Of a stretch of 64,000 nt of DNA, positions 1-64,000 are shown piece after piece. The stretch is from Heptranchias perlo (lineage: Eukaryota): contig NC_090330.1 in the NCBI RefSeq assembly GCF_035084215.1, positions 96,906,001 through 96,970,000 of the forward strand. Reading direction: 5' to 3'. Each line of letters begins with the position of its first letter. Within the stretch, counting starts at the first letter, position 1. The translations under genes and the position numbers were made by a program. Under the pieces are notes generated by a model. That model made no database searches, was not told where the DNA came from, and saw only the letters and a program-made list of their open reading frames with translations.

Positions 1-299
1 CAACGTGGGAGCTGTGCAATTTTTGGGGTCAGCCATCATTATCATGCGGTCGGCGAGCTGCCAGTGGGAAATCTGCACCAAATAGGCAGCTCGCTGACTT
101 GGAGGCGGGAAATCAGGTTCTGCGGTGCTTGTCAAGGGCTAGTAACAGCAGCTCAAAGGGGAGCTGCAATTAATTGGGAAGGGAAAGATGCAACCCTGGA
201 GTGCACAATCTAAAGCTTTCAAATCCGTTAAAGTGGAAAACCCACAAGTGACTGCCATAAAAATGCCTCCAAAAGTTCCATCCAGCTTTACTAGACCTT

Positions 300-620
300 T
301 TTAAGCATCACTGGAGGGTAGTGCAAGCTGTCTGGAGGGAGGTGGCAAATGCAGTCAGTGCTACCTCCACTACCTCAAAATCTGCCATATGGTACCAGAA
401 TTGGTTCAATGAGCTCATGGCTAACAAAGTAGATGTGCTACTGCATGAAGCGGGTACAAGAAGAGTTACCCATTTTTGGCACTCTAGGTCACTCTCCACA
501 AAAAAACAGCAGTACAGCATACCTGGTAGAAGTTGATAACCAGTATTAGCACAGTTTGCAGTACCTGCATTATTTAGGAACAGATGCAGAAGAAGATGGC
601 AGACCTTAAGGAGAGTGCCA
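300..620 (+). pseudogene. Decayed Harbinger Myb/SANT-like DNA-binding gene fragment
   Basis: ORF 321-536 AVWREVANAVSATSTTSKSAIWYQNWFNEL resembles the W..VA..V.A......R....C.K.FNDL trihelix motif seen in better copies at 59041 and 44556. Confidence 0.5.
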
Positions 621-632
621 AGATAATACTCA

Positions 633-821
633 CAACACCAGGTTATAGTCCAACAAATTTATTTTAAAATCACAAGCTTTCGGAGATTATCTCCTTCGTC
701 AGATGAAGGAGATAATCTCCGAAAGCTTGTGATTTTAAAATAAATTTGTTGGACTATAACCTGGTGTTGTAAGATTCCTTACATTTGTCCACCCCAGTCC
801 ATCACCGGCATCTCCACATCA
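633..821. mobile_element. Short palindromic Penelope-like insertion (copy 1)
   Basis: Inverted arms 632-697/705-770, sense tail 771-821 ending ccggcatctccacatca, TSD aagataatactca (620-632/822-834); homologous to the 3' end of the PLE at 42660-42784. Confidence 0.92.
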
Positions 822-1759
822 AAGATAATACTCAACAGCATTATTTACAAGGTGGATGGTCCAAGGATGTATGCCACAAAGTCTGACAACCTTTTCCACA
901 TTAATGCTAATCCAAGCCAAGCCCACACACAACCTCATTGTTTTCATGTTGCTTGCCATGTATACCCATATTCCAAATATTCAAGCTGGAACTTACAATT
1001 GAACTAGACTGACATCTTAAACAGGCTGAATGCATAAAATCATCATAACACCACCAAGCTGCATAATGCATGGTTACTTACTAACACTCAGGATGAGCTA
1101 CAAATTGCGCCAATATCTAGAAACTTGTATGTGTTCCTTCAATTTATAACGTGGCAGAACTACTTTTCTGCTTGTACAAAAAGATTGAGCATGAGCCCTG
1201 AAAGTACAAGGCACCTCTCACAGCGCAGATACTCTCTTGATGGAAGCACAAATTGGAGAAGTGGGCATCGAGGTCAGCACAATTGGCTGGAAAATTGAAT
1301 CAATCATTTTAATGCCAGCCAGAAAATACGCCTATAATGTCATCAGGACAAAAATGCCATATGGTTGTTCTGGGTCTCTTCCCTCCCAAACACAAAGTTT
1401 GCCAAACATTCTTTTGATGAAGACAATTTACTATTAAATATTATAAGCCAGATATTACTGGTGTGATAGTAGCAAATGAACATTTATTTTAATAGGATCA
1501 ATGTCACAATTAAAATAATGGGCATAGGAATGCAATAATTTCTATTCTTATATAAAAAGCTGTTTAGGAATGTGGTAACCCATTGTACCATCTACTGTAC
1601 AATTCCTAATGACTTTTTTTATGGTTCGCAAATTCTCATAAACAAGTATACCCAATATCAAAAACAATGAGTTGGGATAATATCAATTTGCAATAAAATA
1701 TTTACCAGAATCCAAACACTGGCTGGATATGCAATTTGTTGTTTAGCAAGTAGAATACA

Positions 1760-1960
1760 AAGGCTACCTTCATTTCCACAGATGACAACAATTTTGTGAA
1801 TCCATGGCTCAATCTTCCAACATGTGCCTTAGGCCTTTTAAGGCATTAGTGATGGGCTATCTTATCTCCAGCCACTCACTTCAAACTATCCAGAGATATT
1901 TGACAGTTTTTTTCTATTCTTTGTAATGCATTGTATGTGGGGGCTTTGACAACCATAATC
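1760..1960 (-). pseudogene. Highly decayed HARBI1-like transposase fragment
   Basis: Reverse strand gagtggctggagataagatagccc resembles the WLLGDKGYP motif; convergent with the Myb relic at 300-620. Confidence 0.3.
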
Positions 1961-2757
1961 CCCTATCTAGTTGAGAAATGTTCTCAATTAAACTATCAGG
2001 TTCATGCACCCTAAAAACATGTTTTTTTTATAAAGATGCTCTATCAGGCATTTTCTTTGAATTAGAAAGTATGGATAATGCCAGGGCAATTAGCAATAGT
2101 CAAATAGGTTATTTCCAGGTTTTAAACAGCTTAGCATGATTGATATCAGCTTACATTCAATTGAATGTTTTAAACCTTGTGATCTCACAGTGATAACCCA
2201 AAAATAGAAATAGCTGGTACTGCTCTTGATTTGCCACCCGCATAATGTTAATAGATGCAAAAAGTGCATTAATTAGGTCAAATTTGGGTCTTGAGTAAAT
2301 TTAATTAGCCAAATTTAGGTAATTTTGGAATTTCTCATCACTAGTGGATTATAACGTATCTGTGACCTTTTTATCAAGTGTATGTGCCCCTTTGTCTCAC
2401 ATATTTTCTGCTGAGCATCCTACTTAATTATTCATATGGTTAGGGTCTCCGACATGTCAATAGGTTTGGAATTTACTTTAATCCTCACTTGAAAAATTAG
2501 CTGAAGTACCAAAATGAATGATCCGTGATGCTGAATAAAGTGTTTGTGTGGGTGGCACTGAGTTCAAACACAGCTTGTTATTAGAATTTCAGTTACCTCT
2601 ACGTGGGTTGTGCAACACATTTCTCCCTACTGCACATTGTTTAGTCCCTTAGAGGCAGGGAAGACAGACTTGAAAAATGTTCTGGCCTTTGACTTACATT
2701 TCAAATCGCTTTTTCCTGGCAGCTTCAAATTAGACTTATTCTAGGCAAGAGCAGCAG

Positions 2758-2892
2758 AGGGGTAATTTTCCAACGCTGTACTGCTGGTGGGAACATGATT
2801 TTCCGACCATTGAAATTAATGGTTGGAAAATCATTTGCAATATGTGCTAACAGCAGGTGAGGCTGGCAGTGCAAAGTCAGAAAATTATCTCT
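2758..2892. mobile_element. Small MITE-like element
   Basis: Imperfect TIRs aggggtaattttc / gaaaattatctct, like other short TIR elements in the window. Confidence 0.45.
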
Positions 2893-4049
2893 TTAGATGC
2901 TTTAAGTAAAAAGACACAGCCAATCATGGCAGCTCGGTTTTATAACCTTTAATTATCTATTGATATGTAACTAAGTCAGGCCCTTGCTGAACCTGTCCTG
3001 TGGGAAAATAAATCCCTCTGATAACTCTGATGAACTCCTTCTATTAAGCAGGAACATTCCAGAACTGAAGGCAAATGTTTGCTTTAGAATAAAGAATAAG
3101 AGACACAAAATAAAACATAGCAAGTGTTGGAATAGGTTGGTCATTATACATAAAATATAACCCTACAAGCTTATTGCAACTAGGGTCAAAGCTTCAATTC
3201 TTGTTATCGATGTACTATCAGCAAAAAAATCTGCAAATTGTACTTTTGGAGATTTTAACCAAATGCCTATTGCATATAGGTATTTTTATCATCTCAGCTG
3301 CATTTGATGAATAGCCTGTATAAAAGATAGTTATCTGCATTTACATATGCAATCATGGCCCTAATAATTTGACTGTTCAAGGCCACAGCTATTCCATGGT
3401 TTGAAGATATCTCCTGGTGCAGTAAGCCAGTGGCAAGGATAGAATAGTGAATTGTCATCACAATTAATAATAATCTGTGTTATTATGGTGATGGCAATGA
3501 ATGTTCTAATTACTCCAAAGTGCATGCTTCAATAAACGTAATGTGAATTCCTACACGATAAAACAGGAATTTGTTTTCTGGTAGTAATTAAGCTTTGAAC
3601 CATAACAAAAGTTACAAAACTTTTTTCTTCACCACCAATTCTCTCCTGTAAACTGTAAGAAAAGTTTCCTTGTCTGCATTTTGTTCTGAAATGTGACTTC
3701 AAAGAATAAAATTATCAATTAATATTTAGAAGCAATTGTCAAGCTAGAACAAAATTTTAATATCCACCACACATTAATCTTTTATAGTATACAGAAGCTA
3801 TGAAATTCCTTTGACTCATTCAGTTGAATAAATTCCACTGCTCATCAAATTACAAAAAAAAATGGGAATCTGCTTCTGTCATTGCTGCCAAGACATCCCA
3901 GTTAACAAAATAAAAGAAAATCATAAATGGTAAACAATGTACATGTTGATGTTAAAAATTAATTGACTTTTGCTCTTTATAATTATGGGATTGTCTCAAT
4001 GCTTCCATGTGCTACTGCCTGTTAACAACAAGTATATTTCTAAAATGCA

Positions 4050-4560
4050 CTTCAGGCACATAGTGATATCTTGAAGTACTTCACAGGGAAGTGGACACTG
4101 ACCAAGAGGCAGAAAGGGAAGAAGACCTTTTGGATGCTTTTGAAAGCAGGGTGGGAGACCAGGAGGAGATGCAGAGGAAGAGAGTTCCAGAGGTTGGAAG
4201 CTTCATGGTTGGAAATGTGCATGCTGATGATGGAGCAGAGGGAGTGGGGAATGAGAAGTAAAAGCTTACCCCCAGTATCATTAGATAATATTGCTGAAGG
4301 GTAGCATGTTAAAGATGAAAAGCAAGAAGCTAAGATTGGAGCCATAGGCTATACCATAGGTAACTGGGTGGACTCGGGAGGATAATCTGTTAAAGGCAAT
4401 GAGTTTCTTCAAAGCGACAGCAAGAGTAGGACCATGAGAAAGCAGTATTGCATGGATGGACTGAGGAGGAGAGATGTTCAAGAGAGATTAAGTGATCACC
4501 ATTGCCAAAGACAGCAAAGAAGTCATGGATGACAAGGAATGACATTGAGCAGCAATAATA
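4050..4560 (-). mobile_element. Old L2 LINE fragment
   Basis: Purine-rich strand; minus translation (EASNLWNSLPLHL..FKSIQKVFF) resembles the L2 C-terminus at 9400-9550. Confidence 0.5.
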
Positions 4561-4874
4561 CAGGATGTGGTTGGCATGGTCTTGGTGATATAAGTGGGAT
4601 TGATATTGTTATGGTCTGAATATTTTATCTATTCTAAAGATTTTTAAGTTTTAATATGACTTTTTTGTTTATACGATGCTTGTTGGATTACTCCATCTTC
4701 CAATAATATTCCCCTTTTTTATTGAGAAACCAAGGTGATGGGTCAATGCCCATAGTGTAGGATAACCAAAGAGTAAAAGAAAAGACAAGAAAATTCAGGA
4801 AGTAACAATTAGGTGATGCCAAGAATAAAAAATGATTTATCCAAATATAACTTTTTTTTTGGCACATTGACTGG

Positions 4875-5136
4875 ACTAAATTATGAAGTATGGAAGCCCA
4901 CATTTATGGAACTGGATCAGAAATCCAGAAGGCATGAGTTCAAATCCCATTATGGCAAGTTACTAAATTTAATTTAATAAACCTGGTAATTTATGGCTAG
5001 CACCAAGAAATGACAAAAAAAGCAGCCAGATTGTTGTAAAAACCCAACTGGCTCACCAATGTCCTTCAGGGAAGGAAACCTATCACTCCTACCTGGTCTG
5101 GCATTACAAGTGACTCCACTCCCACACTATGTTGTT
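4875..5136 (+). mobile_element. tRNA-derived SINE, 5' part (split by LINE insertion)
   Basis: B-box gagttcaaatccc near 4936; core aaacccaactggctcaccaatgtccttcagggaaggaaac...gtgactcc; continues at 8312. Confidence 0.75.
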
Positions 5137-8100
5137 TTCTTTTATTCATTCATGAGATGTGGGCATCGCTGGCAAGGCCAGCATTTATTGCCCATCCTTA
5201 ATTGCCCTTGAGAAGGTGGTGGTGAGCAGCCTTCTTGAACCGCTGTAGTCCGTGTAGTGAAGGTTCTCCCACAGTGCTGTTAGGTAGGGAGTTCCAGGAT
5301 TTTGACCCAGCGACGATGAAGGAACGGCAATATATTTCCATGTCAGGACGGTGTGTGACTATCATTTTTATAACTGTCTAAATGCTTGCTATTTATATTG
5401 CTTGTGCAGGTTGTATGTGCTCCCATCTGCCTGCTGTCCTTGTCCCTCTAGGTGGTAGAGGTCGCAGGTTTAGGAGATGCTGGCGAAGAAGCCTTGGCGA
5501 GTTGCTGCAGTGGATCTTGTAGATGGTACACACTGTAGCCATGGTGCGCCAGTGGTGGAGGGAGTGAATGTTTAAGTTGGTAGATGGATTGCCAATCAAA
5601 TGGGCTGTTTTGTCCTGGATGGTGTCGAGCTTCTTGAGTGTTGTTGGAGCTGCACTCATCCAGGCAAGCGGAGAGTATTCCATTACACTCCTGACTTGTG
5701 CCTTGTAGATGGTGGAAAGGCTTTGGGGAGTCAGGAGGTGAGTCACTCGCCGCAGAATACCCAGCCTCTGACCTGCTCTTGTAGCCACAGTATTTACGTG
5801 GCTGGTCCAGTTAAGTTTCTGGTCAATGGTGACCCCCCAGAATTTACTTTCCACTTATCAGCCCAAGCCTGAATGTTGTCCAGGTCTTACTGCATGTGGG
5901 CATGGACTGCTTCATTATCTGAAGGGTTGCAAATAAAACTGAACACTGTGCAATCATCAGCAAACATCCCCACTTCTGTCTTATGATGGAAGGAAGGCCA
6001 TTAATGAAGGTGGTTAGGCCTAGGACACTGCCCTGAGGAACTCCTACAGAGATGTTCTGGGACTGAGATGATTGACCTCCAACAACCACTACCGTTTTCC
6101 TTTGTTCTAGGTATGACTCCAGCCATTGGAGAGTTTTCCCCGTGATTCCCATTGACTTCAATTTTTCTAGGGCTGGTGCCACACTCGGCCAAATGCTGCC
6201 TCGATGTCAAGGGCAGTTACTCTCACCTCACCTCTGGAATTCAGCTCTTTTGTCCATGTTTGGACCAAGGCGGTAATGAGGTCTGGAGCCGAGCAGTCCT
6301 GGCGGAACCCAAACTGAGCATCGGTGAGCAGGTTATTGGTGAGTAAGTGCCGCTTGATAGCACTGTCGATGACACCCTCCAACACTTTGCTGATGATTGA
6401 AGTAGGCTGATTGGTTGGTAATTGGTTGGATTGGATTTGTCCTGCTTTTTGTGGACAGGGCATGCCTGAGCAATTTTCCACTTTGTCGGGTAGATGCCAG
6501 TGTTGTAGCTGTACTGGAACAGCTTGGCTAGAGGCACGGCTAATTCTGGAGCACAAGCCTTCAGCACTACAGCCGGGATGTTGTCGGGGCCCATTGCCTT
6601 TGCAGTATCCAGTGCACTCAGCCATTTCTTGATATCAAGTGGAGTGAATCGAATTGGCTGAAGACTGGCTTCTGTGATGGTGGGAATCTCGGGAGGAGGT
6701 CGAGATGGATCATCCACTCGACACTTCCGGCTGAAGATGTTTGCAAATGCTTCAGACTTGTCTTTTGCACTCATGTGCTGAGCTCTGCCATCATTGAGCA
6801 TGGGAATGTTCACGGAACCTCCTCCTCCCATTTGTTTTTAATTGTCTACCACCATTCATGACTGGATGTGGCAGGACTGCAGAGCTTTGATCTGGTCCTT
6901 GGTTGTGGGATTGCTTTGCTCTGTTTGTAGCTTGCTGCTTCCGCTGTTTAGCATGCATGTAGACGTGTGTTGTAGCTTCACCAGGTTGGCATCTCATTTT
7001 TAGATACACCTGGTGCTGCTCCTGGCATGCTCTTCTACACACCTCATTGAACCAGGGTTGATTCCCTGGCTTGATGGTAATGGTAGAGTCAGGGATATGC
7101 CGGGCCATGAGTTTACAGATTGTGGTGCAATACAATTCTGCTGCTGCTGATGGCCCACCGAGCCTCATGGATCCCAGTTTTGAGCTGCTAGATCTGTTCT
7201 GAATCTAACCCATTTAGCACGGTGGCAGTGCCACACAACATGAAGGACGGTGTCCTAAGTGTGAAGACAGGACTTCGTCTCCGCAAGGAACGTGCGGTGG
7301 TCATTCCTCCCAACACTGTCATCAAATACATGACAGATACATCTGCGAGATTGATGAGGATGAGGTCAAGTTAGTTTTTCCCTCGTGTCGGTTCTCTCAC
7401 CATCTCCTGCAGGTCCAGTTTGGCAGCTATGTCCTTCAGGCCGCTGCCAGCTCGGTCAGTAATGATGCTACTGAGATAGTCTTGGTGATGGACATTGACT
7501 TCCCCCACCCAGAGTACATTCTGTGCTCTTGCTACCCTCAGTCCTGCCTCGAAGTGGTGCTCAACATAGAAGAGTACTAATTCATCAGCTGAGGGAGGGT
7601 GGTAGATGGTAACGACCTGGTGCCATGAGACTTCATGGGGTCCAGAGTCAATGTTTAGGACTCCCAGGGCCACTCCCTCCTGACTGTATACCACTGTGCT
7701 GCCACCTCTGGTGGGTCTGTCCTGCCGGTGGGACAGGACATATCCAGGGATGATGATGAATGAGTCTAGGATGTTGGCTGAAATATTCTGTGAGTATGGC
7801 TATGTCAGGCTGTTGCTTGACTAGTCTGTCGGACTTATTTTGGCACAAGTCCCAGTTGTTAGTGAGGGGGATTTGCAGTGTTGACTGGGCATGGTTTGCC
7901 TTTGTCGTGTTCAGTGCCTAGTGGTCCGATGCCGGGTGGTCCGTCCAGTTTTATTCTTATTACGACTTTTGTAGCAGGATTGTACAACTGAGTGGCTTGT
8001 TACGCCATTTCAGAGGGCAACTAAGAACCAACCACATTGCTGTAGGTCTGGAGTCACATATAGACCCAGACCGGGTAAGGACAGCAGGTTTCCTTCCCTA

Positions 8101-8311
8101 AAAGACATTAGTGAACCAGATGGGTTTTTATAACAAACCGGTAGTTTCCATGGGCACCATTACTGATACTAGCTTTTTATTCCAGATTTTTATTTAATTA
8201 ACTAAATTTTAAATTCTCCGTGGCGGGATTTAAACTCATATCTTCGGATTATTAGTCCAGGCCTCTGGATTACTAGTCCAGTAAGATAACAACTATGCCA
8301 CCGTACCCATA
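5137..8311 (-). mobile_element. Full-length but frameshifted CR1-group LINE with tRNA-like 5' head and a single APE-RT ORF
   Basis: Minus-strand pieces: APE (QQPDIAILTE, VGEVNVHH), RT (KAMGPDNIP, NYQPISL, QFGFR, ALDIEAAFGRVWH, GVPQGSVLG), C-terminus; 3' tail gggcaataaatgctggcc..gaatgaataaaag; TSD tatgttgtt 5128-5136 / tatggtgtt 8312-8320. Confidence 0.9.
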
Positions 8312-8400
8312 TATGGTGTTGATTCTTTGTGCCCTCAGGGCAGCCAGGATTGGGCAATAAATACTGCCTTGCCAGCGTTGCCCACATTCCCAGAACAATT
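8312..8400 (+). mobile_element. tRNA-derived SINE, 3' part
   Basis: gttgattctttgtgccctc-gggcagccaggattgggcaataaatactgccttgccagcgttgcccacattccc continues the SINE at 4875-5136; tail matches the LINE tail at 17968-18037. Confidence 0.7.
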
Positions 8401-8944
8401 TTTTTTTTAAAGTGGAAATTCCATCTCAGCTACAGGGGACAGTTCATGTGAAATATGCATATACGATTCAGATCAGCTATTTTACATACTCACAAAATAA
8501 GGAATAAACCAGGCCACAGTCCAGTAAAACATTTTTAGGATTGCCAGCTTTTTATGGATTAGTACAGCTATGATATGTAACCAGTCTCAGGATCATAAGT
8601 TTCTGCTTTTTACATTTCAGGAAAGTACAGTCAATATATTACATCAAGCAGCTCCTGATAGTGAAAATCAATGTTAAAATTATTTTTTTAATAGTCTGAA
8701 TCCTCCTTTCTGCTCTTCTTCCATCCTAACAACACAGTTTCTGGTTCTGTTAAAGAAAGAGTTGCTATTTTTGGCTATCTTTCCTCCTTCAACTCTAATC
8801 TCAATGGTTTTAATAAAGGACCTTCTCCCATTGTCTCCAATCATTGTGATCAACAACTAACTTTATCCCTTAGGTTTGTTGATTTTTTGTTCTCTGAATT
8901 AGAAGACCTCTGGTTTTGACAGTTATTGTGCCTATTGTCTTCAA

Positions 8945-9665
8945 ATCCTATTTGACCCTGTGCTGAGCTTCCATCTCCATATCTGCTCCATCATCAAGAC
9001 CGCCTGCTTCCACCTCCGTAATACCACCTGTCTCTGCCCCTACCTCAGCTCAACTCCTGCTGAAACCCTCATCCAAGCTTTTGTTAACTCCAGATTTGAC
9101 TATTCCAATGTTCTTCTGGCCGGCCTCCCATCTTCCACCCTCTGTAAACTTGAGCTTATCCAAAACTCTGTTGCCCATATCCTAACTCGAACCAAGTCCC
9201 GTTCACCCATCACCCCTGTGCTTGCTGACCTACATTTGCTCCCAGTCCAGCAACACCTCAATTTTAAAATTCTCATCCTTGTTTTCAAATCGCTCCATGG
9301 CCTCGCCCCTCCCGATCTCTGTAACCTCCTCCAGCTCTCCAACTCTCTGAGATCTCTGCGCTCCTCCAATTTAGGACTCTTGCATATCTCCGATTTCCAT
9401 CGCCCCACCATTGGCGGCTGTGCCTTCAGTTGTCTAGGCTCTAAGCTCTGGAATTCCATCCCTAAACTTCACCATCTCTATACTTCTCCCTCCTCCTTTA
9501 AGACATTCCTTAATACCTACTACTTTGACCAAGCTTTTGGTCATCTACCCTAATATCTATTTATGTGGCTTGTTGTGAAATTTTTTCTGATAATGCTCCT
9601 GTGAAGCACCTTGGGACATTTTACTATGTAAAAGGCGCTATATAAATACAAGTTGTTGTTGTTAT
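8945..9665 (+). mobile_element. L2 LINE 3' portion
   Basis: ORF 8960-9553 (AETLIQAFVNSRFDYSN, ITPVLADLHLLPV, KLWNSIP); tail aaaggcgctatataaatacaagttgttgtt. Confidence 0.9.
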
Positions 9666-9699
9666 TGTGTACTTCTTCAATCTCTTTGATTTTAGCCTG

Positions 9700-10210
9700 C
9701 TGTCCTGAGGAGCCAGCAAGGACACCCACCCAAGACTGAGGTCCTTATTTGCATACGCATGTCGTCATTGGGACACGACTGCAATTTTAATTCATGAGCG
9801 GGGAAGCCACTGCGGCTTTTCTGCCAGGCTGAACCAGGTTAGAGGAGGATCAGCCACAGGAGGAGGTACATTTTTTCTTTGTATGGCTAGGAAGACCAGG
9901 GCCCCACAAAAAAAGCATAGGCCTCCCTTGACTTGGACTCACCCCATCACAAATGCAAGACCGCCCAGGATGCTCCTGGAACCCAATCCCACTACCTACC
10001 TTGTGTCAGCAGGTGACCTCCGGGCCCCGCGAATTTCCACCACTTCCTCTCATCTTCCCGCCTGTTCTGATTGGAAATTGTCCAGCGGGATCTAAATGAG
10101 GCCCTGAAGTTAAAATAGCCTGAGCCACATTTCTGCTGCAGCAGATGGGTATTCAACTCACCTCGCCAACCTACTCACCCAAAACCCGCCCGGAGTTAAA
10201 ATTGCGGCCT
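9700..10210. mobile_element. Terminal part of a GC-rich non-autonomous DNA transposon (Harbinger-like)
   Basis: Ends cccgcccggagttaaaattgcggcc, similar to cccgagttaaaattgagac at 27910-27928. Confidence 0.45.
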
Positions 10211-10319
10211 AGGTACATGATGCATTTTCATTTAATCACACACACATTGGATGAGCACTCGCGTATCATTGTATGTTCTTCTGAAACTTCCAAAATCTCT
10301 ATAGTACTTCTCAGCTTAG

Positions 10320-11700
10320 AGAACAAGGTACACCAAACAGGAGGGACCAAAATGGGACGAGAGGATGGCCTTGCAGTTTTAAGCTCTTAAGTGATTTTGA
10401 GAAGTCAGCTGTTGAAATAATTGGCAATGAGAATGTAGAGCTAGTATGAGAGGATGAACCAAGGTCTACCCCAAACTGAGGACTAATTCCAATCCAATTC
10501 TCCCCATACTCACTCACTCATTAACTTTCACACGGCGATATACTCAAGCACAACGCTATGACACACATTATATTGTCATGCAAGTAATATTTCAAGGGAT
10601 GTTATTCAGCCAACATTCTAACATACGTTACACTTCTCTTTCTATAGGCATCCAAAAGATCCAACTGCAGTCACAGAAGAAGCCAGCACCTCATAGCATC
10701 TTACATCACTAATTTACTTATTGGAAATATTAATGTAGTTATATTCATTCCAGGGAAATTTCGATAGTGAACTTCAGGAGGGAATATCAGGGGAAACACT
10801 AGACATGAAAGGAGAGGAATAAGTGAAGGTGGCAGTGGAGGAGCAGGAACCTATTGGCTGGAGGTCCAGCCCATCCGTTTAACCCTCAGAGCTCAGGGAT
10901 TCAAACGTCATGGGCCCTGCTTATAAAATAAGGTTGTTATTTGAGCACGATTGTATTATGTAATTTGAGGACGTCCAAAGTACAAAGTGTGGTGATGACT
11001 ATGGAGGGCTTTGCTTTTTGTATCTGTGCAGTATTGCAAGAAGGATTCTTGGGCACTGCTGTCCATTGTGGGGTATGTAAAACTCCATGAGCACTTGTAA
11101 TAAAGGCCACAATTTCAGAGATTCAGTGTTAAAATTGCAGTTACGGAAGATCAGGGCTCTAATCTGCAAAAGGCTATCTTTTTCAACTTCAACTTGCTGG
11201 GAAATTTGATTGAAATAATTATCATTCAATGTTTCAAAATGTCATTGCTGCCTAGAGATTTATTCTTTGTGCCCAGAGCTCTGTTCCCACACAGATCTGT
11301 GGACATACTGAAGAATTGCCAGTAGCAGAAATAGATATAGATCAGATGGTTGTCTCTCAGGATGATATTATGTCCGTCCCATAAAGATTCTTCAAATGAC
11401 AGATGATGTGCCAGAAAATGGACAAGATCAGCCAGCAATTGCAGCAGTGGATGGGGTGGAACCAGTTGTAGGGCCATGTCATGACTCAACGCAAGGAGGT
11501 ACAGTGCAACGTCAATCCCAAGAGGCTATCACTTCTACCCAGCAGCCAGCCACTTCACTTCCTCCTTCTACCCGAGAAAATGCTAGAAAAAGCAATAGCA
11601 TTGTTGTAGAAGATACCCACCATAAAGTATCACCAAGAGAAAGCATCGGGGTAAAAAGAGTAAGGGTGCATGAACAAATAATTAATAGGGAAATCAACTA
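10320..11700 (+). pseudogene. Old Harbinger Myb/SANT gene relic (later exons)
   Basis: NKVHQTGG.. resembles exon 2 (EKVAHN..ERTGG); Ser/Pro-rich then basic end in ORF 11396-11701 resembles 60500-60913. Confidence 0.3.
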
Positions 11701-12141
11701 GTTTCACTTTATTTCAACTTTGCCCAGAGCGCTTCTTTCTAGTGGTGCAGAATAATGTAGTGACAGATCAAAAAATGAACTATCGTAGTTGAGTAGTGCA
11801 GAAGACAATGTCGTTATTGGACCACTGTGTAGTGCACATGAAGATAGGGCAATTGGTTAAATGAGTGGCTTAAGCACTTAAATTAATGTCTCCTCTGTGA
11901 GAGTCTGGCATACTACTCTTCCAGAGGATATTGCTGGTGGAGCACTCTTAGGCCATTGTCTGTGTTTTGATTTGGCCTTGTCTGCAGATGGACCTTCTCC
12001 TCCACTTTTTTCATCGTTAGACCTTTATTAATGAAACATTTGTGGAACATGCAGGTGAAGACTATATTCTAGGATAAATTTGTGATTTATCACTTCATTA
12101 TAAACCTCAATGGGGGAAAAATATTATTTTCACAGAGAGAT

Positions 12142-12225
12142 TTCCCATATGAGAAAATATTTTGCCTCACTCGGTAAGGCAAATTCCCACATGCTGACTC
12201 AGAATATTTTGATATTTATTCATTC
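12142..12225 (+). repeat. ~80-bp local direct repeat, copy A
   Basis: cccatatgagaaaatattttgcctcactcggta..tcccacatgctgactcagaatattttgatatttattcatt recurs at 13356-13436. Confidence 0.85.
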
Positions 12226-12631
12226 ATATTTTCAATATGAGAGAGGGATATCAGAGTCATGTATGGTCCGTGCGATTGTATCTGGTCTCTTCAAAAACAA
12301 GAATAATCACGGCAATTACCAAGACTAAGGCCAGCCGGATGAACTGTGATTGGTGGTCACAGGCTCTCTCAGTCACAACATATGCCCTGTAATTTTTGGT
12401 AATCTTAGTTGGGCCTGCAGACATATGATTTAGTCTGCCGCTAAGCTGCAGTCAGTTTCTTGGCACAAGGAGTATATGCTAAGACCCAGGAAACTACATT
12501 CCCAGTTACAACTTACAATAATTTACGAAGAAATGGCAAGGTAACAAGGTTGGTCCTGTGTATCTGATGGGAATGAAGTTGTATAGGTTACAAAGTGCCT
12601 CTGCACCAACAGATCAGCCTTAACATATTGT

Positions 12632-12866
12632 AAACAATTTTACAACACCAAGTTATAGTCCAGCAATTTTATTTTAAATTCACAAGCTTTCGGAGGCTTC
12701 CTCCTTCGTCAGGTGAACGATGTGAAAATGAAATTCTCGAAATGAAATCGCATTTATAATTCAGAAGGAAAGCTTGTGAATTTAAAATAAAATTGCTGGA
12801 CTATAACTCGGTGTTGTAAAATTGTTTACAATTGTCAACCCCAGTCCATCACCGGCATCTCCACAT
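12632..12866. mobile_element. Short inverted Penelope-like insertion (copy 2)
   Basis: Antisense arm 12627-12763, sense arm from 12768 plus tail; TSD cttaacatattgt 12619-12631/12867-12879. Confidence 0.92.
12678..12717 (-). ncRNA. Minimal type I hammerhead ribozyme motif
   Basis: Minus strand ttcac-CTGACGA-a-ggagg-aag-cctcc-GAAA-gc-tt-gtgaa: Watson-Crick stem I (ttcac/gtgaa), stem II, self-complementary AGCU stem III, CUU cleavage triplet. Confidence 0.8.
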
Positions 12867-13355
12867 CTTAACATATTGTGACAGAGGTGACCAGCAGATC
12901 CCTGGTATTTCTTATGTCCATTTTCTATATTGTTGTGTAATAATTATAAGTTATGATCTTTTACCACCAATAAATATGCTTTTTATTTGGAATCTGAGTT
13001 CTTAAGGTAAATGTATTGCACTATAGTTCATTCAGGTATATGAATATTACTAACAGTAACATATAGTATAGAAACATGACTGCTATTGATATCTGATTTC
13101 TTGAGATTATTTATTAATATTTATGGCTTTTTAATTATCAAAATGCGAATCTGCTTTTTGTCTATATTTAGATGAACACAATAATGCTTCAATTATAGAG
13201 GCTGGAACGAATAAACACATTTATTTGATCCAAATACTGTTGTAGCTTTAGAAATGCAGTGATAATTCAACAACTGCCACTAGGTCATGTACAATTGAAT
13301 TTCATGGAACTTAATCTCTGTCTCAGCTGTGTAAATGTTGAAATACTCTTGCAAT

Positions 13356-13436
13356 TCCCCATTTGAGAAAATATTTTGCCTCACTCGGTACAGAAGTCCC
13401 ACATGCTGACTCGGAATATTTTGGTATTTATTCATT
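13356..13436 (+). repeat. ~80-bp local direct repeat, copy B
   Basis: Close match to 12142-12225. Confidence 0.85.
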
Positions 13437-14755
13437 TATTTCAGAGGAAACGTTCTAGTCCTCCATAAATCACAATATTGGTAGTGCACTTATGAAATTT
13501 AAGCAATTTCATGAAACACTTCAGGTGAAATTTTGCTGATAATAAATCATTATTGCTTGGTGTGTAAACAGTTTCATTCACATCAGCTGTTATTGTGATG
13601 GACCACTCTGCTATTAGTTCACAGAGATCTCTATAATAACTTCAGATTTTTATATCTTGTATTAGAAAAGGGTAATTGTTCTCAAATCATTGATGCCTTC
13701 AGTCCTATCATTCAATTTGAATTCCCTGATTTGTCGTCTGGTTTTAAATCTCAGCCTATCTATCCTCAGGAGATAATTGGGAACATTTGCATCAAATATT
13801 ACGATGGGTTCATTTGCATTTATATTGATTAAAATAAATCTTTACATATTTTCATTTAACACAGACATTTTATTTTCCATTCATCCATTCACACAGGGTT
13901 TAACAAATGATTTGTTATTCTGATTAAATACCTTTCCTTGTAGAGAGAGAGTAGAATATTACAGACAAAGAACCAGGACATTTTGGTGGCGAGAACGGCT
14001 ATGGGATCAATAATGATTAAACCACTGCGCTGCCCAATTTCTAAAGTCCCTAAAAAGCCCATGAAAACCCATAATTTTCAGACCATGCACTAATGACTCT
14101 CTTAGAATCCCTTGAATTTCAAGCATAGATAATTGAAATTCATTCTGACTTCACGTGGGAGCCAGTAAATTACCTCCGCTGCGTTATTGCATCATTTACT
14201 GACTTTGAATAGTTTCCAGGATTGTGCGAAAAAAGAGCTGCTTAATGCTTTTTAATATTTGTATCAGTACAAATGAAATGGAATGAAAAAGCCCTGATGA
14301 GATGAAAATAATTTTGTTTTGTAGCCATTCATTTACATCAGTGGGAAGTAGTCTTTGATGACCAATGTCAGTGTGCATTAAAACAGAAACTGTCAACAAT
14401 ACAAAGTCCCTATACAAATAGTACAATAAAACACAATCTCTATAATAGGGGAGCTAAACTTTCCATTTTACCACTCGAGGATGTTGATTGTAGAGCTTTA
14501 TTTTACTATAAGGTAAGCTATTACGCAGATGAAGAAATTATACTGACGCATCAATAACGCTCTCAATCTTTCTCTTTCACCATCACAACAACACAATTTT
14601 AATCACTTCTTCAACCTTTGGTCAACGTTGCTATAAACCTCTACTGCAGTTAATATTTGTTTCAAGAGAAAACACAAGCCTTGAAATTACACTGTGGGAT
14701 AATGTTGTATGAACTCCTAATACTTTGTTCATATTCGTTCCTCTACGATTTTAAT

Positions 14756-15010
14756 TGTAAACAATTTTACAACACCAAGTTAGAGTCCAGCAATTTTATT
14801 TTAAATTCACAAGCTTTCGGAGGCTACCTCCTTCCTCAGGTGAACGATGTGGAAATGAAATCCTCGAAATGAAGTCGCATTTATAATTCACAGAACAATG
14901 CTTGGTGAGTACAGACAGTTTTTTCAACTGCCCGTTGCCAAGGCAATCAGTGTGCAGACAGACAGGTGTTACCTGCCAGGTCTCACAGAATATACACATA
15001 ATCGCCACAT
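14756..15010 (-). mobile_element. Penelope-like insertion (copy 3): long antisense arm plus a few nt of sense tail
   Basis: Antisense 3'UTR 14753-~14998 (caactgcccgttgccaaggcaatc matches 39168-39191), then atcgccacat (tail end is atctccacat); TSD tacgattttaat 14744-14755/15011-15022. Confidence 0.88.
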
Positions 15011-15419
15011 TACGATTTTAATGACAGTGTTGAAATGTTTAAAGTAAAAGGGTATTATCTCCACTGAACTGAAAGATAAAGGATTTTCAGGTTAACTCAC
15101 TAAATATTTGCAAACTATTATACCCCAGCATAATTTCAAGACCATTTTTTTTTCATTCGACAACTATCATGAACTAGGAATTGAACCTACGTTTTCTGAA
15201 TATGTGCCAGCAGTGAATAACCTGTTGTCAACAAGTCATTTGCCACCAGCACATGTCGAAAATCAGCGGGCATCATGCCCTCGATTTTCCCATAATCCCT
15301 GTAGGCAGGCAAAGTTACTCACCTCTGGTGTACACTCAGGAAATTTGCCAAATATTCTCTGATTTCGTGCTATTTTCAGATTCTACTGTCAATATGAATA
15401 CTAGAAATTGATAATAAAA

Positions 15420-15570
15420 CAACAACAACATGCATTTATATAGCACCTTTAACCCAGTAAAAATGTCTCAAGACGCTTCACAGGAAAGTCATCAGACAAA
15501 ATATGACACCGAGCCACATCAGGAGAATTTAGGACAGGTGTCCAAAAGCTTGGTCAAAGAGGTAGGTTTT
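15420..15570 (-). mobile_element. L2 LINE 3' tail
   Basis: aacaacaacatgcatttatatagcacctttaac...aaaagcttggtcaaagaggtagg is the reverse complement of the L2 end at 9520-9660. Confidence 0.8.
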
Positions 15571-15574
15571 AATA

Positions 15575-15680
15575 AAATCAGAACCGAAAATGCTGGAAAC
15601 ACTCAGCTGGTCAGGCAGCATGTGGGTAGAGAGAAACATAGTTAACATTTCATGTTGATGATCTTTCGTTGGAACTGGAA
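15575..15680 (-). mobile_element. Probable 3' end of a second, older Penelope-like family
   Basis: Minus strand ttccaacgaaagatcatcaacatgaaatgttaac..tgctgcctgaccagctgagtgtttccagcattttc; looks like a decayed CUGAnGA..GAAAC hammerhead end. Confidence 0.5.
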
Positions 15681-16971
15681 GATATTCAAGATGAACAACA
15701 ACGCGAAATGTATATATTATTTCCTGTTGAACATTGTAATCTATCTGTATATCTTAAAACCTACAAAGAGTTCAATATTGGGATGGAGAGATGGTATTGA
15801 AATTGCTGCACTACAAACAGAAAGAGGATGATTGATCGTGGCATGAATGATGGCTCCTTTAGAGTGAAAAACTGGGATTTGAGCTATGCAGTATGAACAA
15901 TGTAAGTTATATCAAAAATTGTTCAATTAATTGGCAGAAATACACATGAAGCTTGTGAGTAGAACATAGAATTTAAATTTATATAACACTGAATGCCACC
16001 CATCAACATTATATATGGAGGACTAAAGAGTGATACTGATTCTTCTGTATCATTTAACAATGTCAGTTTAATTCACTGAAAAGAAAATGCCAGACATTTG
16101 ACTGGAAATGTATTGTGACTGATAGAAAATGGTGACTAATAGCCCTAACAAAGAACTAAATTATGTAGAAGATCACTTAAATTATCTAACCACTATCTGC
16201 GAAAGACAGAATTTCTCATCCAATAATTTAATTTGTAAGACATTGATGTGCCATTTCAAGGTTTGCAGAAGGTTCTAAGTTTCAAAATTCCTTTGAATAT
16301 TAAGATCACACTTATTGGCTTAAGAACTTATTAATGAATAATGAACATAATGAACTCATACACGTGAGTTCACTGATAGTTCTTTATGGTTATGTTTAAA
16401 AAGATGAAGTAAATATTTTTTTTAATCTGGCTCGCCATTACTTTAAGATTATGTGAAAATGTTGTTTCCCTCAATTAGTTTGCTTTTCATCTTACATGGG
16501 TGGTTAAATGAAAACAGTAACGTTATATAGAGAAATCAATTTGCCTCTCAGTCACTTACAAGTTAGTAATTCAATTAAGTAGCTCAGAGGCTACAATAAA
16601 CCGCAAGAACAATATCAAATGGTTTGCGTTCATAATTTGAACCTGCAAAATAGGATTACTGGCTTGTAATTTATTGGGAGTTATTGGCTATTAGTTAATA
16701 AATGTGTTTTTCTATTTGTCAACATTTTCTTGAAATATGGATTTTCATACTGTATTTTTATATGCCCTTGAAGTTCACAAGCAAAAATAATCTAATCAAA
16801 TCACCTGCTAAGAGGTAGTTATATTTCACAATTCATTATGCAGTTGATAACCTGCCTGTCTAGGATGTCAAGGACCATCCGTTTATTGAAGTGGGACCCA
16901 CAGTATGATCAGGTCATTATTGCTAGTGAATTTCAGAGACATTCCCTGTGACGCGCATATTGTATTGATAG

Positions 16972-18037
16972 TGGCTGGAGTCATACCTAGCACAAAGGAA
17001 GATGGTAGTGTTTGTTGGAGGTCAATCATCTCAGCCCCAGGACATTGCTGCAGGAGTTCCTCAGGGCAGTGTCCTAGGCCCAGCCATCTTCAGCTGCTTC
17101 ATCAATGACCTTCCCTCCATCATAAGGTCAGAAATGGGGATGTTCACTGATGATTGCACAGTGTACAGTTCCATTCGCAACCCCTCAGATAATGAAGCAG
17201 TTCGTGCCCGCATGCAGCAAGACCTGGACAACATCCAGGTTTGGGCTGATAAGTGGCAAGTAACATTTGCGCCAGACAAGTGCCAGGCAATGACCATCTC
17301 CAACAAGAGAGAGTTTAACCACCTCCCCTTGTCATTCAACGGCATTACCATCGCCGAATCCCCCACCATCAACATCCTGGGGGTCACCTTTGACCAGAAA
17401 CTGAACTGGACCAGCCATATAAATACTGTGGCTACAAGAGCAGGTCAGAGGCTGGGTATTCTGTGGCGAGTGACTCACCTCCTGACTCCCCAAAGCCTTT
17501 CCACTATCTACAAGGCACAAGTCAGGAGTGTGATGGAATACTCTCCACTTGTCTGGATGAGTGCTGCTCCAACAACACTCAAGAAGCTCGACATCATCCA
17601 GGACAAAGCAGCCCGCTTGATTGGCACCCGATCCACCACCCTAAACATTCACTCCCTTCACCACTGGTGCACAGTGGCTGCAGTGTGTACCATCCACAGG
17701 ATGCTCTGCAGCAACTTGCCAAGGCTTCTTCGACAGCACCTCCCAAACCTGCGACCTCTACCACCTAAAAGGACAAGGGCAGCAGGCACACAGGAACAAC
17801 ACCACCTGCATGTTCCCCTCCAAGTCACACACCATCCCGACTTGGAAATATATCGCCGTTCCTTCATCGTCGCTGGGTCAAAATCCTGGAACTCCCTTCC
17901 TAACAGCACTGTGGGAGAACCTTCACCACACGGACTGCAGCGGGGGCTCACTACCACCTTCTCAAGGGCAATTAGGGATGGGCAATAAATGCTGGCCTCG
18001 CCAGCGATGCCCACATCCCATGAACGAATAAAAAAAA
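16972..18037 (+). mobile_element. 5'-truncated CR1-group LINE (same family as 5137-8311)
   Basis: ORF 17002-17988 GVPQGSVLGP, MFTDD, LGVTFDQKLNWTSH; tail gggcaataaatgctggcc..gaacgaataaaaaaaa. Confidence 0.92.
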
Positions 18038-18078
18038 TGATTCTCGGTTATGGGCTCTCTCAATGACTTAACAATTTT

Positions 18079-18280
18079 AAACAATTTTACAACACCAAGT
18101 TATAGTCCAGCAATTTTATTTTAAATTCACAAGCTTTCGGAGGCTACCTCCTTCCTCAGGTGAAGGAAGGAGGTAGCCTCCGAAAGCTTGTGAATTTAAA
18201 ATAAAATTGCTGGACTATAACTTGGTGTTGTAAAATTGTTTACAATTGTCAACCCCAGTCCATCACCGGCATCTCCACAT
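18079..18280. mobile_element. Short palindromic Penelope-like insertion (copy 4)
   Basis: Arms 18078-18156/18164-18242, tail to 18280, TSD cttaacaatttt 18067-18078/18281-18292. Confidence 0.93.
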
Positions 18281-19199
18281 CTTAACAATTTTGCACAGTG
18301 AGTGGCTAAGCCACACAAACCAGGAAGGTCAAAGGTTTGATTACCTGATTGCTGACTTAATTGATCTCAGCCTGGGTGCTACAATTGGCTTGGGCCAAGG
18401 AGGCGGAAAACAAACCAGAGTTCCTGCTTTTAATTACTGGTGGAAATGTGGATGTTGGATTAGGACAAGATTGGGCTTGGCTTCAATGCCTCTAATGGTT
18501 TGATACCCTACTGAAATTCACTGTCAATGAATAAACGGCATTTAGGCAAGGTACTGGCGGGTGACTGAGGCTCGAGAAATTATGCTGCAACAGGAAATTA
18601 ATGCCTTCTGGAGAAGAGAAGGGAAGAAAACTGACTAGAAGGAAAAATAAAATTATTGCAGCGCCATACATTACTAGTTGTTATGTCATTGCAACTGGAT
18701 ATAAAATAAAATGAGTTAACTATATATATTATCGAGGAGCCTTTTATAATAAAATCCAATTTGTTACAAAAAAGCTTACCATATCAGTAACAGTAGTTTG
18801 CTTTATGAGTGTAACTGTCAGACAGTTTGATATACTGGAGAAAGCAGCTAGTTCATTGCAGGAAATAGTCAGCTCACTTGTTGCTTTCTTAATGCCAATT
18901 CATTGATAGGTTGAAAGACTCCCTAATTTAAAGGGTGTGCTTTTCTTTCTGTGTTGACTTGTGAATCTGACTGTGTCGTTTAAAACAAAGGCAACCTGAG
19001 GTTTGAATTGCATGGCCTTGAAATTCGAGCATGCAGGGAGCAATCCCCGCGCCTCAGTAGATAGACCCGAGGTGCGTGTGATATTCGGACCCTCAGGGTC
19101 AGAGGATCCAAGCACTGATGCAATATTGCTTGCCAACACTGTGTCTGCCATTATTGAGATTTTGGACTCCAATGTATAGGAGGCTTTCACTTCTGTACT

Positions 19200-20750
19200 T
19201 GAAAGTATAGGGGATCAGTTAGAGCTTGAAGGTGGGCAAGGGTGTGTCCCCACACAGATTCCTAGTAATTCACCAGGGGCATCCAGGAGTTTGGGGTATG
19301 GCAGGAAGGGGAATGATTGAGGACTTGACCTTTCAGTGTGATCACCCATTTGTCCCTCCCAGAAGGCCCCATCAGAGGACTACAGAAGAGCAGATAAGGG
19401 TCAGGATCAGGCAGCCAGCCGGCGCGGATGCTGGTAGTAGTGGCAGGGCCATTTTAAAAGCCAACAAAAAGAGGGGAATTGTCACAGGTACATCACCAGG
19501 TGCTCGCTGAGGAACACTGGCAGATCACAACATTTGCTGCTCCCATTGAGGTGGCCCTTAGAAGGAGCACAAGATTAACAAGTAGATGAGACTTACCCTA
19601 CACTATCACCAAAGGTGAGCACCAGGAAAGCAAACATTTAATCCGGGGGACACATACCTGGAGTAGGGAAATAAACTGGTTGCCCCTTGCTTGGCATATA
19701 CTGTGTAGAATTTGTGTCAGAAGAGATAAATGAATGTTGCTGTTGGGGTAAACATGGGGTGGTTGTGAAGGCAGGGGGCATTTGTCCCAACATATTGGTA
19801 TGGGGACTACTGTTGTATAGAGAGGACCATATGGCTGTTAATCTGGTGACTTAAGTGGTGCTTTTAACTGAAAGTTGTGTCAATCAATAATTGATGCACT
19901 AGCCTGCCAGCTGTGCATCAGCCTCAACCTCCACCAATTCTCATTCCTCCTCTTCCTCCTCCTCTGCCAAAGCTGCAGGCCCACCTTCCTACTCCTCTGG
20001 CAGAATAGGTTTCCCTCTTTGAATTGCAAAATGCGGGAGATGCAGATGATCTTGCCAACTTTCTCAAGGCTGCAAAGCAGGATCCCAGCTGATCTGTCCA
20101 GACAGTGGAATTGCTAATTCAGCATGCTAATTGTAATCAGAACCACAACTTATTGGAGGCATGGGCCTCATTATACTTTCTTTCCACCTGTATGTGTGTA
20201 CGCATGCATGTGTGTATGTGTTTGTATGTGGTGGGTGGGGGCTTGCCTGGATTTTAAAAGACAGTGCTCCAAGGGGTTGTGCTGGTCTCCCAACAGCCAT
20301 CCATTCAGTCTGTCTACTACTTCAACTCCTGGAATGGCACAAGATGAAGGCATTGTAGCTGCTGCCAGGATATTATGCAGTCACCTGCTTTATTTTGTTC
20401 TGGTGGTCCAATTGCACATTGATGGAAAGGAAGCTTTTCCGATTTATATATGCCACAGGGTTTTTGTCAAGGGCCTTGATGGCTATGTGGATGCTGCCAT
20501 GTACTTTAAGGAAACTAGTAACCAGGCAGAAATGCTACGCCCTCTCTAGCTATTGCCTCCCCTCCATGGGAATAGTGACAAAAGTGCTATCATGGCAAAG
20601 AAGGCTTCAGTGATGTGCTTGATGGTTCAGTGGTCCGGCATCTGTCTGATCTGGCTTAATGGAAGGGTTGGTGTAAAACTTCAATGCAGTTATGGACTTT
20701 CACTTAAAGAGACGGGGCTTTAACTATGCTGGACCTTGTCTGTAGCTCAG
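19200..20750. mobile_element. Decayed Harbinger element (Myb 3' end on +, HARBI1-like transposase on -)
   Basis: Minus strand INRKSFLSINVQ, YPGS, GWLLGD at 20250-20500; acidic tail near 19940-19990. Confidence 0.65.
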
Positions 20751-22239
20751 GCTATAGTAGAGGGAACAACCCACCGAATCAGATACATCGAAGGCTGGTA
20801 TGTTCAGACATACTCGATTAGTTGTGCCTGGATCGGATGGTATGATTCTTGGGCTGATGGCAGGTGGATACTTGGTTGTGAAAACCATGCAACTTAATGG
20901 AAGAGAAATTAAAGAGGAAGAGGAATGTAATGTTTTGCAGGGATGAAGGCAAGGGAAAGAAGAAAAAATAAATTGTGTCTTTGTAATGTGGCTATATATT
21001 ATAAGGAATTGTGAGAAATGTGATCTTATCAGATTTACTTATATATGTATTCAATAGTAATAACATATTTCATTATTCATACTCATGCAATAAAATTTGG
21101 TTCATGAGCATAGCCAGAAAGCAGAAAATAACAACAATTATAAGAAGCCATTAAGGATCACAGACAATCATTCACAAAATAAGCATATATGTAGCTTGTA
21201 ATATAAACAGTAGCGTTTATAGTCCATGTGGTCGATGTGTAAAAAGATCAGAAGTAATTGTTAGTGTGCATACCTCGATGCAATGATTTCTAATCTACTG
21301 CTTTTCCCAAAACACTAATCTCCTCAGACGTCAGCGCACTTTGTCTGTGAAAATAGGGACCTATACTTATTCACCACACGGCACTGCTGTGAAAATATTG
21401 ATCTGTCCTCAATTGCTGACATAGTGATACTGTCAAAATAACAAATTCTACTCAATTGCAAATACAGTACTATGGTGAAAATAGCACCACATTCTCAGTC
21501 CTTGCATTGGTCACATTTATTACCAATACGTCTGCTTAATGACAAAGAGTACACTTTCTGCCAATTTTTTTGTTTTAGACTCATTCTGCTGTTCTCTAGT
21601 CTGCAGCATTATTGATTGGTTTGTTTTCAGCATTACAAGATTCAAAAATCACTTAAAACAGCTGGCATCTGAAAATTATACTTTTGCTTAAGACAGTTTT
21701 TGATGAGGTTGAAAAACAGGAACATTTCCAAAAACAATGACTGGGATTTTTCTTTTTAACTTAGTAACTAAAATAGGGTAGGATTTATTTTTAACTGACT
21801 TCTTGCTAAATGCAAATTTCAGCCTTGCCTGAAGTTCCCATTGATCAATTCAAAAAGCAAAACTTTGGAAAGAAAATTAAGGCTTCATATCGCATCGTAG
21901 GACAGAATAAAAATTCAAGGCTGGTGAAAACAGACTCGCTGCTGTAAAGTGTCCAAGCAGCGTGTTGAGGTGCTAATGAAGTTGCTAGAAGTCCCTGACC
22001 ACATCTACCATTGCCAAATACTCATTTCCATAGGCCCAGCCATAGCAACCTGACAACTTTAGAGAAAGATCTGCTTTTGCAGGCTCATGTTCAGCAGGGA
22101 AGCAGTTACGGAGCGATGCCATCTGTTGTAAACAGACTTGCAGGCAACCTTGATCAGAGGGAAGCCATTTCCAATGGCAGCTCGGGTTGCCAACTCTGGT
22201 TGGATGTATTCCTGGAGACTCTAGGACAATCCTGGAGAG

Positions 22240-22800
22240 TTGGCAACCGTAGTGACAGTTAAGCTCACTACTGCCTTCAACCTTTATGTCTCCAGAATTT
22301 TCAAAGCCACCACAGGCGGCACCTGCAATGTGAGCCAAGATGCAGTACACAGATGTATCAAACAGATCACTGGAGACAGCATTAACTCTGGTGCTAACCA
22401 CCTCTTGGTCATTTCGCATAGCTCTGCTCTGGAAGGGTGCCCTGGAGTTTCAAACAGGACAGCCAATTTTGCATGGATCTGACGCAGCAGCATCTCGTTT
22501 TGCTGCATCACAGAATCTGGCACTTCTTCTGCTCTGACACTGCATTGCACTTGTGCTGCACTAACAAGCTCTTCAGTCACATCACCTTGCAAGCTGTTAT
22601 TCCTGCCGCTCTCCACTTCAAGGGACTGCCGCAGAACTTTAAATACCTGCTCACAAATTCTGGCCACGTGCGTGTAGGTTCCTCCCATATTGCAGATGTG
22701 AACTTACCGTGAATATATAACTTAGGGCCCAAGTGAAAGTCCAAAGGGAAATGGACGCTCCTGAGTAGTCAGAAGGAAGTCCGGCCATGTTCCGTTTCCG
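22240..22800. mobile_element. Internally deleted Harbinger relic
   Basis: + strand VKLTTAFNLY..F.ATTG..CNVSQDAVHRCIKQIT (HARBI1 N-terminus); - strand PRF.DA..EMLL-like Myb start near 22480-22530. Confidence 0.55.
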
Positions 22801-22839
22801 CCCCATTAACACCACTATTGGAATTTATAACGTCGCTTC

Positions 22840-23200
22840 TCAAGATGCTTCACATTCAATTAATTACTTTTTGAAGTGTAATGATTGTTGTTATGTGGCA
22901 AATTTGAAAACAGCAGGATCCCAGAAGCAGCAATAAAATAAATTACCAGTTAGTGGTGTTATTTGAGAGAGGAATGTTGAGCATTGCGCTGGAAGAATTC
23001 TTTGCTCTTCTTCGAATTGTGCCACGTTCTCTTTAACATCCACAATTAAGTGTGCAGACAGGACCTCAATCCAATGCTTTATCTGAAGGATGGCATCTCC
23101 AACGGCAAGACACTCAATACTGCACCGCCATGTCAATCTGGATGATGTGTTTATGTCTGAAACGGGGCTTGAACCCACAATTTTCTGCCTCAGAGATTAA
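22840..23200 (-). mobile_element. Deu-domain tRNA SINE, diverged
   Basis: Reverse complement resembles 31225-31650; B-box gggttcaagcccc near 23164-23176. Confidence 0.7.
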
Positions 23201-23879
23201 AATATCAACAACTGAACAAAGCTGCTCACTCTGGATCCGGAAATTTTAATGAAAAAGCAAATAGGGTGTTGAGATATATATAATGGTGTAACTCTAATAG
23301 ATTTTACTGGATCAAGGAAAAGTTTCTCATGTAATAAAAATATTAAAAATATATATTGACATATTTTAACACAATAACATGATTAAAATTACCTACAAAA
23401 TATTGTGTCTGTGAATACTTTCTTTAAGGTTTTATTTGGAGGCAGATAATTGCAGAAAGTAACCTAGAAATTTTGGTGGTGTCACTGCAGCACTAGATAT
23501 ACAATGGGACTTGTCTTTTGCCTGTCATATTGCTGTGGTGCTGACCCCATCGGAAATCACAGGATCACTAATTAAAATATTCTTTAGTGTGTGGGCTGTG
23601 TAAATTCAGCCGGCAATGTCAGAGTTACAACTTGAAGCAGCTGAGAGGCACTTTTCCAGTGCCGATAAAATATATTAACCTCACTCTAACAGGGAAGACC
23701 CTTCCCTACACAGAATGTACGTGTGTATCAAGCAAACTGTATTTAAATGTCAGCGACTGCCACGGTATTGATTGTCACTGTGATATATGGATCAAACTTC
23801 ACACATCCATCATTATCAGTAACCAGTAGAAATGTCAACTTTAAGATTAACTATCCCTCTTGGAGTGACACACATCAGT

Positions 23880-25400
23880 ATGCCTTTCCAAATGCCAGCA
23901 GTTCAGCTTTGCAGATCTTAGCCCCTGTCTGAAGATGATGGGGAAGGGCCTTGCAGAAGCAGAAACACTGCCTTCTGTTAACAAACAACTAACATCCTTT
24001 TTTCTTTTATCCTCCACCACAGGAGAAAGTCACCCACAATAATCACAAGTTGCAGGCCACAGGTGGAGAACCACCTGACACTCGACCCTTGATGTCACTG
24101 GAGGAAGAAGTGTTGTAGATCCTGGGAAGGTCCTCAGCAGACATTGGAGATGGTGAAGTGGGAGGACCAATGGCAGTTGCAAGTTTGTCAACTCATTAGA
24201 AGTCTGTCGTTACCAAGGTTTGTGGACAAGAGCACCCATGCAAGAAACCTAATTGGCAGTGGTTAAATGCAGCTGATGAGGCTTCTCTAAAAAGCTTATA
24301 CTTCCAATATATTTTCCCCCTTAGATGAGTCACAGCGGGATGCTGTGGAGGAGAAAGAAGAAATTGAAAAAGGGGAGCACTCTTCCACTTCTGCTCTAAC
24401 AACCCCCTCACCGCCCAAGCTACCTTTCATCCTTTCTCCCTCACCAAGTCATAGAAATATACCCAAGCGGGGCACGGGGTGGGGGGGGGGGGGGTTCTAG
24501 TTGGTTGTGATAAGAGTTTGTCACTAGTTGAGTCACACAGCATAAGGGTGTTGGGAGAGACACAGGTTCCAGTGGAGTCTGGCAATTGGCACTGGAGGTG
24601 CCACAGAGGTCAGCCCCCAGCTCCAGAGCCTCAGGGCTCAGTTTTCAAGGGTTTGCTCCAAAAATACAAATGCTGGATGAGCATCACACTTATGTGGAGG
24701 CTCTGAGGACCATATTAGAGGACCTGAGACAGGTGGTGAGGATTATATTTGTGTCAATGCCATCTGCTGTGCCAATATCCAAGATAGATTCAAAATGATG
24801 CCACACTATATGCAGCAAATGGGAATTCTAGGAACCTCTGCATCCTTCCCCTCAACTAAGAGGCCTCGAGACCAGTTGGCAATTCTCATGTGAAGGCACT
24901 GACCACTGGCCTTTAGGCCTTGGAAAATGAAGGCAACCAATTTCATAAAGCTTCAAGGCACCATTTTCAGAGTCTTAATGATATAAGTGCCACCATCAGG
25001 TCTACCCTCATGCTGATCAATGGGAGGGCAGATTAAGGGATTAGCACAAGTGGCATAGCAAGAATACATCCTCATGATGCTATCCTCGCTTTCGATGACT
25101 TCTCATGTGAATTTTCCAGTCAGCCCCTTCAGATACCTGCTTATGCGAGTGGCATCATAAAGGAGCAGGCTGCCCATGCACCTGGAGCGGCCTGCAGAAG
25201 AGCTTTCCTGGGACACCGAAGCCCTGAGACGAGGGCGACTTCAGTCCCAAAATATTTATGATAACAAAGTGCAGCCAACCACCTTTGATGCCCCTGGTCC
25301 TCAGGTTGCACCTACGCGGAACATCAGGATAGGGTTAAGAACTGCACAGAAAGGGGAAACACGTCAAGAACAAGTAACAATAGTTCTAAATATTAATGTG
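23880..25400 (+). pseudogene. Harbinger Myb/SANT gene relic with intron remnants
   Basis: Acceptor ccacag then EKVTHNNHKLQATGGEPPDTRPLMSLEEEVL*ILG at 24023, homologous to exon 59548-59701. Confidence 0.6.
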
Positions 25401-25425
25401 CACAGTAAAAATACTTTGAGATATG

Positions 25426-26450
25426 GGGCTCAATTTTCAAACAGAGTGGGGGTCAATTTGAGGTCGGGAAACCCATCAGTACGGGTTTCCCCGACGTCCT
25501 TACGATTTTGACGTAAAGACGCCTTTATTTTTTTTTGTCGGTTTCCCGTCTGACTGACCGGCTGATTGACAGGCTGGTCTCAGTCGGACAGGAGACCAGC
25601 CAGGGGAGAGGACGTCTGCAGGTAAGTCTTTGTTTGCATGGTTGCGGGGGGCATGTATGGGCACAAGGGCATGGGTGGGCAAGGGGCACGGGTGGGCAAG
25701 GGGCACGGGGGTCGCGAGTCATGGAGGATGGGATCGGGGGTCAGTTATGGTGGAGGGCGGAATCATTGAGGGGGTGGGTTGGGGATCAGAGGATCGGGGT
25801 CGGGGTCGGAAGATCGAGATCGGAGTGGGAGGGTCGGGGTCGGAGGATTGGAGTCAGAGGATCGGGGCCAGGGACGGAGGATCGGGGTCGGGGTCAGAGG
25901 ATCAGGGTCGGAGGAACGGGGCCCGGGTCGGACGATCGGGGTCTGGGTTGGAAGGGGAGGATTGGGGTCGGGGGTTGGGGGTCGGTGGGGGAGGATCGGG
26001 GTCAGGGGGTCGGGGTCAGGGATCTGCGATTGGGGGGGGGTGGTGGGCGATTGGGGGGGTGGGGGTGGGGGTCAGTGCAGGTAGGCTTGTTGCGCCTGGG
26101 GGAAGCACTCCTGCTCCTCCGGGCCCACAAGCTGTGCCTTTCTAGGGACTTACGTGCAGTCTCGGGCCTTCTCGCCTCCTTTCATGAAGCGTAAAACAGC
26201 AGACCTGGAATCCTGGCCCCCCAAGGTTGAAATGAGGAATTAGATAAAAATGGAGGCCTGAAGCCTCCTTTAAAGGTTTTAAGGCTCGACCCACCTCCTG
26301 GGAGCGGGTTGGCCGCCTGCCCCTCATCCCGCCCCTCATCCCGCCCCCGTGAAAACCGGAAATGGGCGGGTTGGAGGCAGTTCTGAAATAGTGGAAGTTT
26401 TCAATGCCCCCCAGCCCCCAACACCAATTTTTTACTTTAAAATCAAGCCC
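25426..26450. mobile_element. Non-autonomous Harbinger-type element
   Basis: TIRs gggctcaatttt / aaaatcaagccc, 3-bp TSD atg/atg, GC-rich subtermini. Confidence 0.75.
25730..26075 (+). repeat. G-rich minisatellite (gggtcggaggatcgg-like units)
   Basis: Repeated gaggatcggggtc / ggggtcgg units; explains the GC-rich spurious ORFs 25535-26194. Confidence 0.85.
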
Positions 26451-26479
26451 ATGAAGTCAAGTGTTCAGAAGTATAAAAT

Positions 26480-26935
26480 CATAGAATTTTACAGCACAGA
26501 AGGAGGCTATTCGGCCCATTGTGTTCGTGCCGGCTCTTTGAAAGCGCTGCCGAATTAATTCCACTCCCCTGCTCTTTCCCTGTGGCCCTACAATTTTCTC
26601 CCCTTCAAGTGTTTATCCAATTCCCCTTTGAAACTGCTTCCCCCACCCTTTCAGGAAATGCATTGCAGATGTGTAAAAAAATGTTTCCTCATGTTGCCTC
26701 TGGTTCCTTTGCCAAATCTGTGTCCTTTGGTTATCAACCCTTCTGCCAGTGGAAATAGTTTCTCCTTATTTACTCTATCAAAACACTTCATGATTTTAAA
26801 CGCCTCTATTAAATCTCCCCTTAATCTTCTCTACTCTAAGGAGAACAATCCCTGCTTCTCCAGTCTCTCCATGTAACTGGAGTCCCACATCCCTGGTACC
26901 ATTCGAGTAAATCTCTTCTGCACCTTCTCCAAAGT
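26480..26935 (-). mobile_element. CR1 LINE 3' end
   Basis: catagaattttacagcacagaaggaggctattcggccc tail and fragments of the RT C-terminus. Confidence 0.85.
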
Positions 26936-26975
26936 ATGTTTGTTATCTGTTTGGGTTTTGTGTTTGAGAGAATAT

Positions 26976-27930
26976 TTAGAGGTTTGGTTGCAACAAGGCA
27001 CAGAGTCCTTGCAATGCCACCTTACTGAACTTCTGCCTCCTTAAATAGATCTTTTCTGATATATCCTTAAAGGAGCAGTGTGGTCTGTAGATTGTAGTGG
27101 AAAGGTACCTTCCAGTTGCTCTTCTCCTTTTGTGAAGCCTTATTCTGCGATCATCTCTCATTTCCTCTTCATCGTGCTTCTGTCCTTCCTCCATCATGAG
27201 GAAATATATATGAATACCCAAAGTGCTTAATGAAAGAAGGGAAAAAAAGGTTTCCATACCTGAAACTGCTCAAAATTGAAACATCAGGCAAAGTTTGTGG
27301 ACCATTAAGAGGCGATTTTAACCCTGCAGTTAAATCGTCTGGGAGACCTACCTGCTGACATTCTTCTCCTTTCCCGCAGGCTTCCATTTTAACCTGGTCT
27401 TCTCAGCAGACAGGAAGGAACCCCGTCGGAATCTGGTGGGGTCTTTCTTTAAATATGCAGATCTTCAACGACAGGCCCGACTGCTATTTTAACCAGTGGA
27501 TTAAGCTGGAAAGTGACTCTAAGGTCAAGTCAACCTAGTGAGAAGATTCAGGGCCAGAAGTGACCCAAACAGGTAAATTAGTTTCTTTCACTATCCTTGA
27601 GGAGCTATGAGTTTAGGCCTACCCTGCCCCGGGAACCCTCACCTTCCCGGTCGCGAAACCCTCCCTAAACTTCCTCCCCGTGACTTACTTGAGTGGCAGG
27701 GACCATTCCTTTGGCCCTCATCAGCGGCCTCCTGCTGCCCGACATTCCACTCCTGCCCGCCAACCAGCCATTGCATCCCGCTGGTTTCCAGCTGGCAAAT
27801 GACCGGGAGTAAGCAGATGAAGTTTGGGAGCTTATATCAGCCAGGCCTCATGCTGACGTGGTCAGGATGGATCGCCGGTCACCTTGGCCTCAGTCCGTCC
27901 GATACCCACCCCGAGTTAAAATTGAGACTC
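26976..27930 (-). mobile_element. Harbinger end with HARBI1-like N-terminal relic
   Basis: ORF 26976-27257 IYRPHCSFKDISEKIYLRRQKFSK..LCALLQPNL matches the HARBI1 N-terminus at 43484; TIR-like gagttaaaattgagac. Confidence 0.55.
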
Positions 27931-28244
27931 TAGAGTCTGTGAAATGAACTACTTCCTGTTTGGTAATATTTTTTCCACAGTCTCCCATTTCGGCCGGGAG
28001 TGAAAGATCGACCCCAATTATTCTTTGTATGAAGACTATTTATACAGCTGCGGCACCATTTTTATAAGCCTTGTGCCCTTGTAAAACAAAAGGATACATA
28101 TGCAGTAACTGAATTTTTGGGGGATTAAAAACCTGTCATCAATCCAAGCTGTGACCTTTGGAACTTTTATCTGAGGTAACTGATTTTTTTCTGAAATTAA
28201 TTTTAGAATTTGTTTCATGACTGATAGCAAAGTTGTCCATTTTT

Positions 28245-29110
28245 AAAAATTCATTCATGGGATGTGGGCGTCGCTGGCAAGGCCAGCATTTATTGCCCAT
28301 CCCTAATTGCCCTTGAGAAGGTGGTGGTGAGCCACCTTCTTAAACCGCTGTAGTCCGTGTGGTGAAGGTTCTCCCACAGTACTGTTAGGTAGAGAGTTCC
28401 AGGATTTTGACTCAGCGACGATGAAGGAACGGCGATATATTTCCAAGTCAGGATGGTGTGTGACTTGGAGGGGAACGTGCAGGTGGTGCCTTGCTGCTGC
28501 CCTTGTCCTTCTAGGTGGTAGAGGTCACGGGTTTTGGAGGTGCTGTCGAAGAAGCCTTGGCGAGTTGTTGCAGTGCATCTTGTAGATGGTACACACTGCA
28601 GCCACGGTGCACCGGTGGTGGAGGGAGTGAATGTTTAAGGTGGTGGATTGGGCGCCAATCAAGTGAGCTGCTTTGTCTTGAATGGTGTCAAGCATCTTGA
28701 GTGTTGTTGGAGCTGCACTCATCCAGGCAAGTGGAGAGTATTCCATCACACTCCTGACTTGTGCCTTGCAGATGGTGGAAAGGCTTTGGGGAGTCAGGAG
28801 GTGAGTCACTCACTGCAGAATACCCAGCCTTTGAACTGCTCTTGAAGCCACAGTATTTATATGGCTGGTCCAGTTAAGTTTCTGGTCAATGGTGACCCCC
28901 AGGATGTTGATGGTGGGGGATTCGGCGATGGTAATGCTGTTGAATGTCAAGGGGAGGTGGTTAGAATATCTCTTATTGGAGATGGTCATTGCCTGGCACT
29001 TGTCCGGAGCGAATGTTTTTTGCCATTTATCAGCCTAAGCCTGGATGTTGTCCAGGTCGTGCTGCATGAAGGCACAGACTGCTTCATTATCTGAGGAATT
29101 GCGAATGGAA
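28245..29110 (-). mobile_element. 5'-truncated CR1-group LINE (same family as 5137-8311)
   Basis: ORF 28525-28809 THLLTPQSLSTI.KAQVRSVMEYSPLAWMSAAP and the same 3' tail. Confidence 0.9.
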
Positions 29111-29676
29111 CAGATATTTAAAGAGTATTTGCTTTTTGTGGGCCCCAGATACTTTCCAAGAGTTGCAAAATATACCAATAGAATATAACATTTTTGACTT
29201 GAAAAAAGGAATTTATTTTTGATTTCAAAACATGGAAACAGTGTAAAGCATAATTTTTAAATTCTTATTGAGCTTTTAATAATAAAAACAATACATATAC
29301 TGGAGCGAAGGGTGGGGGGAAGCACAAGTAATTGGGAGATGAATGGGAGGCAGCAGTAACTGATAGAGAGGGTGTGAATGAAGCCACTGAGGGCCACATT
29401 TTTCCAGCAATGCAGCTTACAGCCATTGGCGGCCCCGTTCCCTCCCTGCCACACCCTGCCATATCACCCACCAGCTCCCACCTGAAAGAACAAATTAAAA
29501 ACTTAAGTTAAAATAAATATTTTACAATTACAAGCTTAAATTTATTAACTGAATTCTTTTTTATATGCTTGGCCATGTTTATTAATGTTTTTGATAGGAG
29601 ACAAGTTTGAATGTCAGAAGCCTATAAGTATAAATTGTTTTTTTTCCCCTGTGTTGCACTTTTTCCCTTTGGCCCA

Positions 29677-30145
29677 GGATGAGAGGATTGTCCTATGAGG
29701 AGAGGTTGAGTAGAATGGGCCTATACTCTCTGGAGTTTAGAAAAATGAGAGGTGATCTCATTGAAACATATAAAATTCTTTGAGGGCTCGACAGGGTAGA
29801 TGCTGAGAGGTTGTTTCCCCTGGCTGGAGAGTCTAGAACAAGGGGGCATAGTCTCAGGATAAAGGGTCAGCCATTTAAGACTGAGATGAGGAGGAATTTC
29901 TTCACTCAAAGGGTTGTGAATCTTTGGAATTCTGTACCCCAGAGGGCTGTGGATACTCAGTCGTTGAGTATATTCAAGGCTGAGATAAATAGATTTTTGG
30001 ACTCTAGGGGGGGTCAAGGGATATGGAGATCAGGATGGAAAGTGGGGTTGAGGTCAAAGATCAGCCATGATATTATTGAATGGCAGAGCAAGCTTGAGGG
30101 GCTGTACGGCCTACTCCTGCTCCTATTTCTTATGTTTTATGTCCT
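29677..30145 (+). mobile_element. CR1 LINE 3' end
   Basis: ESRTRGHSLRIKG..RRNFFTQRVVNLWNS; tail ggcctactcctgctcctatttcttatgt. Confidence 0.9.
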
Positions 30146-30499
30146 ATAGGACTGCATTTTTTTCTATGATTCTTACACTTGAATATTCTTTTTACTTACA
30201 TACTAGTTGATCTCTCCTCAAGTTATAATGATGAGTGAAGATCTGTACAGTGTTGAAGAGTTTTGTCTTGATTTTCCCAAAGGATTTAATGATACTACTA
30301 TCTGAAGCAGTGGACAACAGAAGCTTCCTCTATAACATGGAGATTTTTTAAAAATCGGAATAAGCTGGAATACTTGAATTGGAACAAAATGTGTTATTGA
30401 CTTTGTTTGACACTATAAAATCATAGAAAATAATTTCAAGCAACACAAACCAACATGCCCATTCCACACAACAATAGACTATTGATGAACATGCTAGCA

Positions 30500-31200
30500 C
30501 AGCAAAGCAAGCATCAGTGAATTAATAAATTGATAGAGCATAATCACCATTGAATCCATAATTTCGTAGAGCAGTGAACACCAGCAATTTAATAAATTAC
30601 ACTGCAATGGGTACACTAGTCAATCGATAAATGAATGGATCAACAGGCACCAGTGAATTAATAAATTAATACAGCAGCAGGCACCAGTGAATTAATGGAG
30701 AAGCAGACAAAAGGGAATTATTAAATTCATAGACCAACGAGCACACAATATATTAATAAATAATTGGAGCAGTGGGTATCAATGAATAAATTAATTGTTA
30801 GAGCACCAGCCAGCAGCAAAAACCACATACATGACCACTTGCTCACAACAACAAAAGTTTACTAGTGCACATTTCAGAACAGCTAAGCAACTATCAGTGA
30901 ATCAATAAGGTAATGTAACAGTACTCATCACCAAATGATACAAAAGGCATCAAGGGGTATGGGGAGAGAGCGGGAATATGGTATTTAGATAGAGGATCAG
31001 CCTTGATCATATTGAATGGCGGAGCAGGCTCAAAGGGCCGAATGGCCTACTCCTGCTCCTATTTTCTATGTTTCTATAAATTAATGGAGCAGAAGGCACC
31101 AGTGAATTGATATTGAATTAATAAATTATGGGCAAGCGAGCACCTATGTATTAATAAATCCATACAGCAGTTGGCATATCAAAAAAATCAATAAATTAAT
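30500..31200 (+). repeat. Degenerate AT-rich minisatellite interrupted by a CR1 tail
   Basis: Recurring gcaccagtgaattaataaattaat..gagcag units at about 30512, 30579, 30647, 30681, 31096. Confidence 0.7.
30940..31077 (+). mobile_element. CR1 3' terminal fragment
   Basis: aaaggcatcaaggggtatggggagagagcggg..ggccgaatggcctactcctgctcctattttctatgtttcta. Confidence 0.85.
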
Positions 31201-31224
31201 AAATTTCAAATAAAGTCACAGTGT

Positions 31225-31650
31225 CGGCTAAAGTTCAGTGGTAGAACTCTCACCTCTGAATCAGAAGGTTGTGGATTCAAGCCCCACTCCAGAGCCTTGA
31301 GCACAAAATGTAGGCTGATACTCTGGTGTAGTAGTGAGGGAGGTGCCGTCTTTTGGATAGGACATTAAACTGAGGCCCCCTCTGCCCTTTCAGATGGAAA
31401 TAAAAGATCCCATGGCACTATTTTGAAGAGAAGTTCTCCCTGGTGTCCTGGCCAATACTTATCCCTCAACAAACATCATCAAAGAACAAGATTATCTGGG
31501 CATTATCACATTGCTGTTTGTGGGACCTTACTGTGCGCAAACTAGCTGCTGTGTTTCTTACATTACATCAGTGATTACACTTCAAAAGTACTTAATTGGC
31601 GGTAGAGTCCTGAGATCATGAAAGGTGCTATATAAATGCAAGTCTTTTTT
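31225..31650 (+). mobile_element. Deu-domain tRNA SINE
   Basis: Head ttcagtggtagaactctcacctctgaatcagaaggttgtggattcaagcccc; core ggaggtgccgtcttttggataggacattaaactgaggcccc; tail aaaggtgctatataaatgcaagtc. Confidence 0.85.
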
Positions 31651-32634
31651 TTCTTTTAAATAATGTATTATTTTTATGTGTGCTGACTCTGCCCCTAGAT
31701 TGCACACAAACATTCCAGCACTCGAGCCCAATTGCATTGATCCAACTCTCTTTCTATCACACATTGAGCAGGCTCTTACTTTTAGAATTTCAGTATAGGT
31801 CCAAAAATTATTTAATCAACTCACTTTCAATTCCCTTGAAGTTATTTTATATAGTCACCCTATCCCTATGCCTTGCACAAACACATTCTCTTCCCCTCCC
31901 ATCACAGATGGGTATGAGTGATTCAGGCCTAACATAATGGGGATTTTTTGGGGGATATACTTTAGTTTTCTGTGTTTTCCTATCCTTTTTAACTTTTGTT
32001 ACAATTTGAGGCCATTTTTCCTTATCCTTTTTTTATTCTTTGTACATGGTGCCTATGACTTGATTTCACCCTTAATAAGTCACCCTTCTCAAGAAACTTA
32101 TGTTTCCAGTTTCTGACGATTCCCGGTATGCTTTTCTATTTCTGCAGGCGCAGATCGGGCATGTGATGTGCCCTGAAATTAAACCTTTTGCCCCATTTCC
32201 ACCCAGAAAACTGCGCAACGAGTCCAATTTCTACCTTGATATGTATATAGTGAGATACATACATAAATATATACATATATAGACAGACATGAGGGAGCTA
32301 GAGCTACAGTTATGTATATTCTGAGTCCATTAAATACATATTTTCACGCATCTACCAATCTGTTTTACAGATGAACGCGACTTCTCATTCGTTCTGTTTA
32401 GTTTATATGAAGCAGACTAGTAACTTCTCAATCAGCAATTATGTCATTTTTTGTGCAAAGCATCTAAAATTAGGGGACAAGCCAGAGGATTTCCCCTCCT
32501 CTGAATAAGAATATGCAGCAACTTCAGAATTTAAATAAAATTAATTTGATATACATAAAAGAGAACCAATTTCCCTGTTTGTTTAATTGTGTAGTGTTGC
32601 TAATGGTGCTAACCATGCAGATATTCCCTTTATC

Positions 32635-33015
32635 ATACATAGAATTACATAGAATTTTACAGCACAGAAACAGGCCACTGTTTATGCTCCAAACCAGCCT
32701 CCTCCCGCCTTACTTCATCTCACCCTATCAACATATCCTTCCATTCCTTTCTCCCTCATGTGTTTATCTAGCTTCCTCTTAAATGCATCAAGCACTCCAT
32801 GTGGTAGCGAGTTCCACATTCTTACCACTCTCTTAGTAAAGAAGTTTCTCCTGAATTCTCTATTGGATTTATTAGTAACTATCTTATATTTATGACCCCT
32901 AGTTTTGGACACCGACACACGTGGAAACATTCTCTCTGCGTCTACCCTAACGAACCCTTTCATAATTTTAAAGAGCTCTATCAGGTCACCCCTCAGTATT
33001 CTCTTTTCTCGAGAA
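32635..33015 (-). mobile_element. CR1 LINE 3' end
   Basis: ORF 32715-33020 LRGDLIELFKIMKG..TRGHKYKI..RRNFFTKRVVRMWNSLP. Confidence 0.9.
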
Positions 33016-34094
33016 ATCAATGATTAAGAGTCCCTAGAGTTAGGATAACTCAGAAACTTTTTCCTCTAGTTTGAACAGAAACAAATACTTCGGAGATCAC
33101 TCCAGATCTGAAATCCGCACAAATGTGTTTTGAAGCAAGTATTAAGTAATTATTAACAGATGGAATAGCTATTCCTATCACTGTGGGTTAACAATGTTAA
33201 ACATTTTGGCCTGGAATTTCATGCATATTTCTGCCCAGACTCTCGCGTAATCCCGGCACAAACTAATTACGTGGCTTAAAACATCATGGAATTTTGGGCG
33301 TAAGTGAGCTACGTGCCTAACTATAATATGCCCAAGTCTCCTTGATCTTTTACAGCCGTCCATCAAACCCTTCACCCGAATGAATCTCTGCCCACAAAGC
33401 TGGCCGCGCCCCTAACTCTCAAATGCGAGTATCTTCCAAATTATGCTTGTTCGGATAGTCTCTTCATAATGGGACCAGATTTTCAGTCTCAGAAGAAAAT
33501 AAAGTGATTCTTCTGGTGTTTTGTTGCAACTGTTTGAGCGTTTTTAAAAAAAAATTATCCTCATTGGGACCTGCTCTGAATTTTCTGGTTGTTTTAATGC
33601 ATTTTTATGCCATGAGTATAAGTCACATTAAAAATTGAAAAGCTTCCCGATTGCAGGTTCCTAAATATGCTGTGCCTGATGTATGTGAATGATGGTTAAA
33701 GGAGTTGAAACTTAATGAGGGAAGAAATATATGGAGGGTGATTTTAACCCCCAAGAACGGGTGGTTTGGGGGTGGGTGGGAGTCGAAAATAGTTGTTTTT
33801 TGGGTCGCGACTGCAATCAGGCTTCACTTACGGGTTTAACGTGGGTGTGTAAAAGTACAGGCGTCACACTGGGAGTGCAAAGTCCGAAAATGTTGCAGTT
33901 GCTACCCCCATGGTGTGGGTTCGATGCCTTCCTTGGGCCCCAATTGTTTACGTTGATTTACGTCCATTTTAAGTTTGGGTGCATTCTAAGGAGATTGGGA
34001 GGATACTTGGGCATAATTTAACATCGGCAAAATGAGCACGACATTGGGTGCATTTTCGGGTCTAATTTTCGGGTTGGACCCAAGGAGGAACCTC

Positions 34095-35716
34095 GGGCGC
34101 TAAATTGGGCTGTGTAGTGCCCGTTGTTTCAGCGCTACACGGCCTCGCACGCACGTTTCCAGTGGGACGTGCACTTCTTGATATAGAAGTTAGCGCAGGC
34201 GCAGATAATGAACACTGCAATCATATTAAGTAGGGAGAAAATGGCTTCAATCAGTGTGCAACGCTGATTTAAAGTGATAGATACCATTTTGGGATTTAAT
34301 GCTCAACTCAATGCACAGTCTTAACCCTGACCATCTGAACGTGTCTTAGAGTACCTTGAGGACCCCCCCACCAGTGCTATTTAAAGGGACCATGCAGGAT
34401 TTACAGGTTAGAGGCTGGATTATTGCTTCTGGCTCCCGAGACATTTGTAACTGTTTTTGGAGGTCTCCTATACTTGAATACTAGGACTAGTGGACATAAC
34501 TGAACATTTAGAGTCAGGACATGCAGGAGTGAAGTAAGGAAATGCGTCAAAGGGTGAGAGAAGTTTGGAATGCCCTTCTACAAACGGCGGTTGATGTTAG
34601 CTCAATTGAGAATTCTAAATCTGAGATTGATAGATCTCTGTGAACCAAGGTTATTAAGGGATACGGGGCTAAGGCGGGTATATGGAGTTAGGTCACAGGT
34701 CCACCCTGATCTCATCGAATGGCGGAACAGGCTCGAGGGGCTAAATGCCACCGCCTCTTGCTGCCTCCTGATATGTGCCAGTTTCTCCTGCAAGAAAGCG
34801 GGACGTATGTCTGGGTGATGTGCCTATCATGGTTGAATAGCTGCCAGTGTGTGTGGCCTGTGAGTTGTGGGTGGGCAGCTTGCCACAGTGGTAATGTGTA
34901 AGGATGAGAGGAAACATCTGGTACTGATGGAAAGAGTTTGTTGGTATGTGGGTGATGGGGGGTGTAGTGCATGGTGCAGTTGATATGAGATACCGCTTGA
35001 CAGTTGACCTCACTTACCTTGACCACTCATGTCAAAGCATTGAACTTCTTCCTGCACTGCATCCATGTTCATGATGCTGTGCGCCTGGCATTGACTTCGT
35101 CCCCCCGCTGCATCCTACTGCCTTTTGTTTATATGCCTGGAGGGCCTATAGCACCCTCCCACCATCGGATATAGGATGTCTCTCCTTCTGTCCACCTCTT
35201 GCACCAAGGCCTCTAGTGCATCAGCAGAGAACCTTGGTGCACGCACTCTCGCAGTCCTGGTACCAACTCAGATCGGCAGATTGGTGAGGTCTGGCATGCA
35301 GATTGGAAGATGTGGGATTTAGTAGTGCACAACCTTTATTCAATGTTTTAACATAACTCATCAGTTTGTAAACAAAGGGATGGGAGCTGCATCTGTGTTA
35401 TGCATGTGCGATGTCTGATCTCCATTCCGACTCTGTGCAGATAGCAGACTGTTATTTTCAGCAAATAACAGGTACCAGCTACCTTTCAACGATTTCTGAC
35501 AGGCATCCTGCCTTTAAGAGATTGGAGCTCCCCCTGCTGGTGGAGAGTGCAAATTGCATGGAATCCTCGTTTAACGCTTATTTCCAACGCAGATTGCAGG
35601 TAAGTCCTCAGGCCTGACAAAAATCTCGTCCTGCTTGCGCAGGGACGATTGGGCATGGGATAATAGCGGATCACGCTACCCCCGCCCAAATACAGGCCTT
35701 ATCCAATTTTACCCCC
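34095..35716. mobile_element. Internally deleted Harbinger element with Myb exons on the - strand
   Basis: Left end gggcgctaaattgggctgtgtagtgccc resembles the reverse complement of 62720-62768; right end ccaattttaccccc; minus RAPRFSADALEALVQEVDRRRDILYP near 35160-35250, donor near 35018, exon 2 EKLAHIRRQQE at 34790. Confidence 0.75.
34590..34750 (+). mobile_element. CR1 3' fragment inside the Harbinger derivative
   Basis: aaatctgagattgatagat..aaggggatacgggg..gatctcatcgaatggcggaacaggctcgaggggctaaatg. Confidence 0.75.
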
Positions 35717-36407
35717 ATCCAGTCCTATTAGCACACATTATCTGGTGGAATCGCAAGCAATCTTATTGGACAGGTGGAAAATGTTTTCAAACAAGTAAAC
35801 AAAGGGGTAGATGTTCACGATGGTCTTCAAGTCCCTGTGCATCCTTGTATACTTTTTGTTTGTATTTTTTGAGTTGATTTATCGAGGAATTGCCTCCTTA
35901 TAGATTGCAAAGTAGTAACATGATAGCAGATTGTTGAGGGTTCAGTGAAGTGGTAAAAACCCTTTGGAAATAATCTTTTTCTTAAAGTGAATCACAGGAT
36001 AATTTATTTTAGAAATGGTGTAGTAAAGGGCACTAATAGACTGCGAACCAATGCTGAAGTGCAGCTTTTCCTCCTTGATTGCTTGTGAAGGACTTTCAAC
36101 CCAATGGCCCAAATCTTCCTGGGAAAATAACGGCGAGTTCACGACACACGCCGTTATTAATACACAAAATGGCCAACAAGTTTGGGTGAAGAAGAGATAC
36201 GCTGTGAGTTCCAAATCGCCCTAACTTACTGATCGACTTATGCTGTTTTGCCTTGCACAAACAGCAGCTTGCCCTCAACTTCCGCGTTATTTTTACGAAC
36301 TTGCTGGATTTGCAAATTAAGCTTGAATTAAACTCACCACAGAAATTTAGGGCTCATTCATAACACCATACCTCTTACAAAGGGTAGGAAGTGCACAGAA
36401 TTCAGGG

Positions 36408-36652
36408 CCATAGTGATCTCCGGGGCCATTTTCAATCGCCAAAGGGATCGGACAGGAATTTCCCAGATTTTTTTTCCCTAAATTAGCCTCGATTTTTATC
36501 TGGTTTTTGGCCTCGCCCAGAAGGCCACACGGTTTTGTGTGGGGTGGGGGAGCGTATATATTGTGACACAAGGTATGATAATTGTATGGGACAGGCTGGA
36601 TGGACCAGAGGGTCTTTTCCTGTCTGTCATTGTTCATATGTTTGTATGTAAG
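36408..36652 (+). mobile_element. 3' end of a CR1-like LINE or SINE
   Basis: Tail ggctggatggaccagagggtcttttcctgtctgtcattgttcatatgtttgtatgt. Confidence 0.55.
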
Positions 36653-38119
36653 TACCTTTTAATGACGTGATAATTGTTAATACAATGACAATCAACATCC
36701 TTGGCCCAGAAAGGGAACAATTTAAACTGTGGAGTCTCATTCCTGCACAAAATAAATTCTTCTTAGAGATTTAAAACATTTTAGATTTAAAATTTTTCAT
36801 TTTTTTTCTTACTTTTCCTTTCTGTCTCTTTTTTTCTTTTCTCTCTTAATCCAAACTGTCTTTCCCTCTCTTTGTTTCTCTTTCTGTACCTGATTTGACT
36901 CTAATTTACCCACTCTAATTCACCTTCCTTCTCCCTCATTCCTCTCTTCTTTTCTCAATCTTTAAATCTCATTGGTTAAGGAGATAGACTGTTGGTCCCA
37001 TCGTTCACTAAGGCCCCAGATACCCCTCTACCCTCGCCCGTGCTGAAATAATCCTGCACTTCCAGCAACTTACAGGGTATAATATTTTCAAGCTGGAGGG
37101 TGCAAGAAAAAGCCTAACTAACAGCACATGCCTCGAGATGCCCCGTTCAGCAAGATTTGTGCCTATAACACTCTTAAAAGGACTCACAACTTTCATTTAA
37201 CTTATTGTTATTTTGGGATGTGATAACCAGTTTTGGTTCAAATGTTCAGTTCCATTCAAGCATTGGAAGTTTGGATCTTCTTGAATGAATATAGGAAGGG
37301 GAGTAGGCCATTCAGCCCCTCGGACCTGCTCCGCCATTCAGTTGGATCATGGCTGATCAGCCCTCAACTCCATTTTTTCGCTTTGCTCCATATCCCTCAA
37401 ATGAAACTGTCCCAGAAAATCAGCACTGTGCATACCCCAAATTTCATTCAAATCCATTGTGATTTTAGAACACCCAAGCTAATGAAAATCATTCAATGTA
37501 TTTTGAGATCAATTAGAAATATTATCAGGATAGCTGCTGCACATGAACAGCACCTTGTTATGCGAAGTTGCAATCTTTTCTTATAAAAACAAACACAAGT
37601 CAAATCTAAACTGAGCTGTCAAAAATGTCCTCAATTAGATTAAATCTCCAGAAAATTGGAACAAGCTTATCTGTCCAACTAATGTTAATTTTTCAGCAGT
37701 AATAATTGTCCATTTCATTTACCAAAATGCCAACATTTTAACAAGTAAAAATCAAAAACGTTAATTCACATCTGTGGTGATCTCTTGGCGCCTGGCAACT
37801 ATGAACAGCATGCTGCAGTTTGAATTTAAGGGTATGCAAAGATTCTGTGAAGAAATATGTGTTGAAAGAAATATTTATATTCTATTAGAAAGTTAAGGAA
37901 TGATTTTCTGAATGCACACTTCTGACATGCAACCTTGCCTGTGAGGAGTGCATATAAGGAATTGCGGTCAGTATTCCTCAAGATTCCTGAATGGCACTCT
38001 TGACAGGTGATTTTCTGCTCCAGGGCTAAATTTCAAATATCAGCTCTTTAAGTTCCAAATGAATTTTCACAGTCACAAGTCACTGTGACCTTAATGGTAC
38101 TCTGCAGTGGGATTAAGAA

Positions 38120-38950
38120 CGTAAGAAATGTCAGGGGTAAGAAAAGGCCTTCCAAATCATTGATACTTATCCCACTACTACCCTGACTCTCCCATTATAG
38201 TGTCTTGCTACATTTTGAATGCCTATAATGGCTTTAATTCCACCACACTGCCTTGCAAATTATTCCTAACATTTATCCATTTATCACCCTTTCAGGAAGG
38301 GAATTCTTCCTTATTTCTGTCTTAAGTTTACTTTTCTTAATTTAAATTGAAGTCCACTCAGGACTAACTTTAAAGTAACTGGGTTTTCCTTGTCCATGCC
38401 TTTTAATATTTTATATATTTCACTGAGATCCTGCCTTCCTTCTAAACTACATTTAATTTCTCTAAGCTTTGCCCAGTTAACACTGGTATCAGTCTCTGCA
38501 CCATCTCCAATGCATGTATATATTTTTTCTGGTGTGGTGGCCAGAACGGAATAGAAAAACTCCAAGTGGGATCTGGCAAATACATTGTAAAGCCTCAGCA
38601 TAACCTCTGTAAAGGTGTAGTCAGGCTATATATCTCAGCATTCTATTCTCAGCATTTAAATTAATTTGCCACATTGTCTTGACATTGAAAGTGATGGCTT
38701 TACCATGACTCCTAGATTATATTCAAAATCTCTCCATGCCAATTAAATTCAATTCAATGTTTAGTAATGACACCTTTTTCCAACCAATTTGTAATACTTT
38801 TGATGTATCAGTATTAAATTTAATTGCCTATCCAATTGCTTAGCCAATCCAAATCTTTCTGCGACTCTTTTGCACCATCTTCAGTCTCAACTAATATCCT
38901 ATAAGGGTGTTATCATCAAATTTGATAAATTATGTTCAGTTTTCACATCC
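38120..38950 (-). mobile_element. Old CR1 LINE fragment
   Basis: ORF 38311-38601 MLRLYNVFARSHLEF..DLSEIYKILKG. Confidence 0.75.
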
Positions 38951-39055
38951 AAGCCACTAACGGAGATTAGAAAAACAGAGATCCAATTATTGCCACGTGA
39001 AGAATTCAACTCCATGCCTACTCATTGTGTTATAGTCCAGCAATTTTATTTTAAA

Positions 39056-39094
39056 TTCACAAGCTTTCGGAGATTTCCTCCTTCCTCAGGCAAA
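39056..39094 (-). ncRNA. Minimal hammerhead ribozyme motif (left arm)
   Basis: Mirror copy of 42658-42696. Confidence 0.75.
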
Positions 39095-39338
39095 TGTTTC
39101 AAGAGCTCCTTGAAGCCTACGCATTTATACATATAGAACAATACATGGTGTTTACAGACTGCCCCTGCAACTGCCCGTTGCCAAGGCAATCACCGTGTTC
39201 AGACAGAGAGGTGTCACCTGCAGAACCCCCGAATACACATTCAACAAAAAAACAAACAGGGAAAAAAAACAGAGAAAAAAAACAGAGAGAGGCAGAAACA
39301 TCCGGAAGGCAGAGAGAGCCAGCAAATGACCCATTATA

Positions 39339-40739
39339 TTAAAAACAGATAACATTTGTTCGCTGGTGGGGTAACGTGTAGCGTGACATGAACCCAAGAT
39401 CCCGGTTGAGGCCGTCCTCATGGGTGCGGAACTTGGCTATCAATTTCTGCTCGACGATTTTGCGTTGTCGTGTGTCTCGAAGGCCGCCTTGGAGTACGCT
39501 TACCCGAAGGTCGGTGGATGAATGTCCATGACTGCTGAAGTGTTCCCCGACTGGGAGGGAACCCTCCTGTTTGGTGATTGTTGCGCGGTGTCCGTTCATC
39601 CGTTGTCGCAGCGTCTGCATGGTCTCGCCAATGTACCATGCTCTGGGGCATCCTTTCCTGCAACGTATGAGGTAGACAACGTTGGCCGAGTCACAGGAGT
39701 ATGAACCATGCACCTGGTGGGTGGTGTCCTCTCGTGTGATGGTGGTATCTGTGTCGATGATCTGGCATGTCTTGCAGAGGTTACCGTGGCAGGGTTGTGT
39801 GGCGTCGTGGACGCTGTTCTCTTGAAAGCTAGGTAGTTTGCTGCGAACGATGGTCTGTTTGAGGTTGGGTGGCTGTTTAAAGGCGAGTAGTGGAGGTGTG
39901 GGGATGGCCATAGCGAGGTGTTTGTCCTCATTGATGACATGTTGAAGGCTGCGGAGAACATGGCGTAGTTTCTCCGCTCCGGGGAAGTACTGGACGACAA
40001 AGGGTACTCTGTTGGTTGCGTCCCGTGTTAGTCTCCTGAGGAGGTCTATGCGATTTTTTGCTGTGGCCCGTCGGAACTGTCGATCGATGAGTCGAGCGTC
40101 ATATCCCGTTCTTACTAGGGCGTCTTTCAGCGTCTGTAGGTGTCCATCGCGTTCCTCCTCGTCTGAGCAGACCCTGTGTATTCGCAGGGCCTGTCCATAG
40201 GGGATGGCCTCTTTGACGTGGTTAGGGTGGAAGCTGGAAAAGTGGAGCATCGTGAGGTTGTCCGTGGGCTTGCGGTAGAGTGAGGTGCTGAGGTGCCCGT
40301 CTTTGATGGAGATTCGTGTGTCCAAGAAAGAAACTGATTCTGAGGAGTAGTCCATGGTGAGCTTGATGGTGGGATGGAACTTGTTGATGTTATCGTGTAG
40401 TCTCTTTAGTGATTCCTTGCCGTGGGTCCATAGAAAGAAAATGTCGTCGATGTATCTGGTGTATAGTGTTGGTTGGAGGTCTTGTGCAGTGAAGAAGTCC
40501 TGCTCGAACTTGTGCATGAAAATGTTGGCGTATTGGGGTGCGAATTTGGTCCCCATGGCTGTTCCGTGTGTTTGGGTAAAGAACTGGTTATCGAAGGTGA
40601 AGACATTGTGATCCAGGATGAAGCGGATGAGTTGTAGGATGGCTTCCGGAGATTGGCTGTTGTTGGTGTTGAGTATTGATGCTGTCGCAGCGATGCCGTC
40701 ATCGTGGGGGATACTGGTGTATAGTGCCGAGACGTCCAT
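39339..40739 (-). CDS. PLE reverse transcriptase + GIY-YIG endonuclease, 5'-truncated (frame open upstream to ~40886)
   Basis: MDVSALYTSIPH, GTAMGTKFAPQYANIFM, YTRYIDDIF, SFLD, Cys linker PCHGNLCKTC, NVVYLIRC..WYIGET..RMNGH..EHF..GLN; no stops. Confidence 0.93.
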   Translation of the reverse strand: MDVSALYTSIPHDDGIAATASILNTNNSQSPEAILQLIRFILDHNVFTFDNQFFTQTHGTAMGTKFAPQYANIFMHKFEQDFFTAQDLQPTLYTRYIDDIFFLWTHGKESLKRLHDNINKFHPTIKLTMDYSSESVSFLDTRISIKDGHLSTSLYRKPTDNLTMLHFSSFHPNHVKEAIPYGQALRIHRVCSDEEERDGHLQTLKDALVRTGYDARLIDRQFRRATAKNRIDLLRRLTRDATNRVPFVVQYFPGAEKLRHVLRSLQHVINEDKHLAMAIPTPPLLAFKQPPNLKQTIVRSKLPSFQENSVHDATQPCHGNLCKTCQIIDTDTTITREDTTHQVHGSYSCDSANVVYLIRCRKGCPRAWYIGETMQTLRQRMNGHRATITKQEGSLPVGEHFSSHGHSSTDLRVSVLQGGLRDTRQRKIVEQKLIAKFRTHEDGLNRDLGFMSRYTLPHQRTNVICF

Positions 40740-41012
40740 CGTGGTGAGAAGTGTTCCTGGTTCAACTGGTCCGTGGGTACTGAGTTTTTGTAGGAAGTCT
40801 GTAGTGTCGCGACAGAAGCTGGGGGTTCCCTGTACGATGGGTTTCAGGATGCCCTCGATGTATCCAGAGAGGTTCTCACACAGGGTTCAGGCATCGAGGG
40901 CATCCTGAAACCCATCGTACAGGGAACCCCCAGCTTCTGTCGCGACACTACAGACTTCCTACAAAAACTCAGTACCCACGGACCAGTTGAACCAGGAACA
41001 CTTCTCACCACG

Positions 41013-42413
41013 ATGGACGTCTCGGCACTATACACCAGTATCCCCCACGATGACGGCATCGCTGCGACAGCATCAATACTCAACACCAACAACAGCCAAT
41101 CTCCGGAAGCCATCCTACAACTCATCCGCTTCATCCTGGATCACAATGTCTTCACCTTCGATAACCAGTTCTTTACCCAAACACACGGAACAGCCATGGG
41201 GACCAAATTCGCACCCCAATACGCCAACATTTTCATGCACAAGTTCGAGCAGGACTTCTTCACTGCACAAGACCTCCAACCAACACTATACACCAGATAC
41301 ATCGACGACATTTTCTTTCTATGGACCCACGGCAAGGAATCACTAAAGAGACTACACGATAACATCAACAAGTTCCATCCCACCATCAAGCTCACCATGG
41401 ACTACTCCTCAGAATCAGTTTCTTTCTTGGACACACGAATCTCCATCAAAGACGGGCACCTCAGCACCTCACTCTACCGCAAGCCCACGGACAACCTCAC
41501 GATGCTCCACTTTTCCAGCTTCCACCCTAACCACGTCAAAGAGGCCATCCCCTATGGACAGGCCCTGCGAATACACAGGGTCTGCTCAGACGAGGAGGAA
41601 CGCGATGGACACCTACAGACGCTGAAAGACGCCCTAGTAAGAACGGGATATGACGCTCGACTCATCGATCGACAGTTCCGACGGGCCACAGCAAAAAATC
41701 GCATAGACCTCCTCAGGAGACTAACACGGGACGCAACCAACAGAGTACCCTTTGTCGTCCAGTACTTCCCCGGAGCGGAGAAACTACGCCATGTTCTCCG
41801 CAGCCTTCAACATGTCATCAATGAGGACAAACACCTCGCTATGGCCATCCCCACACCTCCACTACTCGCCTTTAAACAGCCACCCAACCTCAAACAGACC
41901 ATCGTTCGCAGCAAACTACCTAGCTTTCAAGAGAACAGCGTCCACGACGCCACACAACCCTGCCACGGTAACCTCTGCAAGACATGCCAGATCATCGACA
42001 CAGATACCACCATCACACGAGAGGACACCACCCACCAGGTGCATGGTTCATACTCCTGTGACTCGGCCAACGTTGTCTACCTCATACGTTGCAGGAAAGG
42101 ATGCCCCAGAGCATGGTACATTGGCGAGACCATGCAGACGCTGCGACAACGGATGAATGGACACCGCGCAACAATCACCAAACAGGAGGGTTCCCTCCCA
42201 GTCGGGGAACACTTCAGCAGTCATGGACATTCATCCACCGACCTTCGGGTAAGCGTACTCCAAGGCGGCCTTCGAGACACACGACAACGCAAAATCGTCG
42301 AGCAGAAATTGATAGCCAAGTTCCACACCCATGAGGACGGCCTCAACCGGGATCTTGGGTTCATGTCACGCTACACGTTACCCCACCAGCGAACAAATGT
42401 TATCTGTTTTTAA
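41013..42413 (+). CDS. PLE reverse transcriptase + GIY-YIG endonuclease, 5'-truncated
   Basis: 466 aa, identical to the left copy except R>H (KFRTH/KFHTH). Confidence 0.93.
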   Translation: MDVSALYTSIPHDDGIAATASILNTNNSQSPEAILQLIRFILDHNVFTFDNQFFTQTHGTAMGTKFAPQYANIFMHKFEQDFFTAQDLQPTLYTRYIDDIFFLWTHGKESLKRLHDNINKFHPTIKLTMDYSSESVSFLDTRISIKDGHLSTSLYRKPTDNLTMLHFSSFHPNHVKEAIPYGQALRIHRVCSDEEERDGHLQTLKDALVRTGYDARLIDRQFRRATAKNRIDLLRRLTRDATNRVPFVVQYFPGAEKLRHVLRSLQHVINEDKHLAMAIPTPPLLAFKQPPNLKQTIVRSKLPSFQENSVHDATQPCHGNLCKTCQIIDTDTTITREDTTHQVHGSYSCDSANVVYLIRCRKGCPRAWYIGETMQTLRQRMNGHRATITKQEGSLPVGEHFSSHGHSSTDLRVSVLQGGLRDTRQRKIVEQKLIAKFHTHEDGLNRDLGFMSRYTLPHQRTNVICF

Positions 42414-42657
42414 TATAATGGGTCATTTGCTGGCTCTCTCTGCCTTCCGGATGTTTCTGCCTCTCTCTGTTTTTTTTCTCTGTTTTTTTTCCCTGTTTGT
42501 TTTTTTGTTGAATGTGTATTCGGGGGTTCTGCAGGTGACACCTCTCTGTCTGAACACGGTGATTGCCTTGGCAACGGGCAGTTGCAGGGGCAGTCTGTAA
42601 ACACCATGTATTGTTCTATATGTATAAATGCGTAGGCTTCAAGGAGCTCTTGAAACA

Positions 42658-42696
42658 TTTGCCTGAGGAAGGAGGAAATCTCCGAAAGCTTGTGAA
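42658..42696 (+). ncRNA. Minimal hammerhead ribozyme motif (right arm)
   Basis: tttgc-CTGAGGA-a-ggag-gaaat-ctcc-GAAA-gc-tt-gtgaa; predicted cleavage after 42691. Confidence 0.75.
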
Positions 42697-42822
42697 TTTA
42701 AAATAAAATTGCTGGACTATAACTTGGTGTTGTAAAATTGTTTACAATTGTCAACCCCAGTCCATCACCGGCATCTCCACATCATACTCATTGTGTGGCA
42801 TTGTACCTCGAATGAATATATT

Positions 42823-44823
42823 GGGCTCGATATTAGCACCCGCTATCGGGTGCGTTCCTGGCGGGGGGGCTCCGAAAATCGGCGATTCCCGGGGCGGGTC
42901 CGGAGCCAGGCTCCAACCCGCCCACTTCTGGGTTTCCCACGGACGCGCTGACATGCGCGCGCAGCCCCCGCATGTGGAACTCCCGCCGGCAATTAAAGCC
43001 AGCGGGATGCCACTTAAAGTATTTATTTAGGTATTTCAGGCCGTTTACAGACCTGATTAAGGAGACTGTTTCCCATACTGGGGCAAACACTCCGAGTTAA
43101 AATGGACGTGTTGCAGCCATCAGCCTGTGGCAGCTGCAAAGGTCCATTTGACAGGTGGTGGGGGGAGACCCTCACTCATTGCAGGAGGCCACTCTGTCAC
43201 TTTGGACAAAGTTTGGCCTCCACCACCCTCCTCCTGACAATCAAATTCACAAACTTGCACACTTTCCCCGGTGTCCAGACACATGTACCTACCTTGCGGA
43301 CCCCCTCAGATGTACATCTTCCGGATGAGGGCCGCCGTAGCTGCAGTCATGACCTCCTCGGAGGGCGAACAGCATCACCAGCCTCGCCGGCCATGCCGTC
43401 CACCTCTGACACATGGAGCTCCACAACACAGTGCTGTGACACATCCACCTGCACAGCAGGTGGGAGGGCAATAGCAGAGAGAGATGCGTCACAGAGGGCA
43501 CTACCCTCGCCACAGGGTCCACAGACCGAGGCTCAGCTTCCTGGACCTCTCTGAGCAGCAGTGCACACGGAGGCTCAGAGTCACTCGACATGTAGTCGTG
43601 GACATCTGCAGCCTCCTTCATGCCGAGCTGCTCCCGGCTGGCCCGAGCACCATCTTCTTACCTGTCGCTGTCAAAGTCACCACTGCCCTCAACAACTTCT
43701 CCTCCGCATCCTTCCAGGGTGCCACCGGGGACATCGCCGACGTCTCTCAGTCGTCTGCACAAAAGAGCCCTGCAAATACACCTACACCCACTCTGCAGTG
43801 ACACAATGGGTGGCATCAGGTGTGGGTCTTCATTGTGATCCTCAGGAAAGGACATTGTTGCACAAACCAGACAAGATTCGCAAAGACATGGCAGTAGTGG
43901 TGCCAATATAATATGTGATGTGAGTTGGTCAGAAATTAAATATAAGTAAAAACCATGACAAACCCTCAAACGCCCTTGTGCATCCCCTTCATGCTCATGA
44001 CACGTTTGTCTTACGCTGCCTACTGCACATATGCGATGCATGCCCTGTGGCTGCAGCACAGGTAGTGGCAGGTTGAGTGAGGCTGACCGTGAAAGAGCTG
44101 CATGAGAGGGTGAGTATGAGATAGAGCCATGAGATTGTATGAGGATTGGGTTGAGTGGTAGTGGTGGGATGAGTACTGGCGAGGTGAGTAAGTGCAGGTA
44201 AGATGAGGATGAGGTTTGAGTGGGTGTGAGGGGTGATGTGACAGAGTAGTGTTGGCAGTGCAGAAGGAGATGTGGGGTGGGGGCGGTGATGTGGCAGACG
44301 GAGTGTAGGGGAATGAGTAAGTGTACTCACTTTGGCTGACCTACTTAGGTCATTGCAGGTGGGCGATATGTTGGTGGTGCAGGTGACCTCCTCTGCCACC
44401 TCGAGCCAGGCCTTCTTGGTGGCAGAGGCAGGCCGCTTCCTTCCGCTCGCCGAGGGGAAAGATCTCTGTCCTCCCCCTCCTCCTCACCCCATCCAATGAT
44501 ACCTGGAGTGAGGCATCATTAAACCTGGGAGCAGCCTTCCCCCTGGGCTGCTCCATGCTGTAACTTTTCCTATTTCTTACAGCATCAGTCAGTGGAGGAC
44601 TGCCCCTTTAAATAGAGCTCCTCCAGCTGACAGACCTTACTGCACATGCCCAGTCCGCCCGACGCGCAGCTCAGCAGTGGGGAACCCGGAACAACAGGTA
44701 AGTGGATCCAATCAGCCTGCGATTGCGTTCGGGGCAGACTGATTTCACCGGGCGCGTTACCCACGCGCCCAATCGCCGCGCCCCCTCCCGCCGCGAACCC
44801 GTTGCCCAGGTAATATCAAGCCC
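42823..44823. mobile_element. Internally deleted Harbinger transposon
   Basis: TIRs gggctcgatatta / taatatcaagccc, TSD att/att; HARBI1 N-terminus on + (43484: RPRLSFLDLSEQQCTRRLR..LPVAVKVTTALNNFSSASFQGATGDIADVSQSS); Myb exon on - (44556: MEQPRGKAAPRFNDASL..KKAWLEVAEEV..CNDL). Confidence 0.9.
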
Positions 44824-44989
44824 ATTCTGTTTCATATGTTTAACCAGCTTCTTATCTGCTTTCATGTTCTATCCTGGATTCCTGTGGCTTTAAGTTTGAT
44901 TGGATGTTTTTCATGTTAACTATATAATAGGGAGTTCAATTATCTGCTTTCGCTCTAATGTCCTCAAAGTAGCCAAGGAAGTTTGTTAT

Positions 44990-45259
44990 GCAGAATTTTC
45001 CCTTTCTAAATCCATGCTACTTCTAATTATGTTATTGTTATATAGTTATTCCTTGAGCGTAGGTCTTAGAATAATAAAAGCAGAATGTTCTCTTTCTAAA
45101 TCTATGCTGCTTCTAATTATGTTATTGTTATATAGTTACTTCTTGAGCTTACCTCTTAGAATAATGCAAGCGGAATGTTCTCTTACTAAGTCCATGCTGT
45201 TTCTAATTAAATTACCACAGCACAGTAACTCTATGAGGTTGCCTCTTAGGGTAATTTCC
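44990..45259 (+). repeat. 90-bp tandem repeat, 3 units
   Basis: Units start at 44990, 45080, 45170 (gcagaat..tctaaatccatgct.cttctaatta..). Confidence 0.9.
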
Positions 45260-45289
45260 ATCATTCCATAATTTCCCCTAAATTAGGGG

Positions 45290-46900
45290 GTCAACAGGTG
45301 GTATAGGAAGGACATCTATCAAAGTGTAATTAATGTAATACATGGACAAGTAATTTGGTAGACAAATAATAATCATCTGTTCAAGAAGGAAGAGAAGGAT
45401 AAACTGGGTAACAATACACCAGTTAGTCAAACATCATCTGTGGGCAAACTTTTAGAATCCATAATTCTAGATAAAATTAGTGAGTATTTAGAAATGCAGG
45501 GCGCCCAGCATGGATTTTTGGTAAAGGCAAGTCATTTTTGACATCATTAATAGAGTTTTGTGAACAAGTGACTGATTCTATACATAAAAGGAATGCAGTG
45601 GGTGTGGTTTATATGGATTTTAATAAGGTTCCTTACTGGAGGCTTACTGAAAAAAATCAGGTGCATGGTATAAAAGGAAATGTAGCAGCATGGTTAGGAA
45701 TTTGGACTAGAAACTAAGGGATAGGAGCAATGGATGTTGCTCTGATAACAAAAAAAAATGAAAATGGTGTACCCCAGGGTCAGTGCTGGGCCCACTTTGG
45801 TTCTCAGTAATTATGATTTGGACTTAGGCATAAGGAGTGCAAAATCAAATTTGCTGACAATTCAAAAGTAGGATGGTTTTGAATCCAATGAGGAGGACTA
45901 TAAATGACATCAGAAAGACAGAGACAGGTACCAGAATGGGCAGACAAGTGGCAAACACAATTTAGAATGGAAAAGGGTGAGGTAATACATATTGGAAGGA
46001 AAAATAGGTAATAGGAATATGTAGTCAATAGAAAGATGCTGAATGATTTGAATGAACAAAGAGACTTAGGAGTTCAAACATATAATTCCCTGAAAGCGTA
46101 AGTAGATTGAGCCATAAAAAATGTTGGCAGTATTTTGGATTTTATAAATAGAGGCATAGTGTACAAGTTTATTGCAGTAATGATAAATTTGTACACAGCA
46201 ATAGTTAGGCAATAGTTGGGGTGCTGTATGCAATCTTAGGTGCCCTTTACAGAAAGCACATTAAAGCCATAGTGTACGGTGTACATTCACAGAATGATTC
46301 CAGGGATGGAAAAATATATTTATGAGAACAGCCTTGAAATATTGATACTGGGGCAGCCAAAGATAAGAGAAAATTTTATAGAAGTTTTACAAATTATAAA
46401 GGGTTTTGATAGGGTGAAGAGGGGAAGACTATTTTCTTTGTTTTGGGGTCATCAGTTTAAAATTGTCACTAACAGAGTAAGGAGAGTGGTTCTGTATTGT
46501 ATACAGAGGGTTGTTGGAGCATGGAATGCTTTGCCACAGAGAGTGGTGAAGGCAGAGACCATTAAATCTTTAAAGAGAAAACTGGCTGAATATTTGAAGC
46601 AGAGGGAGATACAAGGCTACATGGAGAGAATAGGAAAGTGGGATTTGTTTTGGATTTCTCTAGCAAAGGGCTGTCACAGATACAATGGAGTTGAATTTCA
46701 ACTTCAGTGAGGGCGCAAAGCGGACAGTAGTGCATGTTAACACCCCCCAATCCCCCACCCCGCTTTGCGTTCAATGGAAAAGAAAATCAGATGGGCTATA
46801 TACGAGCAGTAATTCTGCTACCACCATTTTGCACCCCTGCTGATATTGAATTTCACTCCCAATGGGTCAAATGCCCGCCTTCTATGCTGTAAACCTTCAA
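45290..46900 (+). mobile_element. Diverged CR1 LINE (RT to 3' tail)
   Basis: QHGF, GVVYMDF, GVPQGSVLGP remnants; ORF 46279-46710 QRVVGAWNALP; tail split by a MITE. Confidence 0.85.
46687..46860. mobile_element. MITE with 3-bp TSD
   Basis: TIRs ggagttgaatttcaa / ttgaatttcactcc, TSD aat/aat; removing it restores the CR1 tail gatacaatgggtcaaatg. Confidence 0.8.
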
Positions 46901-47948
46901 CCTTCAAATTGGCATTAATGCTGACTAAAATTTTAAGGAACTATTAATCAAATGCAAAAACAAACCCAAATGCTGAGGATATCTCCCAGCTGATGCACAT
47001 ATAAAGGATAATCTTAACCTATCCCGCCCGGCGGGAAACTGACAGGATCGGATCAGGCTCTCGTTTTACAACCCGCCCTATTTCACTTTGCATTGACTTC
47101 AATGAAAGCAGCCAAGTTTTGTGAGAAAATGTAATATGTAAAAGTGTTTCACCTGGTGATATATTGTGTATACGTGCACACAACCAAAATTGAATTTTTA
47201 TTGTCATTTCTATACATTCATTTTTAGGTATGAGTATATCTTCTCCAGCTCTGGAGTGCAAAATTATGATCTAAAATATTGTTATCTATGGCAAGGGCAC
47301 ATAGGCAAGAGGGCATTTAAAAAAAAATTTTATTAGAATTTGATAAAGTTTTCAGTAACGTTAATACATGTGTCAGTGCAATGAACATTTAAGAGTTTTT
47401 CATGAAATACAGCCCGGTTAAGGTGTTAACTAGAGCGAATGTTCTTTTGCCTACATTTTATATTTGGTCACAAATCCATCCATAAGTTAGCTGAAAGAAA
47501 GAAATACTAGTGAGGAACAGTTGCAAAAAACAAAGTTACGATTCACGAATATAATGAAAGAATGACTGGGACTTACTCGAACTAGTGAGGTCATCTGTTT
47601 ATTTTATGGATGTATGGTTCCTGCTAGAACTGTAAATGAACCTTCAAATAAAATTCAGGAACACCACACGCTGATGATAATCGTTCAATGTTATTTCACA
47701 AATGTGCAATAAACCTTTGGCTTTTCACATATAAGAAGTAATAATTCTGCCCAGAGTGTAAGTATCAAATCAGTCACATAGGATAAATTAGAAACTGTTA
47801 TCAGAACCTGTGCTTTAAATGACTCAAATGACTACAAATCAATAACGTAAACTATTATGCTCATTTCACACACAGAACAGACCTATTCTCGATTTGTTGT
47901 CTTAGACTTCAGATCGATTGGTGAGCAAGGCTTATTAAGTTCAATAAT

Positions 47949-48030
47949 CATAGGAACATAGGAATTGCTAGATGAAAAAAGACCAAGGTCCATCTAATTC
48001 GCCTTCTACCATCCTGGTAGTCACATGATA
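47949..48030 (-). mobile_element. CR1-like 3' tail
   Basis: Reverse strand gatggaccttggtcttttttcatctagcaattcctatgttcctatg. Confidence 0.6.
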
Positions 48031-50644
48031 CAATGATAATGGAGTTGTTGACTAATCATAGCAATCAGGTTGTAGCTGAATTTGTATATTGAGAATGCAA
48101 TCATAAACAGGAAATAGGCATGATAGTTTATCTCTGACATTGTGTATGTACGAACATTGTCACTGCTAAGAACGACACGGCAACACCACTATGAAAATAA
48201 TGCTGTCCTTCACTGGTGTTCAATTCAGAATTTGACTATGAACATTGGACAGTGGAAAACATGTTTTCTATTGAGTACACCCATGTTATAGTGTTCTTTG
48301 GAGTGACAGAAGATACCATTTATTGGATAACCAGAAATCAATAATCTATTTTACATGCAATATATAGATGTAATTACTCCTTTTAGAGGTTCCAAAGTTC
48401 TAGAAAAAATTGTTGAAGCAAGGTTATACTTCCAAACCATATATCCATATTACAAATATTCTAGTGGCTAGAATGAGTGTTACTGCTCTCAAGTATTGAA
48501 GGTAAGTTGGTGAAAACCAATGTTACTTTTTTTTTGTAAGAACTTTTGAGATTTGATATTAAAACAGGAGTTTTTATTCAAATCTGAGGAAATTTGGTTC
48601 TGTCAATGGCCATTTTGAATCAAGTAGAACGATTAAAAACCCATGTTATAAAATATCTGCTGAAGCACTATGGTTTTTCTAACTCATCAAACATGTTTTG
48701 ATTTGAAAGTAGCAGCGAGATTATACACAGTGGAAATGGGCAGCAGCCATTTTGCGAATGGCAACAACACAAATGGAGTTAATGTAGCAGTCCTCAAGGA
48801 GAAAGGATACATAAGATAATGCAGATGTAGAATGTCAGATTACCACTGGTAACTATGTGTGATATAGTACTGATTTCAAGGCTATTCAAATCATCACAGA
48901 AAGTAACTGCAACAAGCTGAGAAATATCTCTTCCAAAAGAATGACACATTATCCTTGTCCCCATGAATTAGCATCAACTATATAAGGAAAAAAGCCTGAG
49001 TGGAGGGAGGGGAGCACTATGTCTTCAGATGAATTGGTTTACTTGTTCATAACTTTACAGACCCAGCCTTGATTGAGTGGAGATCTGCTTGTTTATTTTC
49101 TGGATACAGAACTAGTTATCAGACTTGAGGCTGTTCAGCGAGTACAAATAGAAAAGGAACATTAAAAAAAAAGATTTTAATTGAAACTCAACTTGAAAGA
49201 AATTACTGCAACATTCTATGCACTGCATATAGTAATTTAATCAAAGAAGATTGTTCTAACAACCAATAAAAGGGAATGTTGCCCAAATTGAGACTTGAAT
49301 GAAATTTAAACAGTACTTTTTGAACAATAGAAATTTTGGCTTAGCTTCAGGATAGTCAGTTGGAAAGTTTAATTTGAAAAAATAAAGTATAAATTATGTT
49401 ATTTGACTCCAGTCTAGATCTTTCATAAAGAACCACAGGCATTTATTTAGTTTATTAATGAAGTGGTTCATGGGAACAATGATTTTCAAACCATTCAAAT
49501 TACATTCAGAATTCACAGTTCGATACGTACTTTGGGTATACATGTTAGTCAATTATTTACCAGCAGATTGAATCTAAGTGTAGAATGCTTACATACCAAT
49601 ATTCAATAAGCATTGATCTGTCGGCAAAACAAAAAAAAAAATCACTGCTGACTATCGCTGTTTAAAATGTCTGTATAGATTGCCGTAAATAAGCTTTATT
49701 CAGCAGCATCAGCAGAGAGTATTCATTTGATAAAGACTGAATTGCTCTGAAAATAAATTACTTTAATAAATGCATATGCGATTGTTTTTTCTGAGTGACT
49801 GCCTGATCAGGCTGTAATTTAGCTAATACTATGTGACTTGAAAGATGCAAATTTTAAAGGCCAAAATAGCTTGCAATTGATTGCTATGAAGCCCCTTGTA
49901 ACCCGTATAATTTTTGTTTGAAGTGTATAATTTTGCGGTGCATGAACACAATGCGTAATTGCCCCCAATTCTCACCATTTCAAAACCTTATCTATTCATC
50001 GTTCATTTAAATGCATAGGTTTAGCACTCATCCAGTGTTGTAAGTATACACTCAAAGTTACTTAAGGTGCTCCAAACTGGATTATAGCTGTGAATGAAAA
50101 AGTTGTATTTACAAATAGAATAATTTTCATATTTTATACAAAGCCCTCTTAAGTGTATATAATATAAAAATCAGTTACTTGCAAAATTGAAGTGCAGTGT
50201 ATTTTTTAAAATTATAGTTTCAGGAGTTTACGTTCACATATATATATGTTATGACACTACTTTGATTACATGATATTGGGGGAATAGTATTTTGTTAATT
50301 CGGTGTCTTATCGTGGCAGTTAATACACTGGGAGCAATGTGGGTTTAAAGCTAAATGCAATTCATTTGGTGTTGGTTCCTGGGGTATGTTGAGTGAGAAG
50401 AACAAGGGGATCCTGGTTACTAGAGTTCCTATTGGCTAGAATGCTCGTCCTTGCCATGCTTTTGGATCGGACTGTGCTAGTTTGTTTGCTCCTTCCATGA
50501 GGTCATTTGGGCGTTGGGGGAGGGTTGGGTATTTGTGTTGAATGTATGTTCAGGAGCATTACCCAGGCTGCCTGCTACTTCCCCACTTCCACAGGGAAGA
50601 CAAACAGCATTTGTCCCAATTGGGAAATATGCCATAAGAAAGAA

Positions 50645-51090
50645 ACACTTGTATTTATATCGCACTTTTCACAGTTTCAGGATGTTCCAAAGAGCTTTAC
50701 AACCAATGAAGTACTTTTGAAATGTAGTCACTGTTGCAGTGTAGGAAACACAGCTGCCAATTTGCTGCAAGGTCCCACAAACAGCAAGGTGATTATGACC
50801 AGATAATCTGTTTTTAGCAGTTGGTTGAGGGTTAAATATTGGCCAGGATAACGGGGAGAACTCCCCTGCTCTTCTTCGAAATAGTGTCATGGGATCTTTT
50901 ACGTCCATCTGAGGGGGTAGGTGGGGCCTCAGTTTAAGATCTCATCTGAAAGACGGCAACTCCAAGAGTGCAGCACTCCCTCAGTACTGCAGTGCAGTTT
51001 CAGCCTAGATTCAGTGCTCAAAGCCCTAGAGTGGGACTTGAATACAACTTTCTGACTCAGAGGCAATATTGCTACCGCTGAGCCATGGCT
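50645..51090 (-). mobile_element. Deu-domain tRNA SINE
   Basis: Reverse complement of the 31225-31650 family; head tggctcagcggtagc..gagtcagaaagttgtattcaagtccc. Confidence 0.85.
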
Positions 51091-51900
51091 GACATCAATG
51101 GACAGGAAAATCAGGCGGGGTGAATAATGGGTGGCTAATTCAATAACACCAGATTTACACCCATGGCCCAAAGTTAAAATTGCCCCTAGTGAGTTTAACA
51201 CATGGTGAAGGTTAAAACAAGAAATCACACAAAGCATTTGTATTTGTAATAAAGAATTAAAACTGGTTTCAAGGCTGCAAAAAAAACTCAATGGATTTAG
51301 ATTACATTATAACCGATGAGTGAGAAGCTCAAAGGGTCAAAGAACTGTGTAGATGAATTATTTGTGGGCAGGGGACTGATGATGTAATGGACGTTAAGAC
51401 AATATCACTATGCAACAGAGGTATAATAAAATCAGGGACCATTGGGAAAGTGACTGGTGCGGGCAAACTGAAAATGAAAAATGGAATGTATGAAAAGAAG
51501 AAAAATATTATGAGACCACAGAGAATTAAAATGGGGGAGCAATAAAAGTACCAGAAAAAGCACAGATCTGAAAATAAAGGGCTTTAAAGGCAAATGGGTA
51601 CATGGGAGGAAGGGGCAGAGAGAAAGACATATAAAAGAGCACTAAACAAAACCAAGGTGCAGATGCAAATAGGAGAAGAAAAATAATTGATTGATGTAGT
51701 TGGGAGTGAATAAATAAGGGCAGCAGAGTTGTGTCAAAAAGCGGAGAATAGCAACTTAGACTATAAGACAGAACCCAGCAACGTGAGTGGCAATTTGGTG
51801 AGAGGTCAGAGGCACAGAACTCAAGATCAAAAAGGCAAGCAAGAAAATACCCAAAAATAGAGTGAGAAGAACCCTGGAAATTAAGAACTTCAATCAAGAG

Positions 51901-52092
51901 TAAGGAGTCTTACAACATCAGGTTATAGTCCAACAGCTTTATTTAAAATCACAAGCTTTCGGAGGCTACCTCCTTCGTCAGGTGAGGAGGTAGCCTCCGA
52001 AAGCTTGTGATTTTAAATAAAGCTGTCGGACCATAACCTGGTGTTGTAAGACTCCTTACATTTGTCCACCCCAGTCCATCACCGGCATCTCC
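51901..52092. mobile_element. Short palindromic Penelope-like insertion (copy 5)
   Basis: Arms 51900-51974/51985-52059, tail, TSD acttcaatcaagag 51887-51900/52093-52106. Confidence 0.92.
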
Positions 52093-55000
52093 ACTTCAAT
52101 CAAGAGGACATAGAAAGGATAGGGAACAGGAAGGCAATGAATGTAATACAGGAAAGAAAGTGTATGATGGTGCTTGGAGGAGGATAAATTCATCTTTAAT
52201 TCATAGCCTAATTTACGTGCTAAAGTGATAAGGAAGGAAAGGAATTGATTAATGATGGATGGATGAAGTGAAGATGAGACATGAATGAAATGATTAACAT
52301 ATCAAGTGATTATTTTATTAATTTATTGCAAGAGCATGGTGCCATGTATGACATGATCATTTAATAATTTCCTTGAGAAGGCACTGATGCATATTGAGAA
52401 ATGACAAAGGAACATAAGTTGTTAGATGCCACTGACGAATAATTTATTTAACACAGATTGTTATGTGGAATAGAAGGATGTATTGGTTTGAAATTCATAC
52501 AATTAATTATAGGAAAATTGAGAGGAGACTGAATTGCTAGGTGAGCTGCAGGTAATATATGACCTGATACAAGGCAACATACTTCTCCTCAATGGTCTTT
52601 GGTTGCACTGTGCCAGATCTTAAATAGCTGAACCACATCAAAGAGGAACCTGAGAGCGATAGGTAAAGAACAAGAAATCATAGCATCGCGAGAGACTGAT
52701 ACAAAGGAGCCATGCAAATCAGGAAAACAAGTCAGGAAAACTAAACCCAAAAAACAAACTAAAATAAAAGGCTTGAGAGGCAGGTTACTCCGTGTGACGA
52801 AGAAACCCAAGAGCAAAAAAATAGGCCCAAATAATCAAAGACGCAGATGAAAATTATCAGGGAAGTGGCCCCCAAGTAAAATGCAGGTAATCACAAAGGT
52901 GAGCCAGCATCAAGTAATAATAAAAAAAGCTCCCAAAAATTCATTACACCTGGATCATGCCTACTGGTGCCCTCCAGTGGTGACCCTGCTTGGAATTTGT
53001 AGAAGGGTACCTCATTTTCAAGGGGCAGCGAGAACCCTCGAGATCTCTTGTGCCCATCTGTCCCATGTGGTTGGAAAATCTGGTGGTTGTCCTCTGTCAG
53101 GAGAGGTTTCCTCTCGAAGACCCCATAGAGACCCCTCTCAGCCCCATATAAGGGGGTTGATCCAAATGTATTTTAAAAAATATCAAAACTATTTTTGGGG
53201 GTCCAGGATGCTTCTCTCACATGGACCCTTCTGAAGGCTGGTATGCTTCATCTGTCTTGGTGTACTGGCTGTCAGTGTTACGCTAAGCTAGGGGAGCAGG
53301 AACTCCTGGCATAGGAAATCCCTCTCCTTAGTTCCACCTCCTTTGCATCATTGGCCTTGAATGGGGTGGGCAGAGGTTCTTCCCCTTACAAAGCCAGACG
53401 AGAACTCACAGAGTAACCATGTCTTTGCCTTTTAGTGGTGGGTCCTGCCAAACTTCCACCAGAGCTGTCTGGTGGATCTATAAGGATAATTGGGACCAAT
53501 AATTCCTATATCGTGCCTGACAAATTTGAAATGTCTCAAGGCATTATGTACACAATAAATTACTTATGAAGTGCAGTGACTATTGTTATATAAGCAAACA
53601 TATATGCAGAGTAAATACATGGCCACCTTCTCCAGAGCTTCCTTCTCATGGGGTGTCAGAGGGGAAATATTTGGTGGTCCGCCACCTCTTGTTAGTCTCT
53701 CTCTACTGTTGTAGACTGTCTTCTCTTTAAAACATAATAGAAAAAGTAAGATTGGCATTTGTTTGCTATGGGATGTACTAAAGTCCGAATTGTCAGCAAG
53801 CAGATTGCATAGTGGGGTAATGACAGCCGCATAAATGTATCATTACATATCATCTGATGCTTTTAATGGTGTAACAGATTCGGAGGTGACACCAATTGGT
53901 AACCAATGTCTCATTTATTTAACTGTCAAATCAAACATGTAAAGGTATCAAATATTTAGACAACAAAGGTCAAAACAATATTACCCCGTTTGATCTCTGG
54001 ATAGAGGTCATAATTAAGTTGGCAATGTGGTCGTTTCAAGTTTTCCCGTTAGGTGGCCTTTGCTGATTCCTCTGCCCTGAGCTCAAAAGATGCTGGGTTT
54101 TTATGTCCCCTCAGCAGGAAACTTCCACCATATATGGAACACTTATAAGACCCTTATAGATTAACAAAGTTGTTTTTCAAAGAATTCTAGATGGTCAGCT
54201 TGTTTTAACATTACTCATTTAACCACAAGACCCTTTTCAAGGTAGCATTGTCTAGCTATCTAGCCATGGTCCTGGTCTAATTGCTATCTTTGGATTATTG
54301 TTCCCTTTTTTGGGTCATTGTTCCTCTATAATCACATAGCTGCCTTGTCTAGCAAGGAGGGTGACACGGGTCAGTCACTAGTCAAAGGTTAACAATTTAC
54401 AATTCAGCAAAATAAGCCGCACACTCTGCAAAATACGCAGCTCAGCCTGCAGAGCAGGATGGTTAGTAGCTTTAAGAAAAATATGTCAATTTTTTCCTAT
54501 TTCTAATATTCTTACGGTGGGGTGATTGTATGTAAGGCTGTGAGTGAAGCAAGACTTCCTTGTGAAGGTTAGGAGTGTAAAGTGCATCCAGGCCATTGAT
54601 GATAACAATTCAAACACTTTAACACAATGTGAGGGGAGGTCATCGTGAGTGTTAGACATGCTTAGCACAGTACATTCTTGGAAGGTGTATTTGGCTTCTC
54701 TTATCTTGGCAGACCTAGTAAGGTCATTACATTTTTTTCTGCATTAAGTTGTTATGTCTGGGGTCAAAGGATTGGCACTCACATCCCTGGCTAGGTCCTT
54801 CTATTGATGTTGTACTGCTCTCCTTTGAGGTCTGTGTTGCTTTCATCCAAACAGGTTGTCCCTCTGCTGTCCAGCTTCTAAGAGAAGCATTTCAGCTATG
54901 ATATCAGCAAATCTAGGGGCTCTCAGACCTCCAGCAGACCTGACAGGCATTACTTGCAAGCCAGAGTGGTGAATTGGTTTCTTTCACATTGGCTCTTTTA

Positions 55001-55883
55001 AACTGCTGCTGATCTTTAAATGAAGTGTGCAAGTTCCCATCTATCCCTGCCCTAAGCCTTTATTGAAATTAGGCAGTCTCTGGAAACTGTAGTTGGGTCC
55101 ACCAAATTAATTTTGGGTGGGCACAAAAGGGACCCTTGTGTTTTTACCAAAGTGAAAAATCTAGGGTACACGAAGTGTAAACTGAAATAAGACTGCTGAA
55201 TTCTTCTAGCGGTCAGTGAGCAGTGACATTCAAGAAACTCATGTCCTAGCAGTAAAAGGACAATGTTCAAACTCAGTCCCTCATTATTTCCAGAACATTA
55301 TTTCACTATCAGGGAAATCATTATCACCAAGAAACTATTCACTCCAATTGAAGTCTTTTCTGGCAAGTGCAAGGGGTTATTTTCAAATCCCAATTTCCTC
55401 TATCTAGGCTGGAAATGGTTCATTCTTGTAATGTGCCCATGCATTTTCATCAGCTTTTGTGTTCACATTCTTCTATGCATCATTAAAAGGCTGCAGCATA
55501 ATCAACATATTCTCAGAAGAAGGTGAGAGCTTCTGGCTTCATCAGTCATTTGCATGGGTAAGGTATGGCACCTCAAGTAGCAACTATTTAACATAGTTAG
55601 TGGGTGAAGTCCCACTGTGTGTTGGAGCTAAGCGAGTTAATGTGTAGTAATTTGATGCATCAGCATTGACAGAACACTGGCTCACTTTTGTCCAGGGATA
55701 ATTTGCATTAACATAAAGTATTGCACAGATCCAGCATGAAGCCACTTTTCAGCTAATTAAAGGTCGGTTATGCACAAATTCAAGGCAAGCATGCAAGGCA
55801 GCTCATGTTTGCCTTGCAACTCACATTGCATTAATGCCAGCTCCTGAAAAGGTCCAGTACAAAGCAGAGCAAAGCATATTAAT

Positions 55884-56041
55884 GGGGTAGATTTTAACTC
55901 TCACTGCCAGGCAGTAAACTCAGCACTGCAGATTGGCCACCCAATGAAGTCAATGGAAAGGAAAATAACGTGGGTGTGTAATGGGAAGCTGATCCGCAAT
56001 GCCACGTTTACCGCCAGGCAGCGAAAGCTAAAATCTACCCC
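55884..56041. mobile_element. MITE
   Basis: TIRs ggggtagattttaact / agctaaaatctacccc with internal inverted similarity. Confidence 0.8.
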
Positions 56042-56429
56042 TTTGTAAGGAGTAACTCTACACAGTAGCATTGGTGTATCATCAAATCTCGTTATGCAGG
56101 ATATATTGGATGAGGAGAGGCAGCAGAAGAGGACCAAGGAGGGCTGATGTCACAAATGGCAGCCTGCCTACTGCAGGTGACTGAGGTATCTCAAACTCAC
56201 CAAGGAGCAATGTGTGAGGAAACTTGAACTTATTAAAAATTCTTTGATAAACTGTGCTAGCTGCTGGAACTAATGTGCAACCATTGGTCAAAATTAATAC
56301 TGGACTGACAGTAGAAATAAAAGCAATGATGGTGCTCACCATTTTTTAATGATGATTTCCTTTCAAGCAATGGCAGGAACCTTGATGGCAATGGAGATCG
56401 CCAAACCCCACCAACACTAACACCATCAC

Positions 56430-56665
56430 AACAACTGCTTACATTTATAAAGTGCCTTCAACAAAGAAAAAAAGAGGAAAGCAGAGGGACAGAGGAATTT
56501 AGGGAGGGTATTCTGGAGAGTGGGACCTAGGCAGTTAAAAAGAATGGCTACCAATGGGTGGTGCGAAGGAATGGGGGGATGCACAAGAGGCTAAAGTCAG
56601 AGGAACAAAGAGTTTGAGGCTAGGTTGGAGGGTTGAAGAGATTACTGGATAGGGAGTGGTGAGGC
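56430..56665 (-). mobile_element. L2 LINE 3' fragment
   Basis: acttacatttataaagtgcc-type tail, and gagggaattttagggagggtatt-type purine strand like the reverse of 9300-9480. Confidence 0.6.
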
Positions 56666-57679
56666 CTTATAAGGGTTAAGCTCGATCTGCATATTTAAAG
56701 AAGGACCCCGTTAGCGCTCGGCTGGTGTTGCTCTTGCCTGCTCAGAAGAGCTGGTTAAGATCGGATTCCACAGGAAGGCAGCAGGATTGGTGCAGGTTAG
56801 TCCCACGGATCATTTTAGCTGCCCACTCGCCCAGTTTCCGACTGACGAGCAGGGTTAAAATCGTCCTTGGAGTTTGTATAATGGAGGTTTTATTGGAAAT
56901 AATTACCACAACTTATGGGACTATAGATGCTTTTGTCTTTGAGAAAGCTGAGTATGAATTGCGTGTAGATATTGGCCGGCATTTTCCATTTCAACACTCC
57001 TAGCGCAGGTCTGGAGCGAATATCAAGAACTTGAGCTCCCCAGCCTGTGATTTTCTGACCATTAATTTTAATGGAATGTGGAATTTTTCAAATGCACTCC
57101 CAGTGTGGACCAAGAGGGCTGAAGTGCAAACTACTGACAATTGTGTTTCTATTTACTTTTTTTTCACACAAATTAAGATTTACTGATGCCTACAGTTGAA
57201 TTAGCTGTGCTGCCATTATAAAGATAGTAGTTTAAAGTGCATTAGATCCTGTGACTGTAGCTAGACTTCAGCAATAATGTTGAAAAGTTGTTGTACCCCA
57301 CTTTTCCTCACTTAAAATACTGAGATTTGAATTGTTTTCACATCAAAATTAAGATTTCAGCAAGAAAAATGCTTCCATGTGGCATACACTCTTGTGCAGT
57401 TTATTCATGCTACCAGCATTTACAGATGCAAATACTGGCTAGAATCTATACAGGTTTCCTGCAGACAGGATTATGTCAGTTTGCTTTGCAGTAAAGCTCG
57501 CGTGAAAGGAACATGATGGTGTTGCTCTTGCTGTATGCTTTCTGGCTTGGCAGATATATACTTCTCCATTATAGGGGTTGACAGTAATGCAAAGTTTTCA
57601 TTTCAGCTTAATAGCTTCTCTTAGCTGTACCTTCTGCATTCCATTTAATTTTCAGAGCTCCTTTCACAGAACAACAGAA

Positions 57680-58745
57680 GATTAGGGAGTGGAGAGTAGT
57701 GGAGAACGGATGTTTTTCTGACTGGAGAGAAGTATGTAGTGGGGTCCCCCAGGGATCAATATTAGGACCAATGTTTTTCTTGTTATGTGTAAATGACCTG
57801 GACTTGGGTACAAGGAGTACAATTTTGAAGTTTTTGGATGATACAAAACTTAGCAATGTAATAAATAGTGAGGAGGATAGTGGCAGACTTCAGGAATATA
57901 TATACAGACTGGTGAAATGGGCAGACACATGGCAAATGCAATTCAATGCGGATAAGTGTGAAGTGACGCACTTTGGCAGGAACAACATGGAGAGGCAGTA
58001 TAATCTAAATGGTACTATTTTGAGGGGGCTGTAAGAGCAGAGGGACCTGGGAGTGCAAATCCACAAATCTTTGAAGGTGGCAAAGCAAAGTTGATCAGGT
58101 GGTTGAGAAAGCATATGGGATACTTGACTTTGTAAATAAGGCCATTGAATACAAAAACAGGGAAGTCATGCTAAACCTTTACAAGTCACTGGTTAAGCCT
58201 CAGCTGGAGTACTGTGTACAATTCTGGGCACCACACTTTAGGAAGGATGTCAAGGCCTTGGAGAGGGTACTGAGGAGGTTTACCAGGATGATACCAGGGT
58301 TGAGGGACTTCAGTTATGTGGAGAGATTAGAGAAGCTGGAATTGTTCTTCTTAGAGCAGAGAAGGTTAAGGGGAGACCTAATAGAGGTATTCAAAATAAT
58401 AAAGAGTGTTGATAGAGCAAGTAGGGAGAAACTTTTCCTCTGGCAAGTGGATCGGTAACCAGAGGTCATAGATTTGAAATAATTGGCAAAAGAATTAGAT
58501 GGGAAATGAGTAAATTTTTTTTCACATATAGGGTCGTTAAGATCAGGAACGTACTACCTGAAAGGGTAGTGGGAGTGGATTCCATGGGAACTTTCAAAAG
58601 ACAATTGGACATGTACTTGAAGAGACTAATTTGCAGGGTTGTGGGGAAAAATACTGGGGAGTGGGACTAAGTTGGACAGCTCTTTCAAAGAGCCGGTAGA
58701 GGCACGATGGGCCAAATGGTCTCCTTCTGTGCTGTAAGATTCTAT
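57680..58745 (+). mobile_element. CR1 LINE 3' kilobase
   Basis: SGVPQGSILGP, KFLDDTKL, WQMQFNADKC, LVKPQLEYCVQFWAP, RRLRGDLIEVFK; tail gctgtaagattctatg resumes after 62771. Confidence 0.92.
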
Positions 58746-59040
58746 GGGGGTTATATTGGCTAACCCCCAAAAACGAGCTCTAGGATCATGGTGCGCGATT
58801 AACCCACACCCGGTCGTTGCGATGCAGGCAGCATGTGACTTCGTGCTGCCTGATGACTTCAATGGTTGCTGCGTGCAACCAGCGCTACCTGCACTGTTGA
58901 TTGGCTGCACGCACCAGCAGGGAGCCCCGATATCGGGAGTGGCTGGCATTATTTAAAGGCAGCCTGCAGCTTACATGGGAGTTGCACTGTGGCTGCAGGA
59001 AGTCCTTGGGAAGTAACTCTGTGCTGGAAGATATTGAAGA

Positions 59041-60913
59041 ATGGCTACGCCTGGGAGACAGTGTGCACCAAGGTTCTCGGATGGTGCACGAGAGGCCTTG
59101 GTGAAAGAGGTGGACAGACGAAGGCCATCCTACATCCTCAGGGGGGCAGGAGGCCCTCCAGACATATGCTGAAGAGGCAATGGGAGTCTGTAGTGGACGA
59201 GGTCAATGCCAGGAGCCTCACTCCACTCACATGGATGTAGTGCAGGAAGAAGTTCAATGATTTGACATGATCGGTCAAGGTGAGTGAGTTCAGCTGTCAC
59301 CAACTGCACCACTAGCCTCATCCACAGCTCCATGCACTATAACCCCATCACCCACCTACCAACAAACTCGATCAGAAAGCAACCCTGCGAATCAGATGCT
59401 GCATCTCACCCTCACACATTACCACTGTTGCAAGCCACACACCCACAACTTACAGGTCTCACACACACTGGCAGCTATTCAACCATGACAGCCACATCAC
59501 CCAAACATGTTGCAGGACACTCATTGACACTTCCCTTTTTCTTGCAGGAAAAGGTGGCACACAACAGTTGGCAACAGGAAAGAACTGGGGGAAGACAGGC
59601 ATGCCTACACGTCCTCACCCCCATGGAGGAGACAGTGCTGTCCATCACTGGACAGGCCATTGCTGCGGCCGTGGCCACTGGCAGTGCTGGAAGTATCGAT
59701 GGTGAGGGTCTCTGCATATCTAATCCTCCTTCTTGCTTCCCACTTCTCCCTCAGCCCACAATCTTTTCCAACTCACGTACTGTAGATAGTTTAAGCACGC
59801 ATGTCTTACTCTCCCCTCCTTTCCCCGCACCACAAGTCAACCCGTGTCCCTTTGTCATTTTAGATATCCAAGAATTGGAACCAGCCCAGTCAGAGGAGGC
59901 AGAGGAAGGTGACAGTGATGATGCAGACACACCGTGACTTGATCTTACACTCGCAGCCACCAGCTCAGATATTGATACTGCGTGTCCTTTAGAGACTAGG
60001 ATTGAGGAGGGATCTGCTCGTGGTGAAACACTGGGCACAAGTGTGCAAGAGCCGGGGTGGGGGGAACGGATACCACAGGTGCCAGCTCGCCAGAGGGCGA
60101 GGTCGCTCACTAGTTCTGCTGCCGAGGAGTCAGGTGATGACATCGATGGGCCAGGCTACAGAAGAAGGCTGATGGGCGTACACCACCAAATGCTTGGTGC
60201 AGTGGAAAACCCGCGCACAATATCAAGGGGCATGGAGGAGTCCAGCTCCAACTTGGCACAGGGCTTTGTGCAGAGCTTGAAGCCCATCTTTTCCGACATG
60301 GAATGGGTGGTCACCTCCATCAGTACACCTGCAGAGCTCACCATGATGCAGCGTCTGATGACTGATGTCATAGATTCTATTGCAGCACAAACATTTGCCA
60401 TCCAAGGTCTGACTGCTGCATTTGGAGCTCAGACTGCTGTCTGGGAAGCTCAGACAGCTGCTTTTGTGGCTCTGGGTTCCAATGTGGAACGGGGCTTCCA
60501 GGACACCACAGCAGTCCAAACGATTTGTTCTCCAGCAGATCACCAGGATTGCTGAGGCGCTGCCTTGGAAGAGTGGCAATGGCACCATGGAAGATGAACC
60601 TGCTGTCCTCTCTCAGAATGGCAGCATTCCTGTTCCCACCCCTGCCACTCCGCCAGTGCCCTTGCCGTTGCCTGTCAGCCAACCGGCCCAGATTGCTGCA
60701 GCCCAGGCCGAGATGATGCAGTCTGAAGCCGGGCCCTCCCGGCCCTGAGCTGCATGAGGTCGTCCTCCACGGCCATCTGCATGCTCTTCCGTTGAAGGTC
60801 AGCAGCCTTCCATCACCCATGCTCCAGCTACTGGGGATGCACCTCTTTGGAGCACTAGGAAAGGTAAAGGCACACAAATGACAGGCACTAAGGGAATGCA
60901 CAAGGGTGAATAG
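59041..60913 (+). pseudogene. Harbinger Myb/SANT-like protein, 3 exons (59041-59279, 59548-59701, 59864-60913)
   Basis: MATPGRQCAPRFSDG..EALVKEV..WESVVDEVNARS...CRKKFNDL; GT-AG introns; stops and frameshifts. Confidence 0.8.
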
Positions 60914-61099
60914 TATCTGTTTGTCTGAATCATTTCATGTGTAAATCTATTAATGTGATTATGAATTTGTATTTGGTGTTGGTTTTCATTTCTGCGATGT
61001 GCTGCGGGAGGAAGCAACATATAATCATAAGGAGGACAATTTGATGGTCATGTGGGAGAGGAAAGGTAAGGAGTGTGGGATTGTTGGTGAATGGGGAGG

Positions 61100-62270
61100 T
61101 GTTGTTGAGGTTACTGGTATCACTCATTAATAATCTGATCACGCAGAGCCCTAGCAGACAGGGCCTATCTACCTTGTTGTCTCCCTGCCTCTTCCTTCAC
61201 TTCCTCCTCCTCTCTTCCTCCTCTTCCTCTGCCTCTTGCTCAGGTTCTCACCAGATAGGTAGTGGCAAGGGTTGTTTTCTCACAATGGTGAGGTTATGCA
61301 GCATGTAGCATACAACGACAAATCTTAATATCCGCTCAGCGCTCCTCCAGAGCGGTCCAGGCAGCGGAAGCTTTGCTTGAGGATACCTGTTGTGCTCAAT
61401 GATGTTCCATGTGGCAGCATGGCTCTCATTGTAGGCCTGCTGTGCACGTGTGCATGCGTTCTGGACTGGAGTTATGAGCCATTTCATGAGGGGATAACCC
61501 TTGTCGCCCAGTAGCCAGCCTTTGACTTGCGGTGCTCGTTAAAATATAGAGCAAACAGAGGACTGCAGCAGAATGAAGGAATCATGACTGCTGCCAGGAT
61601 AGCGAGCATTGACCTGCATGATGCGTTGCGTGTGGTCGCATACTATCTGCACATTGAGGGAATAGAGTCCTTTTCTGTTGATGAGTGTGGCCAAGTTCAG
61701 ATGTGGAGCCGCATAGTAATATGCGTGCAGGCAATGGCACCCTGCACCATGGGGAAGTCTGCAATGCAAGCAAACCCTTGTGCTCGCTCCTGCTGCTTGT
61801 CTCTAGCAAGAGGGAATGAGATTAATCTGTTTTGGAGTGCGTACAGAGCCTCAGTGACCTCCCTTATACAGCAGTGCACTTCAAACTGCGATATGTTGCT
61901 TATATCTCCAGCAGCAGTCTGAAGGGAGCCAGAACCATAAAAACTAAGCACCACCGTTACCTTGATGGTCACAGGCAATGCTGTTCTTGTCCTGCTCTGA
62001 GGCTGCAGTTGTGACTGCAGCAGTTGACAAATTTCAGTCACGACCTCTTCAGTGAACTGCAGCCATCTGATGCACTGGTCGTTGCTGAAGAGAATTGGTC
62101 CATGAAGGCCTTTGTTGGCTATGGCCTCCTGCTGAGTGCCCTGCACCTCCTCCTCCTCCTCCCTCTTCCAGCAACTTGTCCTGCTCTGTGTCGCCTTTCT
62201 GCATGCTCCCAGTCATGTTCAATTCCCAGGAGAAGTCCGAGCAGGCCACCCATCTCTGGAAGCAGCTTTG
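61100..62270 (-). pseudogene. HARBI1-like DDE transposase
   Basis: LPVTIKVTVVLSFYGSGSLQ, FPMVQGAIACTHI (first catalytic D>A), INRKGLYSLNVQIVCD, YPGSSHDS, GWLLGDKGYP, YNESH, MLHNL; frameshifted. Confidence 0.88.
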
Positions 62271-63299
62271 GTCAGCACACTATTTTAAATGCCACTAACA
62301 GCACTGCAAGACCAGCCAGACCACTCTCTATAAAATATTGCAACTTTCTTCGAGTATAGGAAACTTCCAAAAATACCAGTAGCCAGAATAACTAATTCAG
62401 CAACTAACCTCTAACCCCTGCATGATCCCTTTAAGTAACGCTGTTTGTGGGGTGGGGGGGGGGTCCTTCATACCGTTTAACTCCTGTTCAGCTGTTCAAG
62501 GTCAGGACAGTGTGTTGGCTGGAGCAGGGAGTTCCAAAATGCCGCCAGCTGCTTCAAATCACCATTGCATTCTGATTTACGTCATAATCGCCCTACTCTA
62601 CATGCTACCGGTATTCGTTAGATACTTGTGCGCAGCCACCTTTACCAAGATGGTGTCCTGCTCACTTCATGTTGGAAGTGTGCGCGCGAATCTGGGACAC
62701 CATTTTCAGAGCTTGGGTGTCCGCATAGCGCCTACAAAATGGGCGCTACATGGCCTAATTTCACCCCCTACGATTCTATGATTAACTGACGTTTATGTCA
62801 TCTTTTTTGACCAAAAATATGCTATTTTCTTCCAAATCCCAGTTAAATGGCACTTATCCAAGATATTTTACAGCATAAACTTCTTTGAGCTCTAATGCTC
62901 ATTAACAAAAGGGTCCTGTTGAGAGAAAGCTATATTACATTACAGACTCACTAGGATAGAGAGTTACAATAAAACACATCATTAAACAATCACATATAAT
63001 AGATATTAAATCAACAGACCAATGACCCACAAAACATTCATCAAATAAAATACTGGTCATTAGCAAACAGTGAAAGCATTCTGGTTACACTCAAAGCTTT
63101 TCTTCTCATTCTTTTTAAACTCACAGTTCATTCCTTTAACAATTCCAAACCGAAGTGGTTACTAATCACATGGAGACCACTCCATGCCGATAGGAATCTC
63201 CCAACCTGATGTGTTTGGAAAAAGAATAGGACCTACATAGAGATGTCAGGCAGGTCAAACTGATTGGGAATTGCTCTGCGCTCACCTTCCAGAATCCTT

Positions 63300-63800
63300 A
63301 CTCCTGCATCTTCATTCAGATCTCGCTTCAACAAACAATTAGTGTGTGCAGAGGTTCCTGTTCGTAAAGGAAGCTAGGCAGACTCGACAGCATCACTAAC
63401 ATATGGGACTATCTCACTGTTCCTCGGAAGCACCTCAGTCACAGTGCTTCTTTCTCTCAGTGATCTACATAAAAGAAGACCTGCCAAGGTGATCAAGATC
63501 CAGTATATTCTAATTGGCCCTAGCACATCTACCAGGCAATGATCGTAGAGGGCATAAAGTAACGATCAGCAGATAGCTAGATGCGGAGCTGTGTCGCTCA
63601 TGGCAAGGACAACAGCAACTACCATGCAACAAATAGCTGGCAAATCCAATGACCGGAATGGCTTCACCTCCTTGCAGGAATGCTACAATACTGACCTATG
63701 TGGACGGTGTCATGGAGCAACACAGAGGGCCATCCTCCTTCTATGTCACCTCATGCAGCATCATGTCCACTTCAGCAAACTCATGTTTACACCTTGGGTT
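63300..63800 (+). mobile_element. Possible decayed gag-like ORF1 of an I/Jockey-group LINE
   Basis: Cys/His remnants (LCGRCHG..LLCHL..H) in ORF 63591-63860; weak. Confidence 0.2.
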
Positions 63801-64000
63801 TTCTTTCCCTTTTTTTTTGCCAGTCATTTCTTAGTCACCTCACCCTTCAGCCTTGACTAATGCTGCTATTGAGCCTTTCCAAAGGCTTTCAGAATTTTTG
63901 TCTCCTTATTCTAAGACTACCCTCTCCAATTCTGTCATACCCCAGCATTCTCCCCAGTACTACCATAGCCTGAGGCTCCTTTCACAGTTTTACCACATCT

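Follow-up and report, generated by a model that had tools for sequence, protein, structure and literature searches.

The window analysed here, a 64,000-nt stretch of Heptranchias perlo DNA, holds six insertions of one Penelope-like element (PLE) family, bounded by target-site duplications (TSDs) of 13, 13, 12, 12, 12 and 14 bp (copies 1-6) and measuring 189, 235, 255, 202, 3,754 and 192 bp. Element coordinates are given relative to the A of the ORF ATG, which is 0, and negative values lie upstream.

620..632 (right copy 822-834), plus strand: copy 1 TSD, 13 bp
633..704, minus strand: copy 1 tail-less arm, element about -52 to -123, 7-nt centre included
705..821, plus strand: copy 1 tailed arm, element -116 to 0
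12619..12631 (right copy 12867-12879), plus strand: copy 2 TSD, 13 bp
12632..12767, minus strand: copy 2 tail-less arm, from -41; templates 72 of 76 central nt
12768..12866, plus strand: copy 2 tailed arm, element -100 to -2
14744..14755 (right copy 15011-15022), plus strand: copy 3 TSD, 12 bp
14756..14999, minus strand: copy 3 single tail-less arm, from -38; 98% identity over 230 nt to the arm of another copy
15005..15010, plus strand: copy 3 tail-like stub ccacat, 6 nt, preceded by 5 nt without assignment; too short for proof
18067..18078 (right copy 18281-18292), plus strand: copy 4 TSD, 12 bp
18079..18163, minus strand: copy 4 tail-less arm, from -41, 7-nt centre included
18164..18280, plus strand: copy 4 tailed arm, element -118 to -2
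39019..39030 (right copy 42785-42796), plus strand: copy 5 TSD, 12 bp
39031..40891, minus strand: copy 5 tail-less arm, from -63; 5'-truncated RT and GIY-YIG frame at 39339-40886; templates 28 of 31 central nt
40892..42784, plus strand: copy 5 tailed arm; 5'-truncated RT and GIY-YIG frame to 42413, then pseudo-LTR and tail
42623..42628, plus strand: TATA box of the copy 5 pseudo-LTR, at -161; putative promoter with predicted transcription start about 30 nt downstream
42658..42696, plus strand: copy 5 minimal type I hammerhead motif (CUGANGA, stem II, GAAA, palindromic stem III), compared with the available text of PMC4209133; predicted cut near -93
42747..42784, plus strand: copy 5 'tail', about 37 nt that separate the two priming sites; ends at the A of the following unit's ATG
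51887..51900 (right copy 52093-52106), plus strand: copy 6 TSD, 14 bp maximal match
51901..51984, minus strand: copy 6 tail-less arm, from -40, 10-nt centre included
51985..52092, plus strand: copy 6 tailed arm, element -113 to -6

The left arm is antisense and the tail lies on the right in all six copies, and the antisense arm lacks the final 52, 39, about 36, 39, 63 and 34 nt of the element (copies 1-6). The earlier note had described one shared two-arm layout; the six insertions and their 12-14 bp TSDs are real, but copy 3 (14756) has no sense arm, just the 6-nt tail-like stub, and thus amounts in essence to one tail-less arm. The other five copies have two arms, of which the antisense one extends further 5' and is the template of the central spacers of 7, 76, 7, 31 and 10 nt. 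The last 5 nt of the left TSD of copy 2 match the element at the priming site. Copy 5 begins at 39031 rather than 39029, with 2 nt common to element and TSD, and its tailed arm is 99% identical to an intact tandem unit. Among the retrieved genomic DNA, an empty paralogue was found for 0/6 of the copies. These six copies are inert, ordinary members of the family. Their common orientation, which the earlier note had pointed out, is confined to the window: more than 50,000 family copies were found in the genome, 25,187 in plus versus 25,630 in minus orientation.

A 902-aa ORF is intact in three tandem loci (L091, L092 and L093), whose units of 3,081-3,083 bp give rise to pseudo-LTRs. Its RT domain was recognised by Pfam (RVT_1, E = 3e-10) and contains the motifs DKG, DVSALY, GTAMG and RYIDD. 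Pfam gave no GIY-YIG match for the 902-aa protein, while PF01541 matched many homologues, and the C-terminal GIY-YIG endonuclease was assigned by motif (VVYLIRC at 790, YIGET at 805, RMNGH at 816, EQ at 866 and GLN at 879). The available text of PMC8557442 defines this endonuclease by two cysteines between GIY and YIG together with R, H, E and N residues, and names a CX2-5CxxC motif in the RT-EN linker as a mark of the Neptune and Nematis clades. The motif is present here (CHGNLCKTC at 753), unlike in the Penelope/Poseidon clade, which is without it. The family is thus probably a Neptune-type PLE, a label taken from the linker motif, which Nematis has too. An RT ORF, GIY-YIG residues, tandem pseudo-LTRs and a one-end tail with TSD were all found, as expected of endonuclease-bearing PLEs. 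No close structure to the 902-aa protein was found in PDB.

We then analysed about 200 further copies (146 tail-anchored and 49 tail-less-anchored), 139 of which are TSD-bounded two-arm copies. The duplicates L163, L164, L165 and L173 were dropped, L105 was replaced by the refetched L231, L063 and L088 were counted once with L167 and L087, and L118 was omitted from the site-distance count. Reversed-pattern control searches of the genome gave 0 matches every time, showing that the layout is far beyond chance. Two-arm copies were the majority, and empty paralogous sites with a single TSD copy were found for 49 of 145 insertions. Single-arm TSD-bounded copies of both kinds also occurred, namely 15/146 tail-anchored copies, with intact TSDs and the tail arm alone, 7 of them extending to -123 to -131, and 9/49 tail-less-anchored copies; 23/146 and 6/49 copies, respectively, were left without assignment.

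The tail is missing from the tail-less arm in about 99% of mini-palindromes, so the absence claimed for every antisense arm holds in the window and very nearly, not always, beyond it. Genome-wide, 5,929 mini-palindromes were of mixed polarity versus 52 with two tails. Another 438 palindromes counted as tail-less/tail-less are largely members of a variant-tail subfamily (of 50 listed loci, 7 are not, and 2 of these 7 are TSD-bounded); the B/B count of 1,859 rows was made without a filter against tails and is only a rough denominator. The longer arm was the tail-less one in 69 of the 139 two-arm copies, the tail arm in 47 and undecided in 23 (binomial p = 0.051). The automatic call had been 64:54:21, and remapping of 39 copies (centre of at least 100 nt or no overlap) moved L004, L029, L079, L130 and L204 to tail-less longer, and L008 and L036 to undecided. 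When arm lengths differed by at least 20 nt, the tail arm was longer in 24/61 copies. The rule that the antisense arm always reaches further 5' therefore applies to the five two-arm window copies and not to the family, and the earlier argument from a tail arm always shorter at the centre fails, since that arm is longer in 47/116 decided copies. The arms overlap in 136/139 two-arm copies (exceptions L027, L032 and L045), and either arm can be the longer one or shrink to nothing.

The outer ends were far more uniform. The tail-less arm starts at -36 to -40 in 106/136 copies and the tailed arm at -3 to +2 in 113/139, and the distance between the two ends is 33-40 nt in 102/135 copies. The tail has no poly(A) and stops within the tandem unit, at the ATG of the ORF, which places both priming sites within the RNA and shows that the RNA 3' end is not formed by the tail, contrary to the earlier view that one DNA end primes there. 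TSDs are 11-14 bp long in 121/139 copies, with a mode of 12 bp (61/139). Among 57 non-redundant 12-bp sites, the target motif is two-fold symmetric (profile against its own reverse complement, r = 0.82; maximum r of 0.51 in 2,000 column shuffles), with C at -1 in 63% and G at +1 in 73%. Both target junctions carry 1-3 nt of microhomology between target and element, with a mean of 1.44 versus 0.58 permuted at the tail-less end (n = 57) and 1.06 versus 0.51 at the tail end (n = 49), and 0 of 5,000 permutations reached the observed value at either end.

At the other extreme of the mini copies, 45/87 end 28-33 nt past the TATA box, and the end tracks TATA spacing from one subfamily to another (Spearman 0.37, p = 4e-4). 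This correlation is modest, the choice of reference is partly circular, and the end spread about the TATA box (SD 6.7) is hardly below that about the hammerhead (7.0). These results suggest that the ends of most mini copies are likely run-off from the RNA 5' end. No extra G, a cap signature, was seen by eye at the 5' ends of single-arm copies. The hammerhead core motif and stem II are present in all subfamilies, and an Rfam search gave no hammerhead match. We rejected the hammerhead cut as the mini-palindrome centre, because the predicted cut is 30-45 nt downstream of the centres, which are therefore not defined by self-cleavage.

To the question of templates, the arms gave a nearly uniform answer. 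In 26 of 31 long copies, no other copy was as near to the arms as they were to one another, and the arms of ordinary copies (n = 108) differ by at most 5 mismatches in 70 nt. Differences between diverged arms fell largely into the CpG and private classes, with an even split (122 CpG, 122 and 130 private, 65 shared), so arm divergence is no mark of two templates and was rejected as such. Two-subfamily matches were found genome-wide (7 + 15). In the TSD-bounded copies L318, L320, L322 and L276 the two arms differ by 10-12 mismatches in 75 nt, and each arm is 0-2 mismatches from a copy of its own subfamily. Such chimeras are few and could stem from ectopic gene conversion of one arm.

Taken together, we propose, with a probability of about 70%, that the insertions were made by twin priming of both ends of a staggered cut at two sites on the element sense RNA. 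The start sites, the microhomology, the single arms, the chimeras and the in vitro work in PMC11167929 speak for the core of the earlier note, priming of both target ends on RNA, without its 3'-end and polarity parts. Because the target is symmetric and a dimer has been predicted for a Poseidon element (PMC11167929), a protein dimer may make cuts 12 nt apart in the two strands, with 3' overhangs as the result. These 3' ends would each pair over 1-3 nt with the RNA, one per site and usually on one RNA molecule. The two cDNAs would stop independently, the tail-less one being somewhat more often the longer, and would be joined head to head at their 3' ends via 0-4 nt of microhomology. If the protein is bound to the site copy at the transcript's own 5' end, both cDNAs would run off the transcription start, and run-off about 30 nt past the TATA box would give the dominant 190-250-bp palindromes; binding to the downstream site copy would give kilobase arms and tandem read-through. 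This mechanism is read wholly from end products, and the intermediate was seen in no copy. A mixed form may also occur, in which both ends are primed and the longer cDNA then folds back until it meets the shorter one.

The centres can also be read as products of later change. Near-perfect palindromes would be inserted and then reshaped by asymmetric central deletions and gene conversion, producing the spacers, the direction and the chimeras, so that the centre says little on priming; we consider this unlikely as the explanation, and it may coexist with twin priming. Palindromes are generally unstable, and copies such as L004, L029, L130 and L008 have one-arm internal deletions or central insertions. 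Polarity moves toward 50:50 with arm divergence: the tail-less arm is longer in 31/43 decided identical-arm copies versus 35/70 diverged-arm copies (Fisher p = 0.03), and the centre statistics thus partly reflect age. However, the median spacer hardly changes with rising divergence (11, 15.5 and 16 nt), the very young copies L161, L158, L115 and L056 already have spacers of 275-1,799 nt, and the fixed sites, the microhomology and the symmetric target are independent of the centre.

Folding back of a single cDNA that copies itself, with the one-sided tail left by endonuclease resolution of the intermediate, appears quite improbable here. Self-priming on an antisense template was proposed by Arkhipova 2013 (PMC3846280) and a tail from EN-mediated resolution by Craig 2021 (PMC8557442), according to the available text of each. 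Near-identical arms, almost always from one template, would be expected of this route, 44 of 60 clean centres permit a fold-back stem of at least 1 bp, and fold-back-like products do exist, since in 6/50 two-tailed palindromes the mirror symmetry continues outward over 38-544 nt of host DNA. Those products have two tails and inverted flank, which are absent from ordinary copies, and 16 of the 60 clean centres are loop-less perfect palindromes without a templated fold-back stem with a loop of at least 3 nt. A single route fixes which arm is longer, yet both types occur (69:47), and it yields neither lone arms of both types between TSDs, nor microhomology at each of the two target junctions, nor two-subfamily arms. 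That copies end close to the predicted start of sense transcription indicates a sense template, also against folding back. A stricter version of two-site priming, in which two RTs move on one RNA, the tail-primed one trails and cannot pass, and exceptions are later damage, is very doubtful: it agrees with all five two-arm window copies, with the 31:12 lean of identical-arm copies and with the lower median arm divergence of tail-less-longer long copies (0.9% versus 2.2% in others, p = 0.03), but as an absolute rule it is contradicted by the 15 tail-only copies and by young, clear exceptions with a longer tail arm, namely L158 (848 nt longer, with 2 substitutions in 2,206 nt) and L017, L043 and L135 (52-129 nt longer, with identical arms).

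Two-site twin priming differs in several respects from twin priming of L1. L1 twin-priming segments are mostly non-overlapping and inversions are a minority, whereas here the same sequence is copied twice (136/139 overlap) and two-arm copies are the majority. In L1, poly(A) serves as the priming site of one end and the other, internal site varies, whereas both sites of the present family are fixed and internal. What is shared is internal pairing of the second target end with RNA, which in L1 gives a head-to-head inversion between TSDs (review PMC9148063) and in the present family is suggested by the microhomology.

The closest experimental system is PAc, a Poseidon element of Anolis carolinensis, which in vitro cleaves and extends both target strands (Frangieh 2024, PMC11167929). 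According to the available text of that paper, two internal RT start sites bound the tail, binding is near the ORF start, and the protein is a predicted dimer. PAc belongs to the Penelope/Poseidon clade, whereas the present family is probably Neptune-type. RT starts 111-118 nt into the ORF in PAc, and near -38 and 0 here; PAc shows no homology to the cut DNA, in contrast to the 1-3 nt found here. No strand difference in start site is described for PAc, whereas the present family uses one site per end in about 99% of mini-palindromes, and the near-strict one-tail polarity is thus not reproduced in vitro. Two-ended priming is not given in the same text as the origin of the inverted arm.

Both the head-to-head layout and the extension of both strands have already been published. 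The available parts of PMC3846280, PMC8557442 and PMC2377424 describe an inverted 5'-truncated head-to-head copy, a 30-40-nt one-end tail and a TSD, as well as tandem pseudo-LTRs with a TATA-like box and a hammerhead, to which the TATA box and the putative hammerhead motif of this family would correspond. They propose self-priming or endonuclease resolution, unlike the twin priming favoured here, and contain no genome-scale arm-polarity counts, symmetric target motif or junction microhomology; we did not find these genome-scale signatures of the present family in print. Minimal hammerheads in PLE pseudo-LTRs were reported by Cervera and De la Pena 2014 (PMC4209133), and the available texts of that paper and of 10.64898/2026.07.22.740005 on animal non-LTR retrozymes describe the minimal type I form and palindromic stem III also seen in the putative motif here, as well as short tandem arrays. 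One short array was found here (L100, 404-bp unit), whereas the window copies are palindromes, not tandem arrays.

The published proposals for inverted one-tailed PLE insertions are antisense self-priming and endonuclease resolution, and the sole in vitro system shows extension of both strands, which is not connected there with the inverted arm. Since the present family provides intact 902-aa copies, a symmetric motif, two start sites that have been mapped and end products in the tens of thousands, its integration route is directly testable. Whether programmed twin priming is the normal route of endonuclease-bearing PLEs is, in our judgement, evenly balanced; a dimer would cut a symmetric site 12 nt apart and hold one RNA asymmetrically, each DNA end would be given a different fixed start 37 nt apart with no separate second-strand step at the ends, and most copies would be run-off from the 5' end of their own transcript. 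If true, programmed twin priming would replace the antisense self-priming model, and the inverted arms, the one-sided tail and the hammerhead-centred mini-palindromes would be explained together.

Comparing the window with itself and examining the insertion ends delimited six insertions of the Neptune-type Penelope-like element by their target-site duplications (TSDs), which are exact direct repeats in all six:

Copy 1: TSD pair 620/822, 13 bp
Copy 2: TSD pair 12619/12867, 13 bp
Copy 3: TSD pair 14744/15011, 12 bp
Copy 4: TSD pair 18067/18281, 12 bp
Copy 5: TSD pair 39019/42785, 12 bp
Copy 6: TSD pair 51887/52093, 14 bp

In five of them, an antisense arm without the tail lies opposite a sense arm with it, and the central spacers of 7, 76, 7, 31 and 10 nt extend the antisense arm sequence. 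The earlier note had read this layout in all six, which overstated the copy at 14756, a lone antisense arm followed by 5 intervening nt and a 6-nt tail-like stub. The 3.75-kb copy is 99% identical to an intact tandem unit. The window also contains other LINE-type fragments:

5136-7799, minus strand, weak endonuclease match at 7374
16972-18029, plus strand, Pfam RVT_1, with copy 4 about 40 nt behind it
28249-29114
57615-58458, plus strand, Pfam RVT_1

Decayed ORFs at 59284-62212 and 43658-44483 gave no Pfam match; by their motifs they resemble a Harbinger-type transposase (61697-62212, minus strand) and Myb/SANT-like partners.

The nearest named relatives of the element protein are shark proteins (80-94% identity). 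In the 3.25-Gb genome, the 24-nt tail motif has 50,817 exact matches, 25,187 on the plus strand and 25,630 on the minus strand, and because this split is near-equal, the right-hand position of all tails in the window, remarked on earlier, is due to chance. Taking the A of the ORF ATG as 0, we found that the tail terminates at this ATG and is thus not the RNA's 3' terminus, and that within the pseudo-LTR lie a TATA-like box, placed between -154 and -169 according to subfamily, and, around -126 to -88, a minimal hammerhead motif.

The genome sample comprised 146 tail-anchored copies (the first 30 matches plus matches thinned by three arbitrary flank letters; upstream DNA of 7 kb for 60, 9 kb for 20 and 1.5 kb for the remainder) and, anchored on the pseudo-LTR core, 49 tail-less and 13 tailed arms, almost all from contigs C1-C3. 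The tail-anchored set contained 99 two-arm copies with TSDs, 15 lone tailed arms between TSDs, 9 copies with an inverted arm that were complex or had no clean TSD, and 23 unclassified; the 49 tail-less-anchored copies gave 34 two-arm copies, 9 lone tail-less arms between TSDs and 6 unclassified, the last classes of both sets being sorted by eye. From these counts, the two-arm layout is the majority product and not the sole one.

Outer ends were analyzed in 139 non-redundant two-arm copies bounded by TSDs. Of the 139, 61 had a TSD of 12 bp and 121 one of 11-14 bp; the tail-less arm started at -36 to -40 in 106/136, the tail ended at -3 to +2 in 113/139, and the two start sites were 33-40 nt apart in 102/135. 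Genome-wide, mini-palindromes with one tail-less and one tailed end numbered 5,929 (one subfamily group), versus 52 two-tailed ones (all groups). When 50 two-tailed loci were fetched, 14 continued into the ORF, 6 mirrored host DNA and only a few were clean TSD-bounded events; palindromes tail-less at both ends were similarly rare.

The target profile around the 12 bp was two-fold symmetric (r = 0.82), with C at positions -1, -5 and -7 and T at -4, plus the mirror images (n = 57). Microhomology exceeded that of permuted pairs at both target ends, the target-element match just past the junction being 1.44 versus 0.58 nt at the tail-less end and 1.06 versus 0.51 nt at the tail end. For 49/145 insertions, paralogues of the surrounding host repeat have a single copy of the TSD and lack the insert, so the TSDs bound single events; among the fetched DNA, there was no such paralogue for any of the six window copies. 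Two sites in multi-copy host repeats, fitting the symmetric motif, received independent insertions (loci L014, L042, L065, L074, L212, L215, L223; L031, L032, L142, L143), which the flank-letter filters may have enriched. Newer copies at six loci (L280, L298, L309, L325, L327, L334) have inserted at one identical position within the core of an older copy's pseudo-LTR, the older copies being from the other subfamily; apparently, the element's own pseudo-LTR contains a target site.

The earlier claim that the tail-less arm always reaches further did not hold: the corrected counts were 69 tail-less longer, 47 tailed longer and 23 undecided (37 versus 24 at differences of at least 20 nt). Copies with identical arms leaned to the tail-less side (31:12) and diverged-arm copies did not (35:35); the lean could reflect a genuine bias that subsequent deletions have blurred. 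Later remodelling of the palindrome centres, compatible with the other explanations, seems to us rather unlikely. Microhomology of 0-4 nt was present at 56/60 clean centres. Most two-arm copies (94/139) were at most 330 bp long, and among 87 short copies whose ends lie close to the hammerhead, 45 stopped 28-33 nt past the TATA box, the end tracking TATA spacing across subfamilies (rho 0.37); lone arms of both kinds also stopped near this point. Judged from the sequences, these ends probably reflect run-off from a predicted transcription start. Junctions at five loci (L045, L162, L125, L057, L180) contain short template jumps or repeated restarts; in L045, for example, 42 nt from the beginning of the ORF precede a 30-nt tail.

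In 26/31 long copies each arm matches its partner more closely than it matches any other copy, and the differences between the arms resemble mutations acquired later. A single cDNA folding back and copying itself, with resolution by the endonuclease, seems unlikely, though a mixed form may apply. At 16/60 clean centres, no templated fold-back stem can form whose loop spans at least 3 nt. Patterns joining two subfamilies had only 7 and 15 matches genome-wide; four such copies (L318, L320, L322, L324) and the two-tailed L276 have adjacent 11-13-bp TSDs. The arms of L318, L320, L322 and L276 each lie 0-2 mismatches from some same-subfamily copy and 10-12 from their partner arm; in 108 ordinary copies the two arms show no more than 5. 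Snap-back is unable to produce these four, and gene conversion could be their source. A strict trailing-RT model has the slimmest chance of all.

Tandem and mirrored arrangements were also observed. Locus L100 (1357-5183; G000:C2:21272857-21276683) holds about 9.5 near-identical 404-bp units spanning element -276 to +127, hammerhead included, ending at the tail and flanked by a 12-13-bp direct repeat; it looks like one retrozyme-like event in which a small circular RNA was copied in rolling-circle mode or template jumps recurred. L091/L232, L092 and L093 are arrays of at least three full 3.08-kb units with intact ORFs and 99.97-100% internal identity, and are read-through insertions of very recent age; L093 has a tail-less end at -37, within a minisatellite. 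Mirror symmetry runs 38-544 nt beyond the tail motif into host DNA at L256, L284, L288, L293, L301 and L302, and likewise at the tail-less L312. None of these seven palindromes has a TSD, and their flank is duplicated in inverted orientation, a signature of fold-back or hairpin repair.

Fixed start sites, a symmetric target, microhomology, independent arm lengths and single arms of both kinds occur together. We favor two-site twin priming, at a probability of about 0.7: a dimer would cut the target leaving 12-nt 3' overhangs, each target end would be primed on sense RNA at its own site, the cDNAs would run off at the transcript's 5' end, and their ends would be joined head to head. The mechanism in the earlier note was largely right in outline, one of its two supporting arguments being wrong, and is largely anticipated in the literature. 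In the sections drawn on here, Arkhipova 2013 (PMC3846280) treats an inverted pseudo-LTR, optional tail and TSD as the structure typical of Penelope and puts forward self-priming, Craig 2021 (PMC8557442) describes this layout again and attributes the tail to endonuclease resolution, and Frangieh 2024 (PMC11167929) shows that both strands are cut, and are extended from two start sites with the tail between them. The literature searched neither tied the inverted arm to two-ended priming nor gave a symmetric target, counts of arm polarity or run-off linked to the TATA box; Arkhipova 2006, Evgen'ev and Arkhipova 2005, and Pyatkov 2002 and 2004 may contain some of this. What is added here is genome-scale evidence that makes the two-site priming model testable.

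Follow-up and report, generated by a model that had tools for sequence, protein, structure and literature searches.

Head-to-head insertions of a Penelope-like element (PLE) in the genome of Heptranchias perlo follow a strict end rule: among 121 loci, all 63 classifiable inversions out of 68 carry one long and one short 3' end, never two alike. The near-perfect palindrome at positions 39019-42796 of the window (the whole 64,000-nucleotide stretch of contig NC_090330.1 analysed here) consists of two 5'-truncated copies of this shark-type element, head to head, and is a real, ordinary member of an already described architecture. Such insertions probably arise by double priming on one template, namely two target-primed reverse transcriptions, one per cut strand, followed by end joining. 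The family-wide end rule, more than the single locus, carries the value of this analysis: the origin of head-to-head PLE insertion and of the one-sided tail is called unresolved in the papers cited, and the rule connects two-strand, two-start chemistry in vitro with genomic structure in a directly testable way.

Structure of the palindrome

The arms proper, 39029-40860 and 40892-42723, are 1832 nt each with a gap of 31 nt, and they differ at exactly two positions, 42158 (T vs C) and 42325 (A vs G), each a CpG transition, as the earlier note had described (Table 1). Both derived letters are on the right arm, the T being found in 2 of 192 and the A in none of 196 other copies. The right arm bears about 60 nt of 3' tail absent from the left arm, and this tail stops immediately ahead of the position of the next unit's start codon. 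The short end of the left arm at 3021 is atypical, as most short ends fall at 3044-3053, about 25 nt further out. One 12-bp target site duplication (TSD) encloses both arms and their ends differ (long vs short), in agreement with the earlier reading as a single insertion event from two cDNAs. The spacer had been taken for mostly coding sequence of the left arm, which is right for 28 nt; the remaining 3 nt are an insert, because intact copies diverge after 40888. With its flanks, the insert gives a 7-nt match at unit position ~1150, past both arm ends. It may possibly be a templated patch, though the hint is weak because a competing 6-nt source exists at unit position ~1205.

Table 1. Features of the palindrome in window coordinates
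Feature	Position	Strand	Remarks
Left TSD copy, 12 bp	39019..39030	+	last 2 nt also compatible with element end
Left arm, 5'-truncated copy, unit positions 1160-3021	39029..40888	-	short 3' end without tail
Hammerhead-like motif, mirror copy	39055..39095	-	mirror of 42657-42697; read from sequence
Truncated RT + GIY-YIG frame, 515 aa, from residue 387 of 902	39339..40886	-	no start codon; RT front motifs absent
3-nt insert at head-to-head joint	40889..40891	.	
Right arm, 5'-truncated copy, unit positions 1188-3081	40892..42784	+	long 3' tail
Truncated RT + GIY-YIG frame, from residue 396 of 902	40892..42413	+	upstream openness only via joint
CX4CxxC linker zinc-finger motif, residues 753-761	41961..41987	+	motif definition as in available part of PMC8557442
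Hammerhead-like motif in pseudo-LTR	42657..42697	+	core, stem I, stem II, palindromic stem III; compare PMC4209133 (available in part)
Tail unique to right arm	42724..42784	+	inside stem-loop 42700-42786, z -2.58
Right TSD copy, 12 bp	42785..42796	+	

The two open frames reported before do exist, at 39339-40886 (-) and 40794-42413 (+). Their standing as meaningful genes was not upheld: there is no start codon, the RT front with two motifs is missing, and both begin inside the RT. Because the first 386-395 residues are missing from both frames, neither is a working gene. Neither arm has the complete ORF with start codon or the upstream pseudo-LTR of an autonomous copy, and, judged from its reading frames, the palindrome product is a dead copy, one of many, and not autonomous.

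The element family

The family unit is 3081 bp long and encodes a protein of 902 aa with RT followed by GIY-YIG in a single ORF. Against Pfam, this frame matches RVT_1 (E=3e-10) and GIY-YIG (E=5e-4; 20.8 bits, below the cut-off of 22.6). The nearest database proteins are from Heptranchias perlo itself (93-94%), Scyliorhinus torazame (80-85%) and Mustelus asterias (80%); these shark proteins are partial and annotated merely as uncharacterized. A sequence search of PDB gave no match. The units are arranged in tandem, forming pseudo-LTRs, in L037, where they are identical, and in other loci. The view of a young family is backed by intact copies, namely 22 complete open frames spread over 18 loci. 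At least two age classes, with ~99% and ~95% identity to the reference unit, were seen among the copies of loci L031-L150, and both follow the long/short rule.

The 3' ends fall at ~3081 (long, adjoining the start codon) or mostly at 3044-3053 (short), about 35 nt upstream, and these clusters correspond to the 30-40-bp tail at one end that marks endonuclease-containing (EN+) PLEs. A linker zinc finger CX2-5CxxC between RT and EN is a feature of the Neptune clade in the available part of PMC8557442. By the definitions given there, the element would carry Neptune-type features, an assignment based on motifs and not on a tree. The Penelope/Poseidon clade is defined by the absence of the linker zinc finger, which is present here. 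The hammerhead-like motif is a candidate one: the core letters and stems I and II are present, while the fold z-score is -0.23 and Rfam gave no match for it, nor for any other part of the whole window.

Reality and age of the insertion

The case made earlier for a real structure holds, with arms that have different biological ends inside one TSD and CpG transitions in one arm only. An assembly fold-back or chimera is very improbable. Perfect palindromes are hard to assemble, and no contig among those listed from four sequencing runs bridges the centre, where a joint of single-copy depth may be pruned if it connects repeat nodes of very high depth; on the other hand, neither the differing ends nor the one-sided CpG transitions suit an artefact. 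Moreover, in older siblings as many as 49 differences in 1515 nt (~3%) have built up between the two arms, so that such palindromes exist and persist, and a read-derived single-copy contig from one run ends exactly at the TSD end, 39030. The contig of another run departs from the window sequence at 39018 and continues for 56 further letters. Judging by these coordinates, there is a hint that the insertion is heterozygous, the contigs forking between filled and empty alleles; the runs may be the source of the assembly.

With about 3300 arm sites free of any non-CpG difference, the age is bounded at ~1.3 million generations at a rate of 7e-10, the value for the epaulette shark in the available part of PMC10587355; since the bound is no tighter than this, 'young' is a relative term. 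No age-related loss of near-symmetric palindromes was seen, although the numbers are small (3/35 young vs 2/27 older).

Frequency of head-to-head copies

A 61-aa protein query of the species' own genome gave 9082 candidates. The 150 that were scored were all 100% identical and lay within the first 127 Mb of one contig (C1); they were grouped as 124 loci, 120 of which were retrieved and, together with the palindrome locus, make up the sample of 121. One arm had to span the query, which favours long arms. The sample comprises 68 clean head-to-head, 46 single-arm and 7 complex loci, the last being excluded. Thus, the palindrome is not exceptional as the earlier note had supposed: 68 of 121 loci are head to head, and the arms overlap by at least 1.5 kb in 29 of the 62 other classifiable pairs. 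Two siblings are both larger and more perfect than it, L145:787-6733 (2962-bp arms, 23-nt spacer) and L119:793-5552 (2380-bp arms, no spacer). Of 400 kb of DNA taken without selection, 1.3% belongs to the family, in 13 clusters, 6 of them inverted. Extrapolation on the assumption that C1 is typical suggests several hundred palindromes with arms >1.5 kb genome-wide. With its many long palindromes in a graded series of ages, the family is suited to studying, in a vertebrate, how stable palindromes are and how large the load of double-stranded RNA is.

Elsewhere in the window, the family has four further, short head-to-head copies (632-820, 12627-12867, 18068-18281 and 51910-52097). Every one of them has the tail on one arm, and a script located a 12-13-bp TSD for three; since their centres are not the same, they arose in separate events. 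A single-arm fragment from an older PLE subfamily lies at 14753-14976 (-). Among the read-derived contigs, short-palindrome joints occur at 39092/42653 and 39099/42655; as their depth is far above single copy, some mini-palindromes have a common centre, through either recurrent joining or copying of a mini-element as a unit.

With regard to the rest of the window, no host exons were identified in the nine other long frames scanned, which gave one Pfam match (RVT_1, E=4.5e-16). This match belongs to pieces of another RT-bearing repeat, present in both orientations (16972-17988, 5136-6125 and 28249-29114), which is probably a LINE. A G-rich 14/20-nt satellite (25763-26055), a 90-nt tandem repeat (44990-45259) and a degenerate AT-rich repeat (30014-31112) were also seen.

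One long and one short end

Five of the 68 inversions have a truncated end and, like the 7 complex loci, were not counted; mixed ends in all the remaining 63 would have a probability of 2^-63 under independent choice at even odds. Small inversions in the flanks, which were not selected by RT, have mixed ends in 14 of 15 cases, while the one exception, whose second end is at 3072, was classed as short/short. All four complete inversions in the 400 kb of unselected DNA are also mixed-ended. The TSD is 12-14 nt long in 53 of 68 inversions. This strict rule goes beyond the tail described as 'often' at one end in the available part of PMC8557442.

Single-arm copies carry a TSD in 27 of 46 cases, and 11 of the 46 have a long end only. 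A short end and a TSD occur together in 22 single-arm copies. In four of these, the left TSD is directly followed by an inverted stub of 8-17 nt from the long start (1 of 5000 under the null), and a fifth case is visible by eye; the other 18 have no stub by score. A stub of the same class of at least 6 nt was found in none of these 22.

Common template and arm stops

Both arms of the palindrome carry a variant found in only 2 of 193 other copies. Four of 53 pairs lacked comparators for the template comparison; in 39 of the 49 comparable pairs, no copy outside the pair is nearer to an arm than the partner arm is, and the remaining 10 pairs have 1-7 nearer copies among the 133-178 compared. The short-end arm extends further in 34 pairs, the long-end arm in 27, and the arms are equal in one (n=62). 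A strict 'chase' model, in which the arm from the short start is always the longer, was ruled out by the 27 opposite cases.

Identical arms and central microhomology would also result if a single cDNA were copied into a hairpin by fold-back or self-priming and then joined to the second target end. Such self-priming was put forward by Arkhipova et al. 2013 (PMC3846280, as far as available), and some centres, like that of L119, are perfect palindromes. However, the copied arm must then be a subset of the other, while here 28 nt are left-only and about 60 nt right-only. The same requirement fails in 34 of 62 siblings, so that fold-back explains at most half of them, and it gives no account of the strict long/short rule or the inverted long-start stubs. 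We regard it as decidedly unlikely; a hybrid of fold-back plus a separately primed tail is a possible variant.

The palindrome arms do stop close together, at unit positions 1160 and 1188, 28 nt apart. Set against a unit of 3081 nt, these stops do not support the earlier idea that both cDNAs ended near the RNA 5' end; a common RNA break or stall is possible behind the near-equal stops at this locus. Across the family, arm ends at most 30 nt apart are in excess (5 of 62 vs 1.4 expected, p=0.006), whereas distances of 60-300 nt are not significantly so (p=0.10-0.14). The 5' ends pile up at unit positions 636-690 and 2955-3043, the second zone spanning the hammerhead and the tail stem-loop; these zones are likely RT stall sites or RNA ends. 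Arms ending at the predicted hammerhead cut (~2990) were rejected as a rule: 18 ends lie above 2900, and no more than 2 of them coincide with 2992-2993. Both arms of L104:5179-8384 end at 2992-2993, at most 3 nt from the predicted cut, as if made from a cleaved RNA.

Joints and proposed mechanism

Arms are joined through microhomology of 1-6 nt or short inserts. Of 38 young joints, 26 are insert-free; several of the inserts in the other 12 are visibly copies of sequence close by. Microhomology of at least 2 nt occurs in 17 of the 26 insert-free joints (one of the 17 poorly anchored) vs 14% by chance (p=4e-9).

Double priming on one template would proceed as follows. The GIY-YIG endonuclease would cut the two strands 12-13 nt apart, leaving the TSD that is observed. 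One strand would then prime at the short start and the other at the long tail start ~35 nt downstream; the long and short ends are observed, and the priming would be in line with the anole element in vitro. Both cDNAs would be copied from a common source, most simply one RNA under two RTs, with synthesis from the short start perhaps leading and that from the long start coming behind by strand displacement. They would stop usually independently of each other, the 28-nt closeness in the palindrome perhaps reflecting a shared RNA break or stall. Finally, the two cDNA 3' ends would be joined through microhomology or a templated patch, as the observed joint signature suggests, and then filled in; either theta-like repair by the host or the RT itself would carry this out.

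Against this scheme, top and bottom strands did not differ in the start site used in PMC11167929, albeit for an element of the Poseidon clade. A further difficulty for one RNA comes from 27 of the 62 pairs, in which the arm begun at the long start runs past the other one and full displacement is needed. The common source and the free choice of the longer arm are accounted for as well by two RNAs derived from one source locus (or a single tandem transcript offering two pseudo-LTRs), each serving one subunit of an asymmetric dimer. L037 is an example of a tandem source whose units are identical, and a number of long-end arms end within 3003-3043 of the upstream unit, close to the point where a second RT would begin. 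Two RNAs would, on the other hand, require an extra asymmetry for the mixed ends in 63 of 63, and the excess of near-equal arms suits a shared molecule better. We consider two RNAs unlikely, though the present data do not separate one RNA from two RNAs of one source locus.

Within double priming on one template, we tentatively propose that priming from two sites is built in: a dimer may hold one RNA at two starts ~35 nt apart and copy it from both cut strands. Palindromes would then be the default product and single arms aborted second primings, and hundreds of kb-long, near-perfect palindromes would persist in a vertebrate genome. This double-priming reading of head-to-head PLEs was not found in a search of mainly open-access main texts.

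Comparison with known systems

The head-to-head architecture has already been published, as has a tail that is 'often' one-sided (PMC8557442 and PMC3846280, both available in part). For EN+ PLEs of the Neptune clade, the one-ended tail is ascribed to endonuclease resolution in the part of PMC8557442 available, where it is found 'often', in contrast to 63 of 63 here. The Poseidon element PAc of Anolis carolinensis cuts and extends both strands, is predicted to be a dimer, and starts RT at two stem-loop sites, one on each side of the tail (PMC11167929). Its starts lie 111-118 nt inside the ORF, whereas the long start here is at the ORF start codon; head-to-head or palindromic insertions are not mentioned in the main text of that paper. 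In Adineta vaga, Penelope families similarly have inverted head-to-head pseudo-LTRs, one 31-bp tail, a TSD and palindromic joints, but they are of low copy number and were read as self-priming on an antisense template (PMC3846280, in the portion available). Twin priming of LINE-1 is also alike in its second RT on the other target strand, discrete TSD and joint microhomology (PMC11702581, likewise available in part). According to that source, the second RT of LINE-1 primes beside the end of the first, so the segments barely overlap; in our family a distance of ~35 nt separates the two starts, both at the 3' end, and the overlapping arms form a palindrome.
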